Shown here: positions 1 to 64,000 of the stretch, in pieces | Layout of the letters: each line of letters starts with the position of its first letter | Position numbering within the stretch: position 1 is the first letter of the stretch | Assembly: GCA_904063045.1 (NCBI GenBank) | Contig: CAJFCJ010000013.1 | Coordinates: 974,156 to 1,038,155, forward strand | From: Dimorphilus gyrociliatus | Taxonomy: Eukaryota > Animalia > Annelida | DNA length: 64,000 bases | Direction: 5' to 3' | Translations under genes and position numbers: made by a program | Notes under the pieces: generated by a model | Databases searched by the model: none | What the model was told of the DNA's origin: nothing | What the model saw: the letters and a program-made list of their open reading frames with translations, nothing else

Positions 1-20
1 TTTTCGTTTTTTTTTTCTAG

Positions 21-3000
21 TAACTTTGAAGTGCCTGGTATAAAGATTTTACATATTAATGATGTACCAACTTACGTAAAAAGAAGAAGGTCGGTGCCTA
101 GAAAAAGTCACTTTAAAACATTATCTACCGAGGAAGGTAACTTTCAGTTTATTTTTTTTATGTCATTACGCTATGTTTTTTTATTGTTTAACAGGCGCCG
201 CGTCATGGCGTGGTAAAAAACGTAATAGGCCAAAGAAAAAGCCCCCGGAAACGGTGCAACAAGGGACGGCAACAAATTCAGCAACATCTAAGGCTAAAGG
301 CAAGTAATTATTAAGTATTTTATGAACTTATGATAATTTCTTTTTCTGAACAGGCAACATGGTTGGCCTACCACGTGGTAACGCGGATTCTACTCAATCA
401 ACTACCACAGCACCAAATAACGTACCAAAAGTTGTAGAAAGACTTGAAAACATTGTTGCAGAAGATTTAAGGGTGCCTAGCGTTAAAGGTAAAAATTAAA
501 TATTTTATTGATGAAGCATTATTAACTTTAACTTTAAAAAAAGTCGAAAACGCATTCTTTTTCAAATTATACAATATAATTAATATAATTTGTTTTTTTT
601 ATTACAGCGGCAAGCAAGCTTCACGATAAAGAACCTAATGATAGACCAAATAACCAAGGAAAATCTAGTAATTCGGTTACGGAACAAGCGACTGTTAACG
701 CAATAGGCAAGCTTTGGCAATTGCTTTTCATTGAAAATTATCTCATCTATTTGATTTTACAGCGTTCGGAGGGCCATGTTCTACAGCAGGTCAAAACAAA
801 GAAGTGAAAAAGCAACAAAAACCCCTAAGATCGATTCTAAAAAGAGCCAAACCGAATATTACATGCAAGCATTTTCAAATTATTCAGTACAATTATATAA
901 TTTTTACTTTTTATTACAGCAACCGAATTACCATGTAGTAATGTAGATAACAGTGAAGAAAAACGTAGTGACCCAACTATAACAACACCTGTACACTATA
1001 TTACAGGTAAGCACTCGAAATTTATCAACTATTTCATATAACTATTTTATACAAACTAAATAATATTTTTATAATACAGTAGTCCAAGCACCGCGTTGTA
1101 CGGGAGATTTCTATAAACAGCGACAAAAATTGCCGATGAGCGGAGGAAAACCAAACGCCCCGATTAGATTCTTACACAGAATAGGCAAGTGCTTACTAAT
1201 TATTTCAAGTAATAGTACAATTTGAACTTTTTTATAGTGAATCCATTACTAGTCTGTAGTACATCTGCAAACGAACATTGCCTTGAAAACTCTTACAAAT
1301 TACAAATTAATCATGGCAAACGAAGGGTATCATGGGCAGTACCATTGGCAAATTTTTCGACAGGTAAATATTTACCAGTTTTTCATGTTTATCTCATGAT
1401 GTTTTTTTTTATATCAAATTACAATTCTTTAATGCAGATCTAAACGAACGTACTGATAAAGGACCAAACAATATACCGGACAGAACTGGAAAACCTAATG
1501 AATCGACTACCATGACAACGGGACCACACACCGTAGGCAAGTATTTACAAATTATTACAAGCAACTATCTTTACTTAATATTTCCTAATATAGTTATCAC
1601 CGTATCCGATTTAAACGAAGGTCCAAATGTACCCTCTAATATAAAGTCTAACAATGCATCAAATAGAACAGAGAGGCTTGATAAACAGATTGCTACAGGC
1701 AAATATTTACATATTATTAAAAGTCAATTACATAACCTATATTTTACAGTGCCGGCTTCTAATGCAGATCTAAATGAACATGATAGTAATGCTCCCAACA
1801 ATATACCAAACAGACCAGGAATTCTTGATAAACCAGTTGCAAATAATGCGACACCTTACGCTACAAGTAAGTATTTAAACATTATTTCAAACAATTACGT
1901 AATCTTGTCTTTTTCATACAGTAGTCGAATTTAAACGTGACACAATTTCAAATGAACATGTACCTAGTACACCTACAGCTAATAAATTAGCATCAAATGC
2001 TTTGTGTAAGTATTTACAAATTAATATTTGCAGCTATGTGGTATTGTTTTCAATATAGTGCTTCGAAGACCATGTTGTGAAAAACCTAAAATTGGATCTC
2101 ATAATCTGGATGGATCTATGGATTTACTTTCACAAGCAATGGCAATCTGTTCCATAGGTTAGCATTTACAAATTGCTTCGTACAACTGTATAATATTTAT
2201 TTTTATGTTTTAGTACCCTCGGATGAAGAAGCCGATGGGTACGAGGCTGGTAATGAAGACCTGCCAAGGGAGCAGATTGCAGGAACAGATGAAGTTAATC
2301 CTAGGAGTAAGTACTTGTAAATTATTTCATACAATTATATTATCTATTCTTTTGCGCTACAGCCATCCAGATTATGAGATCCAAACCCGATTCAAACAGA
2401 TATTCTAATGGGGAAACGAACAGTACATCACAGAATCAGACCCAAAGAGAATCCAGTTCTTCAACCACCCGAAACGTGTCTACTAATGTTTTGTGTAAGT
2501 ATCTACAAAATAGTTTGAATAACTACATGAACTTACTTTTGTATTACAGTATCCAAAATAGCACATTTTATAGCAAAACAGTGCAGACGTGGGTCGAATG
2601 AACTGGAAAGAACTATTGCCAAAAACATAAGCAAGTGTTTACTAGTTAATTTATACAAGTGCATAATCATTCTTTTGTGATACAGTACTGCAGATGGCGT
2701 ATTTTGTAGCAAGTAGAAACATATCCAACAAAACGAACAATAGACAAGAAAATATTTCGAATACAACATGCAAGTATTTACAAGTTATTTCAAATAATTA
2801 TACAATCGTTCGTTTTTATTACAGTTGCTCAATTAGTAAATTATATCGAAAATCAAAAAATGCGTGCTAATAGTATTTCGAACGAGCAAGGACAACCAAA
2901 TCAGCCAAGTCAAAATATAATGGCTAATGTTAAATGTAGGTATTTAAAAATTGTTTCATACAACTATATTATCTTTCTTTTGTAATGCAACCAGCCGAAG

Positions 3001-6000
3001 TGGTAAATCAAAAAGAAACTTCAAATAGGAATACGCCTAATGGACCAAAACGACCAAATACTGAAACAGCAACTGCCAATGCTACCCGTAGGTATTTACT
3101 GATTATATCGAAACAATTGTACAACTTTTCTCTTATCATTCGATAAGGTCAAAACACACTTTCTAAAGAGCCAAAAATCCAGGCCAGTCAAAATACGCCA
3201 ATTACAGAACCAATGACGCCTAATAATGATATGGGTATGGGCAAGTATTCACTTATTGTTTCTTACAATAATTTGATCTTTTCTTTATTTAATAGTTAAA
3301 ATCTCTTGCTCTGATTTAAACACAAAGGAACTACTCTATGAAAGTCCCAACGATTTACTAAATAGCCAAGATGAGACTGCCGAAAAAAGACACGATCTGA
3401 GGTCTGATGAAACTGAGTAAGTTTTATTTTATACATTTGCCAAAAATAAGCAAATATTAGAAATGTAATCTATAAGAAGGAAGGAAAAATTATTGATAAA
3501 TTATTTTATATAATATCTTAACTAAATTGCTAATGCTTTTACAGGATCGAGAGCGAAACAGGAGTAATTGGCCAAGTTCAGGTTGTCGAGAGAATATCAA
3601 ATAGAGGGGATAAAGAACAGAACCCAACAAATTCTCTCGAGAAAAATGCCAAAACGCCTATAAGTAATGAGAAAAAAGAAATTCGAAACCAACTAGAAAA
3701 GCGATCCCGTCAAGTGTTGATATCAGAAAATGAAGAAAAAGATTGTAGAGTTTTGGAAGGAGCTGAAGGCCGGAGACAGCAAATTTTGGAAAAACAATTA
3801 AAACGAATAAAGAAAGAGATAAAACGACTTAAAAAAAAGCAATACGTGCGGAAGGAGGAAGACAGATGTCAATTGATGCAAACAGTAGAAAACGATAAAA
3901 AACAACAGATACATGAAAAGGAGAGTGTTGATCATCATATAGACAGAGGTTCAAAACGGGAAGAAGTAAATCGTCAACAAATAAAACTAGAGGAAGAGAA
4001 AGAAAGCACTCTTGAACAGAGAGAAGGAGGGCGAAGTGATATAGAGTATGCGCGAAGAATGATTTTGATAGAAAAATTACGGGAACCAGAACACACAAGT
4101 CAAAATCAAAACGGAGAAAAGGGCAAGGTCCAAAGAAACACAGACCCTGGAGCTTTTGCTAAATACTTGGAAGAGATGAAAGCCTCCAAAGAGAAAAAGA
4201 TAGAAAAAGTACGCGATGCAAAACGTAGAAGCTTACTAAAGCAAAAGGAGGAATACATGAGGCGCCAACAAATCGTAAAAGAACAACTTCTGCGTCGTGA
4301 AAAAGAAAATCCTGAACTAATGCAAAAAGAAAGAAGCTGTTCTATACACATGGCAGAGATGGAAAATCAGCGAAAACTGAGACAGAAAGAAAGAGATCGT
4401 AAGAGGAAATCTGATGAAAAAGTCCCAGCTGAAGTAGAACTTAATGCAAAATTCAGGTGCTTACGAAATACAAAGGGAGAAAACATTGGTCGCCAACAAA
4501 TGGAAAATGATCAACAGCTATGTCCTGAGCATAAAAAACTAAATCAAAAACACTTTGACGCAGAAGAGAGCGACAAGCAAAAGTACCCTGAACGGGCAAA
4601 ATCTGACGAGATAAGCGAACAGGAGCTTCATGACGTAGCAGACGGCGATGAAGAGTATCCTGATCGAGCAAAGTCTGACAAAATAAGCGAACAAGAAAAT
4701 CATGATCTGGCAGAGAGTAATGATCAGAGCGATGAAGAATATACTGATCGAGCAAAATCTGGTAAACAGAGCGCACAAGAATATCATGACGCGTCAGAGA
4801 CTGATGATCAAAGTGACGAAGAATATCTTGAACAAGCAAAATCTGACGAGATAAGCGAAGAAGAAAATCATGATCTGGTAGAGAGTGATGATCAAAGCGA
4901 TGAAGAATATCTTGAACAAGCAAAATCTGACGAGATAGACGAAGAAAATCATGATCTGGCAGAAACTGATGATCAGAGCGATGAAGAATATACTAATCGA
5001 GCAAAATCTGGTGAGCAGAGCGCACAAGAACACCATATCGTGTCAGAGACTGATGATCAAAGTGATGAAGAATATCTTGAACAAGTAAAATCTGACGAGA
5101 TAAGCGAAGAAGAAAATCATGATCTGGCAGAGAGTGATGATCAAAATGATGAAGAATATCTTGAACAAGCAAAATCTGGCGAGATAAGCAAAGAAGAAAA
5201 TCATGATCTGGTAGAGACTGATGATCAAAATGATGAAGAATATCTTGAACAAGCAAAATCTGGCGAGATAAGCAAAGAAGAAAATCATGATCTGGTAGAG
5301 ACTGATGATCAAAGCGATGAAGAATATCCTGAACGAGCAAAATCTGGCGAGATAGACGAAGAAAATCATGATCTGGTAGAGACTGATGATCAAAGCGATG
5401 AAGAATATCCTGAACGAGCAAAATCTGGCGAGATAAGCGAACAAGAAATTTATATGGCAGAGAGTGACGATCGAAGCAACGAAAATCATTTTGAACGAGC
5501 AAAATTTGGTGAGCATAAAAAAACAGAATATCCTGAGCTAGCAAAATTGGATGAGCAAAGAGATAAAGTACATATTGGAGTAGGAATATTTGACGAATAT
5601 ATTAAAACAGAACCTCATGACGTAGAAGAGAGCGATGATCAAAGCGAGAAACAATATCGTAAACGTGCAAAATTTGATAACCAAATCGATGAAGAATATC
5701 CTGTACTAGCAAAACTTCCCAAATCTAGCAAACCAGCAAACCATTACGGAACGCAAACGGATGAGCAGAGCGAGAAAGTATTTCCTGGAACAGCAATAAC
5801 TGACCAAAGCAGTAATCAGGAGCATCGTCGCATGGCAAAGGGCAATGAGCAAAAGGAGAAAAAATGTCATGGACTAGCAGAATTTGCTAGATTTAAGCAA
5901 TATCAAATAGATCGCATTAAAGAGAGAGAGGAGCAAAGTCAGAAAGAATATTCTATACGAGCAAAACTTGCGGCACAAAGAGAGAAAGAAAAACTTGGAC

Positions 6001-8255
6001 TAACAAGAATTGACCAAAGCAGTAATCAAGAACATCGTCACATGGCAAAGAGCGATGAGCAAAAGGAAAAAGAACATCCTGAACTAGACAGATTTGGCAG
6101 ATTTCAAAAATATCAACTGCATCGCATAAAAATGTCTGATGACGAAAGTCAGAAAGATTATCGTGTTCGAACAAAACTTGCAGCACAAAGAGAGAAAGAA
6201 AAACTTGGACTAACAAGAATTGACCAAAGCAGTAATCAAGAACATCCTCACGTGGCAAAAAGCGATGAGAGAAAGGAGAAAGAACATCTCGGACTAGAAA
6301 AATTTGGCAGATTTCAAAAATATCAACTGCATCGCATAAAAATGTCTGATGACGAAAGTCAGAAAGAATATTCAGTACAGGCAAAACATGCAGCACAAAG
6401 AGAGAAAGAAAATCCGGGACCAGCAAGAACTGCCCAAAGAAGTAATCAGAAACATCGTCACATGGCAAAGAGTAATGAGCAAAAGGAGAAGAAATATCAT
6501 GAACAAGCAGAATTTGCTAGATTTAAGCAATATCAGCTGAATCGCATGAAAGAAAGAGAGAAGCAAAATCAGAAAGAATACTCTGTACGAGAAAAACTTG
6601 CCGCACAAAGAGAGAAAGCAAATCCTGGACCAGCAAGAATTGATCAGTGCAGTAATCAAGAACTTCGAAACGTGGCAAAGAGTAATGAGCAAACGGAAAA
6701 AGAACATCCTGGACTAGCAAGATTTTCCAGATTTCAAAAATATCAACTACATCGCATAAAAATGTCTGATGACGAAAGTCAGAAAGAATATTGTGTTCGA
6801 GCAAAACTTGCAGCACAAAGAGAGAAAGAAAATCCTGGACCAGAAAGAACAGACCAAAGTAGTAATCAGGAACATCGTCACATGGCAAAGAGCGATGAGC
6901 AAAAGAAAAAAGAACATCCTGGATTAGCAGAATTTGCTAGATCTAAGCAATATCAAATACATCGCATGAAAGAGAGGGAGAAGCAAAATCAGAAAGAATA
7001 TTCTGTTCTAGCACAACCTGCCACGCAAAGAGAGAAAGAAAATCCTGGACCAGCAAGAATTGACCTATGCAGTAATCAGGAACATTATCACGTGACGGAG
7101 AATGATGAGCAAAAGGAGAAAGAACATCCTGGACTAGAAAGATTTGGCAGATTTCAAAAATATCAACTGCATCGCATAAAAATGTCTGATGACGAAAGTC
7201 AGAAAGATTATCGTGTTCGAACAAAACTTGCAGCACAAAGAGAGAAAGAAAAACTTGGACTAACAAGAATTGACCAAAGCAGTAAACAAGAACATCGTCA
7301 CATGGCAAAGAGCGATGAGCAAAAGGAAAAAGAACATCCTGAACTAGACAGATTTGGCAGATTTCAAAAATATCAACTGCATCGCATAAAAATGTCTGAT
7401 GACGAAAGTCAGAAAGAATATTCAGTACAGGCAAAACATGCAGCACAAAGAGAGAAAGAAAATCCGGGACCAGTAAGAACTGCCCAAAGCAGTAATCAGG
7501 AACATCGTCACATGGCAAAGAGTAATGAACAACAGGAGAAAGAATATCCTAGACAAACGAGATTTTCCAGATTTAACAAATATGATCATCATTGCGTGAG
7601 AGAAAGTGATGAGCAAAGTCGGCCAAAATATCCTGTACGAGCAAGGTTTGCCGAGGAAATACGAAAACAATATCTTAAACCAACTACTTATGACCCATTC
7701 AATAATCAAGAACTTCGTAATGTGGCAGAGAGCGATGGGCAAAGGCGGAATGAATATCCTGGAGAAGCAAGATTTGACCAATTCATGAATCAAGAACACC
7801 GTCATATAGGAGAGAACCATGAGCAAAAGGAGAAAGAACATCCTGGACTAGCAAGATTTTCCAGATTTAGTAAACAACTACATCGTTACGAAGCTCAGAG
7901 CGATGAGCAAACGCAGAGAGAATATTCTGCACGAGCAAAATTGATTGAGCAAAGAGATAAAGTGCATCTTGGAGTAGGAAGATTTGCGAAATACATTAAA
8001 AAGGAACCCAGTGACGTAATAGATAGCGATGAGCAAAGTGAGAAACAATATCGTAAATGTGAAAAATTTGATGAGCAAATCGATGAAGAGTGTCCTAGAG
8101 CAGGAAGATTTAGCCAATTCACGAATCCAGAAAATCGTCACGTAGTAGAGAGGGAGGAGCAAAGCGAGAAAGAATATTGTGAACGTTCAAAATTTGATGA
8201 AGAAAGCGATGAAGAATATCCTGTACTAGCCAGATTTTCCTTCAATGTTGAGTGA
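21..8255 (+). CDS. Multi-exon gene (5' end outside window) for a very large, low-complexity, charged and probably disordered repeat protein
   Basis: Hand-spliced exons 21-136, 195-299, 354-488, 608-706, 763-864, 920-1006, 1080-1184, 1238-1363, 1438-1536, 1594-1698, 1750-1866, 1922-2005, 2059-2157, 2214-2306, 2363-2494, 2550-2630, 2686-2769, 2825-2935, 2995-3087, 3148-3240, 3296-3416 and 3545-8255 give one stop-free frame that joins the 1513-aa ORF at 3714. No recognisable globular domain. Confidence 0.8.
195..3416 (+). repeat. Tandem array of homologous exon-intron units (about 140-190 bp each)
   Basis: Introns share a consensus of roughly GYAAGTATTTACAAATTATTTCA...CAACTAT...TTTTATTACAG. The 19 exons from 195 to 3240 are all multiples of 3 (81-135 nt) and phase 1-1. 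Confidence 0.8.
4570..5500 (+). repeat. Coding tandem repeat, acidic 27-28 aa unit (DEEYLEQAKSDEISEEENHDLVESDDQS), about 11-12 copies
   Basis: Directly visible in DNA (81-84 bp period) and in the translation. Confidence 0.95.
5800..7690 (+). repeat. Coding tandem repeat, 70-aa (210 bp) unit, about 9 copies
   Basis: Unit starts near 5802, 6012, 6222, 6432, 6642, 6852, 7062, 7272 and 7482 (210-bp period; QSSNQEHRHMAKSDEQKEKEHP...). Confidence 0.95.
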
Positions 8256-8339
8256 AGAGGAAATAGAGCCTAAGAGTTTGTTTTAAAGAGAAGCAGAAGA
8301 CAAATCATTGTCGGAGTGAACAACAGAATACCAGCGAAC

Positions 8340-8651
8340 ATGAGAGAAAAATATCTGAATGTACTGCTTTACTGTGAGGTTATTTGAGTTGAGATTTTCT
8401 TTTTAAACAAGTGCCATAAAATCCATAATTTTTAAAGTCTTTTTTTTTAGATTTTAGAAGAGCCAACCGAGAATATTTGCAGACTAAACTTCGCTTCTGA
8501 ACCAAGAGAAATGAAAGAGAAAGTACTTCACTATGTAGAACATAATTTTCCGAAGTTTTTGAAGAAGTCTACTGAAGCGAAGAAAAGAATGTTAAAACTA
8601 TATATCAAGCTTTTATTGAATACACATCCTAAAAGTACAGCCGAAGGCTGA
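8340..8651 (+). CDS. Two-exon coding segment (8340-8378, 8451-8651): an alternative C-terminus of the upstream gene or a separate 79-aa ORF
   Basis: Donor at 8379 (GAG|GTTATT) and strong acceptor at 8450 (T-run+AG). Phase-0 join gives MREKYLNVLLYCE-ILEEPTENICRLNF...STAEG*. Same frame as the giant exon but separated from it by TGA 8253 and TAA 8271. Confidence 0.5.
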
Positions 8652-10332
8652 ACTATGGAAAGTGATCGAAAGAGGAATGCCTCTTATTTGACTTACAATA
8701 GCAGTACTAACCAGAATGTAAACGATAGAAGGCCAAAGCCCATAATCTTTGTCCTCCGTGATATTTTACTATTTGTTTGGGGTATAGTTGCTTAACTAAA
8801 TAGCTTTTTAGAGTAAACTTTTGTCGTTAAATAATATTGTAAATGACTATAATTGTACTAATTCTGTAACTATAATCTCAAGATATTATATTATTGCGAT
8901 TATTATATTACCGATCTCTGCATGTATATCATTCTACCAATACACTAATTTTTTGTTCTAATTTTTATTAGTTCTAATTGAAAAGTTGTTCGTTTAGACG
9001 CGAATACAGGAAAGATAAAACTAGTCCTACCAAATGTACAATTCTCAGACACCGCTGTTATTTCTATACCTACAATGATGATCTAGTTAATAGAATTTTT
9101 TAAACGATGGCAATGTACAAGAAAGCAGTCTTTGTTAGAAAAAAAATGTTATTCATCTAATACCGTTAAGATAAATGATAGTGCTTAATTAATTCCTTCA
9201 TTTTCACGCATAGACAAGAGATTATCGTACAAATGAAAATAGGATGATAACATGCTGTCCGTTTAATTAAACTAATTTAAGAAATTGTCTTAAGATATTA
9301 ATTTAGTTTTTAGTGATGAAAAACTTTTATGCCTTATTATCCAGTCTTCATTTGATAGATACCTATCGACGGTATTATGTCGATATCCCATTGAGACTCG
9401 AAACTAATGTTTGTCAAACAAGTACGAAATGTTGTGGTCATATTCAATCCGTCAGATTTTTATTTATTGTTAATAAAGAAAGTCAACAAAACAGACGTCT
9501 ATTATCTTTTGTTTAGCCGGTATTTACACACAAAGTTCAAATAAAATCGGAGGATGAACGCTGAAAAGTTATCATCATCTCCTGTGGGCTAATACGCCAG
9601 TGCAACAACCCTAAACGTTTTAAAATTATAACTTTACTACTTAAAGACAGATGGCGCAACATGATATTAAAAATATTGATAGGATTGATAAAGAATAGAT
9701 TTGAAAAGTAACAGAAAATTGAACATTAATTGTGACTAATTGCTTAAGAAGCGCATATCGCCCGTACTGTTCATGTATATCTTCAATAAAGTTATTCTGG
9801 TAGAAACCGATTTTTTCAAATATTTAATTGTATTGTTAGAAATTAGATCAATAAACTTGATCATTTTGTCATTTTATTCTCTTCCCTTTTACAACAGCGG
9901 TTTCACTCTCTTCCTAACTTGTCAAATAATTTCCGCCTAATCGAACGGTGGATCGAGTCTCGCCGTAGTTTTTTGGTCGATGAATTATGATCGAAAGAAA
10001 AGAGAAGGAGAGAGATAGGGAGTTGTTATATTCATATCTTAATAAAGCCTAATCCGTTTATAGGCCTTTTAACTGTTATTTTTTTAATTAGAGAATTATG
10101 AACATTCGCTTTCCAATCTAAAAAAACCCAAAAGATGTAATTTTTTTTGCATAGCTAAACCGCAAGAGAATAGTCACGTGATATTATGTTAAAAAATAGA
10201 GTGGCCAGAGTGAATAAAAACGAAAGAGGGAAGTTGGTAGAAGAGAGACAGAGAGAGAAAATGAGTAATGTGTTTTGAAGTTTTATGTATTTATTTGACC
10301 TTTTTAAACAAAAATCATTAAACTGTATATTT

Positions 10333-10722
10333 TTACTTCACTAATATCTTATCAAGCATGGCAACAACGTCTCTAAGAGATTGCAATAAATCAGTCGCAA
10401 CTTCCTTGTCCTCAATAACCGTTTCCATCTTTTTGCAAAATTTATCGAGGCCTGCCTCCGTATTCGCTTTATTGGCTTCTCTTTTACGTTGGCATTGTCT
10501 TTTGCTGTATTCCTTGACCCTCAATTTTCTTCGCAGCTTTCGCGTGCCTTCCAGTCTATATTCGCGCCTTCTTTCCGCGTTCTGCCTCTCTTCAGCTTCA
10601 CGAAGCATCCTTATCGCATTCTCGACTTTTAACTGTTGGCTATAGAAGCGAGTCCTTGGAGGAATCCTAGGATTCGTTCGCAGATAAGTTCTCTTTGTTG
10701 GATTCGTTGGAGCCTGGGCCAT
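10333..10722 (-). CDS. 129-aa Arg/Lys-rich helical protein of unknown function
   Basis: ATG-initiated single-exon ORF, more GC-rich than its flanks, with protein-like coiled-coil composition. No family recognised. Confidence 0.5.
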   Translation of the reverse strand: MAQAPTNPTKRTYLRTNPRIPPRTRFYSQQLKVENAIRMLREAEERQNAERRREYRLEGTRKLRRKLRVKEYSKRQCQRKREANKANTEAGLDKFCKKMETVIEDKEVATDLLQSLRDVVAMLDKILVK

Positions 10723-10977
10723 TGCCGATGTTCGAATAAACTAAAACCAGAGTTCAACCAACAGTAACTGCTCAATTATTCCAACTCTACATCTACAAAG
10801 TTAATTTTACTCAAATTGAATTGTAATCATCACACCAAATTTGGATGATAGATATAGGCTTATCAAATAACTTTAATATTCATAATATTGCAAATAGGTT
10901 TACCGTTAACCTATCTAAATTTTCAAAACTATCTTTCAATAACTAAAACAAGGAAGGAACGGGAAAGTCTTTTTTTT

Positions 10978-13900
10978 TTACAATAGAAGGCAAGCTTGAC
11001 TTCTTAATCGACTCTGTTTCGTTATTAGATTAGCAACTTTACTTTTCTTTGTACAGAGAGGATTCTCTTCATCTGCCTCATCGTCATCATTAACAGTTGT
11101 ATTACTTTCAACTTCTAAAGTCCTCTTTAATTCACAATTCTCATCAATATTTTCGAGTATATCTTCGTAGTACTTGTCGGTTTTACCCACTGTTGCCAAG
11201 ATCATATCTGTCTCCAAAACGTTAACTCGCGGTTGTTTCTGATGATAAGAACAAAGCCAAGAGATATCGCCATTCCCAATTTGACACTTTTTTAAATAGG
11301 CATCTTCTGTTCTAAAATAACTCTGAATTTCCGTCTCATTAAGGTATTCTATCATTGAAATATACGATGTTGAGAGCTGATCTACTGACAAAGACGACAT
11401 TTCGTTAAACTTATCGACAAGTGAATTTCCTATATTCGAATTTAAAGCTACTAAAGGAATATCGGTTTCCTTTAGAAGAGTATAAACTCTTGCAAGATAA
11501 GGTGACCAAGTCTTTATTATTTCAGTAGTTTTTTCATCGTCAGGTGAAACATTCCATTTTAAAGATTTGAAATTTTCCGGAAGATGCCATCCTTCGTCAC
11601 ATTCACATAGAAATACGAATCTATATCCCAATACTGTATCATTTTCTGATCCTTCTTCCAAGTCTAAAATAGGAAGGTGTGGTAGACTTCTAATGTTAAA
11701 GTGACTATGAATAAACAAGAAATTCTTTAGAAACTTTCTCTCTGCCAACTCAAGTAGTTCGTTTAGCTTAATTTTGTTATTAGATTCGTCTATATTTGTT
11801 TCACTTATATTATCTTCTTTTTCTTCGTCTTCTTCAAATTTCACATGTTCTTTAACAAACTTTAAAATTTCATTATCATTGTCTTCACAATATTGCAAAT
11901 CCACTTTTTGATAATCCATCGATAGCATTCCTATCTCGGATCTCATCCAATTTAGACCCGTTCCCACAACTGCAATAATGATTGGCAATCGAAGAGTCAT
12001 TGCTGCGAAACGAAATTCCATTTGGCAATTTTTCGAAGTAACGTATTCGTCGGAGACGCATGCAATGACTACTTTTGCACTCTTTAAACCTTCTGTAATA
12101 TCTTGAATCAGTCCAGTCTGACCAACCTGTTCAATATCCATCCAACAGCTAATACCTTCTCCTTCTAGTAGTTTCTTGATGCGGCGAGGGTCAACCTTCC
12201 CAATAGCTCCTTCTTTACGTTTCGTACCCTTTTCAACTGCCTCTTCAGAATTGCTCCAACAATAGCTGATAAAACAAGAGGCGGTCTTTCTTTTCTTGGT
12301 GCGATAGCTCTTTGACAGAGAGGAGAGAGAGCACATCAAATCTACCAGCTTGCTTTTCACATTTTGTGGATTTTGCATGTTGATATACAACTATAAGGCA
12401 AAAGAATAGGATAAGATAAGATTAGAATTACTTTATGGATATAATGTATATAGTATTTGAAATCCTACGTCATCTGCGCAGAGCATTCCGACGTCGCTAT
12501 CTTTTTTCCAGTTGTCACTTTTCTCCATGAGAACAATTTGAGTTTTTACTTTTAATTGTTTTTTTGAATATAGAAAAAGTTCTTTGCAAATTCGGCTTTT
12601 GAGAAAATGATCCGACATCAAAAATAGAATATCTTTAGCTTCTTTCAATGTTAAAATTGTATTCTGAATATTCGACTCGCAGCTTTCGTCCACCATTTTG
12701 CTGTATCAGTAAAATACGAAAAAGTATTAATTGCAAATGTTATCCGACTGCAAAACTAACATTGAGACTCCGGAATTCTTGATTTCATTTGATATAATTT
12801 TGAATGTATTTTCAAACGTCTGATTGTTTAAATCTTTCGATGAGAATAAGAATACAACGTATGTATCGAACTGTGAACGTAGCTTTCTTAGATTTCTTAC
12901 ATCATTTTCCAAATGGAAATCGAAATCGCTTGTCGTTTCTGGAGGAAGCATTCCTGTTCGTCGAAAGGAAACACAATTGCGCATTGGAGAATAATCTTAA
13001 TCAAGCAATTCCTTTATTTATTTATACCTTTGAGTTCAGTAATAGAAAGTGTATGGAAATTATCGGTACATTGGAGGAAAGGAATTTTCAAATCTATAGC
13101 CCTTTTTATTCTTGTGTAGGGTATAAGGCAAGGGTCTGTTGAACCCTGATGAATACATTCTTTACAGGAGATATAGCAGTCGTATTTCACTCCGACGAAT
13201 GTTTCTTGGATAAGATTTTTGAATATATCATAAACAAGGAAAAGAATATTTTCCGGTTGAGGTCCTCGTGCATCAATAATCACAGTATTTTTACTACCGA
13301 CAGTATGAATAAACTGATTTAGGCTAAAATCTATTTATACTTACTCTGTTTGCTTTAAAACTCCTCTATGGCGATTTTTCACAAGAAACGAACCATTTTT
13401 CCACATGTTTGCATCATCGCTGAACTGATATAGACGAACCTGAGCTCTATTGCACAATCCTGTTGGTAGATAGTCAAAGCGAAATACCATCTTTGCACGC
13501 GTCTCGTTCTCACCAATTTTCTCATGAAAGAACGTTTTTATCTCCTAAAGATTATGTAAAATGTAATATAGATGAAGCGTTGAAAACAATATGAGAAGTT
13601 AATGAAAGATTTTATATCCTACCTTAGGTTCTTCAATCTTTAATAAACATGGGATTATACTTGCAGGTTCATTTTTAATTGGAAATGTCAAATCAAATTC
13701 CTCAGTTAGTCTTAATAACCAAATATGTAATTCTTCCGGATATATGCTAGGTGACCAAATTTTATTAAGATCTTTATGCATCAATTTACCTTCCTAAGAA
13801 ATAAAAACACGTAAAAAAAATATTGTTATTGAGTCAATTTGACAAACTATTATTGAAGTTTCGTGAACTGATATAAGACAAGCCATCACGTCAATAATCC

Positions 13901-16900
13901 ACTGAGAATTAATAATAATCTTAGATTTGAGGAATTCATTTTGAAAATGTTGAATTGATCCTAATTCGTGTAAGAATTCGGTTGCTTGAAAGATCTATAT
14001 AAAGAAATATAATGATATTTAATTTTTCTATCATCTTTATCTACCTCGGAAATGTCATTTATTCCGCATTCATTTGCATATTGACACACAGTTTCCCATG
14101 ATAGAAGATTTTTAAATGACTTTTCACTATTGTAACAAAGAATAGTTAAATTATCATAGAAAGATACGGAAGAGAATATCTTACCTGAGCATCTTTTGTT
14201 CGAAATTTAGATAAGCTAACGGAATCTTTTCATCCATGTACTTTTCTTTCAATGTTTCAGTTATCAAATCATCAACTAATTTGTCAATACCCTTTTTTTT
14301 TAAAAAGAAAACTTAGATAGGAAATTAGCTATATTTAATAGATTTCTCTTTAAAATTATACCTGTCCAGTGAATGAGGAAACTAAATGAAAGCTCGATAT
14401 TTGAGGAAATAATCTCTGTAACTCTTTCATTGGAAGATCAGTTTTCTCTACCTGTTTATTAGAGTAGTTTAAATAATGTCTCTTTGTGATTCTATCCAAT
14501 TACCTTGTCAATTTGTGTGCCAACAATAAAAATGGGAGCATTCGGTGCGTGACAAGCTATTGAACTCAACCAGAATTTCAATCCTGAATGTTCGTAACCA
14601 CTTCTCATGTTCCACAATAGAAAATATATTGCCCTATTCGTTAGGAAAAATTGATGAGTATTATAATATACTTCTTGCCCTGCGAAATCCCATATTGAAT
14701 ATTCTATCGAGTTAATTTTCCATGTTTTAATATCAATTCCATCTGTAACATCTGGTAATGTTTCTTCCGATTCTGTATCTTCTTCCGATTGTGTCATTTT
14801 GCGAATTAAACTAGTTTTACCGGCTCCTCCAAGTCCAACAAGCATCAGTTTTGTCCTTCTACACTCAACTGATCCTTCATGCAGTCTTCTCATATAGCTC
14901 ATTATCGCAGGGAGTCCCTTATTTACAATTTCTCTCGGTGGAGTTTTCAGAGATGGACAGCCGTCTAAATTCAAAGTGTGTATTGGTAATTTACATATTG
15001 CATGGTCGATTTCCTCAAGGAGAAGATTGTAAGACAGATTTAAAGATTTTAAATGTCTCAAGTATTTTACATTATAATCCAAAGTTTTAAAAGCTTGATT
15101 TGATAAGTTTAAAGTTTCCAATTTACTCAATGAAAATGAATTATCAAGTTGTTTCAAAGGGGCAGAAGTCATATGGGGAAGCCTTTCGTACATCTTTGCA
15201 GAGAAATATGCCTTCTCATCGGGAAGTTTCGTTTGTGTTTTGTTATCCTTTACGCTTTCCTTAAATATTGTTTTCAAACATTCCTCGTCAAGGCCAATAG
15301 AGGAGTAGAGCTTTGTCTTTCCCTTAGCTATGCATTCTCTATCTAATAGGTTCTGATAGTCCATTGTTTGAATAGAGATTGAGCTCAAGTGTAAAATCTT
15401 CAAGTTGTACAATTGAAAAATTACTTTTGGAAAATCTTTGAGAATGTTATCATTAAATATCATTGAGATAAGCTGAGTTAAAAGTGAAAGTTCTTTCGGT
15501 AACGTTGGTATCGGATTACCACTAATATCGAGTTCACGTAGAAACTTTAATGTAGTAATCTCTATTGGAAATTCTTCAAGTGAATTTTCAATTAATGTTA
15601 ATGATAACAAATATTTGGACGATTTTGAAATAATATCTTGTAGTTTATCATCGAATTTTGAGAATGAATAGAGCCATAAACTATTATCGGATGTTTCTTG
15701 AACATTAAACGATTCAAGTGATTTATCTTTGGAATGCAAATCACACAATTCCGTTTGAATATGCAGTTGTTCTTCCAATTCAGATTCGCATTTTTCAAGA
15801 AGCTATAATAAAAAATAATTAGGCTATTTTTATTAAATAATCTTTAAATGTATATTCTATTGTTACTTGTTTAAAAGTAGTGCCTGTTAAGTTTCCAATA
15901 TATCCAGTTTCAATGGCCAATAAGCAGAAATAGTCTATGAGTTGAACAAACCAAGGTAACGAATAGAATGGGTGAAAGCTTTCTGAAAACTTGAATGACA
16001 GATTTTTTCTTTAAAAAATAAAAGTATGAAAAAAAATTACGTTATTTACTTACCATAGTTTTCTGGTTTAAGATCTTTGAAATCTGAATCATTATGATTA
16101 TCTTAAGTGGTTTATTAACGGGAAATAGCTCTTTTGACGAACTGCGTATTATATGCATCTGGGGAGTTTTAGAGAAGCGAGTACCGATATCGCAAACTGG
16201 ATAAATAGTTGCGTATTTAAAATTTATGATATCCTTAAGCAGTAGAGGTCTTTCCCTTAACTCATTTGGAATTAATAATCTTCCTTCCAATTGGCTACTT
16301 ATCTTATTACTCATATTATCAAGATAATCAATCTCAAACAACTCCTGATGATAATCGAAGTTATCTGAAGGAAAATGAATATGATGAATAATATTTAACA
16401 AACACGTTACAAATATAATATAAATCAATTACAAAATTCTTGAAAGATTCCTTTCGTCCTTTCATTTAGTACAGTAGGCCTAAACAATGAAAAATCTTTA
16501 GCGTTTAGTAGGCGTTCAACTAGAGATTGAGAAACAATTGGCTTATTTAAATATTTTGAATGTTCATTCACTGTTGGATCATTTGTGAAATTTAATAAAA
16601 TCGATTGAAATTCATCAACACTTTTCCATGTTGGAGATGAATGATTGTTCTCCGTTATCAGGATTTCATTGTCAGTAACATCGGCTATAAAGTACATGTT
16701 ACTATTCGATTTGAATAATTCCCCAGGATAAATGAAATCATTGTTTGAAATATCCAAAATATGTTTCTATAAGTTAAAAATAGATTTACAAAAAAGAAGA
16801 TGATAATATATATATATAATCAAAATACTAAACTGGATAATATGTCAAGTCAATATCAACTAATGTATTATTATACGACATTTTGCATCTTTTATTCCAG

Positions 16901-19900
16901 ATATTTATCTTATCTATTAATATATCGTCCAAATACAATCTTAAAAGACAGACGTTATTCTATAATGATAAAGAAACATTAGAATTGTGTATATATAATC
17001 AACTATTAAATTATTAAAAAACTTACATCGGACGTCTCTTCAAATTCTATTCTAAAGGAAGAGTAGTTTAATAGAAAGAATTTCTTCTCTCTTCTATTAC
17101 CATAATCATCGATATAACTATAAGAATTCTGATTCATATAGAAAACTCGTTCAATTTCTTCACTGAAAATTTATATATAAAAAGATTGTTTTTTATTGAA
17201 AGAACAATGAAAACGTATAGTTTCTCACTTCTCGTATCTGAAAAGGAAGAAAGTATGTAAAATAAGTAAAATATAAAAGGTTCATTAGAAAATATTAAAC
17301 CTACTCGATTAGAAAGAAAGGATCCGACGAATTACGAATGCATATACAATTAGAAATTGTAACGGAATGACAAAATATTGGAGAATCCATAACTGGTAAT
17401 TGAGTTAAATTATTTAATATTTTAACTGTAAGATCTTGTAAGAAGGTTGGATTCATTTCTTTATTTAATCGCCTTAATAGCGAATTTCTATTTATAATTC
17501 CCAATTTAGTTGAATTTTCAACAGGATGCTTTACGAACATTATATTGAAGCTATCAACTAATTTCATATTTAAATGGATTAAACTGTTGAGCTATTATAA
17601 TATGATAAAAACTTACAAAATTCTTTGTTTTTAACTTTGTTATCGGCTTCATTGTTCCATGATGCATCAATTGATCTCTAAGAATTTTAATCTTTTAAAT
17701 ATTGGTCCCAAAATTACTTTAAATATACGTTTACCTTATAAAAAGTTGAGCATTTATAAAGTGAATATTCAACTATTGTTGAAATCTCTTTGCAAATTGG
17801 ACCAAGTAGGGAAGCAGCTTCGTCTACTTTCAAAGTCCTACAGCAGATTGAAATATTTAATTCATCAATTTTAACGTCAACTTCTACAGGACCAAAATGA
17901 AAAATGATTCTCTTCTGACAAAGCTCAATAAAGTGAACACAAATGTATTCCATTTGATAAATTGTTTGTAGGTAACGAATAATCGTTGAATTTAAGAAAC
18001 CGTTTATTTTTGTTTCTACTTGATACTCTATTACAACTTCAGATAATCCTTGGAGATGCTTTATACATTTTAAGTAAGACAATGTTAAGAAATATATAAA
18101 TTTTACGTAGCGTAACGCGTTACCTCATCGTCATAGTTGTCCTTTAAAGAAGTCTTAGGTAAGTTAAGTACAAACGTACTTGCATCGTTAGGCAATCTCA
18201 ACACAAGTCCAATATCTCTCATTATATCAAATACTTCTGATACCTAATTGGAAACAAGCCTTTCTTATCGTTCTATAGTCTCTTGTTTTCTTATAATAAA
18301 AACCTCATTTACGAGTGGATTTTTTATTGATAAAAAATTTAACGGAGTATTCTCACAGATTAACGTCTCTTTTCTTAAAAAATACAACCAACTGAGAGTA
18401 TTATCGCCACACAATACTAAAGAGGAACATAACTTTTCGATAAACTTTGAAACCCATATTGGATCCACTATAAAAACATCTCCAGTTTGAAATGATTGAA
18501 CAACAATAATAATTCCCTATGGAAAAAAAAAACTATCGAATTAAATCCTGTTACCGAAAGACTTAATATAAATAAACTAAACTATTTCATGAAGAAATTT
18601 CACAGTTTTGAAATAAGGAAATCTATGAAGTTGTAACTGCTTCTTTTCAAATTCTATTACTGGATTTAATTCAGTCAACTGTTGCAAAATTATCAACATA
18701 TCCTTTTAAATTTTTATGAAAAACAATTAATACCAACGTATTTGAAAGACATATCTTCTTCTAAAGGATCAAGCAAATCTTTAGCGGCAGTTTTCGATGA
18801 GATATTCTTGTTGTCCACTATTAAATAATAATTGGATATAGGATAATTATGGAGAGAGATCTATTCAAACCTTTCAGTATTGTCACAAGATCTGTAATGT
18901 CATTAAGTGATATGAAACCCTCGTGCTTTGAAAACGCTTTCTTTAAGTTTAGGCTAAACTCTTCAACTATTGAACTACTATACTGAAGAACGAAAAGATT
19001 TTACTAAACCATTTCTTTTAAATAAATTTCTATTACTCACATTTAGAGAGGCATCCATCTCTTTTGCTTTATCAAAGCTCTTTTCAATTTCCTTCCAAAG
19101 CTAAAAAAAACAAAACAGAAAATCATCTCATCGTCGTCGATTTTATTAAATCTTTTCATGTTATTCTTAACCTCTTTATTCCCTATCTTCTTTGAGTCTA
19201 TAAATTTCCAATTCTTTTCCCCATTCTCCGCCATTTTTCTTAATAATTCCCACAGTCCAATTAGGTTGTGTAGATTATTCTGATCATTGAATTCCATGTT
19301 GGATAATTCGTCGGCGCTATTAAAGAATCAAAGAATCATTAGATGAAGGTTGCAGATAAAGGTTTGTAGTTGTTTTCGTTTACCTCGTCAATTTCTCTAT
19401 CAATTTTCCTAGGCTTTCTACCTTTGAATTGATGAGAGAATGAATTTTCTCATCCAACAATTTCTCATCGATTTTTGACTGTTGAAATCCTAAAAATAGC
19501 ACATAAGGCTTCCAATTTGGTTTCAAATTCTGAAATATTTCAAAAATTATCCTCCAAACGTTTTCTCGCTTCTCATCTCTACTCATTTATCTTTGCTCTA
19601 AACAAAATGAAATATCTCACTTTTTGCAGAATTGATATGATAACGTCGAAAAAGAAGTTTGATGTTACGTCTCCATCTCCATTCACGTTGAATGGAACGA
19701 TAATGGAGGATCTTTGAGCGGAGATAAGCGAAGAGTATTCCTGTGGAATAGTGAAATAAATAGAGGAAAATTGAAACTACTAGAGAGGAGGATGAAGAGG
19801 ATCAATTACTTCAAATAAATCATAAAAGATCCAATCGCCATGAGTAAAAACTTGAAATGGATTTGTAGTTGTTTCCATTTTAGAAGAAAGTAGCAAAGAT

Positions 19901-21054
19901 TGAAAATTTAGTCGCTTCTTCTCATTTTCTTTTTCATACATTGGCTTCATATGAAAAATTATCGCTTTTTTAGTTTTAACTATTGTATTCCTGTACTTTG
20001 GTAAATCATCTGTAGTTTTAAGACATAAAATTATATTGATTGTGGTGGAATTTCGTTAAAAAGTTCTATTTTACCTGAATTCGCACTCTTTTGAAAATTT
20101 AGAGGATCCAAAAAAGGATTCAAAGATCTAAAAAATGCGGTATATTTGGGCCATTCACCGTCAGGAATCGATATAACCTCCTTTGCCTTTTTAATAGTTA
20201 AGATAAACAGAATAATAAGAAAGGCTAATTGATTAAACCTTAATTTGGGTAGAGGGCGAAATTTTTAAAATGAAATCTAATATTGATGATGATAAGCCTT
20301 TATTTTCTGAGATATGTTGCTGAAAAATGAATGAAATGATAGAGGAAATCTGATTTACTAGTAATTTTTGTAATCTTACAAATACTGTACTATTTGTACT
20401 AATTTTTCCAATCCAATAAATACTCCAATCATCAATGGCTGAACACTTTTGTATTTTCGCTTCATTGACATTAAACTTTTTCTTATTGAATAGAAAAAAC
20501 TATTGAAACGATAAGAGAGATGGTTTGCCTACTTACAAAGTATTTTTCGTCCGTAGCATGATGGCATTTAATATAGAATAATGCGAAAAATAGATTATTT
20601 AAATATTGAATATTATCAAAATCTATAAGACAGTTGACAACTTTATTTGAATATTCTCCCAAAGGATTCTGTTATTGACATTATAAAACAATTTGAATAA
20701 AGTTTAAAGATATAAGATAAAAAATATTTACCAATTTCGATTTAGAAAATATACAATGTAAAGGTATTCGATTTCTTGGGAAAAAGTTATAATTATGAAT
20801 GAATGAGTTATTTAGAACAATTGATACTGTTTCATTAAATCTAAATGCTGAAAAGAAATTTTATGTGAAAACAGATGGAAATTTTGAAATTAGATTATAC
20901 CTCTTTTACTCTTTTTTCCATATCCTGTATTAATTATTATGAAACTTGTTAAGTGTTAATATTAACTAATTTAAGAAGACGAACCTGAAAATTTACTAGC
21001 TTCTTTCTGAGGGGATGATGATAATATGCTTACACTTTTTGCACCTTTACTCAT
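10978..21054 (-). CDS. Roco protein A: N-terminal Cys-type LRR, degenerate Roc/COR-like region, LRR, Roc GTPase, COR, tandem TIR, C-terminal COR-like tail (multi-exon)
   Basis: ORF 14492-15778 has LRRs (LxxLxLSxN) followed by Roc motifs KLMLVGLGGAGKTS, T-DGIDI, IWDFAGQEVYYNTHQFF and GTQID. COR exons lie at 13000-14400. The TIR (CFISYCW...SCWMDIE...SKNCQMEF) is in ORF 10978-12390. Upstream exons to about 21.05 kb are homologous to paralogue B. The 5' boundary and several junctions (for example near 19590-19620) are unresolved. Confidence 0.85.
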
Positions 21055-21189
21055 ATCTCTTGACAAATATTGTTATCCTTTCAAGTAGAAACAGACTGAA
21101 CTGAGCTTTAGTGTTCAATTAAAAAATAAATTTATATTATTGATATTGTATTTAATAATAATACTAGAAAAAATGTAGTACTTCTATTG

Positions 21190-21760
21190 AGCGATAACTA
21201 AGGGGTCTAACAACTTTACCAGGGAGACATGATCAATATCTTTCGCAATAAAATTGGTTGTGTTCTATATTATAAGCAATTTACGAATATTCTTTCATCT
21301 TGTTTATATATGGCACATAGCTTCTCCTTTAAAAATATCTTGATATTTAGTACTGTCCATATACTCATCGTACACTGTTATTGCCCTGTCTCCATTCCTT
21401 TTTATGCAGGTCCAGATGGATATATGGCATATTTTTACAGAAACTCTTCCGTTTTGTTGCATCGCTTGATTCAAAGCCTGGTTTGCTAGTTGCTATTTGT
21501 CCTTTTAGCCCATTCCTCCTTAAAAAAAGTTTTGCACGTGGATATGAAGATCCTGTCTCTGAATCCCGATTCTTGAAGTACATTTCGTGCCTTCAGAAAA
21601 GAATGCTTTCTTGAAATATTTCACAGGATCCTCTCTTCTTTTACAGATTAAATTCTGGGAGTTGAAAGCTCTGATAAACTGACAGTGCTGTATTTGTGTT
21701 TTTTTACCTCTTGAAAATTGAAATAATTCCTCGCATGTATTCATCGTTATAGATGGGCTG
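21190..21760 (-). pseudogene. Decayed Tc1/mariner transposase remnant
   Basis: Frameshifted fragments LFLRRNGLKGQIATSKPGF...KRKSFCK (HTH2 and linker) and ISIWTCIKRNG...YMDSTKYQDIF (VMVWGC...MNS..YQDIL block). Confidence 0.6.
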
Positions 21761-22079
21761 TCGGCGAACAACTTGTCGGCTAGCGTATTGACGGCACGCA
21801 CATCATTGAGAGAATAAAGTAGCTCTGGGTCGAAGTCATTTATGTTAGGCAATTGAGTAGCTAGGTCAAAGTAGTGGACATTGTGAATAGTTTCCAGGTT
21901 TATCATACAGTCCCAATAAAAAGTCTCTGACAGTGTTGTTCTCAAAGGGAAAAATGCAAATTATTAAACCAACAGGATATGTTTCATTATCATTTTTCGT
22001 TTAGAATAAAGGATAAGACATTTATAAACCGAATTTATAGATAGATTAATAAAATGATTTGCTTAAACTTTCTATATAA

Positions 22080-22760
22080 TCTGTGAAAATAGAAAAAAAT
22101 TCATCTTTTATTATTAATTTTCAAATCATCCAAATTTTTTGGGTATTTGTTCATATACCCTTTTCTTGATCACTATCCAAAGACTTTCGATAATATTCAG
22201 ATCTGTACTGTGGGCAGGTCAATCTTTAAGGTATTTAATTTTATTTTTTCTAAAGAAGGCTTCGAAATATTTGATGTATCCTGCTTCATCTTGCTGAAAG
22301 ACGTTTTGCCTGTTGTATATTGGCAATAAATGGTTTTTCAATGTCTCTGAATCTATTGATTAATTGCAAAATGCTATAGCGCTGGAACCATCATATTTTA
22401 TGACTACATATCATTATCTTACAGTTCTTTGCTTTGAAACTTTTTCTAGTATTTATAGGTTTTTATTTATCCTCCTTTCTACATCTGACTCCGACCTTTT
22501 GTCTTGGATACGATACCAGTCAAATGTCGTTTCATTCGAAAAAGCGTAGCTTTGAGGCTCATCCTCATTTTCCAACTTGGTATAGCCCTCTTTTATTTAA
22601 TTCAAGCATTTTCTACCCCATTTCAAGGCTTTTCTTCTCCATAACGAAATATTCTCGAACTTTTTCGTTTTATGATCGTTTAACACCACTCAGGAACAGT
22701 CAACAAGTCAGAAACTTTTTCTCCTCTATGTTAGTGAAAATTTGTAAATAAAAATTACTT
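22080..22760 (-). pseudogene. Decayed Tc1 (DD34E) transposase remnant
   Basis: Motifs FSNETTF, VFQQDEA and D*PAHSTDLNIIESLW (WPxxSPDLNPIENLW), with stops and a frameshift. Confidence 0.8.
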
Positions 22761-22999
22761 TAAAGTAAGAAAAATTGCTGTAATGAGTTCTATCTATAAT
22801 TCGGTTGTATAAATACCTTATTCTTTTTTCTAAATGAAAAAAGATAATTAAGCAAGTCTGTTAGTTAAATAATTCACTTTTTCCACTGTAAGAACAAACC
22901 TGTCAGAGACATTCTATTCGAGCTGTATTTCAATTTACCAAATTTGTAGTTACATCGGCGGTAGTTTGAAATAAAGGAGTTCGATAACAACCGAGAGGG

Positions 23000-24110
23000 A
23001 GGTTAATGTAAGCAGATTTCTTATTTGCTGAATAATTTCCAGGGTCCATGATTGGGACTATATTGTCCGATGAGTAGATCAACTTGACCCCTAGGTAATG
23101 CTTGCTAAGTATAATGTGAATTAATATACTGTTTATAGCAAATTCATTGCTATCGGTGGTAGAGAGTCTACTACGTACGCATTAATGTCGTAGTTTTTAC
23201 CCAAGTGAGGAAGAATGACTTTTACTTTCTCAGTTTGAATGGTGGTAGAAGTACCTGATACTGGAACTTGAACCTTTGAAGCATAAATAGGTTTAATTTC
23301 ATTGTTGACATCAGACTGATTCATATTTACAGAAAAGGTTGATTTAGGTGTTGTTGAATCTTTATGATGTAAAGAAGTATCATATGGTTGATGACACTTT
23401 TTGCAATTAAATTCGGATAGGCAATAGTCGCTTGTATGTCCACAACACACCCAATTACAGCAACTGTTCAGCAGCTGAACTAATTGCTTTCTCCTTTCAA
23501 AGTTTATGTTTATATGTTATGGGCAAGAAAAGGTGCAGTTCTGTTGATGATTCGTTCTAAGGCTGTTCCTCCAGCTAATGAGGTATTGCTGTAGACATAT
23601 TTCGAATCCTAGATCTTGAAAGCTATTTTTATTAGCATAATCGTTGTTCATGTTGCGGAATTGACGAGTGTGTACTTCTTCCGAAATCCAACAGAAATAA
23701 CGGTTTTATAAAGATATTGCAAGTTAGTAGCATTGAACCTTTCAAATGGATCAATTCTTTTGTTTCTTTGAAAATCAGTTCGTGTGGTAAGTTCGTACGT
23801 TGTAGAGTCGGTTTTGGTTTGTTTATTAGTAATAAATGACGCTCTGTGCTCTTCTTTGTTTTGAAAATTTCCAAAAAAATGTTCAATGTTCGAAGATCCG
23901 CCATCTTGTTCTTTGACCGTTGAGACATGTTCCATCTATTACAATTATTTTTGTAACCTTTCTTCAAATTTATTTCTTTGCTCCTTCAATTTATCATCGA
24001 GAGTTGATGATTATGTCCTATTGACCATTTCAGTTGTGCTTTCCATTTCAGTCGGACGGTTGGTGCAGTTGGCCATTTAAATTTTACTCTTTCTTCCGAT
24101 TATTTTATTC
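23000..24110 (-). mobile_element. BEL/Pao LTR-retrotransposon gag-protease fragment
   Basis: Cys-His motif CCGHTSDYCLSEFNCKKCHQPYDTSLH (BEL gag type), the protease-region motif GQVDLLIG near 23070-23095, and a gag N-terminus at about 24077. Confidence 0.75.
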
Positions 24111-24249
24111 AATTTCACTTATACTTTAACTTATTCAATTTAAAAAAAAAGACAGAAAAAAAGTGTGACAATAGTCTGCCAAACTCTTTCTCCCGTTCCT
24201 TTATACTATTGTTATTATTTATTTGTTCTACTTCTTGTATCTTCTCCAA

Positions 24250-24730
24250 TAAATGATTAAGTAAATTTCATACACTTTCTGTTTCAAATAAAATCGTCAA
24301 TTTTCAATAGAGTTAAGTTCTGGTAAATATGGAGGCTAATCAACTTGTTTAATCTCATTTTCTTGGACGATAGCTGTAGTTACATTGGTAATGTATGGTG
24401 ATGCATTTTCCTGCTGCCAGATGAAGTTCTCGCCAAATTTTTACCTCAACATTGGAATAATTTTTCCCTGGATAAACCCAGAGTAGATTTCTCCAGAGAC
24501 ATTAGAAGGAAGTCTTTTGATGAAAACTTCATCATCTGAAGATATACACCCCTACACCATCATTCCAGAGTCTTGATCTATCATCTAACTGGCAAGTTAG
24601 TAGGTGATCTGGACCATCTAGGGAAAACCTATATTCATTAGTAAAGACTACTCTATTGTTATCAATTTGCTGTTGAATCCATCCACCTACTGGAGCTACT
24701 TTGTATTTTTAGCCCTTGTTGACAGGCAAA
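24250..24730 (-). pseudogene. Decayed Tc1/Tc3-like transposase remnant
   Basis: Motifs RVVFTNEYRFSLDGPD, FIWQQENASP and D*PPYLPELNSIEN*. Confidence 0.8.
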
Positions 24731-24732
24731 CT

Positions 24733-26550
24733 CTAAGAATATCTAGATTTTACAAAGATTCTAATCTGCCATTTTGTTCTCCTTTGAAGATCGTTGAGCA
24801 ATTCGGTGTAGGATTTTATATTGAATTGTTGGCGTTCTTTGGTGCCTATCGCCGTATCTTTTATTGAGATTTTCGTAAATTTGATGAGATCACAGGGTGA
24901 CACTTTTGCAATTCTCATTTTATGTGGAGAATAGGGAGAGCTAAGCTTCCAAGATAGGTATTTCACGTATGATTGCCTTCTAAACTGTCGACCTAGTGTT
25001 CGATATAGTTTTCGTAATGTCAGAGCTGAGTCTGATATGGCCGTTTTTGGCATGAGGTCATTGGTACTACTTGTACTGCGCGAAAATGTATTCATGTAAC
25101 TACTAGTAGGTATACTATATCCCCCTACAGTTCGGCAGATGGGCTCATAAAATCTATTGCACACAGTCTTGAAATAGGCTGATAAATTCTCCATTACGGA
25201 ATTCAGGTAGATTTGCCATTCGTAAAGTTGTCTTTTTGTGGTTCTTTATTACGCATAATTTACATTTTTTTATAACCTTTTGTTTTATTCCAGTTGATGC
25301 ATATATAAGATGTAAACTCTCTGCTTACTTCATCCAAATAGTTTGGAGAGATGCATGATTGTTATTATCGTGTATATATTCGATGATTCTAGTATGGTGA
25401 GCGTTTACAATAATCTTTCTTGTCTCTCGTGATTTGGATAGCCTTTCCATAGGAATAGTGCTTTGAACAATTTTATATAGATATCGTTGTGCAATGTCTT
25501 GTTCGGCGGTGATTAGCTTTGTGTCTTTAGAAGGTTTATTGACTCATAGACGAGAGTTGGTATTAAATCTTAAAATCCAGGCCATGGTATGACGCATCTT
25601 TGGCCAGCTCCATTTATAGCGAATGTGAAATCCGCTATTACTAGGTTATTTCTTACATTTAAATGATTTATTTCAATATTTCTAGTGCCGTTTTGTCATA
25701 GAATGCTCAGTGTCCCTGTGGGGTAAATTGACTTGAATTTCATCGGATAATGGATAATAAAGAAGCTTGCTTAACAGTACAATCTAGAGCAGTAAGGGCT
25801 ACAAAAAAAGGTGAGCTTGTGGCACCGAAAAAATATGGAGGATTATCACAGCAGATAAAATATTACCCTTCTGTTGATAATGCCATGGTGGGAGATGTAA
25901 AATTTAACCTCATCATGTGGCACTGGTCGGACATAATTATGGGCAAACAATGTTTGAATACCTTTAATATATTCATCATTGTAAATGGATTGTCAACGGA
26001 TGGTTTGTAATCGAGCTCTCGCCTTGAAACGGTTATTCTGAAGTACTTTGAGGTCATATTTAAAAGGAGTAGAGGGAAAGTCCAATAGTCATTCGACGGT
26101 TGCGTATAGTTTTCCAGTAAGTCAGCAGCACGAATATCTTGCGAAAAAAACGTGGTGGGCCTGAAACGACCTATGTCCGGCAATTGGAAAACTTGATCGA
26201 AGTTATGGACATTACGGCTAGTTTCAGTATATACTATGCTGCAATTCACCATATTTGTAGAATCGATTACGTTTGGGATGGTGTGAGGTATAGGAGTTCG
26301 ATACCAGCCCAGAGGAAATTTAACATAGGCAAACTTCTTATTTCGGAACATCCATAGTGGGAATTGTATTGTCCGATGAGTAGGTCAACTCGACCACAAG
26401 GTATTTCTTGTTCGGTGTAAAGGGAATTAATATATATTGCAGGTTAGCCTGCCATCGGTGGTAAGAAATCTACCACTTACGCTTTAGCGTCGTAAGCTTT
26501 ACCAAAGTGATGAAAATTGACCTTTACCTTCTTAGTTTGAATGATTTTAT
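24733..26550 (-). mobile_element. Internally deleted BEL/Pao pol remnant (protease, start of RT, post-RNase H region, integrase)
   Basis: Motifs GRVDLLIG, FPLGW, FYISHHGII (RT start YLPHH), WPKMRHTMAWILRF, IIEYIHDNNNHA (integrase Zn finger) and WKLSSPYSPH. Confidence 0.75.
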
Positions 26551-27659
26551 TTGACTATCAATAGTAGGTAACGTTCTCTCATCTCATTTTCCAAGTTCGG
26601 CCATCTTGTTCTTTGATCGTTGTGATATGTTAGAGTTATGACCATCGACTACATACAGTACCGGCGGAAAGATATGATTTTATATTTAGTAGTATTTTCC
26701 TTATCATTCTAGGGAGAAAAAAATGTTTTTAAAAAAAGTACGTTGTATATTCTAATGTTTCAATATATAGTATATGAGTCCTTGGTATTTAGTACACCTG
26801 CCAGCCTTCTATTTATTGAAAAATACAAGTACCTCCTCCTGTATATGTTTTTGTCGTAACAATTATAACTAAATATGAATAATTATTTCTATTTTCAAGT
26901 ATGTTCTTAATATCTCTGAGACTGTTCTCTTAATGTGTGCTTCTTCAACGGTTTCATCCCATTCAACACTATGGAATTCAGATATTAAAAGTATGACAGT
27001 GTACCTTATTTGGTTCGATGAAGCCGATAATGTTGTAAATACGACAATAAGGCCGTTCCTCCTCGCAGGTAGTGAGGCATTGCGTAGACATATTTCAAAT
27101 TTATCTTTATTAGCATCATCGTTATTCACGAGTATAAACTTCTTCCGTCGTCCAACGGTTTACAATCAAACATTTCTTTAAAATTCATCTTTGAACACTT
27201 CCAACAGTTCCTCCTCCTTATTTCTTAGCTCACGTATCATCATTCTCTTTTTTTCATATAACCCATATTGACTCAATAATATTGCTGGCCATGGCTGTAA
27301 TGTTTTCATGCTTTTTCTTTTATTTTTCCAATTCTGATTCCCCAATTTTCTTTTGTCTTTACAGATCTCCTCTTGAATAATGCTGGTTTATAATATCTGA
27401 CGGGCTCTCTACTTGGGGTTTGATTTGGATGTCATAGTAATTTGCTTTTCCGTCTTTCGTGTCACAATCCAATGACTGCTTGGATTATCTTTTATATTTT
27501 TTAAGTTTTAAACAGCGGTTAGGGAACATTTAAGACTTCTAACGTTTTTGAAGATGATTTAAAAGAGAAATTCTTATAGCTTCTGATAGTTTTAATTTTC
27601 TTAACAGCTAGACTACGCATGCGCATTTAAATAAATGATTTTAAAATCCGGTAAAAAGT

Positions 27660-29060
27660 GAAACTACTCAATGCTGTAAATTTGACATGAGCAGGATGAA
27701 AAGGATTGTAAAGAGACTTAAAAAAAACAAGGAAAGGGTAACAGCAGCAAAGATTTTAAAGGAATTAGATGTGAGCCTTAAAACAATTCAGAGGGAGCTG
27801 AAAAGATAACATTTGAAATATAAAAAAGTAAGATAAAAAGTTAATCTGACAAAGAAGGATTGTAAAAGAAGAAAAGATTCCTATCTTAAAAAGACGCCTC
27901 TGGAAAATCCTTTTCCGCTTCCGCCATGAGTGGAGTTTGTATCATCCCTTCTCAGCTACTCAAATCGACGTCAATATTGCAAGAGTGGATCACGTTTTCC
28001 AACTGCTAAAGGCACAGGATCCCTCCATCTCTCATCAATTACTAGCCGATTACCTGAATGGTTCAGTAATCGATCCATTCACCTCTTCCTCATCCACCGC
28101 CCAATCCGTGATCTCGGTGACTCGTTCTGCATCTGCCCACATACGAAAAACAATAAACGTCGAATGGCACCTGTCAGATATCCTAACACTACAAATCACG
28201 GCAAACGTCAGTAAGGTGTAGCGCCGAAATCAACCGCAATTTCCGTCATGAAATCAGAACGAATTGATCGGAGCGAAGACGAAAGGTATTTACAACTTCT
28301 GACTGTGAATATTATACACCTCCACGAGCCTTTTTCAATACTACGTGGTGCAGTAACAGAGCTGAGAGTACGTGAGTTTTGCACAGTTGACAGAACAGGG
28401 AAGATCCTTCCAGGACTCCTCTCTACACCCAGTCTCCAATCATTTCACTTATACCCGCTCCTTCCTGAGGTATAGGGACTATCGCTTAATATACAAAGCT
28501 AGGCTCAGTGTCCGTCAGATCAAAGCCGTCAAATCTCGATTCGACAACCGCACTAGACCAGACTGCAGGAGATGTCATTTCCAGGCAGGGTCGGAACACC
28601 GAAGAAAAAAGAGTGCGTACTTTACCATTTGTAGTGGGATCCTTGCGAGCATGGTCGCTCATCAACCCCAAAGTATTCCAAGCGTTGGGGATCGGTTTTG
28701 GGTACAGAAAATTTTTAAATCTAGACTGGTCTAGAGTAATTTTTAAAAATTAAGCTAGATTCTTACGGAGTGGACCAGGTGATCTTCGGACACGGAAAAA
28801 TGATGGGTTAGAAAAAATATGGGCAGGGGTGGAGTAATCGTTCGGGGGCTAATAAGATCAGATGGGGTATTTTAACTTTGAAAGATTATTGAAAAGTAAA
28901 ATACTGTGACTTGTAGTTGTATTGTTGTACAAGATGTTCTTCCTGTTGTAAAAGAAATATCAGTTAAAATGAGGCCGTAAGACGTATAGTTTCCAATGAA
29001 GATTGGCGGTTTCTTTTTAGATTTGAAGCAAGTAGCAGTGATTTAATGATCCCAAACAGC
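27660..29060 (+). pseudogene. Decayed Tc1 transposase split by a non-LTR insertion
   Basis: Left part VTAAKILKELDVSLKTIQRELKR...KRRKD. Right part resumes after 28750 with DQVIFG (W..VIFSDE) and GGVIVRGLI (GSVMVWG). Confidence 0.65.
27893..28742 (+). mobile_element. 5'-truncated, internally deleted RLE-type non-LTR retrotransposon (R2/NeSL/Utopia-like)
   Basis: GC-richer island with LLKAQDP...LADYLNGS, QGRSF...SNHF...RLIYKARL...CRRCH (start of the CCHC knuckle) and the RLE C-terminus LPFVVGSLRAWSLINPKVFQALGI. Possible TTAAAAA target duplication at 27886-27892 and 28743-28749. Confidence 0.75.
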
Positions 29061-29199
29061 CGCTTTATAATTTCCATTTTATGTTTTTTGTAATATCTGT
29101 CGAACTATGTTTAGTTCTGCTAATTGGTTTCATGAAATCCATGTCGCAGTCTTGGAATGGACTAATAAATTATCCTTTCAATAATAGTACAAGAATAGT

Positions 29200-30390
29200 T
29201 CGTATTTACGGAGAAGGTTGGTTTAGGTGTTGCCGAAGTTCTGGGCGTTGATCTCTGCTTTGTTTTGGTTAGTCATTCTCGTTTCCATTGTATTGTTCTG
29301 GACGGTCATTTCTACAAACCTTTCCTCGAATTTATTTCTTTGCTCCTCAAATTTATCATCAAGGGTTGATGATTCGGTCGTGTTGACCGTTTTAGTTTTG
29401 GTTTCCAATTGATTTGGACGGTTGGCGCCATTGGCCATTTGAATTTTACTCTTTTCCCGGTATTACTTTATTCAATTTCACTTATACCTTAAATTGTAAC
29501 AACTACAACCAAATTTTATTTGATATTTGTAATTACCTAACTGAATCGTTAATCATTTAAAGTAGCTACGGTATGAATGAATACCGCCCAAGGAATGACT
29601 TAAGGCAAAGTTTGAATATTAAAAAGTAAAGTCTATACATAAAATAGTATAGACGATAACCATAACACTGGCTGAAGGAAGGGGAACGGAAAGAGATTCA
29701 TTCGGGATCATACGGTATTATATTTCTGGCATCCTTTTCTAATTTAATGTGTCCGAAATACTATGTATCTCATATGTACGTTCCGATATTTGTCGAGTTA
29801 TGTAACCAAGCTGGAATTTGTACATTGCTTGCTGGTCTAGGTATAGTACTAAGTCGTCTATCTATAGATTTGGTTTGTTGTGGTCTTTTTGCCCTTTTGT
29901 CATTTTTTGGAATGGTTCAGGACAACATTTCATGTTCAATTGTTGACATTTTTTAATAATTGTCGCCGGGTTATATTCGTTATCCTTTATTGGTAGTTTT
30001 GACAATTTAATGAAGTGAATTTGTTTTCGGCCATTCCCACTTGTACATAAAAAGTTGAAATTCAATCATCAGTGTTTCTGCCGTCATGAAGTGATTGGTA
30101 CTATCTTATATTGCTCTTGATCGTAGATAGGTAACTATTAACAAGTATACTTTGCTACTGTGGGTTCGGCAAATCAGCCCTATGACATCTGTAGCGCAGT
30201 CTTGGAATTCTCCGGTACGGGAATCTGGTAGATTAACCATTTGTAAAATTGTTTTCTTTGCGAGACATAGTTCGCATCTCTTCAATACCTTCTTTATTTC
30301 GATCGATGGGCATATAAGATGAAGGGTCTCGGACAACCTCATCCAGACTACTCGGAGAGATAATAATTATTGCAACCTATAAACTCGATA
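29200..30390 (-). mobile_element. BEL/Pao remnants (gag N-terminus 29223-29438; integrase 29750-30350)
   Basis: MANGANRP...DDKFEEQRNKFEER is paralogous to the 24077 gag start. CELC...QMVNLPDSR...F...DVIG is the typical BEL integrase CxxC/QMxxLPxxR block. Confidence 0.7.
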
Positions 30391-30395
30391 TCGAT

Positions 30396-30870
30396 AGCTA
30401 ATGAGGTATTGCCGTAGACATATTTCGAATCCTAGATCTTGAAAGCTATTTTTATTAGCATAATCGTTGTTCATGTTGCGGAATTGACGAGTGTGTACTT
30501 CTTCCGAAATCCAACAGAAATAACGGTTTTATAAAGATATTGCAAGTTAGTAGCATTGAACCTTTCAAATGGATCAATTCTTTTGTTTCTTTGAAAATCA
30601 GTTCGTGTGGTAAGTTCGTACGTTGTAGAGTCGGTTTTGGTTTGTTTATTAGTAATAAATGACGCTCTGTGCTCTTCTTTGTTTTGAAAATTTCCAAAAA
30701 AATGTTCAATGTTCGAAGATCCGCCATCTTGTTCTTTGACCGTTGAGACATGTTCCATCTATTACAATTATTTTTGTAACCTTTCTTCAAATTTATTTCT
30801 TTGCTCCTTCAATTTATCATCGAGAGTTGATGATTATGTCCTATTGACCATTTCAGTCGGACGGTTGGTG
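30396..30870. repeat. Near-identical direct duplicate of 23573-24065 (BEL gag 5' region)
   Basis: Offset 6823 and identical ORF translations. This copy lacks 18 bp between two CCATTTCAGT direct repeats. Confidence 0.95.
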
Positions 30871-31049
30871 TCGTTGATGATTCAGTATTCAGCTGGTATT
30901 ATTATTTACTTTATTGGTAATAATTTATAGTAACTAGTATATGGATGGGTATCGTAAAGAGAATAAAAAATGACTTAAGCCAAGTTAAATAGTATAAAAG
31001 TTAGAGTTAAGCGTAATGCTAGACTTGGAAACGTGTAAGGTAAGGAATT

Positions 31050-32460
31050 ATATCTCTGGCGTCTATCTATTTTCCTGTGATCGGTGTATATCTCATATAT
31101 GCGTTCCAATATTAGTTGGGTAATATATCCAAGTTTAAAGTTGTACATTGGTTGTTGGCACAGACATAATACAAGGTCGATTGTAGATTTGGTTGATACT
31201 GATCTTCCCGTTATTTGGTTCTCTTTTGCATGTCGTTAAATAATTCCATACAGGATTTCGAGTTCAGTTGTTGTCACTCTTAGTAATAGCTGCAAGATTA
31301 TATTCAACGTTTTTATTGATAGCATGATTAGTTTGATGAAGCCAATAGATGATACGGTCATCGGTTCGCCTAGATCATCAATCGCGAAACTTGTGGGGCG
31401 ATGATTAATTTGGTTTTCTATAGCCGACAATGTGAGGTGCATAGTTTCTCATTTTGACAGTTAATTTTTCTTTAATTCCGACGTGAATATCACTTTTTTT
31501 ATGAATCCGATGAGTCGATCAACAATGCCCGTTTTATGTGGAGAATAGGGAGAGCTAAACTTCCAATATAAGTTTTTGACATTGGATTGTTTCTTATTGT
31601 GACTTTCCAAGGTTTAATTCTTTATTATACATAGTTTGCATCTTTTTAAGACCTTTTTTATTTCTATAGTCGCATATAGAAGGTGTAGATTCTCTAACTT
31701 CATACAAATAGTTCAAAGGGGTGTGCATGATTTATGTTATAATGGATGTATTCAATAACTTTAGTAATAATAGATTGACGAGCATCCACGATAATCTTTT
31801 TTTGTCTCTCGCAATTTATCCAATCTAGGAACTGCTTTTACTGATAAGAAAATAGTTTTATATGGTTTTATGAAGTTTGATGCCCTTATTGCTGCTGTCA
31901 ATTCTGCTCGCGGAATGGATGCTCTAGGAGAAGAGCAGAGACGGGACGCCTCGGCATATATGTAAATTGCGTGGGGAAGTGGAATCTTTCTATTAATTGA
32001 ATAGTTTCCGGAAATTTCTGCTGTTGTATTATACTAGGTGTTCTAACAGCACGAATATCATTGATAGAACGGGGTGGATCTGAGTCGAAGTCGTCTATGT
32101 CAATTGAATAACAGGGTCGATGTGATGGACATTGTAACTGGTTACCGGGTATACTATTTTGCAATTTACCATATTTATAGTTTCGTCACAGGCAAAGGGA
32201 CTCAAAACCAACCAAGGGCATGTTTAACAGAGGTAAATTTCTAGTTCTTTATAGTTTTAAGGGTCCGAGATAGGAACTGCTTTTACTGATAAGAAAGTCA
32301 ACTTGACCACTGGGTAGTGCCTGTTCAGTATGGTGTAGGTTAATGTATATTGCAGGCTGACTTGCCATTGGTGATAAAGAATCTACTACGTATGTATTAA
32401 CGTCATATTCCTTTCCTAAGTGAGGTAAAATAACTTTTACTTCTCAGTGAGAAAGCTTGA
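31050..32460 (-). mobile_element. Internally deleted BEL/Pao pol remnant (protease, RNase H piece, integrase)
   Basis: TEKVKVILPHLGKEYDV matches the 23133 ORF. Also GQVDFLI, SIPRAELTAA (Pao RNase H PRLEL motif), VIEYIHYNINHA and an integrase core homologous to 24900-25000. Confidence 0.75.
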
Positions 32461-32480
32461 ATTCGTTGTTGGCGTAATAT

Positions 32481-33510
32481 ATGACAATAAGCTATTGTTC
32501 AAAAACTTATACTGAAGAAACTAGTATGGAATACGATGACTCTCATAGTAGACAACTATCCCACATGAATTTTGACCATTACGATGAGAGAAATATAAGA
32601 ACGAATGGATTACGCATGAATAATTTTTCCAATTCTATGGATTGTCAAATGACAAACGAGACCATTGAATCACAATCTTGCAACTCTACAGTTGTTTCCA
32701 AGAACTTCAATTTGCCAGACGATTTAAGTAAAATTTTTGCTAGACCTGGATGCAATACAGGAACGTTTCCTAATGCTTCTAAGAAAAGTAAGAAGACAAA
32801 TTTACCTAAACCAATAGGTTTAGCTACGAATACTGAATCCCTTCCTAGTGATTATTGTCTTTCTCAACGAACCACATTCAGTTAGCATTTATTACATAAA
32901 ATTTATTATAGAAATCTTTAACGAAAGCAGAAAAGACAATTGAAACTCCTAAAAAACAAATTCAAATTTTAAGTTTGCTTTTTTCAGGGGACTTGTCGAA
33001 ATTTCGAAGTCGCGTCTTAATTGCCTACGACTCTTCTGATAAAAAGAATATTGGTAAGATAACAAATATTGCATGTTGGCTTATAAAAAACAAGTTTAGG
33101 GTTGAATTTGATGATTTTAAACAAGACTTAGTAAAAGAAAATCGAGATTGTTGGATGTGGAATGTTTATAAACAGGTAAATTTCATTTTCAATAGTTTCG
33201 TACAACTGTTCTTTTCAATTCTTAATCTTTGATCACTTGTTTTTTTTAGGCTCCGTTTGTATTACTATGCATGACTCCATCATTTGAGAGGAATATACTA
33301 GAAGGAAAGGATACCTCTGTACAGAAAATATGGAATGATATTGAGGAGAGATTAAAAAAAGATCCATCAAATAGAGAAGGAAATTCAATCGTCCCGTTGT
33401 TAATATCGCCAACAAAACGAGTTCCACCCATCTTAAAAACAATTATAAATGGAAAGATGATTGGCAGAGCCTATCATTCTTTCTATCAGCCTCATATAAA
33501 CTCCCAATAA
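32481..33510 (+). CDS. SEFIR-domain protein (Act1/CIKS-like cytoplasmic adaptor), 3 exons: 32481-32880, 32988-33175, 33250-33510
   Basis: GT-AG phase-compatible joins. RVLIAYDSSD...IACWLIKNKFRVEFDDF...CWMWNVYKQAPFVLLCMTPSF...SIVPLLI matches the SEFIR box pattern. No TM segment or signal peptide seen. Confidence 0.75.
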
Positions 33511-33983
33511 ATAAAGATAGTAAATCTTATTCGATTCCATAGAATCTACCGAGCTAAAACACAGAGAATATAGCAGATGTATATAGTAAAAGTGCGGATC
33601 AGATCATTTTTCAATTTTTATTATTATTATTTTTTATTTTTAATTGTTGCTCAATTTTTTTATCAACTATATTGAAAAGAAGATAAAGGGAAGGGAATAG
33701 AAAAGCATGAAAGTTTCTTTTCAGAGCTAATTTAACTATAGATATATATATAAGAAAAACAAACGATTAAACAAAAAAAGAAACATTTTAACATTTCCAT
33801 TTGGATAATTTTTTTTCTAAATATTTAATATTTCTCTTTTTTTCCATCTTTTTTTTCAGAGACAAAAGTTAACTACACCGTTTTATCTTTCGATATCAGT
33901 TTACAAGTAGAGCAAAAGACGTATGCGTAATTTGTTTGTAAATTATTGTTAAAAATGCTTTATATGAGAAATTGTTAACTTAC

Positions 33984-34130
33984 TCGACGACGTTCATCTT
34001 TCGGGTTTCAAAACCAATAATAGGATCTATGAGCATACTTGTGGCTAGGTCGTCATTGAGGCATAGATCTTTTAAACTCATATGAGTTTTATGATGTATT
34101 CTCATGTTGTCTTCGTCGTCGGTTTGTGAT
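33984..34130 (-). CDS. Suv4-20: Isolated exon encoding the conserved N-terminal block of Suv4-20 (KMT5B/C) H4K20 methyltransferase
   Basis: [30 protein letters not shown] versus the known KMT5B block [30 protein letters not shown]. Good acceptor (TTTTTAG) and donor (GTAAGT). No further exons recognised in the window. Confidence 0.8.
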
Positions 34131-34520
34131 CTAAAAATGAAAAAAACACATTTCAACTGCCGCCATGCGTTTTTTAGTCGCTAAAATGTCGCCTCGATAA
34201 GTTCATTTTCTTGCAAACAAAATATTTCATGTCATAGATAAATAATTAAAAAAATTACGAATCGTCCGTAAAAGCAAAATTTGCCACTTTGGCTGTAGAA
34301 TAAAGGGCCTTTCTTCGGCGTTTTTTCATGATAATAGGCGTCAAGTTAACTACTTTACAAGCGTTTCCACACGTGCTCTAACAGATTATTGAAATAGTAC
34401 TCAACTATAAGCAATACTTTTCGTAATTTTTTTAGATTTAAATTTTTCAAAACTATTGAATATAAAACAATTATTTATAAATTATTAATTAAAAACTTGT
34501 CAAAATCTTCGTACTTTGTG

Positions 34521-37500
34521 TCAAGACACAACACATGCTCGACTAGTTTTTCGTTCTGTTGTGAATTCATTTGATTTTGCATTTAACTCTATATTTTCTT
34601 CCACAAAAGATTCAGAATGACCAACTATTTCAGCGGTATTTTCATTTACCACACTTGTTTCTTTTTTATCTTCTAAAAAGTTCTCTAACATATCTTCATA
34701 ATATTTATCAAAAATGTTAGAAGAATCCATATTTACGTTACCGTCTAGTACTCTAACTCTAGGCTGTTTTTGATGCTTAGCACATAACCACATTTTATTT
34801 CCAAATCCCATCTGACACTTTTTCAAATAAGCTTCATTCGAACAAAAGTATGCCTGATTTGTTTCGTCATTTGCCTTTTCAATTAAGGATATGTAGGCTT
34901 TTGAAAATTGGTCATTATCTGACTCCTCAAATAGAGAACAACTATTAGTAATTTTTTCAAGCAGAGTACTTCCTATATTCGAATTTAAAGCTACTAAAGG
35001 AATATCGGTTTCCTTTAGAAGAGTATAAACTCTTGCAAGATAAGGTGACCAAGTCTTTATTATTTCAGTAGTTTTTTCATCGTCAGGTGAAACATTCCAT
35101 TTTAAAGATTTGAAATTTTCCGGAAGATGCCATCCTTCGTCACATTCACATAGAAATACGAATCTATATCCCAATACTGTATCATTTTCTGATCCTTCTT
35201 CCAAGTCTAAAATAGGAAGGTGTGGTAAACCTCTAACACTATGATGATCGTGAATAGAAAGTACATTCTTTAGAAATTTCCTCTGTATTAGTTCTAGTAA
35301 TTCAATTAACTTGATTTTGGTATTAGATTCGTCTATATTTGTTTCGCTTATATTATCTTCTTTTTCTTCGTCTTCTTCAAATTTCACATGTTCTTTAACA
35401 AACTTTAAAATTTCATTATCATTGTCTTCACAATATTGCAAATCCACTTTTTGATAATCCATCGATAGCATTCCTATCTCGGATCTCATCCAATTTAGAC
35501 CCGTTCCCACAACTGCAATAATGATTGGCAATCGAAGAGTCATTGCTGCGAAACGAAATTCCATTTGGCAATTTTTCGAAGTAACGTATTCGTCGGAGAC
35601 GCATGCAATGACTACTTTTGCACTCTTTAAACCTTCTGTAATATCTTGAATCAGTCCAGTCTGACCAACCTGTTCAATATCCATCCAACAGCTAATACCT
35701 TCTCCTTCTAGTAGTTTCTTGATGCGGCGAGGGTCAACCTTCCCAATAGCTCCTTCTTTACGTTTCGTACCCTTTTCAACTGCCTCTTCAGAATTGCTCC
35801 AACAATAGCTGATAAAACAAGAGGCGGTCTTTCTTTTCTTGGCGCGATAGCTCTTTGACAGAGAGGAAAGAGAGCACATCAAATCTACCAGCTTGCTTTT
35901 CACATTTTGTGGATTTTGCATGTTGATATACAACTATAAGGCAAAAGAATAGGATAAGATAAGATCAGAATTACTTTATGGATATAATGTATATAGTATT
36001 TGAAATCCTACGTCATCTGCGCAGAGCATTCCGACGTCGCTATCTTTCTTCCAGTTGTCACTTTTCTCCATGAGAACAATTTGAGTTTTTACTTTTAATT
36101 GTTTTTTTGAATATAGAAAAAGTTCTTTGCAAATTCGGCTTTTGAGAAAATGATCCGACATCAAAAATAGAATATCTTTAGCTTCTTTCAATGTTAAAAT
36201 TGTATTCTGAATATTCGACTCGCAGCTTTCGTCCACCATTTTGCTGTATCAGTAAAATACGAAAAAGTATTAATTGCAAATGTTATCCGACTGCAAAACT
36301 AACATTGAGACTCCGGAATTCTTGATTTCATTTGATATAATTTTGAATGTATTTTCAAACGTCTGATTGTTTAAATCTTTCGATGAGAATAAGAATACAA
36401 CGTATGTATCGAACTGTGAACGTAGCTTTCTTAGATTTCTTACATCATTTTCCAAATGGAAATCGAAATCGCTTGTCGTTTCTGGAGGAAGCATTCCTGT
36501 TCGTCGAAAGGAAACACAATTGCGCATTGGAGAATAATCTTAATCAAGCAATTCCTTTATTTATTTATTACCTTTGAGTTCAGTAATAGAAAGTGTGTGG
36601 AAATTATCGGTACATTGGAGGAAAGGAATTTTCAAATCTATAGCCCTTTTTATTCTTGTGTAGGGTATAAGGCAAGGGTCTGTTGAACCCTGATGAATAC
36701 ATTCTTTACAGGAGATATAGCAGTCGTATTTCACTCCGACGAATGTTTCTTGGATAAGATTTTTGAATATATCATAAACAAGGAAAAGTATATTATCTGG
36801 TTGAGGTCCTCGTGCATCTATAACTATTGTATGCTCACTATGGGAGATAATATTTATCAGTTAATGGTTTTTATTGTTAGAAATTGTTATACATACTCAT
36901 TTTTCAATAAAACTCCTCTATGGCGATTTTTCACAAGAAACGAACCATTTTTCCACATGTTTGTATCATCACTGAACTGATAGAGACGAACCTGAGCTCT
37001 GTTACATAAACCTGAGGGGAGATAGTCAAAATTGAAAACCATTTTTGTTCGAATTTCGTTGTCTGACAGCTGGCTTTTAAAGAATTGTTCCAAGGACTAA
37101 AGGATTGCAAGAGTAAAGCGCTATACTATAAGTATAATTATTTCGGATAAATTTTACCGTTGGTTCATCTATTGTTAGTAAACATGGAATCAGGCTCGCT
37201 TTTTCACCTTTGAGTGGAAACGTTAAATCAAACTCTTCTGTTAGTTTTAGAAGCCATGTATGTAGTTCTTCCTGATATTTCTCCTTTGGCCATATCCTCT
37301 TGAAATCTTGATGCAGTAGTTTTCCGTCCTATAAGAAATAATTTATTTTGTTTTTTTTTTCATAAATTCATTCATTTATTCTCACTTTAATGGTATTTTG
37401 TCGAACTGATATAAGACAAGCCATCACATCAATAATCCATTGAGGGTTAATAATAATTTTAGATTTAAGAAACTCATTTTGAAAATGTTGAATTGATCCT

Positions 37501-40500
37501 AATTCGTGTAAGAATTCAGTGGCTTGAAAAATCTGCAAAAATTCAAAAAGTTGTCTAAAATCTATAAAAGGATTATTTATAGATAATTACCTCCCATGTA
37601 TCAATTATTCCACATTCGTTTGCAAGTTTACAAACTTTGTCTATGTCTAACAAGTTATCTGCATTTTTCTTGTTTTTTTCACTGTATGAGATACATTTTT
37701 TTTAAAGGATGAAAATTTCAATTGCATAACTTACTTAATGAGTTTCTTTTCAAATTCCAGATATGCAACAGGTATTTTCTCATCCATATACTTTTCCTTT
37801 ATTGTTTCAGTAATTAAATCATTAATCAATTCTTGAATACCCTTATATTGAAAAATTCGTTATAGAGCATACAATGTTTCAGTTTGACTCCATACCTGTC
37901 CACTAATGGTAGAAACATAATGGAATCCTGAAATTTGTGGAAATGATTCTTTCAAGTCTTCAACAGGAAGTTCAGATATTTCCACCTGTTGTAATTTGAT
38001 ATTTAATAACAGTACATTACATTATAGAAGAAAATTTTGAAATAAATATCTATTCTACCAACCTCATCGACGTGCGAGCCTATAATGAAAATAGGGGATT
38101 TTGGCGCGTGACAGGCTATTGAACTCAACCAGAATTTCAATCCTGAATGTTCGTAACCACTTCTCATGTTCCACAATAGAAAATATATTGCCCTATTCGT
38201 TAGGAAAAATTGATGAGTATTATAATATACTTCTTGCCCTGCGAAATCCCATATTGAATATTCTATCGAGTTAATTTTCCATGTTTTAATATCAATTCCA
38301 TCTGTAACATCTGGTAATGTTTCTTCCGATTCTGTATCTTCTTCCGATTGTGTCATTTTGCGAATTAAACTAGTTTTACCGGCTCCTCCAAGTCCAACTA
38401 GCATCAGTTTTGTCCTTCTACACTCAACTGATCCTTCATGTAATCTTCTCATATAGCCCATAATAACCGCCTCTCCTTTGCTAGCAATTTCTCTTGGTGG
38501 TGTTTTTAGCGAAGGACAGCCATTTAATTTCAATGTTCGAATAGGTAAGTAGCATATCTCCGGATTGATCTCCTCAAGGACTAAGTTGTGCGATAGATCC
38601 AAGAATCTTAAACTTTTCAGAAATTTAATACCACCATCTAAAACTTTAAATGACTGGTACGATAAATCTAAGTGAGTAAGCTTTCCTATAGAAATTTCAT
38701 TCTTTAACTGAGAAAGAGGAGAGGAAGTCATATGAGGTATTTTTTTATAGAGTTTAGCACAAAATGCTGCTTTTTCATCAGCATCATAGATATAAGTAGT
38801 ATTCTTTATGGCACAACTTGAAAACAAAGATTCTAAATCTTTCATTGTAAGATTAATAGCAGAAAAAATTCCTTCATACTCTTCTCGATAATCGCTGAGG
38901 GTCTTTAAGGTTACGTTTCCTTTTATTGAAGGATAGTGAAAAGAATTCAGGAAACAAGATTTTAGATTGTAAAGTTTGAAGATAACACTCGGAAATTCTC
39001 TGAAAATATTATTTTTCACTGATAATTTCTCCAAGTGCACTAAGTTTGATAGCTCGTCCGGTAATTGATTAATTGGCATTCCATCAATATCAAGTCTAAT
39101 AAGATATTTCAGTTTAGTTATGCTTTGAGGAAATTCAGTTAAGGAACTTTTTTCAATTGTTATTGTCAATAAAGTTTGGACTGATTTATGGAACGATTGA
39201 TAAAATTGCTCGTTTACATTTGATAGCGTTAAAAAGAGTAGCGTGTCATCCGAAATTGTTTTCCAAACACTACTTGAACTAACATTAGGTGAGTTTACTT
39301 TAACATGCAAATCACAAGCTTTTACATCAAGTTGAAATTGGTCTTTCATATTCGTTTCAATGGTTTTCAACATCTATGAAATGATTTATAAGAATAAAAC
39401 TAATTAAATTTGAATAAAATTATACCATTTCAATATTATCTTCTGATAAATTTTTCGTATATCCAGTATTCAGTGCCAAAATACAGAAATAACTTTTCAA
39501 TTGAGCGAACAAAGGTAAGAGAAAGGAAAAGTAGAAATCTTCTGATACCTGAACGAAACAAGATTATTAAACAAAATCATTGAAGAATTCAGCATAAACA
39601 ATTACAATCATATCTGGACTTAGGAAACGAGCTATGTTTAACATCATAATTTTTTTCATTGTATCTGATGTAATTGGTAGTTTTCTTGGAAATTTTTGCA
39701 TTATATGTTTCATCGGCTGTTTTGCAAAATCTGAACTATCGGAGCATATTGGGTATAGAGATGCCGACTTTAAGTCCACCATATTCTTTAGTAATGGAGG
39801 AATATTTTCTAGTTGATTGGGAATTAGAAAAGATCCTCTTATCAACTTTTCTGGAGAGTTATTCTTGATGTATGATAAGAAAGGTTTCAAGTTCATATTC
39901 AGATAGTCTTAAAATTAAACTTCAGTATTATACAGTATAACAAAATACGAAAATTGATGTTCAATTAAATCTTACATTGTTTAGAAATTTTGTCGTAAGT
40001 TCTCTCATTTAATACCTCGGGTTGAAATAATGAGAAACTATCGGCTGTCTTTAATTTTTCAATGAGACTTGGAGAGGCAAAAGGCCTATTTAGAAAAATG
40101 GAAATTTTCTGTGCAAGTTCTGAACTTTCTGGGAAAAACAAACAAATATTACAAAGAAACAGATAATAGAAATTCAAGTTAAATAACTAACTTGAAGCAT
40201 CTTGTACTAAGGCTTTAAAACTGTCAAAGTCAACCCAATCGGGATATTTATCTGTGTTGTACTTAATCAAAATTTGATTTTCCTTTACATCAACTATTTA
40301 TAGAATATGAAAGTATATTATCATCTATTAAAGATTAAAACGTTCCAAAGAGCACTTACTAATATAAATTTGTCTCTTTTTCGAAATGAAGATCATTCCG
40401 GGCATTAATTTTTCAGTTGAAGACTTGAACTGTCTATCCTTTAAGTAAAAGATAAAAATTTAGTCCCTAAAACAAAAAATCACTTATATTTTTTTACTGG

Positions 40501-43500
40501 AAAGTATGTAAAGTCAATCGATGTGAGCTTATGATTCAAGTAAATACTGTATTCCATATTTTCAATAGATATCCTTTCCAGAAGGATCTTGTTCAAATAT
40601 ATCATTAAATTTAATTTAGAAGTCTGTTTTTAATAAACAAATGCATTATTTTAAAAGTTAAAACCAATGTAAATAGATCAGAAAATACTGACAGTGCGAA
40701 GAAATACCGGAAATTTGAATTTAATTTCCAGTGTAGAATACTTCCGAAGACATAATTTCCTTTTAGTATATTCTCCAGAGCCAGTTTGAAATGAATACGA
40801 ATCTTTTCGAATTGAGAAAATCGTCTCATCACTAAAGGAGTTAGAGGTTAGTTAAAAGAGATATATCCAACAATAAATTTATTATATACCCTTCTTTTCT
40901 GTAAAAAAGAAAAACAAGGGAAAATTAATTATGAACAAGATTTCATTAACATCAAAACATTTACTCAATTTTAAAAAACTCTTTCTCATCGACACCTTCA
41001 ATATTTGAAAAGGATATAGAATTAATATTTGATAAGTAAAGCTTTCTTGGAAATGATATTAAGTTTCCATATCTTCTTGTTTTAGTTTGAGTAAACTCTT
41101 CAGAAAATGACGGTTTCAATTCCTTATACATTTGGGTAATCAATGTATATCTATCAAATGATCGTATTTCCATTGATTCAAACAGTTTTTCGTTTCCTTG
41201 ACTAATAAAATTATTATCGACTGTTCAAAGTTAAATATTAAGAAAATATTAATGCCCTTTTTATAAAGTTGGATAAAACGTACAAAAATCCGAATTTTCT
41301 TTCTGTTCATTTGGTTTCTTGCCCCAAGGAGTAGTCAATATTTTCTAATTGAAATTTAATTTTAATATTCTATTTTTAGATATCATATTTTATCTTACCG
41401 AATAGAATACTGAAGATTTGAACAAAGCGTACTCTATCAATAAAGAAATTTCAGCTGAGATTATAGCTAAAAGCGAAGGAGCTTCATCAACATCTAAGGT
41501 TCTTGATAAAAGCAAAATATTTGACTCGTCGAAATGAATGTCCACTTCAACTGGTCCAGAATGGAAAATAACTCTCTTTTGAGATAATTCAATAAAAGTA
41601 ACAATTCCCAGTTTTATTTCATAAACTGCATGAATTAAATAAGTAATCATGGAGCTAACCGATCCGGTGAAGTTTGTTTCGCATTTATAGCAGATGTCTA
41701 TTTGCGTTAATCCTTCAACATCCTACAAATTGAATGATAAACATTTATGTTTTGTAAAGTTGCATTAAAACCTTATTATATTCTTCTCTCCTCGATATAC
41801 TTGGTAAATTATGACAAAATATAACAACATCGTTCGACAATCCTAGTACAACGCCAATATCTTTTAGAATTTCCAAACCGTTTTTAATCTGAAAGTAATT
41901 ATTTATTATTGACTTATACTTTTCATTTTATTCAAAACAACAAATGGATTCTTTATATTGGAAAAATAGCTTTGCGCATTTTCACAGATGATCGTCTCTC
42001 TTTGTAAAAAATATAGCCATGCTTGAACATCATCATTACAATGAATGGATGACGAATTCAATTTATGAAAAGCTTTTGATAACCACTTAGGATCAACTAT
42101 TATCCAATCGTCTCTTTTAAAACGCTTGAAAAGAATAACTTCTCCCTTGAAAAATATTTCCTATACAATTAAACCCTAAAAGTACATTGAACTTACTATG
42201 GAATGTAGAAATTTTAAAGCTTTAAAATAAGGAAATCTGTGAACTTTAATTTGCTTCTTCTCAAATTCATCTTCATCATTGAAACCTTTCAGCTATTGAG
42301 AAACACATGTAATCGATATTTCACGCAACAAAAACATTTTATATAAATACATAATCGACTGACGATTCTTCCAAACGGGCAACTTCAAAAGTTTTAAACT
42401 TTTCCGGGGGAATCCTTAAATCCTTAAATACAGCGGCATGCTTTTCAATCACCTCTAAAGTTTCTGTATTACGTAGAATTTTCTCTTAATATATATCTTT
42501 TGCAAGAGAAGAAATCTATTATTACCATTTAATAGATCATCTAAGGAAATGATGTCTATAATATCATTCAGTGGTATAAAACCTTCATGATTAACGAAAA
42601 CATCTTTCATTTTCTCCTTAAATTTTCCTACTGCTAAACTTTCATACTAAAAAAAAAATAACTGTTTAACATTTAGTCCATATAACATTTATCACATTTT
42701 ATCATACATTTAGAGAGGCATCCATCTCTTTTGCTTTATCAAAGCTCTTTTCAATTTCCTTCCAAAGCTAAAAAAAACAAAACAGAAAATCATCTCATCG
42801 TCGTCGATTTTATTAAATCTTTTCATGTTATTCTTAACCTCTTTATTCCCTATCTTCTTTGAGTCTATAAATTTCCAATTCTTTTCCCCATTCTCCGCCA
42901 TTTTTCTTAATAATTCCCACAGTCCAATTAGGTTGTGTAGATTATTCTGATCATTGAATTCCATGTTGGATAATTCGTCGGCGCTATTAAAGAATCAAAG
43001 AATCATTAGATGAAGGTTGCAGATAAAGGTTTGTAGTTGTTTTCGTTTACCTCGTCAATTTCTCTATCAATTTTCCTAGGCTTTCTACCTTTGAATTGAT
43101 GAGAGAATGAATTTTCTCATCCAACAATTTCTCATCGATTTTTGACTGTTGAAATCCTAAAAATAGCACATAAGGCTTCCAATTTGGTTTCAAATTCTGA
43201 AATATTTCAAAAATTATCCTCCAAACGTTTTCTCGCTTCTCATCTCTACTCATTTATCTTTGCTCTAAACAAAATGAAATATCTCACTTTTTGCAGAATT
43301 GATATGATAACGTCGAAAAAGAAGTTTGATGTTACGTCTCCATCTCCATTCACGTTGAATGGAACGATAATGGAGGATCTTTGAGCGGAGATAAGCGAAG
43401 AGTATTCCTGTGGAATAGTGAAATAAATAGAGGAAAATTGAAACTACTAGAGAGGAGGATGAAGAGGATCAATTACTTCAAATAAATCATAAAAGATCCA

Positions 43501-45237
43501 ATCGCCATGAGTAAAAACTTGAAATGGATTTGTAGTTGTTTCCATTTTAGAAGAAAGTAGCAAAGATTGAAAATTTAGTCGCTTCTTCTCATTTTCTTTT
43601 TCATACATTGGCTTCATATGAAAAATTATCGCTTTTTTAGTTTTAACAAAGGCAATTTTGTTTGGAGATAATTCAACTGTGTAAAATATAATACTGTAAC
43701 TATTTATGAATATAACAATAATAATTCTAAATTCTTAGTTACTCAATTTTTGATGCTGTGGAAGAAATGGATCAAGAAATGGATCAATTATTTTCAAATG
43801 TTCTTCCTTAGATTCGTTTTTAGACGTAGGTATACATGTAGTCTGATTTATCTGTTTTCACAAATTATTGTTTCAATAAGAATAATAGCATCAACTTTAT
43901 TTACAGAAATATATTTTTTCATATTTCTAAAGATTTTTCTATTTTTAATAAAATCAATGCTCCAAGAAGACAAACTGTTGTTGTTATCTAGTGATACCTT
44001 TGAAGGAATATCAAAAAAAAATATTTATTAATATTAAAAGATATAGACTAATGTTATTTTTTACCGATTTAATACTTATCGAGAATTCATTTATCCAATA
44101 AATACTCCAATCTGTTATATTCGAACAATTCTTTAGTCGTAGTACAATTTTAGAAAGTTTTAGCTATTTTCAAAATTATCAATTAGTATAGTACAGAATT
44201 GTAGCCATATTATTACGTTAGATTTATCTGACGGTGTCTGCTTGCTCAAATATAGTAATGCAAAAAAACAATCATTTAAAGAAGACATATTTTCGAATTT
44301 CAACGATAGTGTCATTTCTGATGAAAGGCTTTTCAAAGGATTCTGAATGTTTATATAACATGTTTTATAAACCAAATATATAATAATAATTGTCATACCA
44401 TATAAGACGTCGAAACAAGACAGTGTAAAGGTATTTTATTTCTTGGAAAGTAATTTAGTTTATTTAAATTGACGACATTTAATTTCTCTAAATCACTTGT
44501 CAAGTCTTCAAGTGAACGAAGTTGAGAATATGAAAACACCATTAACTTAGTTTGATACAATTTAACTATAGGAGAACATACCTGTTTTTTCTACCATCAT
44601 ATCCATTTGCTCTTCAACTTAATATATAGTTTATTATATAACAAAGAGTGAATAAAAAAATAAATTAACTCTTACCAAAAAGATCATCCACATTATCATT
44701 ATCATTTGGAGGTGCATTTGAGATGTCAAAGCTATCGTCCATATTCTCATTCGCCTGAGAATTAATAAAAAAATCGCTAAAGATGTCAGAGCTATCGTAT
44801 ATTGAGTCTTCATCGCTTAGATCTGTTGAGGACTGTAATCCCAATATTGTTTGTTGTTGCTGTTGTAGAATTCCTTGACTGTTTTGCTGAAGTGCTTGAG
44901 GTGGTGGAAGCAGTATGTCCCCCAGTTGTTGCCTGTTTTGCTGAACTGCTGGAGATGATGACACCACTATGTTTCCTAATCGTCGCCTATTTTGTGTCTG
45001 CTGTGGCGTAATTCCACTCTGCATTTCTGTATTTTGTACTGCTTGATGTGGCAGCAAAAAATTTAGCTCATCTATATTTTCGTCAAGTTGCTGCTGCTCC
45101 TGTTCCGGTATTGGTGGTGTAATTTCGTTATACATTTCTGTATTTTGCGCTGCTTGATGTGGCAGCAAAAAATTCAGTTCATCTATATTTTCGTCAAGAG
45201 TTAAAACTCTCTTTTCTTCAGAATTTTCGTCACTCAT
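34521..45237 (-). CDS. Roco protein B, paralogue of A (LRR-Roc-COR-TIR-TIR), with an acidic/Gln-rich first exon at 44676-45237
   Basis: ORF 38003-39373 (LRR plus Roc motifs) and ORF 34521-35933 (TIR plus tail). Exons are homologous to A (FPRNKIPLHC, DWSIYWI, PFLDP). ORF 44665-45237 ends in the donor G|GTAAGA. Confidence 0.85.
45020..45198 (-). repeat. Two-copy coding repeat LDENIDELNFLLPHQA(A/V)QNTEM in exon 1 of Roco B
   Basis: Two near-identical segments of about 67 bp at about 45020-45087 and 45133-45198. Confidence 0.9.
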
Positions 45238-46544
45238 ACTTTATAATTATCAATTATCGTTATATTCCTAAAGAAAATCCATTATAAATAGTTTAAAGTT
45301 GTCAATACGAATATATTTTTAAAATAATATTTTCTTTTGAAGCATCATATTATAATAATAGAAATATTATACAACGATGATTTTGATTTTCCGAGAACTT
45401 TTCCTATAGATTTAATATTTATACTTATTCTACAGATTCAATACTTATTGGAAAAAGTAAAACATTCAGCATAGCAACTGAAAATGGCGGGATAATAACT
45501 ACCAGATTATTTAGTTCACTTAATTAATTAATTATAGTAATAAAATCATAATTATATAATTTATAGTACTATATGTTAATAGTTACATTTAGATGTGAAT
45601 GCACTTTTCAAAGCTACTTTTTACACAATTAAATCGATTTTTTTGGAGACATCATCAACGATTAGATCTTAATAATAAACTTTTCATATTTTCTTTATAT
45701 TTGACTGGAAATAAATAGTGTTCAATATCATACGTCTCCTTTTTGTAGGCATGCGCAAACTAATTGATTTTTCCTAAACGACCATGTGTTTATGAGCTTT
45801 ATACCTACATTATCGTCCTCAAATAACCGCCAACTGAATGTTTAGGCCTAATTTATAATTAAATCATATTTATAAGATGAATTTATTAAATTATTAGTTT
45901 CATCAATTTTAAATGCAAAAATTGTGATTTTATATGTCAATTATATAATATTTTCATAATAACTCGAGAAACATTTCTATAAGTTAATAATAGTCTTATT
46001 CTATTTTAAATAAACAGGAAATTATTTCGAATAAGGAAGTCTTGTCTCTCAAACATCTAATTAATTCAAATGAAATAGTGAAACGGACAATAAACATTCA
46101 AAAAGTTCAATTTTTAATGAAGCTGCCAATTTATCAACTGCCACTTACCTCCTTCATTTTGTCTACAATTACCAATACAACTGTACATCTTTCATTGATT
46201 TAACAGCAATAGCTGTATTGTTTGTAAAGCCAACCTTTAATTGGAGATATGTTTCATTCGATGATCAAAGATCAAGGATCTCTTCAAGTTGCAAACAACG
46301 AGATCTTATATAGATATTATTAAATCGCAAAACGATAGAAAATACTAATGCGTAATATATCTTTTATTTAAGTAAATGAAGCGAAAGAAAACACCATATA
46401 TCCCTTTAATCATTAATCACTATGTATAAAATCAAACTAACGTTGCAGATGAGCTGCGATAGACATAACTAAATATAGAAACTTAAACTCAACAAGTTGA
46501 ACAAGCACAATTAATAAGTTAAAATTGCACTATGGATTATCTAT

Positions 46545-47528
46545 TTAATAGTCTAACAGCTCTCCGTTGCCTGAAATCACATTCGAAAGTCTATCTCTAA
46601 AGGACAGTACAAATAATTTGCAATGATCCTCGTTGAGTGACTCCCAAGCCTCGAAGATAGCTTGCTTTAGGTCATCTGTAGACTTGAACTTTCTTCCGTT
46701 TCTGTAAACGCACTTTGCCAACATTCCCCAGTACTTTTCGGCCAGGTTGAGATCAGGAGATTTCAGAGGCCAAGAAATTCTGGAGATTTCCTTCTCCATC
46801 AGATACTGCTTTGTCAGTCTTGACCTCAGTGGGGTATCGCTTCCGTGCAGAAAAATGAAATCATCTCCGTATAGACGGTGTGCTGCTGGAAGAAACTGGT
46901 CTTCAAAAAGTTCTATATACTTATCTGCTTTCTTTGTACGATTAACAACAATAAGGGGGAGTAGTCCTTTATAAGACACACCTCCCCATATTAGTACTGA
47001 AGATGATCCTGCACGCTTTCTCGAAAACATTGGGTCATTAGTTCTGAGGTCATGCCAGAAAAAGCCAATTCCATCAGGACCGTCCAAATTAAAACGCTTT
47101 TGACCCATAAAAATAACTCTATCCCATCTTTGAAACGCTAAAAGTTCTTTACAAAATTTGACTCTGTTCCGATGGTCTTTTGAACATAGCGAGGGCTTAA
47201 CATTGACAACAAGGGTTTTCTGTTTCTCCTCATTTAGAACCCTTTGAATGGTCCTTAAGCTCCCATCTAACTTATATTGTTCCTTCAATTGAGCAGCCGT
47301 CTTTTTAGTATTAATGGAAGCCCTTATAATTTCCAAAACGTTTTCGCCATGAATCTTTTTACGACCGCATCTCTTCTGATTTTCTTCATAGTGAGGATTT
47401 TTCAGAAACCTTAATATAGTCGAATGGTGACGATTAATTTGTACTGCAATTTGTCTTGCTGAAGAGCGTGACTTATTTAGCTTTATAGCTAACTGTTCAC
47501 GAGAGGATAATCTCGCTCCACGTGCCAT
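46545..47528 (-). CDS. Intact full-length Tc3-like (Tc1/mariner) transposase-derived protein with a mutated catalytic triad; candidate domesticated gene
   Basis: 327 aa, collinear with C. elegans Tc3A (MARG..LS, bipartite HTH, FNLDGPDG, WHDLR, WPxxSPDLN). VFSDE reads IFMGQ and FQQDN reads FLHGS; the Glu at +34 is retained. No terminal inverted repeats seen by eye. Confidence 0.85.
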   Translation of the reverse strand: MARGARLSSREQLAIKLNKSRSSARQIAVQINRHHSTILRFLKNPHYEENQKRCGRKKIHGENVLEIIRASINTKKTAAQLKEQYKLDGSLRTIQRVLNEEKQKTLVVNVKPSLCSKDHRNRVKFCKELLAFQRWDRVIFMGQKRFNLDGPDGIGFFWHDLRTNDPMFSRKRAGSSSVLIWGGVSYKGLLPLIVVNRTKKADKYIELFEDQFLPAAHRLYGDDFIFLHGSDTPLRSRLTKQYLMEKEISRISWPLKSPDLNLAEKYWGMLAKCVYRNGRKFKSTDDLKQAIFEAWESLNEDHCKLFVLSFRDRLSNVISGNGELLDY

Positions 47529-48851
47529 GTTAATTTACTAAGTGCACACTACGCATTTCCTATTAAATACCTAGTACCTAGCACAGCTGTGAAAACTACT
47601 CAGTCGATTAGGCCAATTTATGATACTTCGCTTTGAGGTAAATACAAGTGAATAGTACAAAAATCTAATAGGCCTAATTGTTTTTAAGAGTACATTGTTT
47701 ATCATTTGAAACTGGAGACCGTTAGGTTGGTTCCATTCCAACCGTCAAACGGAACCTCTAATTATTAACTTTAAACCAGAAAGGATAGATTCGTAAATAA
47801 AAAAAAATATCCAACTGCAAAAGAGATTTCAAGACCGAAAAAGCCGTAAAATTAGCAAATGATCTAAAATTATTTAGATTCAAGGAGAAAAGAAAAATGA
47901 GAGAGAGAGAGTATGATGATACGACGATGACGCAAGGACAAAAACACATTGAGCATGAATCTTGGCCTTTTTTATTTAACGGCAAAAAGATCAACTCCTT
48001 TCTTTTTATAAAACTAAAAAGTTTGAGACGTGTAACGTCATTTTTCCCCTTAGGCGTCTACTATTAAGAGCTAGGAGAATATATTATTCTTCAAAATATC
48101 TTTGACGCTAGAAAAAACAAACTGTACAAACTATCCCAACACATGTGATATACACATTAACACATAGACATAATTATTTATCATCAAACTATTAATAATA
48201 ATTTATTAAGATGTTTGTCTTTTAAATATTTTGTTTGCTTGTTTTCCAATAGAGGGAGTTTTTGTTTTTACAGTTGAATTTCATATATGTTATGTACATT
48301 ATACCGATTTAAAAGTCTACCCTATAGGATTAATCGTGCATAAAACTTTCACTGAAATTCAAACATCTATCAGTTGATGTTCACTTGAGGGCGAAATTTT
48401 GCCGAGGTAAAATGTCTTCAGCAATATTTTTTTTTCATTTAACAATTTTCAAAAATAATTTTGCAGTTTTTTCTATTTTTTTATTTTATCGACTTTTAAG
48501 ATTAATATATAATGGAAATTCTATTTTTAATAGTTTCTTTTTATATTCATCTTTTCATTTTCCGTCTAAGAGAAACGTTTAATCTTTTGGCAAAAAAAAA
48601 CCGTTTTTTTTGAATTTTCGAACGTTGAAAGTTACTTTTTTTTAAAAGTTTTTGACCTTTTTTATGGTCATTTTTGTAGTAATTTCATAGTTTTTCATTT
48701 AACAATAGACGCCACGTTTTTTCCTTTTCGGAAAAAGTAGATTTATACTTAGAAAAATTGACATTACTCAACGACTCTTTTTCCCCCTCATTATAGGGTA
48801 TTAAAGCGCGAAAGTTGACCAGCTACGTTGGACGTTCAAATAGATTGAATC

Positions 48852-50232
48852 ATGAGCAATTCGGAAATTGAATATCTGGCCGAGGTTCACAGACGAATGA
48901 AGAAGAAAAAGACGAATTCCTTACTTACTCCGAGTGAATATTTCATTATTGTTGAACGATTCAATACTCTAAGAGAGAATCCAAATGCGACAAAAATAAA
49001 ATCGGACGATTCGATAATGAAACGATACGAGCTTAGAGAAGTTAAAGACGAAGAGGACGATGAAATCAAGCAAATGTTATTTAAAAAAGGTACTACTTTG
49101 AAAATAATGACTTCGGACAAGCTGTATCAAACACTTATGGACCTTCACATCGAAACCGGCCATAAAGGAAGAGACTTTCTTCGTAGAGCCGTTGCGGACA
49201 AGTACGCTAACATTACATCAGAATGTATGCAGTTATTCCTTGATATGTGTCAAGTCTGTCGAAGCGGTAAGCAGACTAACTTAAGTGAGGTTAAGTCTAG
49301 TATGGTAATGGAAAAAGTGAGACAGTCTCGCGGCTACTTTACATTTTTGGACAAACACCGCGAACAAATCAAAGATTATAAATACATACTTGTGTACCAA
49401 GATTTTGCAACTCGATTCGTTATGATACGTCCACTAGCCCAGATATCGTCGTTCGAAGTAGCTAAAAGATTGATAGAGCATTTTACTGACAAGGGTTCGC
49501 CAATTGTTTTGGAAAGTAATGTTGAAAATTCGTTCCTTACCCGCGTAACCGACCATCTCTTTAAGATGTGGCCCCAATGCAACGTTCTAACTGGTAGAAC
49601 TAAGTCAGGCTTAATTCTTAACGCAATGGAGGATACTATAGCGGAAATTCATCGCTACATGTATAGCTGGATGAAAATGAAAAGTGATTTTACTGATAAT
49701 TGGGTTGAAGGTTTAAAGTATATTCAATGGGAAATCAACTCTTCGTTTAATCATAGTAAGATTTTTTTCAACTAATAGATAAGAGTTTTATTAATATATC
49801 CGTTTTTGTTGAACAGGTATTGGATGTTCGCCTTGCGAAGCAGCTTTCGATACGAAACCGTTCATGGGCAGCGCTTGCTTAAATTTACCAGCTAAGGTTG
49901 CGGCGAGAGTCTACAATGAGGATCAGCTCGAAACTTATCTTAGATTGAGAACTATTCCGAAAGGCGAAGGTCGAAAAGTAAGCATAACCTCGGCAAAGTT
50001 TATTTGCTCGAGATGCTTCACTACTTACGAAAGTTCGACTTACAATCCGGAAACGTGTTTGACTTGTAAAATCAACGAAGGAGTCGAGATGGGAGATTCA
50101 TCAAAAAGAGCTCTTGAACCATTGGATGCCAGAAGTATGGAACTATTTGAAAAGAAATCGAGAACAAGCAAGGATGGTGAAAATAAAGAAAATAAGATTC
50201 GTACCGTTTCCGAGCTATTTTTCACCATCTAA
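48852..50232 (+). CDS. KRBA2/SCAND3-like (Gin/Ginger-type) integrase-derived protein, 2 exons (48852-49755, 49817-50232), 439 aa, catalytic Asp residues replaced
   Basis: HHCC finger (HIETGH...CQVC), YQDFATRF (YQDHLTKF), GSPIVLESN (GAPxILQSD) and WP. The phase-1 intron joins to give HSIGCSPCEAAF (HxxIxxSPYEAMF). C-terminal CxxC...CxxC. Confidence 0.85.
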
Positions 50233-51025
50233 AAGAAGAAAAGGCGTGACGATGACGGAGCAACATGCCTGTTTTTTTTATGTACTGTGTGTTTACCTGC
50301 TGTTCAGTTGTAGTATCATACTAGTCTCATTTTTGTGCTGATTTTTTTTTTCACTTTTGCGATCTGCATACGAAAATACTTGATGAAAATAAAAAGTGTT
50401 ATTTACTATCTGTTCTTTTGTTTATGTTTTGTGTGTTTGTCCGTCAATACGATTGTTGCTGTTCTTTTTTTTCTGTCTTCGTTCGAAATGTTATGGTTAA
50501 AAACATTCGTTTTTTTGTGCCTATGGCTTATTTGTTTAAAAAAAAAACCTTGTCATCCTGTTTTTTATGTTGTTTTTTTTTTGCTGTTTTTTTCTTACCA
50601 TATGGTATATTTTATAAATACAGCTACACTGTTGAAAGGTTAAATGTACGTTATTATACATATATAAACGATCAACATAGGTATTAGAGGTAGCGATGTA
50701 ATATTAACCTTTTTGGCTATTTTTCCTGTCTGACACGTTATACTCGCTAGATACTTGATTATGTAAGATGAATTTGGTTCATCAGTAACTTATTCAAACT
50801 CTATTGTTGAGATTAAGTAATGCACAGGAGTTTGTCAAGTGCTAAATTGTTAACAGACATTTCAAATATAAACTTTTGGCAAGGTAGACGTTTTTAATAC
50901 GAATTTGTCCAGGTTGAAGTCTATTAACGACCACGTCAATGAGCATGTATACATATGAGCATATATAACAAATTTCAGTCTTGTTCTAAACGAGGAAGGA
51001 AACGCAGCTTAGATTTCTCATTTTC

Positions 51026-51429
51026 ATGATGAACCCTAATAGCTATCAAAAAGTTTCAGAAAAACCTGATAACGATTCAGGATCTACGGATTCTGACATA
51101 TCTTTAGAAGATATGTACTCGTTAACAGATAATGGAGTCAGTATTTATAAAATGATTTTACCAATTTATACTAACGTCTATTCCTATTTCAGAACGTCAA
51201 CAATTCTTCTAAAGGACAAGGCAAGAAAAATAGAGCTTCGCCTTTTCCAACATTATCGGGTGGACCATCGTATCAAGACATTTTCAACATAGATATTCTA
51301 CAAAGCCAAATAGAACATTTACGTCTGAAATTTATATTAACTAGAAACAAACTAAGGGCTGAGGTTAAGTTCCTAAGTAATCTAGAAGAACATATAGATT
51401 CATTACAGAAAGAGATGGGCAAAAAATAA
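51026..51429 (+). CDS. 115-aa protein, acidic N-terminus plus C-terminal coiled coil; 2 exons (51026-51136, 51193-51429)
   Basis: 56-nt intron GTCAGT...TTTCAG. The phase-0 join keeps an open frame to TAA 51427-51429. Confidence 0.6.
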
Positions 51430-51679
51430 TCGTCAGAATATTTCTATTCTTCGAAAATGCTATTGTAATTTTATTTTTTTCGCATTCTGAGAATTAAATA
51501 AAAAAAACAACAAAAAATTTTAAAAACTGGTAAATTTCTCAATTTTTCACTTTCCTTCAAAAGTCTAACGTTTATATACTAAATGGGCCGTCAACTAGAA
51601 AAACTTTGGCTAACTTAATTTTGTAGGGCTCTGTGCATTGCTATCATCTTCCTTTCTGATCACTCTCCTATTTTATTCG

Positions 51680-51721
51680 AGGAGAATCGTCTGATACTTG
51701 TAGCATCGTATGACCGTATAC
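51680..51721 (-). pseudogene. Degenerate 5' fragment of a 5S rRNA gene with its upstream TATA-like box
   Basis: Minus strand reads GTATACGGTCATACGATGCTACAAGTATCAG versus canonical GTATACGGCCATACGACGTTACAAGCACCGG. Upstream AGACTATT and TATAAATAGC are conserved. Confidence 0.75.
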
Positions 51722-52689
51722 AATAGTCTTCACAGCTATTTATATAACACTTATAACTAACCCCATTCTTCTCATATTATTACAAGAACATCGACTCGAA
51801 TAAAATACTCAATATAAAGTAAAGTGACTTCAACGGCATCGGTGATATTACTAGACTCTTTTTTTTGCGCATTCTGTTGATGAACTATTGCTCTTCTATA
51901 ATATCTTAAGACGAAGTTCGCACTAAGATATTACTCTTCTTTTCTCCATGAAAATGAGAAGAGGGATATTATTGTGTCAAAATATTTTCCACTCATTATC
52001 ATTTAGACGGACGTGAAGTGAGGTATGATCGAGAGCTGTTGGAGAAGGAGTTCACTAGGCTTCTAAGACAAATTCGGATGATAAAGGATGAAAGGGAAAA
52101 TTGATCGCCGGCATTGTTTCTGCTGAGAGATACATTTTGATTTTTGTATTGAATGATCTTATCGTTGAAAAGTTTACGTATTTTGTTTGATTATTAATAA
52201 ACAATAGCGCTCAGTCAGGGAGACGATCGAATGTATCCTTATGATGTTACTAACACTGATTCTCTTCTAATCAGCGAAGTACGATGGAATACGACCTAAT
52301 TATAATAATTTGGGAAGAACTGGGGAACAAATTTTCAATCCTTTTCTTTTCTGGAACAAAAATACGGCAGTTAATATGAGGAAAAGAAATATCTAAATGG
52401 AAAATAACATAGACTGAATTGCAGAAGTATTAGATTTTGCTGATGAGAGGAGCATAATTTCTTCTATCTACAAAAAACTTTTTAACAAGAGAAAACATTG
52501 TTATTAAATGCAGTTTTCATCATTCGAGAACGAAAAAAAACAGTAAAACTCATAATACGCACAAAAGTGTAATTCCTTTGATTAGATATAAAGACTGTAT
52601 GAGAAAGAAGAAGGCAAAAAAGTCAAAAGAATGTTGCAAGAACATATGAAAGAGAGGAGAGTTGATAGTTGAAGAAAAAAAAGAAAAAA

Positions 52690-52808
52690 AGAATACGGCA
52701 CCCAGTGTTCCCAGGCGGTCTCCCATCCAAGTACTGACTGGGCCGTACGTCATTTAACTTCGGTGATCGGACGAGAACCGGTGCTTGTAACGTCGTATGG
52801 CCGTATAC
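52690..52808 (-). rRNA. 5S: 5S rRNA, canonical type
   Basis: 119-nt 5S (GTATACGGCCATAC...GATCACCGAAGTTAA...AGTACTTGGATGGGAGACCGCCTGGGAA...) followed by an oligo-T terminator. Confidence 0.97.
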
Positions 52809-52994
52809 AATTGACTACTTAAATTTGCACTATTTATACAATAACTATTTTTAACCTTCTTTACTTTAAATCTGTCTAACAATATAATGGAATATCGTTG
52901 TCGTAGTCTACAAATGGGAGCATATATTAAAACGTGATAGGTATTGCGTTTCATGACTATTGGTTTTCCATTCACGGAGCATCATCATACGATT

Positions 52995-53176
52995 TAGCAT
53001 CATCATCAATCTTTTCGACAAGAACGATATAGTTATCGCCAGAGTCAAAACCTAGATAGTGGCTGATCTAACATTGGCTTTTGAACAAAGGCCATAGTTT
53101 ATTGAAGATGTGCAGAGGAAGAAGATGGAAAAGTATTGGGATATCGTTCTTGTCGAAAAGATTGATGATGATGCTA
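52995..53176. repeat. Perfect 36-bp inverted repeat with a 110-bp spacer (possible TA-flanked MITE or fold-back)
   Basis: 52995-53030 TAGCATCATCATCAATCTTTTCGACAAGAACGATAT is the exact reverse complement of 53141-53176. Confidence 0.9.
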
Positions 53177-53869
53177 TGTCGTCGAAGAATTCCGATAGAG
53201 TGATAAAGATGGTGTCGGATGACCCCACTGACGTCGTCTCACTACTAACGAAGGCATATAAACTCTGCTGGGCATCTTACAAGTCTACACGAGAATACTC
53301 ATGGAATGCTAGACTTTACAATGTTCTAATCGTATTGTACCGGCACACAGGGTCGGTAAGAGGCACTTGCCTAATATAATTAACATAGGAGAAGTTACTC
53401 CAATAGAATCAGAAAAAGACACCAACAGCGGAGATACGATATGGAAACAGTAATGTCAAGCAAATTGAAAGTGACTCTTAACTCTTTGTTTAATTGTACT
53501 ATTTCTCATATTTTCTTAATTATAAGTAAGAAATGCTTACGTTTTTGTCTTAAACTTTTACTCACTCCAACTTCACTCGATTTTCTCCAACTTGTCGATC
53601 TATGTGATAACGATAATCAAGCGAAAGATTAATATTATATACATTTCTTTCCGTATTTTTCGTGGAGTGAAGAAGAGTAATATCACATTGATAACTAAGG
53701 TGAAAGATATTGTAGGACGTCGATAAAAGTTCCCTCAAAGAATACGCATATTGTAGATCATAGTAATGCCATCTATAGTTTTTAAGTCGTTTTTCTGGTT
53801 TTTTGAGTATTTTAACGAAGTCGATACTCTTTTAAGGATATGAAGAAAAAATGGTAGATATAGGTGTTG

Positions 53870-53899
53870 TATAAATAGCGCAAATCTAAGTAGACTATT
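53870..53899 (+). promoter_or_regulatory. Conserved -30 TATA-like element upstream of canonical 5S genes (example copy)
   Basis: TATAAATAGCGCAAATCTAAGTAGACTATT directly precedes +1. A similar TATAAAT/TTTAAAT box lies at about -30 of the canonical copies. Confidence 0.75.
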
Positions 53900-54018
53900 G
53901 TATACGGCCATACGACGTTACAAGCACCGGTTCTCGTCCGATCACCGAAGTTAAATGACGTACGGCCCAGTCAGTACTTGGATGGGAGACCGCCTGGGAA
54001 CACTGGGTGCCGTATTCT
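53900..54018 (+). rRNA. 5S: 5S rRNA, canonical type
   Basis: Identical 119-mer plus T-run. Confidence 0.97.
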
Positions 54019-54228
54019 TTTTATCTTTTTTTTCTTCTCTTTCTCTCAATTTTTCTTCCTTTCCTATAAAATGAAATATTTACGAGAGGTCTTCGAATGT
54101 TTTCTTTATGATTCAACGAGAAAACCATGTCATTAACATTTTTTGACATGAATTGAAAGAAGAGATTTTGTGTCTATTGGACTTAATGCTATATTTGATA
54201 CATGAACCTTAACATAGGCTACCTTATT

Positions 54229-54347
54229 GTATACGGCCATCTGACGTTACAAACACCGGTTCTCGTCCGATCACCGAAGTTAAATGACGTACAGCCCAGT
54301 CAGTACTTGAGTAGGAGACTTTCTGGGAACACTGGGTGCCGTATTCT
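54229..54347 (+). rRNA. 5S: 5S rRNA, variant type
   Basis: 10 substitutions relative to canonical, mostly compensatory in helices II and IV. T-run terminator present. Confidence 0.9.
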
Positions 54348-54716
54348 TTTTATCTTCTTTTATATTCCGTTTATTTTTCAACTAAAGTTCAACGTTATTT
54401 TCATTTTATTTTTGATTATTAAAGATTGAATTTACTTTCAATCTTAGAATATTCGAAAAGTTGCAGATCTTCTCATTCGTGTTTGTAATCTTTTCGCAAT
54501 GATTTTCGCAAACTTTGCTGATTTTTCGTTGACTTTATTAATTCTGTCACATCTTTATCGTCAATATGAATATGAGTACTAAAAATGAATTAGAGGATAA
54601 AAACTAAAGACAACAACAGGGAATGAATGACTGAGAAAGGAAAAAAGAGAAAAAAGAATAAGGCACCACAGGAAAAAGACAGATGGTGGAAAGAAAGTAG
54701 AAGAAAAAAATGAAAA

Positions 54717-54835
54717 AGAATACGGCACCCAGTGTTCCCAGGCGGTCTCCCATCCAAGTACTGACTGGGCCGTACGTCATTTAACTTCGGTGATCGGACG
54801 AGAACCGGTGCTTGTAACGTCGTATGGCCGTATAC
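54717..54835 (-). rRNA. 5S: 5S rRNA, canonical type
   Basis: Identical 119-mer. Confidence 0.97.
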
Positions 54836-55436
54836 AATTGACTACTTAGATTTGCGCTATTTATACGACATCTATATTTAATTATATTCACCCCAAGTCG
54901 TTTACGTTTCCTTTGAATTGTATATTGCAGTAATCGCTCAATGTTTATTATACTAGTTTATTTAGCAAATAAAGATTACTCTTTTTTCGTATAAATATGC
55001 AAATGCAATCATATTAAGTTATCGAACAAAGTCATATCATAAAGACTAGGTACCGTATTTTTTTTTCTTTTTTTCCTCTCTATTCTCCTCTTGACTCTCT
55101 ATCCGACTAGTACAAATGGTTGAAACTCTGTTATACGGTCAAACGATGTGTTCTTTTTGTTTTTTTCTTTCTTCTTGAGCTCTCTTAAAATTTCACAAGC
55201 GTCTTCTCAGATTTTTACTTGAAATAGAAGAGTGATAAACTCAAGCAAGTTAGGCTAATGATGATTGAAAGGTGAAATGTTGCTGCCATTTGCAGACGAA
55301 AACAACGATGTTTCACTATATTGTTAAAAAGATTTAAGAGATTGAAGGTTAAATATATCTGTTGTATAAATAGCGTAAAGTTAAGCACAGTGTTGTATAG
55401 GTGCTGTATAAATAGTGCATAGTTAAGTAGTCAATT

Positions 55437-55555
55437 GTATACGGCCATACGACGTTACAAGCACCGGTTCTCGTCCGATCACCGAAGTTAAATGACGTAC
55501 GGCCCAGTCAGTACTTGGATGGGAGACCGCCTGGGAACACTGGGTGCCGTATTCT
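55437..55555 (+). rRNA. 5S: 5S rRNA, canonical type (upstream TATA element duplicated)
   Basis: Identical 119-mer. TGTATAAATAG occurs twice upstream (about 55365 and 55405). Confidence 0.97.
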
Positions 55556-57081
55556 TTTTCTTTTTTTTCTTCTGTTTTCCTTCCGTTCCCTGTCTTTTTC
55601 TTCTTAATCTTAATTTTTTATCCACGACCAATCATTTTGATTTCATTTTCTTTTTCCGCCAGTCTTTCTTCATGCTCTTTAAGCCATACATTTTTGCGAG
55701 ATGACAGAAAGAGGAGACTTTTTAAAAGATGTTGAAGGAAATAATTTTCGTTCATCTATTGAAGTTGTCTGTTGTATAACTCAGCGTGTATTTCTATGTA
55801 AGACATTTGGTATTGCTCATATATGTAATTGAGCGATAGTTGTTTTTTTCCTTCATTATATTTGATTTGCATTACACTACTGTATTTTCGGCGTTTACGC
55901 TGTTTCGAGAATCGATGCTCAAGTACTGATGCTTGTGATGTGTATCCTTTTACATATATATATATTTGCTTCTAATTTTCGCTTTGCTGGCGAAATCGAA
56001 TGAAAATATTGTTGTCAAAAAGGGATGTTAAACTGAGATTCTGATTTGAAAAAATGCGTGTTATGATGAGGAATTGTTATCAAGTAAATATTATAGTAAA
56101 CCACTTTGTGTTTTAACGCCAAAGTATAACAAGAGTTTCTTCCTTTGTTTCTCTTAAAAAGATTTGTTGACCGCACTTTTTCATCACTATTAAATAATCA
56201 GTGAGAAGTGTCAATGACTTTACCTTAACGTTATAGAATAGTAGATAATTGGTTAATAATACCCTCTATAGTATGGTTGAAATAAATATTAGGATTTGTA
56301 AGGTTAAGAATCCATTGGATAAATGGCCCAAAAATTGACGTGGAGTGAATATGATTTTTTAAAACTAAATAACATAACCAAACTTGGAAATTTAATAAAG
56401 AGGGAAGTGCTAAAGTAAACTTAGTTTTCAAAGACGATATCAATAAAATAATTATAGTACCATGATAATGTAGGATTTAGGGCAACTAAATTTAGGATTT
56501 ATGAAAATATTAGAATAAATATTAGATTTATTAAAATACTCAAATGCTTCTAGTAGATGCTATGCTTGCGTTTCAACAATATTTAATACTTGAGAAACTT
56601 AGTTAGATTTGTTTATGAATACTTTTAGTAGCAAGGTAGACTAACTACTGTCACTGTCAAAGTGCTCCGCTATCTATCATAACATTTCAGGCTTGATACA
56701 AAAACTGTATACAAATTGATATAAAATATATAGGAAATTTCCTAAACAAGCATAACCGAAAGCTAAAAATTAAAAGAGCAAGAGCTATGTTAACAATGGA
56801 AATGTGCCTATAAATTTCTGGCAAGAAATTAGAATAATGAAAGGTGAAAAGTAAATCTAACAGCCAGTAATGTTTCTGTTGACAGATAAGCTTACAATTT
56901 CATTATTAAATGATGTTATTGTTGAAAAGTTTAAATTTTTTTAAAAATTGTGATAAAGTGAAGCCTATGCCGCCATTTGTAGGTGAAGACAAAAACGTTC
57001 CATTATATTGTTAAAAAGTTTTAAGAGAAAGAAGATTAAATATAAGTGTTCTATAAATAGCGGAAAGTAAAGTAGTCAATT

Positions 57082-57200
57082 GTATACGGCCATACGACGT
57101 TACAAGCACCGGTTCTCGTCCGATCACCGAAGTTAAATGACGTACGGCCCAGTCAGTACTTGGATGGGAGACCGCCTGGGAACACTGGGTGCCGTATTCT
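57082..57200 (+). rRNA. 5S: 5S rRNA, canonical type
   Basis: Identical 119-mer. Confidence 0.97.
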
Positions 57201-57569
57201 TTTTCATTTTTTTCTTCTACTTTCTTTCCACCATCTGTCTTTTTCCTGTGGTGCCTTATTCTTTTTTCTCTTTTTTCCTTTCTCAGTCATTCATTCCCTG
57301 TTGTTGTCTTTAGTTTTTATCCTCTAATTCATTTTTAGTACTCATACTCATATTGACGATAAAGATGTGACAGAATTAATAAAGTCAACGAAAAATCAGC
57401 AAAGTTTGCGAAAATCTTTGCGAAAAGATTACAAACACGAATGAGAAGATCTGCAACTTTTCGAATATTCTAAGATTGAAAGTAAATTCAATCTTTAATA
57501 ATCAAAAATAAAATGAAAATAACGTTGAACTTTAGTTGAAAAATAAACGGAAAATAAAAGAAGATAAAA

Positions 57570-57688
57570 AGAATACGGCACCCAATGTTCCCAGAAAGTC
57601 TCCTACTCAAGTACTGACTGGGCTGTACGTCATTTAACTTCGGTGATCGGACGAGAACCGGTGTTTGTAACGTCAGATGGCCGTATAC
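57570..57688 (-). rRNA. 5S: 5S rRNA, variant type
   Basis: Same 10 changes plus C104T (G-U wobble in helix V). Confidence 0.9.
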
Positions 57689-57900
57689 AATAAGGTAGCC
57701 TATGTTAAGGTTCATGTATCAAATATAGCATTAAGTCCAATAGACACAAAATCTCTTCTTTCAATTCATGTCAAAAAATGTTAATGACATGGTTTTCTTG
57801 TTGAATCATAAAGAAAACATTCGAAAAACTTCCCGTAAATATTTCATTTAATAGGAAAGGGAGAAAAATTAAGAGAAAGAGAAGAAAAAAAAAGATAAAA

Positions 57901-58019
57901 AGAATACGGCACCCAGTGTTCCCAGGCGGTCTCCCATCCAAGTACTGACTGGGCCGTACGTCATTTAACTTCGGTGATCGGACGAGAACCGGTGCTTGTA
58001 ACGTCGTATGGCCGTATAC
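57901..58019 (-). rRNA. 5S: 5S rRNA, canonical type
   Basis: Identical 119-mer. Confidence 0.97.
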
Positions 58020-58627
58020 AATTGACAACATAAATTTGCGCTATTTATACGACATTTATATTTAATTACATTCACCCCAAGTCGTTTAAGTTTCCGTTGA
58101 ATTGTATATTACAGTAATCGGCTTAATGTTTATTATACTAGTTTATTAACTTTACGCCATTTATACAACAATCATATCAAACTTCTTTCAACCTAGGAAC
58201 ATCAACTCAAAAAAAATGCTTAAAAAAAGCAAAGTGATTTCGATGGTATAAGTGATATAGACGCTTTTAAATGCGTATTTTTAAAAAAACCTCTTATTGA
58301 TATTACAGTTTTTTCCTCCACCAAAATGATAAAAAGAGCTTAGTACAATAAATTATCACCCACTCGATTATCGCTAATATCTAAATCGATAAGTTGGAGA
58401 AAATCGAGTGAAGTTGGAGTAACTAGAAGATTTTTCCGTAAAATTTCAAAATAAAAATCTGACATACTGGAAGTTGAAGGCTAAAACTGAACGATTGCCT
58501 CGATTTGGTTGACAGATATGTTTCCGTTGTTTTATTTAATGAAGATATTACTGAAATATTCATGTTTTATGAATAATTTTTATAAATGTACATGTGGTAT
58601 AAATAGCGAAAAGTTAAGTAGTCAATT

Positions 58628-58746
58628 GTATACGGCCATACGACGTTACAAGCACCGGTTCTCGTCCGATCACCGAAGTTAAATGACGTACGGCCCAGTC
58701 AGTACTTGGATGGGAGACCGCCTGGGAACACTGGGTGCCGTATTCT
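58628..58746 (+). rRNA. 5S: 5S rRNA, canonical type
   Basis: Identical 119-mer. Confidence 0.97.
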
Positions 58747-59006
58747 TTTACCCACTTTTTCGCCTTCTTCTTTCTCTCCAAACTCTCTCTTATTTATTCT
58801 AATCGAATTATCTATGATAAGTAAGACCCTGTTGTATTTTTTTGGTTTTATTAGTTTATCTTTGTTTATCACCTTACCACATTTTCCTCAAATTTTTCTT
58901 TCAATTAAAAACTGACTAATAAGAAGAGAATCTCTTTATAATCTTCATTTTTCATCGTTTATAGATGAAAGAGAACTGAAAAGGGCCAGAAGTCATATTC
59001 TATGTA

Positions 59007-59445
59007 GATGAATCTCCCATCTCGACTCCTTCGTTGATTTTACAAGTCAAACACGTTTCCGGATTGTAAGTCGAACTTTCGTAAGTAGTGAAGCATCTCG
59101 AGCAAATAAACTTTGCCGAGGTTATGCTTACTTTTCGACCTTCGCCTTTCGGAATAGTTCTCAATCTAAGATAAGTTTCGAGCTGATCCTCATTGTAGAC
59201 TCTCGCCGCAACCTTAGCTGGTAAATTTAAGCAAGCGCTGCCCATGAACGGTTTCGTATCGAAAGCTGCTTCGCAAGGCGAACATCCAATACCTGTTCAA
59301 CAAAAACGGATATATTAATAAAACTCTTATCTATTAGTTGAAAAAAATCTTACTATGATTAAACGAAGAGTTGATTTCCCATTGAATATACTTTAAACCT
59401 TCAACCCAATTATCAGTAAAATCACTTTTCATTTTCATCCAGCTA
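59007..59445 (-). pseudogene. Inverted 439-bp duplicate of part of the integrase-derived gene (49664-50102), intron included
   Basis: The reverse complement matches end to end with no mismatch seen by eye, including intron 49756-49816. Confidence 0.95.
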
Positions 59446-59765
59446 GCGCAACATAAAGCAAATTTTTTGATAAAATGAAAAAATGAAACACTTTTCGTTG
59501 AAATGTAAATGGTTGTCCGCAAACAATATCTCTCTTTAAACTACTCGTTCAGCTGTAAAAATGATAACTTCATTGTACGAACAAGAACTGATTCTATGAA
59601 TGTCTTGCAGCGAAAATTTCTACATTGAATTAACGTCAAAAAATGTTAATCAAATGGTTTTCTCGTTTAATCATAAAGAAAATATTCGAAAAACTTCCCG
59701 TAAATATTTCATTTAATAGGAAAGGGAGAAAAATTAAGAGAAAGAGAAGAAAAAAAAAGAATAAA

Positions 59766-59884
59766 AGAATACGGCACCCAGTGTTCCCAGGCGGTCTCCC
59801 ATCCAAGTACTGACTGGGCCGTACGTCATTTAACTTCGGTGATCGGACGAGAACCGGTGCTTGTAACGTCGTATGGCCGTATAC
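59766..59884 (-). rRNA. 5S: 5S rRNA, canonical type
   Basis: Identical 119-mer. Confidence 0.97.
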
Positions 59885-60536
59885 AACAGACTGCTTAATT
59901 TTACGGTATTTATACCAATTTTAATTTTTTTAAATTATTTATACAACATGAAAACTTTACAGTTAATATCTTTAAGTAAGAAAACGAAAATATATCTATC
60001 ACAAGAAACCACGTGAGCTTTTAGTTTTCGTCTTCATCTTTCATCATCCTAGTTTCTTTAGAAGCTTTTCAGAAACTTAATAAACACTCAATCTCACTTC
60101 AAACACATTCGACTAACTTTCGTACATCTAGATAATAATGATAATCGGATGGAAAACTTTTCTATTATATACAGTTCTCTTTGTTATTTTCGTGAAGAAA
60201 AAAGAAGTGTTTTATAATTGTCAAATTAGGTGCAAGATATTGTCGGAGCTTAAAAGGTATTCGTCTAAAAACATGCGCTGAATAAAAAGTCTAGCAATAT
60301 CACAGATGCTATTAAAATCATTTTGTTTTATTTTGAGCATTTTATTAGACTCGATATTCGTATACGATTTAAAAAGAATGAGGTTAGTGGTAGATAAAGA
60401 ACTGAACTCCGGTGTTGTTTCTGTTGATACATAGCTTTTGATTTGATATTGAATGATATGAATTAAAGTTCACATTATTCAAAGAATTTAATGAACCCAT
60501 ATGTGATATAAATAGCCCATAGTCAAGTAGACTATT

Positions 60537-60655
60537 GTATACGGCCATACGACGTTACAAGCACCGGTTCTCGTCCGATCACCGAAGTTAAATGACGTAC
60601 GGCCCAGTCAGTACTTGGATGGGAGACCGCCTGGGAACACTGGGTGCCGTATTCT
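60537..60655 (+). rRNA. 5S: 5S rRNA, canonical type
   Basis: Identical 119-mer. Confidence 0.97.
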
Positions 60656-61223
60656 TTTACCTCTTTTTTCGTGAATTTTCTGTCCGTTCACTGTCGTTTT
60701 CCTCTCAATCTTTATTCATTTTCCTCGATAAGTCATTTCGATTGTATTTTTTCAACGAACCAAAAGATGTCTGAGCTATATTTCAGAAGAAAAGATGTTG
60801 AAGATATTGTATGTAAAGTTGAAATAATCACTTTGCCTAAACTGACTTTTCTGCTGACTTCGGCCAACTTTTCCTATTTTTGATCTCTCAATTTATCTCT
60901 TTTTTTGGATTCTATTTCCATTTCTTCTATCTGTTTACGCATACGCCTTTTCTCTTAGAGTTTTCTTTAACTGTATAAAACTATCTAGAAGGCGACAATA
61001 TATATTAAACGAAGAAACATAAAAATGTATTTCTATATAAAAAAAGAAACGAGTCGTCCATAGTGTTGAATCTGTTTTGAGAGTCCAATTGTGCTAGAAA
61101 GCAAACCAGTTGGTTTTGAAATCAGTGATAAACGATTTTCTTTGAGTAACGGAAACATCACTGAAAACTAAAATGGAACACATATGAAAGTTAGGACAGT
61201 TGACTGTTGAAAAAAAGACAAAA

Positions 61224-61244
61224 AGAATACGGCACCCAGTATAC
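61224..61244 (-). pseudogene. 5S gene with a 98-nt internal deletion (only the two ends remain)
   Basis: The plus strand AGAATACGGCACCCAGTATAC fuses the 3' end to the 5' end over a shared GT. The terminator A-run and upstream AATAGTCTACTT...TTTAAA flank remain. Confidence 0.9.
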
Positions 61245-61670
61245 AATAGTCTACTTAAATTTATGATATTTAAATGCAGTATAATTAATACCTAGTGACG
61301 TTTTAAAGATATTCTCCCCAAATAGCTTATGGTAATAGTCAATTCAGAAAGTAAAAAGAAAAAGAAAAGAAAAAAGGCAAAATTGACTTCACAGATAACG
61401 ATTTCAACATTCTCCATTCAATCTCTCAATCTCATTTAAATTTGCTGCATTATTGAAGTCATGTTCCCCTTGTTTAATGGTAGTTAATGCACATTGATAA
61501 ATTATCGATATTGTCAACCGTTTCTGAATATTGGATTTAACTAAATTTTATGATTCAACAAGAAAACCATGTCATTAACATTTTTTGACATGAATTGAAA
61601 GAAGAGATTTTGTGTCTATTGGACTTAATGCTATATTTGATACATGAACCTTAACATAGGCTACCTTATT

Positions 61671-61789
61671 GTATACGGCCATCTGACGTTACAAACACCG
61701 GTTCTCGTCCGATCACCGAAGTTAAATGACGTACAGCCCAGTCAGTACTTGAGTAGGAGACTTTCTGGGAACATTGGGTGCCGTATTCT
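61671..61789 (+). rRNA. 5S: 5S rRNA, variant type
   Basis: Same variant as 57570-57688. Confidence 0.9.
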
Positions 61790-62158
61790 TTTTATCTTCT
61801 TTTATATTCCGTTTATTTTTCAACTAAAGTTCAAAGTTATTTTCATTTTATTTTGAATTATTAAAGATTGAACTCACTTTCAATCTTAGAATATTCGAAA
61901 AGTTGCGGATCTTCTCATTCATGTTTGTAATCCTTTCGCAATGATTTTCGCAAAGTTTGCTGATTTTTCGTAGACTTTATTTATTCTGTCACATCTTTAT
62001 CGTCAATATGAAAATGAGTACTAAAAATGAATTAGAGGATAAAAACTAAAGACAACAACAGGGAATGAATGACTGAGAAAGGAAAAAAGAGAAAAAAGAA
62101 TAAGGCACCACAGGAAAAAGACAGATGGTGGAAAGAAAGTAGAAGAAAAAAATGAAAA

Positions 62159-62277
62159 AGAATACGGCACCCAGTGTTCCCAGGCGGTCTCCCATCCAAG
62201 TACTGACTGGGCCGTACGTCATTTAACTTCGGTGATCGGACGAGAACCGGTGCTTGTAACGTCGTATGGCCGTATAC
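62159..62277 (-). rRNA. 5S: 5S rRNA, canonical type
   Basis: Identical 119-mer. Confidence 0.97.
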
Positions 62278-63117
62278 AACAGTCTACTTAGATTTGCGCT
62301 ATTTATACAACAGCTATATTTAACCTTTTTTCTTCATATTCTTACAGAACATTGACTCCAACAAATAATGGCAGAGAGTCCTTTCTATCACTGACGTATA
62401 AAAGTATTTTTTTTAAATTTTAAGTACTTGCAATTCTTATATTAAAAAATATTGACAAACCAATTCTATTGCCCTTTTTGCAATGTAACATATTTTTCTT
62501 ATCTAGTTTGTATTACAAAAATTTTCAGTTTTATTAAAGAAAAGTTGCTCTCTTATTGAGTGATCTATTGAGTAGTAGATAATGTGTTAAATAGAGACTT
62601 TTAAAACAAGAACGTAAGCATTTCTTACATATAATTAAGAAAATATAATTAAGAATTTAAGAGTGACTTTCAATTTGCTTGGGGTTACTGTTCGAATGTC
62701 TTTTTCTTATTCTATTGTCAACTGATAATGTAATCCCTGTCATATTTTAATATAGGCGATATTGGTCGAGCATAGGGTTACACTTTCGGCAGCTTCCATT
62801 AATCTGGAAGAGTAATTTATATTCATAAGATAAAGACTATAACATTTTTGTGGTAGATCTCAAATGGCTTATAGTAGTTCGATTGTTGAGCTTCAATAGT
62901 TTGGATATGAGCCGGGATTGTCAATAGTTTGACAGATATTGGATTCGTAAAGACAATGTAATGACTAGAAGAGAGCAGAAGGAAAAAAATGTAATGGAAA
63001 ATGAAGTGAAAATCATCATTAGTTGAAAGAATTAAGTTTATGAGTTTTGTACAGAAATCTAGAATGACAGTTTTGAGAGGCAAAGAGAACGAAATTAGAA
63101 AGAAAGCAGTCGAAAAA

Positions 63118-63236
63118 AGAATACGGCACCCAGTGTTCCCAGGCGGTCTCCCATCCAAGTACTGACTGGGCCGTACGTCATTTAACTTCGGTGATCGGAC
63201 GAGAACCGGTGCTTGTAACGTCGTATGGCCGTATAC
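63118..63236 (-). rRNA. 5S: 5S rRNA, canonical type
   Basis: Identical 119-mer. Confidence 0.97.
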
Positions 63237-63399
63237 AATAGTCTACTTAACTATGCGCTATTTAAACAGCATCTGTATCTACCATTTTTTCTTCATATCC
63301 TTAAAAGAGTATCGACTTCGTTAAAATACTCAAAAAAACAGAAAAATGACTTAAAAGCTATAGATGGCATTCCTATGATCTACAATATGCGTATTATTT

Positions 63400-63606
63400 G
63401 GATGTGGTAGAAAACGGCCATAAATCTATGGTTTTACCCTAACCCTAACCCAGCCCTTGTTTTTACCTAACCTGTTTGAATACCCCTAACCCTTAGATGG
63501 GACCCTCCTAAGAACATATCAATAGTTATCTTATTCCTCCTAACCATTTCCCAGGCTGAAATCTAACTTTGAAATATTTCATTTATGGCCGTTTTCGACC
63601 GGTCCC
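63400..63606. mobile_element. 207-bp MITE (Mutator-like: G...C ends, 9-bp TSD) with internal CCCTAA repeats
   Basis: TSD GTATTATTT at 63391-63399 and 63607-63615. Subterminal inverted repeat GAAAACGGCCATAAAT at 63410-63425 and 63581-63596. A paralogous empty site is at 53737-53745 (reverse complement GTATTCTTT). Confidence 0.8.
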
Positions 63607-63943
63607 GTATTATTTGAGGGAACTTTTATCAACATCCTACAATATCTTTCACTTTAGTTATCAATCAGATATTACTCTTCTTCACTTCATGGAAAAGACA
63701 GAAAGAAATGTATATAATACAAATCTTTCGCTGGATTATTGTTATCGCATAGATCGATAAGTTTGAGCAAATCGAGTAAAGTGAGTAAAAGTTTGTTCAG
63801 ATATGAACGATTACCTCGATTTGGTTGATAGATATGTTTCCGTTGTTTTATTTAATGAAGATATTACTGAAATATTCATGTTTTATGAATAATTTTGATA
63901 AAGGTACATGTAGTATAAATTGTGCATAGTTAAGTAGACTATT

Positions 63944-64000
63944 GTATACGGCCATACGACGTTACAAGCACCGGTTCTCGTCCGATCACCGAAGTTAAAT
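63944..64000 (+). rRNA. 5S: 5S rRNA, canonical type, truncated by the window end
   Basis: First 57 nt identical to canonical. Confidence 0.93.

Follow-up and report, generated by a model that had tools for sequence, protein, structure and literature searches.

In Dimorphilus gyrociliatus, a lineage-specific gene carries in its 5′ third an array of 20 small exons and 21 introns, in which eight GC-AG introns are in use, versus nine GC donor sites in the DNA. We favour, with a probability of about 0.7, the reading that a founder unit with an inherited GC-AG intron was duplicated in tandem, that the copied donors have been drifting to GT, and that those still reading GC are served by normal U1 snRNA without forming a switch. 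Coordinates refer to the window, i.e. the whole stretch of 64,000 nucleotides that was analysed, with the array located at 137-3544. All borders were re-derived from the sequence (Table 1).

Table 1 Coordinates of the array introns and neighbouring exons in the window.
Feature	Position	Strand	Description	RNA evidence
Predicted first exon	at least 96 nt upstream of window start		ATG at L036:1379, 26 nt CDS, then GTTAGT donor	
Second coding exon	21..136	+	116 nt, phase 2 to phase 1; open frame, acceptor at 19-20	contig covers ~65-136
Array introns, first part	137-194, 300-353, 489-607, 707-762, 865-919, 1007-1079, 1185-1237	+		
Array introns, second part	1364-1437, 1537-1593, 1699-1749, 1867-1921, 2006-2058, 2158-2213, 2307-2362	+		
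Array introns, third part	2495-2549, 2631-2685, 2770-2824, 2936-2994, 3088-3147, 3241-3295, 3417-3544	+	3241 is the genomic GC border	
GC-AG intron	300..353	+	AAG/GCAAGT donor	listed joint
GC-AG intron	707..762	+	TAG/GCAAGC donor	listed joint
GC-AG intron	865..919	+	CAT/GCAAGC donor, without -1 G	unambiguous joint
GC-AG intron	1185..1237	+	TAG/GCAAGT donor	listed joint
GC-AG intron	1537..1593	+	57 nt, in-frame, stop-free	listed joint
GC-AG intron	1699..1749	+	51 nt, CAG/GCAAAT donor, in-frame, stop-free	listed joint
GC-AG intron	2631..2685	+	TAA/GCAAGT donor, without -1 G	bin depth
GC-AG intron	2770..2824	+	CAT/GCAAGT donor, without -1 G	bin depth
Intron 20 as spliced	3235..3295	+	GT donor GTATGG at 3235; homologous GC at 3241 bypassed	
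Large last coding exon	3545..8255	+	1569 codons, acidic, Lys/Glu-rich	contig covers 3545-4847

The re-derivation returned the donors of the original prediction, nine GC and 12 GT, with neither GA nor GG among the 21 introns. The GC donors read GCAAGT, GCAAGC or GCAAAT, with AAG at +3 to +5 in eight of the nine. They are complementary to the U1 5′ end at 7-9 of 11 positions, the pairing usually reaching +7/+8. The three donors said to lack the -1 G do so in the sequence, and the two GC introns described as in-frame and stop-free were found to be so on recheck. A sequence check showed that none of the array introns begins with the U12-type 5′ motif (RTATCCTT). The predicted exon symmetry is likewise borne out: all 19 exons within 195-3240 (81-135 nt) are multiples of 3 in phase 1-1, and they are stop-free in that frame only, forming one open frame, so that skipping any one of them preserves the reading frame.

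In the sequence model, the reading frame is open for 2305 codons and runs into the large last exon, which contains tandem repeats of 84 nt (x 10.5) and 210 nt (x 8.6). A TATA and an ATG were read upstream of the window in the L036 sequence, and the putative first intron of the gene was placed accordingly. The predicted product of ~2300 aa is built of repeats and is probably disordered. For the large last exon, a Pfam search returned no family, and neither a word search nor a search of 1.84 billion proteins returned a relative. The gene is an orphan, with a protein that has no detectable relatives in the databases searched. Exon 1-136 is present once in the genome, hence the locus is not a retrocopy.

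Splicing was assessed in X1, the only public RNA run in which the locus is present, for which the library type is unrecorded and the data are at contig level, where contigs can hide minor isoforms. In a single mismatch-free contig of 3440 nt, all 21 introns are removed through exactly 21 joints, and no exon is missing, all 20 array exons being present. Listed joints directly show the six GC-AG borders from 300 to 1699, and for each of these introns GC..AG is the only G..AG placement that fits the joint ambiguity. The joint of the 300 intron (297>352) carries six ambiguous letters and still allows GC..AG as its sole G..AG placement, while that of the 865 intron (864>920) has zero ambiguity and reads GC..AG. 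The joints at 2631 and 2770 are unlisted, and GC-AG use was deduced from depth arithmetic. Bin depth sets exon 2550-2630 at exactly 81 nt, placing the GC donor at 2631 in use, and fits 84 nt for exon 2686-2769, placing that at 2770 in use.

The ninth GC site behaves differently. Across exons 15-20 the contig falls 6 nt short of the model, the bin 3174-3340 has a depth of 75.8 (predicted 75.9 for GT-3235 and 80.1 for GC-3241), and the sequence contains no AG acceptor 6 nt into exon 20. Hence, the GT at 3235 is used and not the GC at 3241. This in-phase GT, 6 nt upstream of 3241, had been flagged as a caveat, and the transcript indeed uses it. The contig includes all exons with GC donors and uses eight of the nine GC donors.

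It had been proposed that weak GC donors on frame-neutral exons form a combinatorial switch that sets protein length; regulated skipping or retention would then act by stage or sex. Several features would suit such a device: any of the 19 symmetric exons can be skipped in frame, two GC introns could be read through, the -1 G is absent from three GC donors, and the loss of the GC at 3241 to a nearby GT indicates that donor competition occurs here. In other animals, furthermore, GC-AG introns occur at elevated frequency among sites of alternative splicing. The X1 data speak against it, with a single contig holding all 20 exons and 21 joints for 21 introns, depth bins that match full inclusion, and neither exon skipping nor intron retention seen in this one contig-level library. 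Furthermore, the C at +2 varies like neutral intronic C and displays no sign of being held. We consider a switch unlikely on this evidence. Full inclusion of all array exons is shown for one library, and thus for one stage or sex. Skipping or retention specific to a stage or sex, for example in dwarf males, could produce a fast-evolving disordered protein of variable length and be missed by a single library; this appears somewhat less probable again.

A further possibility is that GC-AG introns are common throughout this genome and the locus is unexceptional. GC-AG introns account for under 1% to ~2% of introns per animal genome, and under 1% in model animals (PMC7072748). Net genome-wide counts of GYAAGT with an acceptor at intron spacing were 65 ± 28 for GC and 497 ± 41 for GT, placing GC at ~12% of GYAAGT-type short-intron donors. 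An ab initio intron census of 295 kb, which tested ORF continuity and used GA and GG as decoy donors, gave 6 GC versus 26 GT and a GC share of ~16%. Only the GNAAGT-restricted form of this census was usable: when any donor was allowed, the signal was drowned by shadow candidates around real introns (GT ~ GA), and PWM/EM refinement collapsed with too few positives. Whole-genome octamer counts of AGGTAAGT and AGGCAAGT versus a reversed-pattern control were uninformative, AGGTAAGT itself being under-represented in the genome.

From the donor counts we obtain a rough, indirect estimate of 2-4% GC-AG among all introns of this genome. Both class shares, and an overall rate that may somewhat exceed the under 1% of model animals (PMC7072748), would be expected if GC-AG introns were a genome-wide trait. 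The array nonetheless stands apart, with a GC-AG share in use of 8/21 (38%) and 6 GC versus 5 GT in the GYAAGT class. This is an enrichment of some 4-5-fold over the class background, and of over 10-fold relative to the overall estimate. An unexceptional locus is therefore improbable, and the claim that the array is special for GC donors stands, at 38% versus a roughly estimated 2-4% genome-wide.

The relationship between the introns bears on how the GC donors became so dense. By alignment and the intron-family model R1, ~17 of the 21 introns, each of roughly 55 nt, show clear homology, scoring 23-43 bits compared with at most 13 bits elsewhere. The original prediction of 21 homologous introns holds for these; two long introns, 489-607 and 3417-3544, can hardly be recognised as family members. 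Anchored pairwise identity at intron positions +7 to +34 is 0.55, where composition alone would give 0.32. No consensus pairs were predicted by RNAalifold, and thus no consensus hairpin uniting the intron 5′ and 3′ ends.

Introner-like mobile copies inserted into a pre-existing reading frame might explain why the introns are more alike than the flanking exons, and why units are spaced ~155 nt apart. However, R1 finds 15 matches in the whole 77.9-Mb genome, all at C13:974455-977450, and array matches only in the 267 kb searched in full; the consensus intron pattern with up to 3 mismatches is similarly restricted to the array. Moreover, the 19 exons share one phase and lengths in multiples of 3, and some exon pairs are still similar at the protein level (8/10, 2/10, 3/8 and 4/5; z 5-8, up to 7.8). 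Mobile insertion is largely refuted by these data and is very improbable. In alignable exon segments, third-codon-position identity is 0.47, near the intron value of 0.55, hence exons and introns look to be of the same age. These values weaken the case for introns evolving slower than exons, and the contrast in similarity mostly reflects in-frame indels in the exons and the low constraint on them. The proposal that tandem exon-intron duplication spread the GC donor is supported by the homologous introns, the confinement of the family to this locus and the GC-rich donors relative to the genome.

The same proposal described the donor as toggling between T and C. Variation between C and T at +2 is evident, but column statistics favour an ancestral C drifting to T over a two-way toggle. 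In the short array introns +2 is C in 53%, within the 53-71% C of other C-majority intron columns, while T-majority columns have a mean of 6% C and a maximum of 18%. The intron tree is star-like and yields no count of changes between GC and GT: the GC label requires 7 changes where shuffles need ~6, and none of the branches is starred. The ancestral state rests on column statistics and not on phylogeny or an outgroup. We infer that C was ancestral at +2 and that C and T are near-neutral alternatives.

A variant U1 snRNA carrying G opposite donor +2, suggested as a special reader of the GC donors, is refuted at the assembly level and is the least probable reading: the 13 U1 matches (eight intact copies with the canonical 5′ start ATACTTACCTG, four truncated ones and the L009 variant) all keep A at position 7, opposite +2, the variant (5′ AAACTTACTTGG) differing only at positions 2 and 9, and the corresponding pattern AYACTTGCCTGGC has 0 matches in the 77.9-Mb genome. 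The GC donors are presumably recognised by normal U1. A GC-AG intron at a VWA/EGF domain border elsewhere in the genome likewise indicates that the normal machinery handles GC-AG here. The splicing of three GC donors without the -1 G suggests that minimal introns in this species may be recognised mainly through pairing on the intron side (+3 to +8), with C and T at +2 nearly equivalent. The use of such donors is unusual in itself, and hints at help beyond U1 pairing.

In the duplication model we favour, the array would have grown by repeated local tandem duplication of a unit consisting of a ~100-nt phase 1-1 exon and a ~55-nt intron. The founder unit most likely held an ordinary U2-type GC-AG intron, such that the GC donor was copied each time. 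Later drift of +2 from C to T, at about the rate of other intronic C sites, would have left nine GC sites in the DNA, eight of them used. Normal U1 snRNA could read these, aided by AAG at +3 to +5 and by downstream pairing, and the array introns would be near the minimal size that is efficiently spliced in this genome. With the exons included together in the main transcript, the GC donors may best be seen as a tolerated inheritance and not as a regulatory device. The locus hence offers a clean natural case of a non-canonical splice signal becoming locally dense through duplication and not selection. Gene predictors restricted to GT-AG would break the 2300-codon frame eight times. Homologous introns in one transcript whose chief difference is C or T at +2 constitute a natural test, which could measure what GC donors really cost in splicing in a genome with minimal introns; beyond this value, the array is ordinary biology.

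The array introns resemble known U2-type GC-AG introns in their GC 5′ and AG 3′ ends, AAGT-like +3 to +6, exact removal in RNA and lack of a U12-type 5′ motif. They differ in that eight occur in one array gene, making up 38% of the array introns, and in that three function despite lacking the -1 G. Arrays formed by tandem exon duplication are known for repetitive or disordered segments, as in the PEVK exons of titin and the triple-helix exons of collagen. Short, similar-sized exons of one phase, duplication of a unit and a low-complexity protein are common to these and the present array. Here, in contrast, the introns are minimal (~55 nt) with homology still recognisable, the duplicated unit bore a non-canonical donor, and the exons are seen only fully included. 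Introner-like mobile introns share with the array many homologous introns of near-identical length between dissimilar exon flanks, but here the family is found at one locus. As the exons have a common phase and are in part homologous, the unit that multiplied appears to be the exon plus its intron.

Positions 1–8255 of the window hold most of the length of a single gene on the forward strand, whose 5′ part is an array (137–3544) of 21 introns separating 20 small exons. The exon-intron model was re-derived from the sequence and agrees with the original prediction of nine GC donors, GT at the remaining 12 introns, and 19 stop-free exons of phase 1-1. These exons (195–3240) are 81–135 nt in length, all 19 being multiples of three and flanked by introns of phase 1, with the phase 1-1 frame the only one free of stops in each; 17 of the 21 introns measure 51–60 nt. 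Removal of the introns leaves 2305 open codons that continue into the large exon. This joined frame served for the scripted stop check alone, with database searches run exon by exon. Also confirmed were the absence of G at −1 (relative to the donor) from the GC donors at 865, 2631 and 2770, and two in-frame introns without a stop (1537–1593 and 1699–1749), both of them GC introns. Upstream of the window (L036, 1.5 kb), a TATA-like box is followed ~46 nt downstream by an ATG that opens 26 coding nt ending at a GTTAGT donor, in a phase that agrees with the acceptor of the second coding exon. Hence, the gene probably starts at this ATG, and a first intron would separate the two coding exons.

Coordinates of the gene features and of related loci in the genome assembly (G000); positions are those of the window unless a locus or contig is named
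Feature	Position	Strand	Remarks
Second coding exon	21–136	+	acceptor at 19–20
GC donors	300, 707, 865, 1185, 1537, 1699, 2631, 2770, 3241	+	DNA sequence
Last array exon	3296–3416	+	121 nt
Large exon	3545–8255	+	product acidic, Lys/Glu-rich
Tandem-repeat block	4645–5518	+	84 nt x 10.5 copies, 83% identity
Tandem-repeat block	5772–7583	+	210 nt x 8.6 copies, 80% identity
Background GC-AG intron, well supported	L022:1237–1339 = G000:C1:561237–561339	−	AAA/GCAAGTAC (exon/intron), 103 nt, phase 1
Truncated U1, L010	G000:C65:4551–4712		Sm site and 3′ stem lost
Truncated U1, L011	G000:C133:19672–19833		Sm site and 3′ stem lost
Truncated U1, L012	G000:C133:34023–34184		Sm site and 3′ stem lost
Truncated U1, L013	G000:C72:27410–27578		Sm site and 3′ stem lost

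The array stretch was found in one public RNA run only (X1, 2017, available as contigs, library type not recorded). On window 1–5000, X1 provides a single 3440-nt contig spanning ~65 to 4847 with no mismatches, from which all 21 introns are absent and in which all 20 array exons are present (21 joints, 15 of them listed). Window bases 1–136, which contain the second coding exon, occur once in the genome. An assembled retrocopy is therefore ruled out as the source of the spliced form, and the contig can be read as mRNA. Six of the listed joints belong to GC introns. Every placement permitted by joint ambiguity was enumerated for these, and GC..AG was the sole placement starting with G and ending in AG; the joint at 865–919 has no ambiguity. 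The six remaining joints were derived from the depth table, where bin depth equals 119.5 times the contig-covered fraction of the bin, a model that matches every bin once aligner left-shifts are allowed for. The exons at 2550–2630 and 2686–2769 were found to be 81 and 84 nt long, which means that splicing uses GC at both 2631 and 2770. In contrast, bin 3174–3340 is 6 nt shorter than expected for the GC donor at 3241 (observed depth 75.8, versus 75.9 for GT at 3235 and 80.1 for GC at 3241), with an acceptor shift at 3001 excluded by the same arithmetic. Eight of the nine proposed GC donors are thus borne out by RNA as spliced GC-AG introns, while the ninth is passed over for the in-phase GT 6 nt upstream, a site already flagged in the original prediction.

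A regulatory role was also envisaged, in which the GC donors act as a switch for exon skipping or intron retention. The X1 contig includes every exon, and neither event was seen in this one run, whose contigs hide rare isoforms and whose sample is of unrecorded stage and sex. The one available library lends no support to the switch, an improbable reading rather than a refuted one.

From window 4693 onwards, several variant X1 contigs accumulate. The large-exon protein has no Pfam family and gave no matches in a word-indexed protein search, nor did its first 415 residues against 1.84 billion representative proteins. The gene is an orphan made of repeats, three generations of internal repeats making up the whole of it, and the protein is probably disordered. 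Elsewhere in the window, 15 5S rRNA genes, some in each orientation, are clustered at 52690–64000, with lower scores for the copies at 54229, 57570 and 61671.

The genome-wide GC-AG share was approximated by two indirect and mutually consistent estimates. In a 295 kb sample outside the array, GNAAGT donors with an acceptor were required to have compatible open frames on both flanks (at least 20 open codons per side) that close inside the intron. It was found that 26 of 140 GT and 6 of 79 GC candidates passed, compared to ~2% of GA and GG decoys, corresponding to ~16% GC within this donor class. Across the 77.9-Mb assembly, donors followed by TTTTNYAG at 34–64 nt were compared with a far-spacing control (234–264 nt), yielding 430 versus 365 for GCAAGT and 1083 versus 586 for GTAAGT; the net counts of 65 ± 28 GC and 497 ± 41 GT correspond to ~12% GC. 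The overall share is put at very roughly 2–4%, below the class share because GT donors scatter over many weaker hexamers. This is perhaps somewhat above the <1% of model animals, animal introns being 98.3% GT-AG (PMC7072748). The published genome paper (73.8 Mb; median intron 66 bp, with which the short introns agree) contains no discussion of GC-AG introns (PMC7854359). One well-supported background example (L022, on contig C1) occupies the exact boundary where a VWA domain ends and an EGF domain begins. Genome-wide, the octamer of a perfect donor, AGGTAAGT, is depleted (2255 versus 4311 for the reversed control) while AGGCAAGT is not (1495 versus 1145), and the exon-side AG seems of little weight for donors of this genome. 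With GC in 8 of 21 introns (38%), and 6 GC versus 5 GT in the GYAAGT class, the array is well above either background estimate, although its units are not independent and a formal P-value would overstate the difference.

The array introns are homologous, sharing a consensus to ~35 nt past the donor. Anchored pairwise identity is 0.55 over +7 to +34 (0.32 expected from base composition), compared to 0.31–0.35 for the flanking exons (0.28 expected). Scored with a model built on the family sequences (R1), array introns reach 23–43 bits and nothing elsewhere in 267 kb exceeds 13 bits, and in the whole genome all 15 significant matches (150 first-look candidates scored) fall at C13:974455–977450, i.e. 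the array. With up to 3 mismatches allowed, a consensus pattern likewise matches nothing but the array. The family is limited to this locus, ruling out a generic intron motif and, at assembly level, refuting an introner-like mobile family. Protein-level similarity persists in several exon pairs (8/10, 2/10, 3/8 and 4/5; z = 5–8), with third-codon-position identity in the aligned segments (0.47) near that of the introns; exons and introns therefore look equally old, in-frame indels together with weak constraint having obscured the resemblance among exons. The multiplied unit was one exon plus its intron, copied by local tandem duplication. The adjoining introns 18 and 19 (2936–2994 and 3088–3147) share an unusual GTAGGT donor and an acceptor 4 nt beyond the family CAG, which is mutated in both. 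This looks like recent duplication of a unit whose lost acceptor was already repaired.

Tandem duplication had been proposed to spread a donor toggling between T and C. The duplication is upheld by the local, homologous family, but column statistics argue against the toggling. Nine of the 17 short introns have C at +2 and eight have T. Inside the introns, columns with a T majority contain on average 6% C (maximum 18%), while the three C-majority columns retain C in 53–71% of copies. Hence, +2 behaves as an ancestral C drifting to T rather than a T repeatedly becoming C; the intron tree lacks resolution and speaks neither for nor against this. The best explanation for the many GC donors is a founder effect, whereby tandem duplication would have amplified a GC-AG exon-intron unit in a weakly constrained orphan gene. 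The GC donor would be copied at each duplication, with C and T at +2 presumably near neutral.

A variant U1 had been suggested to read the GC donors. The genome contains 13 U1 matches: eight intact copies with 5′ end ATACTTACCTG, one variant and four truncated pseudogenes. Because three of the latter are identical to one another, these copies may be dispersed pseudogenes or belong to a repeat. The variant (L009, G000:C3:2401789–2401954, minus strand) is a full-length U1 gene (120 bits) with 5′ end AAACTTACTTGG instead of ATACTTACCTGG. The changes affect positions 2 and 9, leaving the position opposite donor +2 intact; because position 9 pairs with donor −1, this U1 would be predicted to prefer A to G there. 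A pattern representing a U1 5′ end that carries G opposite +2 matched nowhere in the whole genome, refuting the variant U1 at assembly level. The founder effect would instead leave splicing of the array GC-AG introns to the normal machinery. AAG is found at +3 to +5 in 8 of 9 GC donors compared to 6 of 12 GT donors, pairing extends through +7/+8 in most GC donors, and complementarity to the U1 5′ end totals 7–9 of 11 positions. In these respects, the array GC donors resemble those of ordinary U2-type GC-AG introns.

Follow-up and report, generated by a model that had tools for sequence, protein, structure and literature searches.

Two Roco-TIR genes in tandem

The window considered here, the whole 64-kb stretch of Dimorphilus gyrociliatus DNA, contains two related genes, A and B, which lie in the same orientation on one gap-free contig stretch and are offset by 23.5 kb.

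Gene A: 10978-20860 (approximate), minus strand; Pfam matches to Roc, LRR, COR-B and TIR_2; 5′ end uncertain
Gene B: 34521-44590 (approximate), minus strand; located by tblastn with the exon blocks of A; 5′ end uncertain

Homology between the two extends upstream to about position 20860 in A coordinates. Each gene has the order N-terminal region, LRR, Roc, COR, TIR-like exons, TIR and CaaX tail, with the tail ending in CLLL in A and CVVS in B, and the long exons remain open in both, as does the last exon of 470 aa. Pfam and protein searches were run exon by exon. Roc (E 7e-23) is directly followed by COR (COR-B, E 1.3e-9), which is the arrangement that defines ROCO proteins, and homologous exons from a relative carry both COR-A and COR-B annotation. 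The last exon encodes a recognisable TIR (TIR_2, E 1.8e-12). The two exons of the upstream TIR1-like region have no Pfam match when each is searched separately, an exon-by-exon Pfam search of the N-terminal exons, including those in the tract referred to below as T4, finds no domain, and Pfam finds nothing in the open reading frames of the spacer between A and B.

The exon blocks of A are common to B and to seven other paralogues, such that D. gyrociliatus has a nine-member LRR-Roc-COR-TIR-CaaX family. The closest database proteins (P0001-P0005, from runs SRR23372228 and SRR23372216) are only 49-59% identical to the D. gyrociliatus paralogues and so come from another species, rather than being independent copies from the same one. 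Relatives annotated as 'pats1-like' are also present in molluscs and rotifers. No orthologue of the A/B clade was found in the relative's data, and protein-level identity profiles of a relative's paralogues were uninformative, the Roc core being conserved in all pairs.

Within the family, A and B form a sister pair. In the LRR segment that lies outside the near-identical tracts described below they group with support of 100/99 at a distance of 1.12 substitutions per site, and across most such segments they are more diverged from one another than other paralogue pairs are. They are sisters inside and outside the tracts alike, with branch lengths alone differing (0 versus 1.12), and there is therefore no topological conflict that would by itself demonstrate transfer.

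A mosaic of near-identical tracts

When the gene bodies are aligned globally, A and B are 51% identical outside a set of discrete tracts, listed here in the direction of transcription.

T4: A 19039-19980 = B 42706-43647, minus strand; 942/942 identical (100%); part of exon X1, exons X2-X5 and four introns
T3: A 14547-14898 = B 38106-38457, minus strand; 348/352 identical (98.9%); inside the LRR-Roc exon, spanning Roc G1-G3 and a poorly conserved linker, with the G4 end excluded
T2c (older): A 13865-13979 = B 37403-37517, minus strand; 115 bp with 8 differences (93%); in a COR-A exon
T2b (older): A 13356-13448 = B 36908-37000, minus strand; 93 bp with 3 differences (96.8%); in a COR exon
T2: A 11778-13244 = B 35321-36788, minus strand; 1467 bp with 7 differences (99.5%), one of them an intronic 1-bp indel; COR-B end, two TIR1-like exons, TIR2 and three introns
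Divergent patch: A 11685-11777 = B 35228-35320, minus strand; 62/93 identical (67%), pS 0.65; mid-exon, between T1 and T2
T1: A 11427-11684 = B 34970-35227, minus strand; 258/258 identical (100%); a conserved post-TIR segment within the last exon

An earlier note on this DNA had proposed T1 to T4 as near-identical tracts, and all four are present at the positions it gave, with 98.9-100% identity; the peptides that it cited for the border of T4 are confirmed, and the patch that it described as 90 bp of divergent sequence is the 93-bp interval listed above. Its description of T2 as containing both TIRs holds for the second, which Pfam recognises, and not for the first, which lacks a Pfam match exon by exon. 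T2b and T2c are two further tracts that it overlooked.

The tracts score from 59 to 1562 in a maximal-segment scan, against a maximum of 42 in 2000 column shuffles, and identity falls abruptly at their borders from 93-100% to the 51% background, as had been claimed. Nor is dS uniform along the genes, which bears out the expectation of the earlier note. Outside the tracts pS is 0.5-0.9 by the Nei-Gojobori method, corresponding to dS values from about 0.8 to undefined, mostly above 1.3 and thus saturated; within the tracts dS is 0, and windows straddling an edge give 0.05-0.28. All four differences in T3 are synonymous.

Similarity within the tracts extends to the introns. The seven short introns that they contain (32-76 nt) all have GT-AG boundaries, and each is either identical in A and B or differs at one position, in agreement with the original description; introns outside the tracts cannot be aligned between the two genes. 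In A coordinates those of T4 lie at 19809-19741, 19620-about 19572, 19383-19317 and 19171-19101, and those of T2 at about 13027-12996 or -12955, 12759-12702 and 12468-12392. The 5′ edge of T4 is mid-exon and its 3′ edge reaches 2 nt into the following intron; such mid-exon edges rule out an RNA-mediated process.

The sharing is specific to this pair of genes. In the 77.9-Mb assembly T4 occurs twice and no more, and T1-T2 has two copies at 98-100%, with all other matches at 72% identity or less. When all nine loci were compared with one another, no other tract inside a gene reached 85% identity; C61 and C63 share a single match at 97%, which falls outside the genes. A mobile element was considered and rejected, as only A and B carry the tracts, which contain exons homologous to those of family paralogues.

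The tracts also differ from one another in apparent age. T4 and T3 are distinguishable (0/942 versus 4/352 differences, p=0.005), as are T2 and T2c (p=3e-6), and if the tracts arose by conversion, at least three events of different age would be needed. The saturated 93-bp patch that survives between T1 and T2 needs either separate events or selection against its conversion. In this patch A retains the family-consensus residues and looks ancestral, and B looks derived; a third-party donor was sought and none was found. Base composition is modestly shifted, with G+C of 34.0% in tracts versus 29%, and exons X2-X4 of T4 have a GC3 of 37-46% compared to 15-32% in paralogues. GC3 is low in other tracts (18% in T1 and 26% in T3), and although the tract composition would fit GC-biased conversion, this signal is weak and uneven.

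Origin of the mosaic

We propose that this structure arose as old tandem paralogues repeatedly underwent non-allelic gene conversion, a reading to which we assign a probability of roughly 0.85 from the sequence patterns described, and which agrees with the recurrent ectopic conversion favoured in the earlier note. Two features by which gene conversion is recognised are found here: nearby paralogues in the same orientation, and discrete segments whose excess similarity includes silent sites and introns. From these observations we infer how recombination acted, in which direction sequence was transferred, and whatever selective cause might keep particular parts identical. An ancient tandem duplication, with both copies facing the same way, would have given rise to A and B, which then diverged to saturation over most of their length. 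Homologous-recombination repair templated by the neighbouring paralogue would have replaced the sequence of six or more segments (93-1467 bp), in events of at least three different dates. Since copying would occur at the DNA level, introns and silent sites would be carried over along with coding sites; and with the flanks by now down to about 50% identity, further events could begin and end only within the remaining islands of homology, so that the edges would stay abrupt.

Other accounts of the same patterns merit consideration. Assemblies are known to set alleles in tandem by mistake, and the structure could in principle represent divergent alleles of one locus set in tandem, as the earlier note had suggested as an alternative, or parts of paralogues homogenised during consensus calling and polishing. 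The assembly was built from pooled animals with PacBio self-correction, Quiver and Pilon polishing, and HaploMerger2 haplotype merging (PMC7854359), and the perfect identity of 942 and 258 bp is what would be expected of cross-polished near-identical repeats; polishing and haplotype merging could indeed have removed a few true differences inside the tracts. We nonetheless regard an artefact as very unlikely. The window is one continuous sequence without N, by self-BLAST the sequence around A and B (13-kb spacer and outer flanks) lacks the collinear similarity of allelic units, and each tract is present in exactly two copies. Furthermore, reads would not cross-map at about 50% identity, so polishing would be unable to create identity there, and a collapse or chimeric join would not leave two genes complete and open with four tracts in collinear order. 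A related scenario places the identity before the tandem arrangement, with hyperdivergent alleles exchanging tracts and later being joined in cis by unequal crossing-over, or with the divergent parts coming from lost donors. Allelic and non-allelic exchange are inseparable from a single genome, and homology-dependent conversion is hard to initiate against a background of 50% identity, both of which speak for such a history. It is made highly improbable by the unrelated flanks of the A and B units, by the well-supported clade that A and B form in the unconverted LRR, and by the lack of any donor for the divergent parts in the assembly, where the closest paralogue apart from A and B reaches 45-56% amino-acid identity; tracts of several ages also suit continuing exchange in cis.

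Extreme purifying selection on nucleotides, for example on embedded RNA or regulatory elements, is a further account, and the tracts do overlap conserved parts of the protein (Roc core and TIR2). However, over as much as 1.47 kb the identity takes in introns and all synonymous sites; in other paralogue pairs these segments match at only about 70%, and the identity between A and B extends into the poorly conserved Roc linker. The statement that purifying selection cannot explain the tracts is well founded, and we consider such selection effectively refuted.

Homogenised parts and wider significance

The earlier note proposed that recurrent conversion homogenises signalling modules while LRR sensor parts diversify, but this functional partition is overstated when the individual blocks are compared. 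Roc G1-G3 and the TIR are indeed homogenised; the largest perfect tract, T4, covers five N-terminal exons without a Pfam domain, and most of COR-A (COR1, COR2 and COR4, with 55-70% amino-acid identity) together with the Roc G4 end is unconverted. The LRR is diverged no more than other unconverted blocks. Its amino-acid identity is 50% between A and B versus 60-67% in other paralogue pairs, and the corresponding values are 55 versus 79-84% for COR1, 63 versus 82-84% for COR4, and 46-49 versus 54-65% for N-terminal blocks. Relative divergence is thus similar throughout, and the LRR is not specially diversified; because dS is saturated, dN/dS of the LRR is not computable and diversifying selection is not measurable.

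A more speculative thought is that selection keeps the partition because A and B work as a pair, with contact or output surfaces held identical by conversion and recognition or targeting parts kept apart. We think this unlikely. The identical parts would be the N-terminal and post-TIR segments, the Roc core and the TIRs, and the distinct ones the LRR, COR-A, a 93-bp patch protected from conversion, and the tails with their different prenylation boxes (CLLL and CVVS). If true, A and B would correspond, among animal Roco-TIR genes, to paired immune receptors.

Plant NLR resistance-gene clusters exchange sequence and have chimeric histories. A and B resemble them in being clustered, LRR-containing, TIR-bearing immune-type genes, but they have no NB-ARC domain, the switch being Roc-COR; moreover, the tracts occur in one pair among nine paralogues and no preferential diversification of the LRR is seen. 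The likeness to plant NLRs drawn in the earlier note therefore holds as an analogy only.

A tandem-paralogue mosaic of the same kind, also between neighbouring genes in the same orientation, has been described for HMA4 of Arabidopsis halleri (bioRxiv 10.1101/2025.10.29.685298), and interlocus gene conversion is documented in surveys of Drosophila and Caenorhabditis duplicates (PMC2588116, PMC3966223). As in known cases, the A/B tracts are discrete, hundreds to about 1500 bp in length, and homogenised at silent sites and in introns, with conversion intensity uneven along the gene. Most described cases involve young duplicates, whereas the background here is saturated, at 51% identity compared to 99-100% in the tracts. 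Aplysia 'TLR/MyD88-like' genes with ROC and COR are invertebrate ROCO-TIR proteins (PMC9334734) and likewise combine LRR, Roc, COR and TIR in a lophotrochozoan; the worm genes add a C-terminal CaaX box. That work catalogues domain architectures and describes no conversion mosaics.

The A/B mosaic extends a known phenomenon to a gene family and a host that are new for it, and alone it opens no long-standing question. It does have practical consequences, in that whole-gene alignments of these Roco-TIR genes will lead to wrong trees, orthology calls and dating, and short-read mapping and expression counts will mis-assign reads inside the tracts. For the family itself, A and B represent a clean, high-contrast case of partial concerted evolution among invertebrate immune-type genes.

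Genes A and B and their surroundings

The Roco-TIR paralogues A and B are both on the minus strand. Pfam searches of A, made with single rather than joined exons, assign both LRR and Roc to a 428-aa exon (15778-14492), COR-B to 13283-13014 and TIR_2 to the last exon (12390-10978). Neither of the two exons that separate COR-B from TIR_2 has a match when searched alone, such that of the two TIRs that the earlier note placed in one tract, the second corresponds to a Pfam match but the exons of the first do not. The exon blocks of A are matched in frame by B and by seven further loci of this genome (contig C13 at 944, 957 and 1071 kb, and contigs C61, C63, C57 and C5). The database proteins closest to the family are Roco proteins annotated 'pats1-like' in molluscs and rotifers, along with unnamed proteins from a related worm's sequencing runs; a published catalogue includes ROC-COR-TIR combinations from Aplysia (PMC9334734). 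A CaaX box closes every family member readable to its end (including paralogue loci L031-L044), with CLLL in A (10981-10992), CVVS in B (34524-34535) and CVIC, CVIV, CLIM or CVIT in other copies, and A and B would be predicted from these motifs to take different prenyl groups.

The window comes from a 77.9-Mb assembly of 349 contigs and has 33% G+C and zero N. In a three-frame reading of the minus strand the introns are 32-76 nt long with GT-AG ends, in agreement with the 66 bp median of the published, approximately 78-Mb haploid PacBio genome (PMC7854359). In the last exon, an intron following the conserved FLCE(H/C)D(E/Q) motif is apparently present in several paralogues (C13_1062k, C57, C63) and absent from A (about 11560), B (about 35100) and one C13 copy, which suggests an intron loss common to A and B.

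The spacer between A and B contains repeat debris and two 462-bp direct repeats (23573-24034 and 30396-30857; 6.8 kb apart, 99.8% identical with one difference). These resemble the paired LTRs of a young element, but enclose only short ORFs that lack Pfam matches. Three diverged copies of an ORF family around and between the genes (21520-21945, 25863-26351 and 31898-32164; minus strand), with DNA matches of 65-71% identity at 22931-23241, 26242-26543 and 32251-32448, also lack Pfam matches and probably represent decayed mobile-element fragments. Downstream of B, a region rich in 5S-type repeats carries a 439-bp, 100% identical inverted repeat (49664-50102 and 59007-59445).

Near-identical tracts

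All of the A/B tract pairs proposed in the earlier note are borne out by direct comparison, as is the divergent interruption at 11685-11777; limits are from A/B mismatch lists and difference counts.

Tracts shared by A and B (minus-strand genes), with the divergent patch
T1: A 11427-11684 = B 34970-35227; 258 bp; 0 differences (258/258 identical)
Patch: A 11685-11777; 93 bp; 31 differences (67% identical)
T2: A 11778-13244; 1467 bp; 7 differences
T2b: A 13356-13448; 93 bp; 3 differences
T2c: A 13865-13979; 115 bp; 8 differences
T3: A 14547-14898 = B 38106-38457; 352 bp; 4 differences (98.9% identical)
T4: A 19039-19980 = B 42706-43647; 942 bp; 0 differences (942/942 identical)

BLASTN of the A region against the B region gives only three matches: the perfect 942-bp match, a 74-bp match at 80%, and a 3.7-kb HSP whose 84.5% identity mixes tracts with diverged sequence. 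In a global alignment, 100-bp windows alternate between 96-100% and 40-65% identity, with a background of 51% outside the tracts. The tracts score 59-1562 in a maximal-segment scan (match +1, mismatch -6), against a maximum of 42 among 2000 column shuffles; T1, the patch and T2 there fuse into one segment (11427-13274). Windowed dS is likewise non-uniform: in codon windows of the two large exons pS is 0 inside tracts and 0.5-0.9 outside, where dS runs from about 0.8 to undefined and is mostly >1.3.

T4 contains five exons or parts of exons in addition to its introns.

Introns within tracts (minus strand)
T4 (four): 19809-19741; 19620 to about 19572; 19383-19317; 19171-19101
T2 (three): about 13027-12996 (or to 12955); 12759-12702; 12468-12392

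A and B do not differ in any of the four T4 introns, and two T2 introns have one difference each, out of the seven in that tract. T4 starts in mid-exon and ends 2 nt inside the next intron; T1 and T3 are wholly within exons. Because introns are included and edges fall in mid-exon or 2 nt into an intron, the process acted on DNA and not through processed RNA. The tracts are somewhat raised in G+C (34.0 versus 29%; introns 27.9 versus 23.3%), and GC3 in T4 exons X2-X4 is 37-46%, versus 15-32% in homologous exons of other paralogues, with no rise in T1 or T3; this pattern would give weak and uneven backing to GC-biased conversion.

The genome contains exactly two copies of T4, and two of T1-T2 at 98-100%, every other T1-T2 match being at most 72% identical, which rejects a repeat element as the tract source. 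When the nine family loci were compared all against all, no further stretch within the genes reached 85% identity, and the mosaic is therefore specific to A and B, the only pair found in close same-orientation tandem. Outside the Roco genes, a 2.07-kb inverted stretch shared by two small contigs (C61:86683-88744 and C63:110904-112969; 97% identical) could be a repeat element or else a haplotig that escaped merging.

Age and origin of the mosaic

A and B are sisters in a tree of the unconverted LRR (support 91/99, rising to 100/99 once the related worm's proteins are added), separated by 1.12-1.23 substitutions per site. The C61/C13-957k and C63/C57 pairs are less deeply separated, and the distance from this worm's genes to their counterparts in the related species is similar to that between A and B. 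In most unconverted blocks A-B identity is below that of other paralogue pairs, pointing to an old duplication.

Amino-acid identity in unconverted blocks (A-B; other paralogue pairs)
N5 (N-terminal): 46%; 54-65%
N6 (N-terminal): 49%; 61-64%
LRR: 50%; 60-67%
COR1 (COR-A): 55%; 79-84%
COR4 (COR-A): 63%; 82-84%

Nucleotide-level purifying selection as the cause of tract identity is excluded, as the earlier note argued from the identical introns; other paralogue pairs are roughly 70% identical over the same segments. Assembly with self-corrected PacBio reads, Quiver, Pilon and HaploMerger2 (PMC7854359) could have removed a few true differences within near-identical repeats, and the exact 100% identity may thus flatter slightly, but sequences that are only 50% identical cannot be made identical in this way. 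That A and B are alleles laid in tandem is disfavoured, since allelic units are expected to be collinear through their flanks and these are not. Ancient allelic lineages may instead have exchanged tracts and then been joined in cis, but this requires more steps, and no donor of the divergent sequence is present in the assembly.

The most economical reading of these sequences is that A and B, as direct tandem paralogues, have undergone repeated non-allelic gene conversion. Tract divergences differ significantly (T4 versus T3, p=0.005; T1+T4 versus T2, p=0.019; T2 versus T2c, p=3e-6), demanding three or more events that differ in age and supporting the recurrence first suggested. Homology-dependent repair requires similar sequence, and flank identity now stands at about 50%, from which we infer that the tracts are islands that have been exchanging ever since they were last homogenised; conversion events would begin and resolve inside such islands, which would account for the abrupt edges. 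The patch (pS 0.65) has diverged to the level of the background, with the family-consensus residues kept in A and B derived; either separate conversions produced T1 and T2, or selection removes conversions that span it.

The proposal that conversion homogenises signalling modules while the LRR sensor diversifies holds in part. The tracts take in the Roc G1-G3 core, COR-B end, TIR region and a post-TIR segment, but also 942 bp of N-terminal sequence in which Pfam recognises no domain, and they leave out most of COR-A (COR1, COR2, COR4), the Roc G4 end, the tail and the CaaX type; the LRR is not disproportionately diverged relative to other unconverted blocks. Interlocus-conversion mosaics in tandem paralogues are well described, and A and B appear to be a new, unusually sharp case, in an annelid Roco-TIR family.

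Follow-up and report, generated by a model that had tools for sequence, protein, structure and literature searches.

A candidate second type of 5S rRNA gene with compensated stem changes and an altered box C in Dimorphilus gyrociliatus

Genomes with two working types of 5S rRNA gene are a classic model of gene switching by transcription-factor affinity, and they are among the arguments for specialised ribosomes. In Xenopus, box C is the main binding site of TFIIIA. To our knowledge, box C is nearly invariant in the known dual 5S systems, and the well-documented examples of two-type genomes that we know of are almost all from vertebrates. Neurospora crassa, as Selker and colleagues described it in the 1980s, reportedly has alpha, beta and other 5S types, of which the minor ones are said to differ at several positions with paired changes. 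Its 5S genes are reportedly dispersed and require a TATA-like upstream box near -29, and the minor RNAs are said to have been shown in ribosomes. In 5S pseudogenes, changes that break base pairs accumulate.

In Xenopus and zebrafish, the oocyte (maternal) and somatic 5S genes are organised in separate large arrays with the maternal genes more numerous; the two differ chiefly in loop B and box A, and their differential expression has been shown (PMC5340908). The NOR-5S genes of turtles and crocodiles are expressed in oocytes, lie in the spacer of the 45S rDNA and are about 20% divergent, and the turtle NOR-5S has one substitution in box C and one in the intermediate element (PMC8789306). Here, we report a variant 5S gene in Dimorphilus gyrociliatus that, judged from its sequence, is probably (at roughly 0.58 in our estimate) a minor second 5S rRNA gene type which has evolved under selection keeping the 5S fold.

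Using the Rfam model RF00001, we found 15 5S genes in the window (the whole 64-kb stretch of DNA that was analysed). The search reproduced the 11 identical canonical genes (107.6 bits each) and the three variant copies (97.7-99.7 bits) that a sequence-only reading of the same DNA had counted. The remaining gene, a twelfth of the canonical type at 63944-64000 on the + strand, is interrupted by the window end, and its full form has C73T. All three variant genes matched the covariance model over its full length (model positions 1-120) and above the gathering score of 38. The genes, their flanks and the modules that contain them are located as follows.

53858..54882, + strand: module of about 1 kb with a canonical gene, a variant gene and an inverted canonical gene (self-BLAST)
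53870..53878, + strand: TATAAATAG box, -30 to -22 of the canonical gene
53900..54018, + strand: canonical 5S gene, one of 11 identical copies
54170..54228, + strand: variant-specific upstream flank of about 60 nt, with no T(A/T)TAAATAG and with TATATTT at -39 to -33
54229..54347, + strand: variant 5S gene, 10 changes relative to canonical, RF00001 99.7 bits, full length
54348..54716, + strand: T-run terminator and variant-specific spacer, 369 nt, up to the convergent canonical gene
57035..58061, - strand: inverted duplicate of the 1-kb module (self-BLAST)
57570..57688, - strand: variant 5S gene, the 10 changes and C104T, RF00001 97.7 bits
61547..62323, + strand: partial duplicate of the module with the variant gene, the spacer and a canonical gene (self-BLAST)
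61671..61789, + strand: variant 5S gene, the 10 changes and C104T, RF00001 97.7 bits
52690-, 54717-, 55437+, 57082+, 57901-, 58628+, 59766-, 60537+, 62159-, 63118-: starts and strands of the other 10 identical canonical 5S genes

When the 5S genes of the whole genome were assigned by box C, 43 were canonical and 6 were variant, which gives the variant a share of about 6/49 copies in the 5S family of Dimorphilus gyrociliatus. The six genes with the variant box C share a single cluster, three of them beyond the window, and the two types are interleaved in this cluster, with 200-400 bp from variant to canonical gene and without separate arrays or loci. The variant type is also present in contigs derived from the reads of a separate DNA sequencing run (X2), as it is in the assembly. 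In that run, variant-specific sequence reached a depth of 1337, the canonical gene 13000 and single-copy sequence about 277, and the copy ratio of variant to canonical genes implied by these depths agrees with the assembly. Run X2 also contained a variant-type gene with T76C, on a 7.6-kb contig that is missing from the assembly. A permissive Rfam search of the spacers for other RNA genes gave nothing near any gathering score and no tRNAs.

A base-by-base comparison of the variant with the canonical gene gave ten differences in 119 nt (A13C, C14T, G25A, G65A, G82A, A83G, G85A, C92T, G93T and C94T), exactly those listed by the sequence-only reading. Copies 57570- and 61671+ carry C104T as an eleventh change, by which the G71-C104 pair becomes G.U. 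The concentration of the changes in the box C region, which had also been pointed out, is evident from the six altered positions (82, 83, 85, 92, 93 and 94) among the 18 of box C (80-97), a mismatch with the working genes of the species. No match to the variant box C was found in metagenomes, either exact or with the four inner positions left free. Positions 50-64 and 67-72 are the same as in the canonical gene with only position 65 changed; box A is intact, and so is the intermediate element. Loops B, C, D (GAGA) and E are likewise the same as canonical, and in loop A the conserved base 13 is changed (A13C). A diverged variant copy outside the window (G000:C13:1041300-1041418) bears G18A and C60T.

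On the standard 5S fold, the pairs 14-65, 82-94 and 85-92 are changed on both sides and are still paired, as had been proposed from the sequence, and a fourth compensated pair, 18-60 (G18A with C60T), is found only in the diverged copy. RNAalifold independently predicted the same four compensated pairs, and 95.9% of cells were paired in the compensated-pair tally. Under constrained folding, the variant pairs G83.U93 and bulges U84, and the canonical RNA pairs U84.G93 and bulges A83, which matches the register shift that the sequence-only reading had described. The fold of five helices and a three-way junction is kept, with the pairs either retained or compensated except for this shift at 83/84-93. 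That most of the ten changes preserve the structure was therefore correct, and only the count of eight has to be corrected to nine, because G25A turns G25.U52 into A-U. In addition, A13C is able to add a pair, C13-G66. Four substitutions differ among the variant copies; all of them preserve pairing, and no pair is simply broken. The standard fold of the variant lies within 1.2-3.5 kcal/mol of the minimum free energy; the variant folds about 5 kcal/mol less stably, and the minimum-energy structure predicted for it differs from the standard one. When ten random substitutions were simulated, the frequency of outcomes with at least three compensated pairs was 3.5e-5 to 1.2e-4. The compensated pairs in the variant are thus far above chance, and the earlier contention that such preservation of structure is unlike random decay is borne out. 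The probability of the 18-60 event by chance was 0.004-0.013.

The sequence T(A/T)TAAATAG is present at -30 to -22 in 39-41 of the 42 canonical-type genes, dispersed single copies included. Its per-position conservation among these 42 genes is 69-100%, and the dispersed copies have otherwise unrelated flanks. This box had been noted as missing from the variants, and indeed it is absent from all full variant copies, which have TACATGAAC at -30 to -22. Four variant copies share the last 70 upstream nucleotides without a difference, and the homology with the diverged copy stops near -62. The G18A/C60T change arose in a lineage that already possessed the variant flank. No support emerged for a variant-specific conserved element upstream, since over the 45-50 nt before the gene the variant lineages differ at 4-6 positions in 50, no better than spacer. 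Downstream, every variant copy has at least four T after the final C (a T-run terminator), and the 369-nt spacer is common to the five full variant copies and otherwise absent from the genome, except for one 64-nt match of 82% identity in the 0.54-Mb cluster. In the genome, the variant upstream flank occurs in this cluster only. Because the variant flanks are essentially confined to this cluster, a mobile element as their origin was rejected.

The sequence-only reading had placed the variant in a repeated module together with canonical genes, and self-BLAST confirmed this arrangement: the module at 53858-54882 has 97-99% identity to 57035-58061, to 61547-62323 and to one copy past the window. 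The variant copies in the window multiplied recently by duplication and inversion of this canonical-variant-canonical module. As recent duplicates of one module, the three copies are not independent and represent one evolutionary lineage. Among the module copies, variable sites number 29/648 in the spacers, 1/119 in the variant gene and 0/238 in the canonical genes. In comparison with the diverged copy, 3/119 sites differ in the variant gene and 24/328 in the spacer (Fisher 0.04-0.07), and the rate-based tests of constraint against spacers are borderline. One gene (G000:C13:1041943-1042061) is a recombinant of the two types, a chimera of the canonical promoter, with the -30 box retained, and the variant box C. 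Despite this recombination between the types and canonical neighbours 200-400 bp away, the variant gene has not been homogenised.

Sequencing runs under the same organism label with contigs of about 30-42 Mb, which are probably transcriptomes, contained 0.09-0.11 of the sampled words. This share fits the canonical gene alone, and about 0.18 would be given by both types. The probable RNA runs thus appear to contain canonical words only, which is weak evidence.

Since the ten differences are nearly all of a kind that keeps the fold, a working minor variant is a more apt description than a decaying copy, and the second type looks like the former. It is extremely unlikely that the variant is an unselected pseudogene in decay, with chance, GC-to-AT mutation bias or template switching in hairpin DNA as the source of its paired changes. 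It is true that C>T and G>A make up 12 of the 16 substitution events, a share that mutation bias in an AT-rich genome would predict, and that six changes fall within one short hairpin. However, when positions were drawn with GC bias and transitions at their observed share, three compensated pairs still arose at only about 1e-4 in simulation, by which GC-to-AT bias was rejected as the sole cause; the partners of 14-65 and 18-60 are 42-51 nt apart, and no pair is simply broken. Template switching in helix IV was rejected, because the arms of the variant (G81-G86, GAGTAG; C91-C95, CTTTC) are not exact complements. It is also very improbable that the variant is transcribed as a 5S-like RNA that acts outside the ribosome, for instance as a stored or regulatory RNA binding TFIIIA or uL18. 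Such a role would be consistent with a fold that is kept while the TFIIIA-related parts (base 13 in loop A, and helix IV with box C) are changed, but loops C and E and the GAGA loop D, which make contacts with ribosomal protein or rRNA, are the same as canonical, and nothing points to a separate function.

A somewhat unlikely alternative is that the variant is a once-functional paralogue, now silent, which was long shaped by selection on its structure before losing both its upstream promoter and good binding of TFIIIA, and which has since been carried along in segmental duplications of the cluster. The missing -30 box and the changed third of box C (6/18) are consistent with such a loss, as are the few copies in one cluster only, their origin as recent duplicates, the merely borderline rate tests against spacers and the lack of any sign of the variant in the probable RNA runs. 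On the other hand, G18A/C60T arose after the present flank had been acquired, and all four substitutions between copies keep pairing. The terminator, box A and intermediate element remain intact, and the variant has stayed distinct although canonical genes lie within a few hundred base pairs and recombination occurs.

If the variant is a minor second 5S gene type that works, it would be transcribed by RNA polymerase III from the internal promoter, and the resulting variant 5S RNA would be able to enter ribosomes, where helix IV, which contacts the large-subunit rRNA, would be the part that differs. Because the upstream box is missing and box C is altered at six of its 18 positions, the variant would be expected to depend differently on TFIIIA and upstream factors, and its expression would then be weak or limited to particular conditions. 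We consider it unlikely that the variant is moreover an independently controlled 5S class, put under a different TFIIIA-type factor or affinity regime by its altered box C and helix IV and its missing upstream box, that would form distinct ribosomes at a particular stage such as in growing oocytes. Should this prove true, no such system would have been known outside vertebrates before, nor one in which box C itself is the diverged element.

The candidate second type belongs to a very small 5S family (about 50 genes) in a species that has been well assembled and for which RNA-seq by stage is public (early embryo, late embryo, juvenile and adult females; PMC7854359), and its diverged element, box C with helix IV, is near-constant in known systems. 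If expressed, the variant would provide a compact system for the joint change of a 5S gene and its TFIIIA site, to which the natural chimera adds. If silent, it would be a clean case of a recently retired RNA gene that is still marked by structural selection.

Like Xenopus and zebrafish, Dimorphilus gyrociliatus has two 5S classes in one genome, both of which can take the standard fold, with different flanks and presumably different factor needs. Unlike in those species, the variant is the minority (6 vs 43), lies among canonical genes in a single cluster, and has most of its differences in helix IV and box C. With NOR-5S, the variant shares a length of 119 nt, a classical fold despite divergence and a genomic context of its own as a second 5S gene, whereas it is 8% different, has six changed box C positions and lies inside a 5S cluster. 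The minor types of Neurospora resemble it in having several differences with paired changes; in Dimorphilus, by contrast, the 5S genes are clustered and the variant is without the upstream box. Its low copy number, lost upstream box and weaker fold are features of 5S pseudogenes and orphons. The genome contains one clear 5S pseudogene (G000:C5:4454070-4454188), with no upstream box and with the G1-C118 pair broken. Unlike 5S pseudogenes, the variant has four compensated pairs and none that is simply broken.

A covariance-model scan located 15 5S rRNA genes, in both orientations, at 52.7-64.0 kb of the window. Eleven are identical canonical genes of 119 nt that score 107.6 bits each, one is truncated by the end of the window, and three are variant genes that score 97.7-99.7 bits. 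Base-by-base comparison of the variant with the canonical gene returned A13C, C14T, G25A, G65A, G82A, A83G, G85A, C92T, G93T and C94T, exactly the ten changes that the sequence-only reading had assigned to the three copies; what it had missed is an eleventh, C104T, in two of them. We then searched the genome assembly (77.9 Mb, 349 contigs; the window is G000:C13:974156-1038155). There are 43 occurrences of the canonical box C word, in three clusters on contig C13 (at ~0.54, 0.58 and 1.03-1.05 Mb) and in nine single genes distributed over five further contigs. All six occurrences of the variant box C fall within the 1.03-1.05 Mb cluster, of which the part outside the window adds three variant-type genes.

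Variant-type 5S genes (L037, the stretch beyond the window end)
Window 54229, plus strand: ten changes
Window 57570, minus strand: ten changes and C104T
Window 61671, plus strand: ten changes and C104T
C13:1045415-1045533: identical to the gene at 54229
G000:C13:1041300-1041418 (L037:3145-3263), minus strand: diverged copy, without G25A, with G18A and C60T
G000:C13:1041943-1042061 (L037:3788-3906), 3.8 kb past the window end: chimeric gene

In the chimera, the upstream flank, which includes TATAAATAG, and gene positions 1-77 are canonical, and they are followed by the variant box C (G82A, A83T, G85A, C92T, G93T, C94T) plus C78T. This demonstrates exchange between the two types, by recombination or gene conversion; the chimera is a test construct supplied by nature. 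In the diverged copy, the upstream flank is ~95 nt shorter than in the 61671 copy, by a deletion between short direct repeats.

The whole family comprises only ~50 genes, with mixed orientation in the C13 clusters, and canonical-type genes are 100% identical except for a few singles. In the DNA sequencing run X2, the variant upstream flank was continuous with gene positions 1-40 with zero differences at a depth of 1337, compared with ~13000 for the canonical unitig and ~277 for a single-copy contig. These depths correspond to ~5 variant and 47 canonical genes, in agreement with the assembly. Thus, the family is truly small, neither collapsed in the assembly nor a head-to-tail tandem array, and an assembly artefact as the source of the variant is ruled out. 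A variant-type gene carrying T76C is also present in X2. Its depth is that of single-copy sequence, and the 7.6-kb contig on which it lies (aligned to window positions 54254-54351) has no counterpart in the assembly, so that the gene is either a polymorphic copy or a copy missing from it.

Private changes were seen in three single 5S genes, at G000:C9:2444230-2444348, C6:4667329-4667447 and C5:4454070-4454188. One of these changes, T2A, replaces the U2.U117 mismatch with an A-U pair and raises the score above that of the canonical gene, and another, A115G, gives U.G. The C5 gene has C68T, C73G and C118G; since its G1-C118 pair is broken and its upstream box is absent, it is probably a true pseudogene.

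The changes were placed on the Rfam consensus pairs and the usual eukaryotic helix IV.

Effects of the changes on pairing
C14T and G65A: C-G becomes U-A
G82A and C94T: G-C becomes A-U
G85A and C92T: G-C becomes A-U
G25A: G25.U52 becomes A-U
C104T: G71-C104 becomes G.U
G18A and C60T (diverged copy): G-C becomes A-U
A83G and G93T: U84.G93 with A83 bulged becomes G83.U93 with U84 bulged, the register shift proposed from sequence

The sole loop change, A13C, can add a C13-G66 pair. Across nine different 5S sequences taken from the genome, 95.9% of cells are paired and four pairs are altered on both sides; RNAalifold, run without an input structure, arrived at this fold and at all four of these pairs. 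Could such changes arise by decay? When ten substitutions were drawn at random, with transitions at their observed share, at least three compensated pairs occurred at a frequency of 3.5e-5, or 1.2e-4 with G/C positions three times more mutable, in line with the earlier argument that random decay would not preserve structure. For the later 18-60 event the chance probability is 0.004, or 0.013 counting all three differences of the diverged copy. The observation is correct and well beyond chance, and pure chance or mutational mechanisms are a very improbable source of these changes. The variant fold is nevertheless weaker: constrained to the standard fold, its energy is -33.9 versus -39.0 kcal/mol for the canonical gene. 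That fold lies at most 1.2 kcal/mol above the variant's own minimum (3.5 for C104T copies), and unconstrained prediction favours a misfold using the second CUGGG.

Self-comparison of the cluster revealed a ~1-kb module, in direct and inverted copies of 97-99% identity, in the order canonical gene, 210-nt spacer, variant gene, 369-nt spacer, inverted canonical gene. The repeated module seen in the sequence-only reading was thus real, and its identity indicates that the three window copies are one lineage, recently multiplied. The variant-specific segment (~60 nt upstream, gene and 369-nt spacer) is found nowhere else in the genome, which rules out a mobile element.

Variable sites/compared sites, with Fisher test of variant gene versus spacer
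Three module copies: spacers 29/648, canonical 0/238, variant 1/119; Fisher 0.07
Four module copies: spacers 27/527, canonical 0/119, variant 1/119; Fisher 0.043
Versus diverged copy: spacers 24/328, canonical 0/119, variant 3/119; Fisher 0.07

The three sets agree in suggesting constraint on the variant gene, at borderline strength. A stronger, qualitative argument is that pairing is kept at 4/4 sites differing among variant copies, and that the 18-60 double change is later than the lineage's gain of its present box-less flank.

Other features were noted in the window and in the cluster.
Window 10978-15778 and 34521-39373, minus strand: ORF pair in two copies ~23.5 kb apart, one ORF (470 aa) encoding a TIR domain and the other (428-456 aa) an LRR-Roc, ROCO-type GTPase; a segmental duplication of putative immune-type genes
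Window 46545-47528, minus strand: intact transposase ORF of Tc1/mariner type, 327 aa, with DDE_3 and Tc3 HTH domains
Window 48852-49775, plus strand: 307-aa frame with no Pfam match, head to head with the transposase frame, the pair being immediately upstream of the 5S cluster
Within the cluster, ~600 nt 3' of the variant C13:1041300-1041418, beyond the adjoining canonical gene (alignment tail): short run of telomere-like CCCTAA repeats

In 42 canonical-type genes, T(A/T)TAAATAG occupies -30 to -22, with most positions 93-100% conserved, and the gene is immediately preceded by TT. The box is retained in dispersed single genes whose flanks are otherwise unrelated; C5:4454070 is the only canonical-type copy without it. 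The variant copies, as noted earlier, lack it and have TACATGAAC instead, with TATATTT about nine bases farther upstream. Their box A, intermediate element and T-run terminator are the same as in the canonical gene, and box C differs at 6/18 positions.

We propose, with a probability of about 0.58, that the variant is a minor second 5S type under RNA-structure selection, probably transcribed, with altered promoter needs. The main rival assumes the same history of structural selection and a gene that is silent today, which we consider possible and clearly less probable. In a run search, two runs contained most of the stretch, and many others contained 0.09-0.11 of sampled words, including three small runs, probably transcriptomes, under the organism label of the best-matching run. 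Counting distinct 31-mers gives an expected share of ~0.095 for the canonical gene by itself and ~0.18 for both types; the observed shares are a weak hint against abundant variant RNA. When four runs were compared with the variant gene and flanks, leaving the canonical gene out of the query stretch, no contig of the two probable RNA runs matched, which may be a false negative. A role outside the ribosome is unsupported and improbable.

Multiple 5S types are an already-known phenomenon. Literature searches on annelid 5S variants and on the 5S rRNA of Dimorphilus gyrociliatus returned nothing relevant, and the words "rRNA" and "ribosomal" are absent from its genome paper (PMC7854359). The main proposal of the sequence-only reading was that the variant may serve a particular stage or the germline. 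The vertebrate dual-5S models have a genomic layout unlike that of the Dimorphilus variant and canonical genes. Box C is considered the main TFIIIA site and is almost invariant in the published dual 5S systems examined here (PMC8789306; PMC5340908). While turtle NOR-5S has one box C substitution (PMC8789306), the Dimorphilus variant has six, and this diverged box C is the distinctive trait of its second 5S type.
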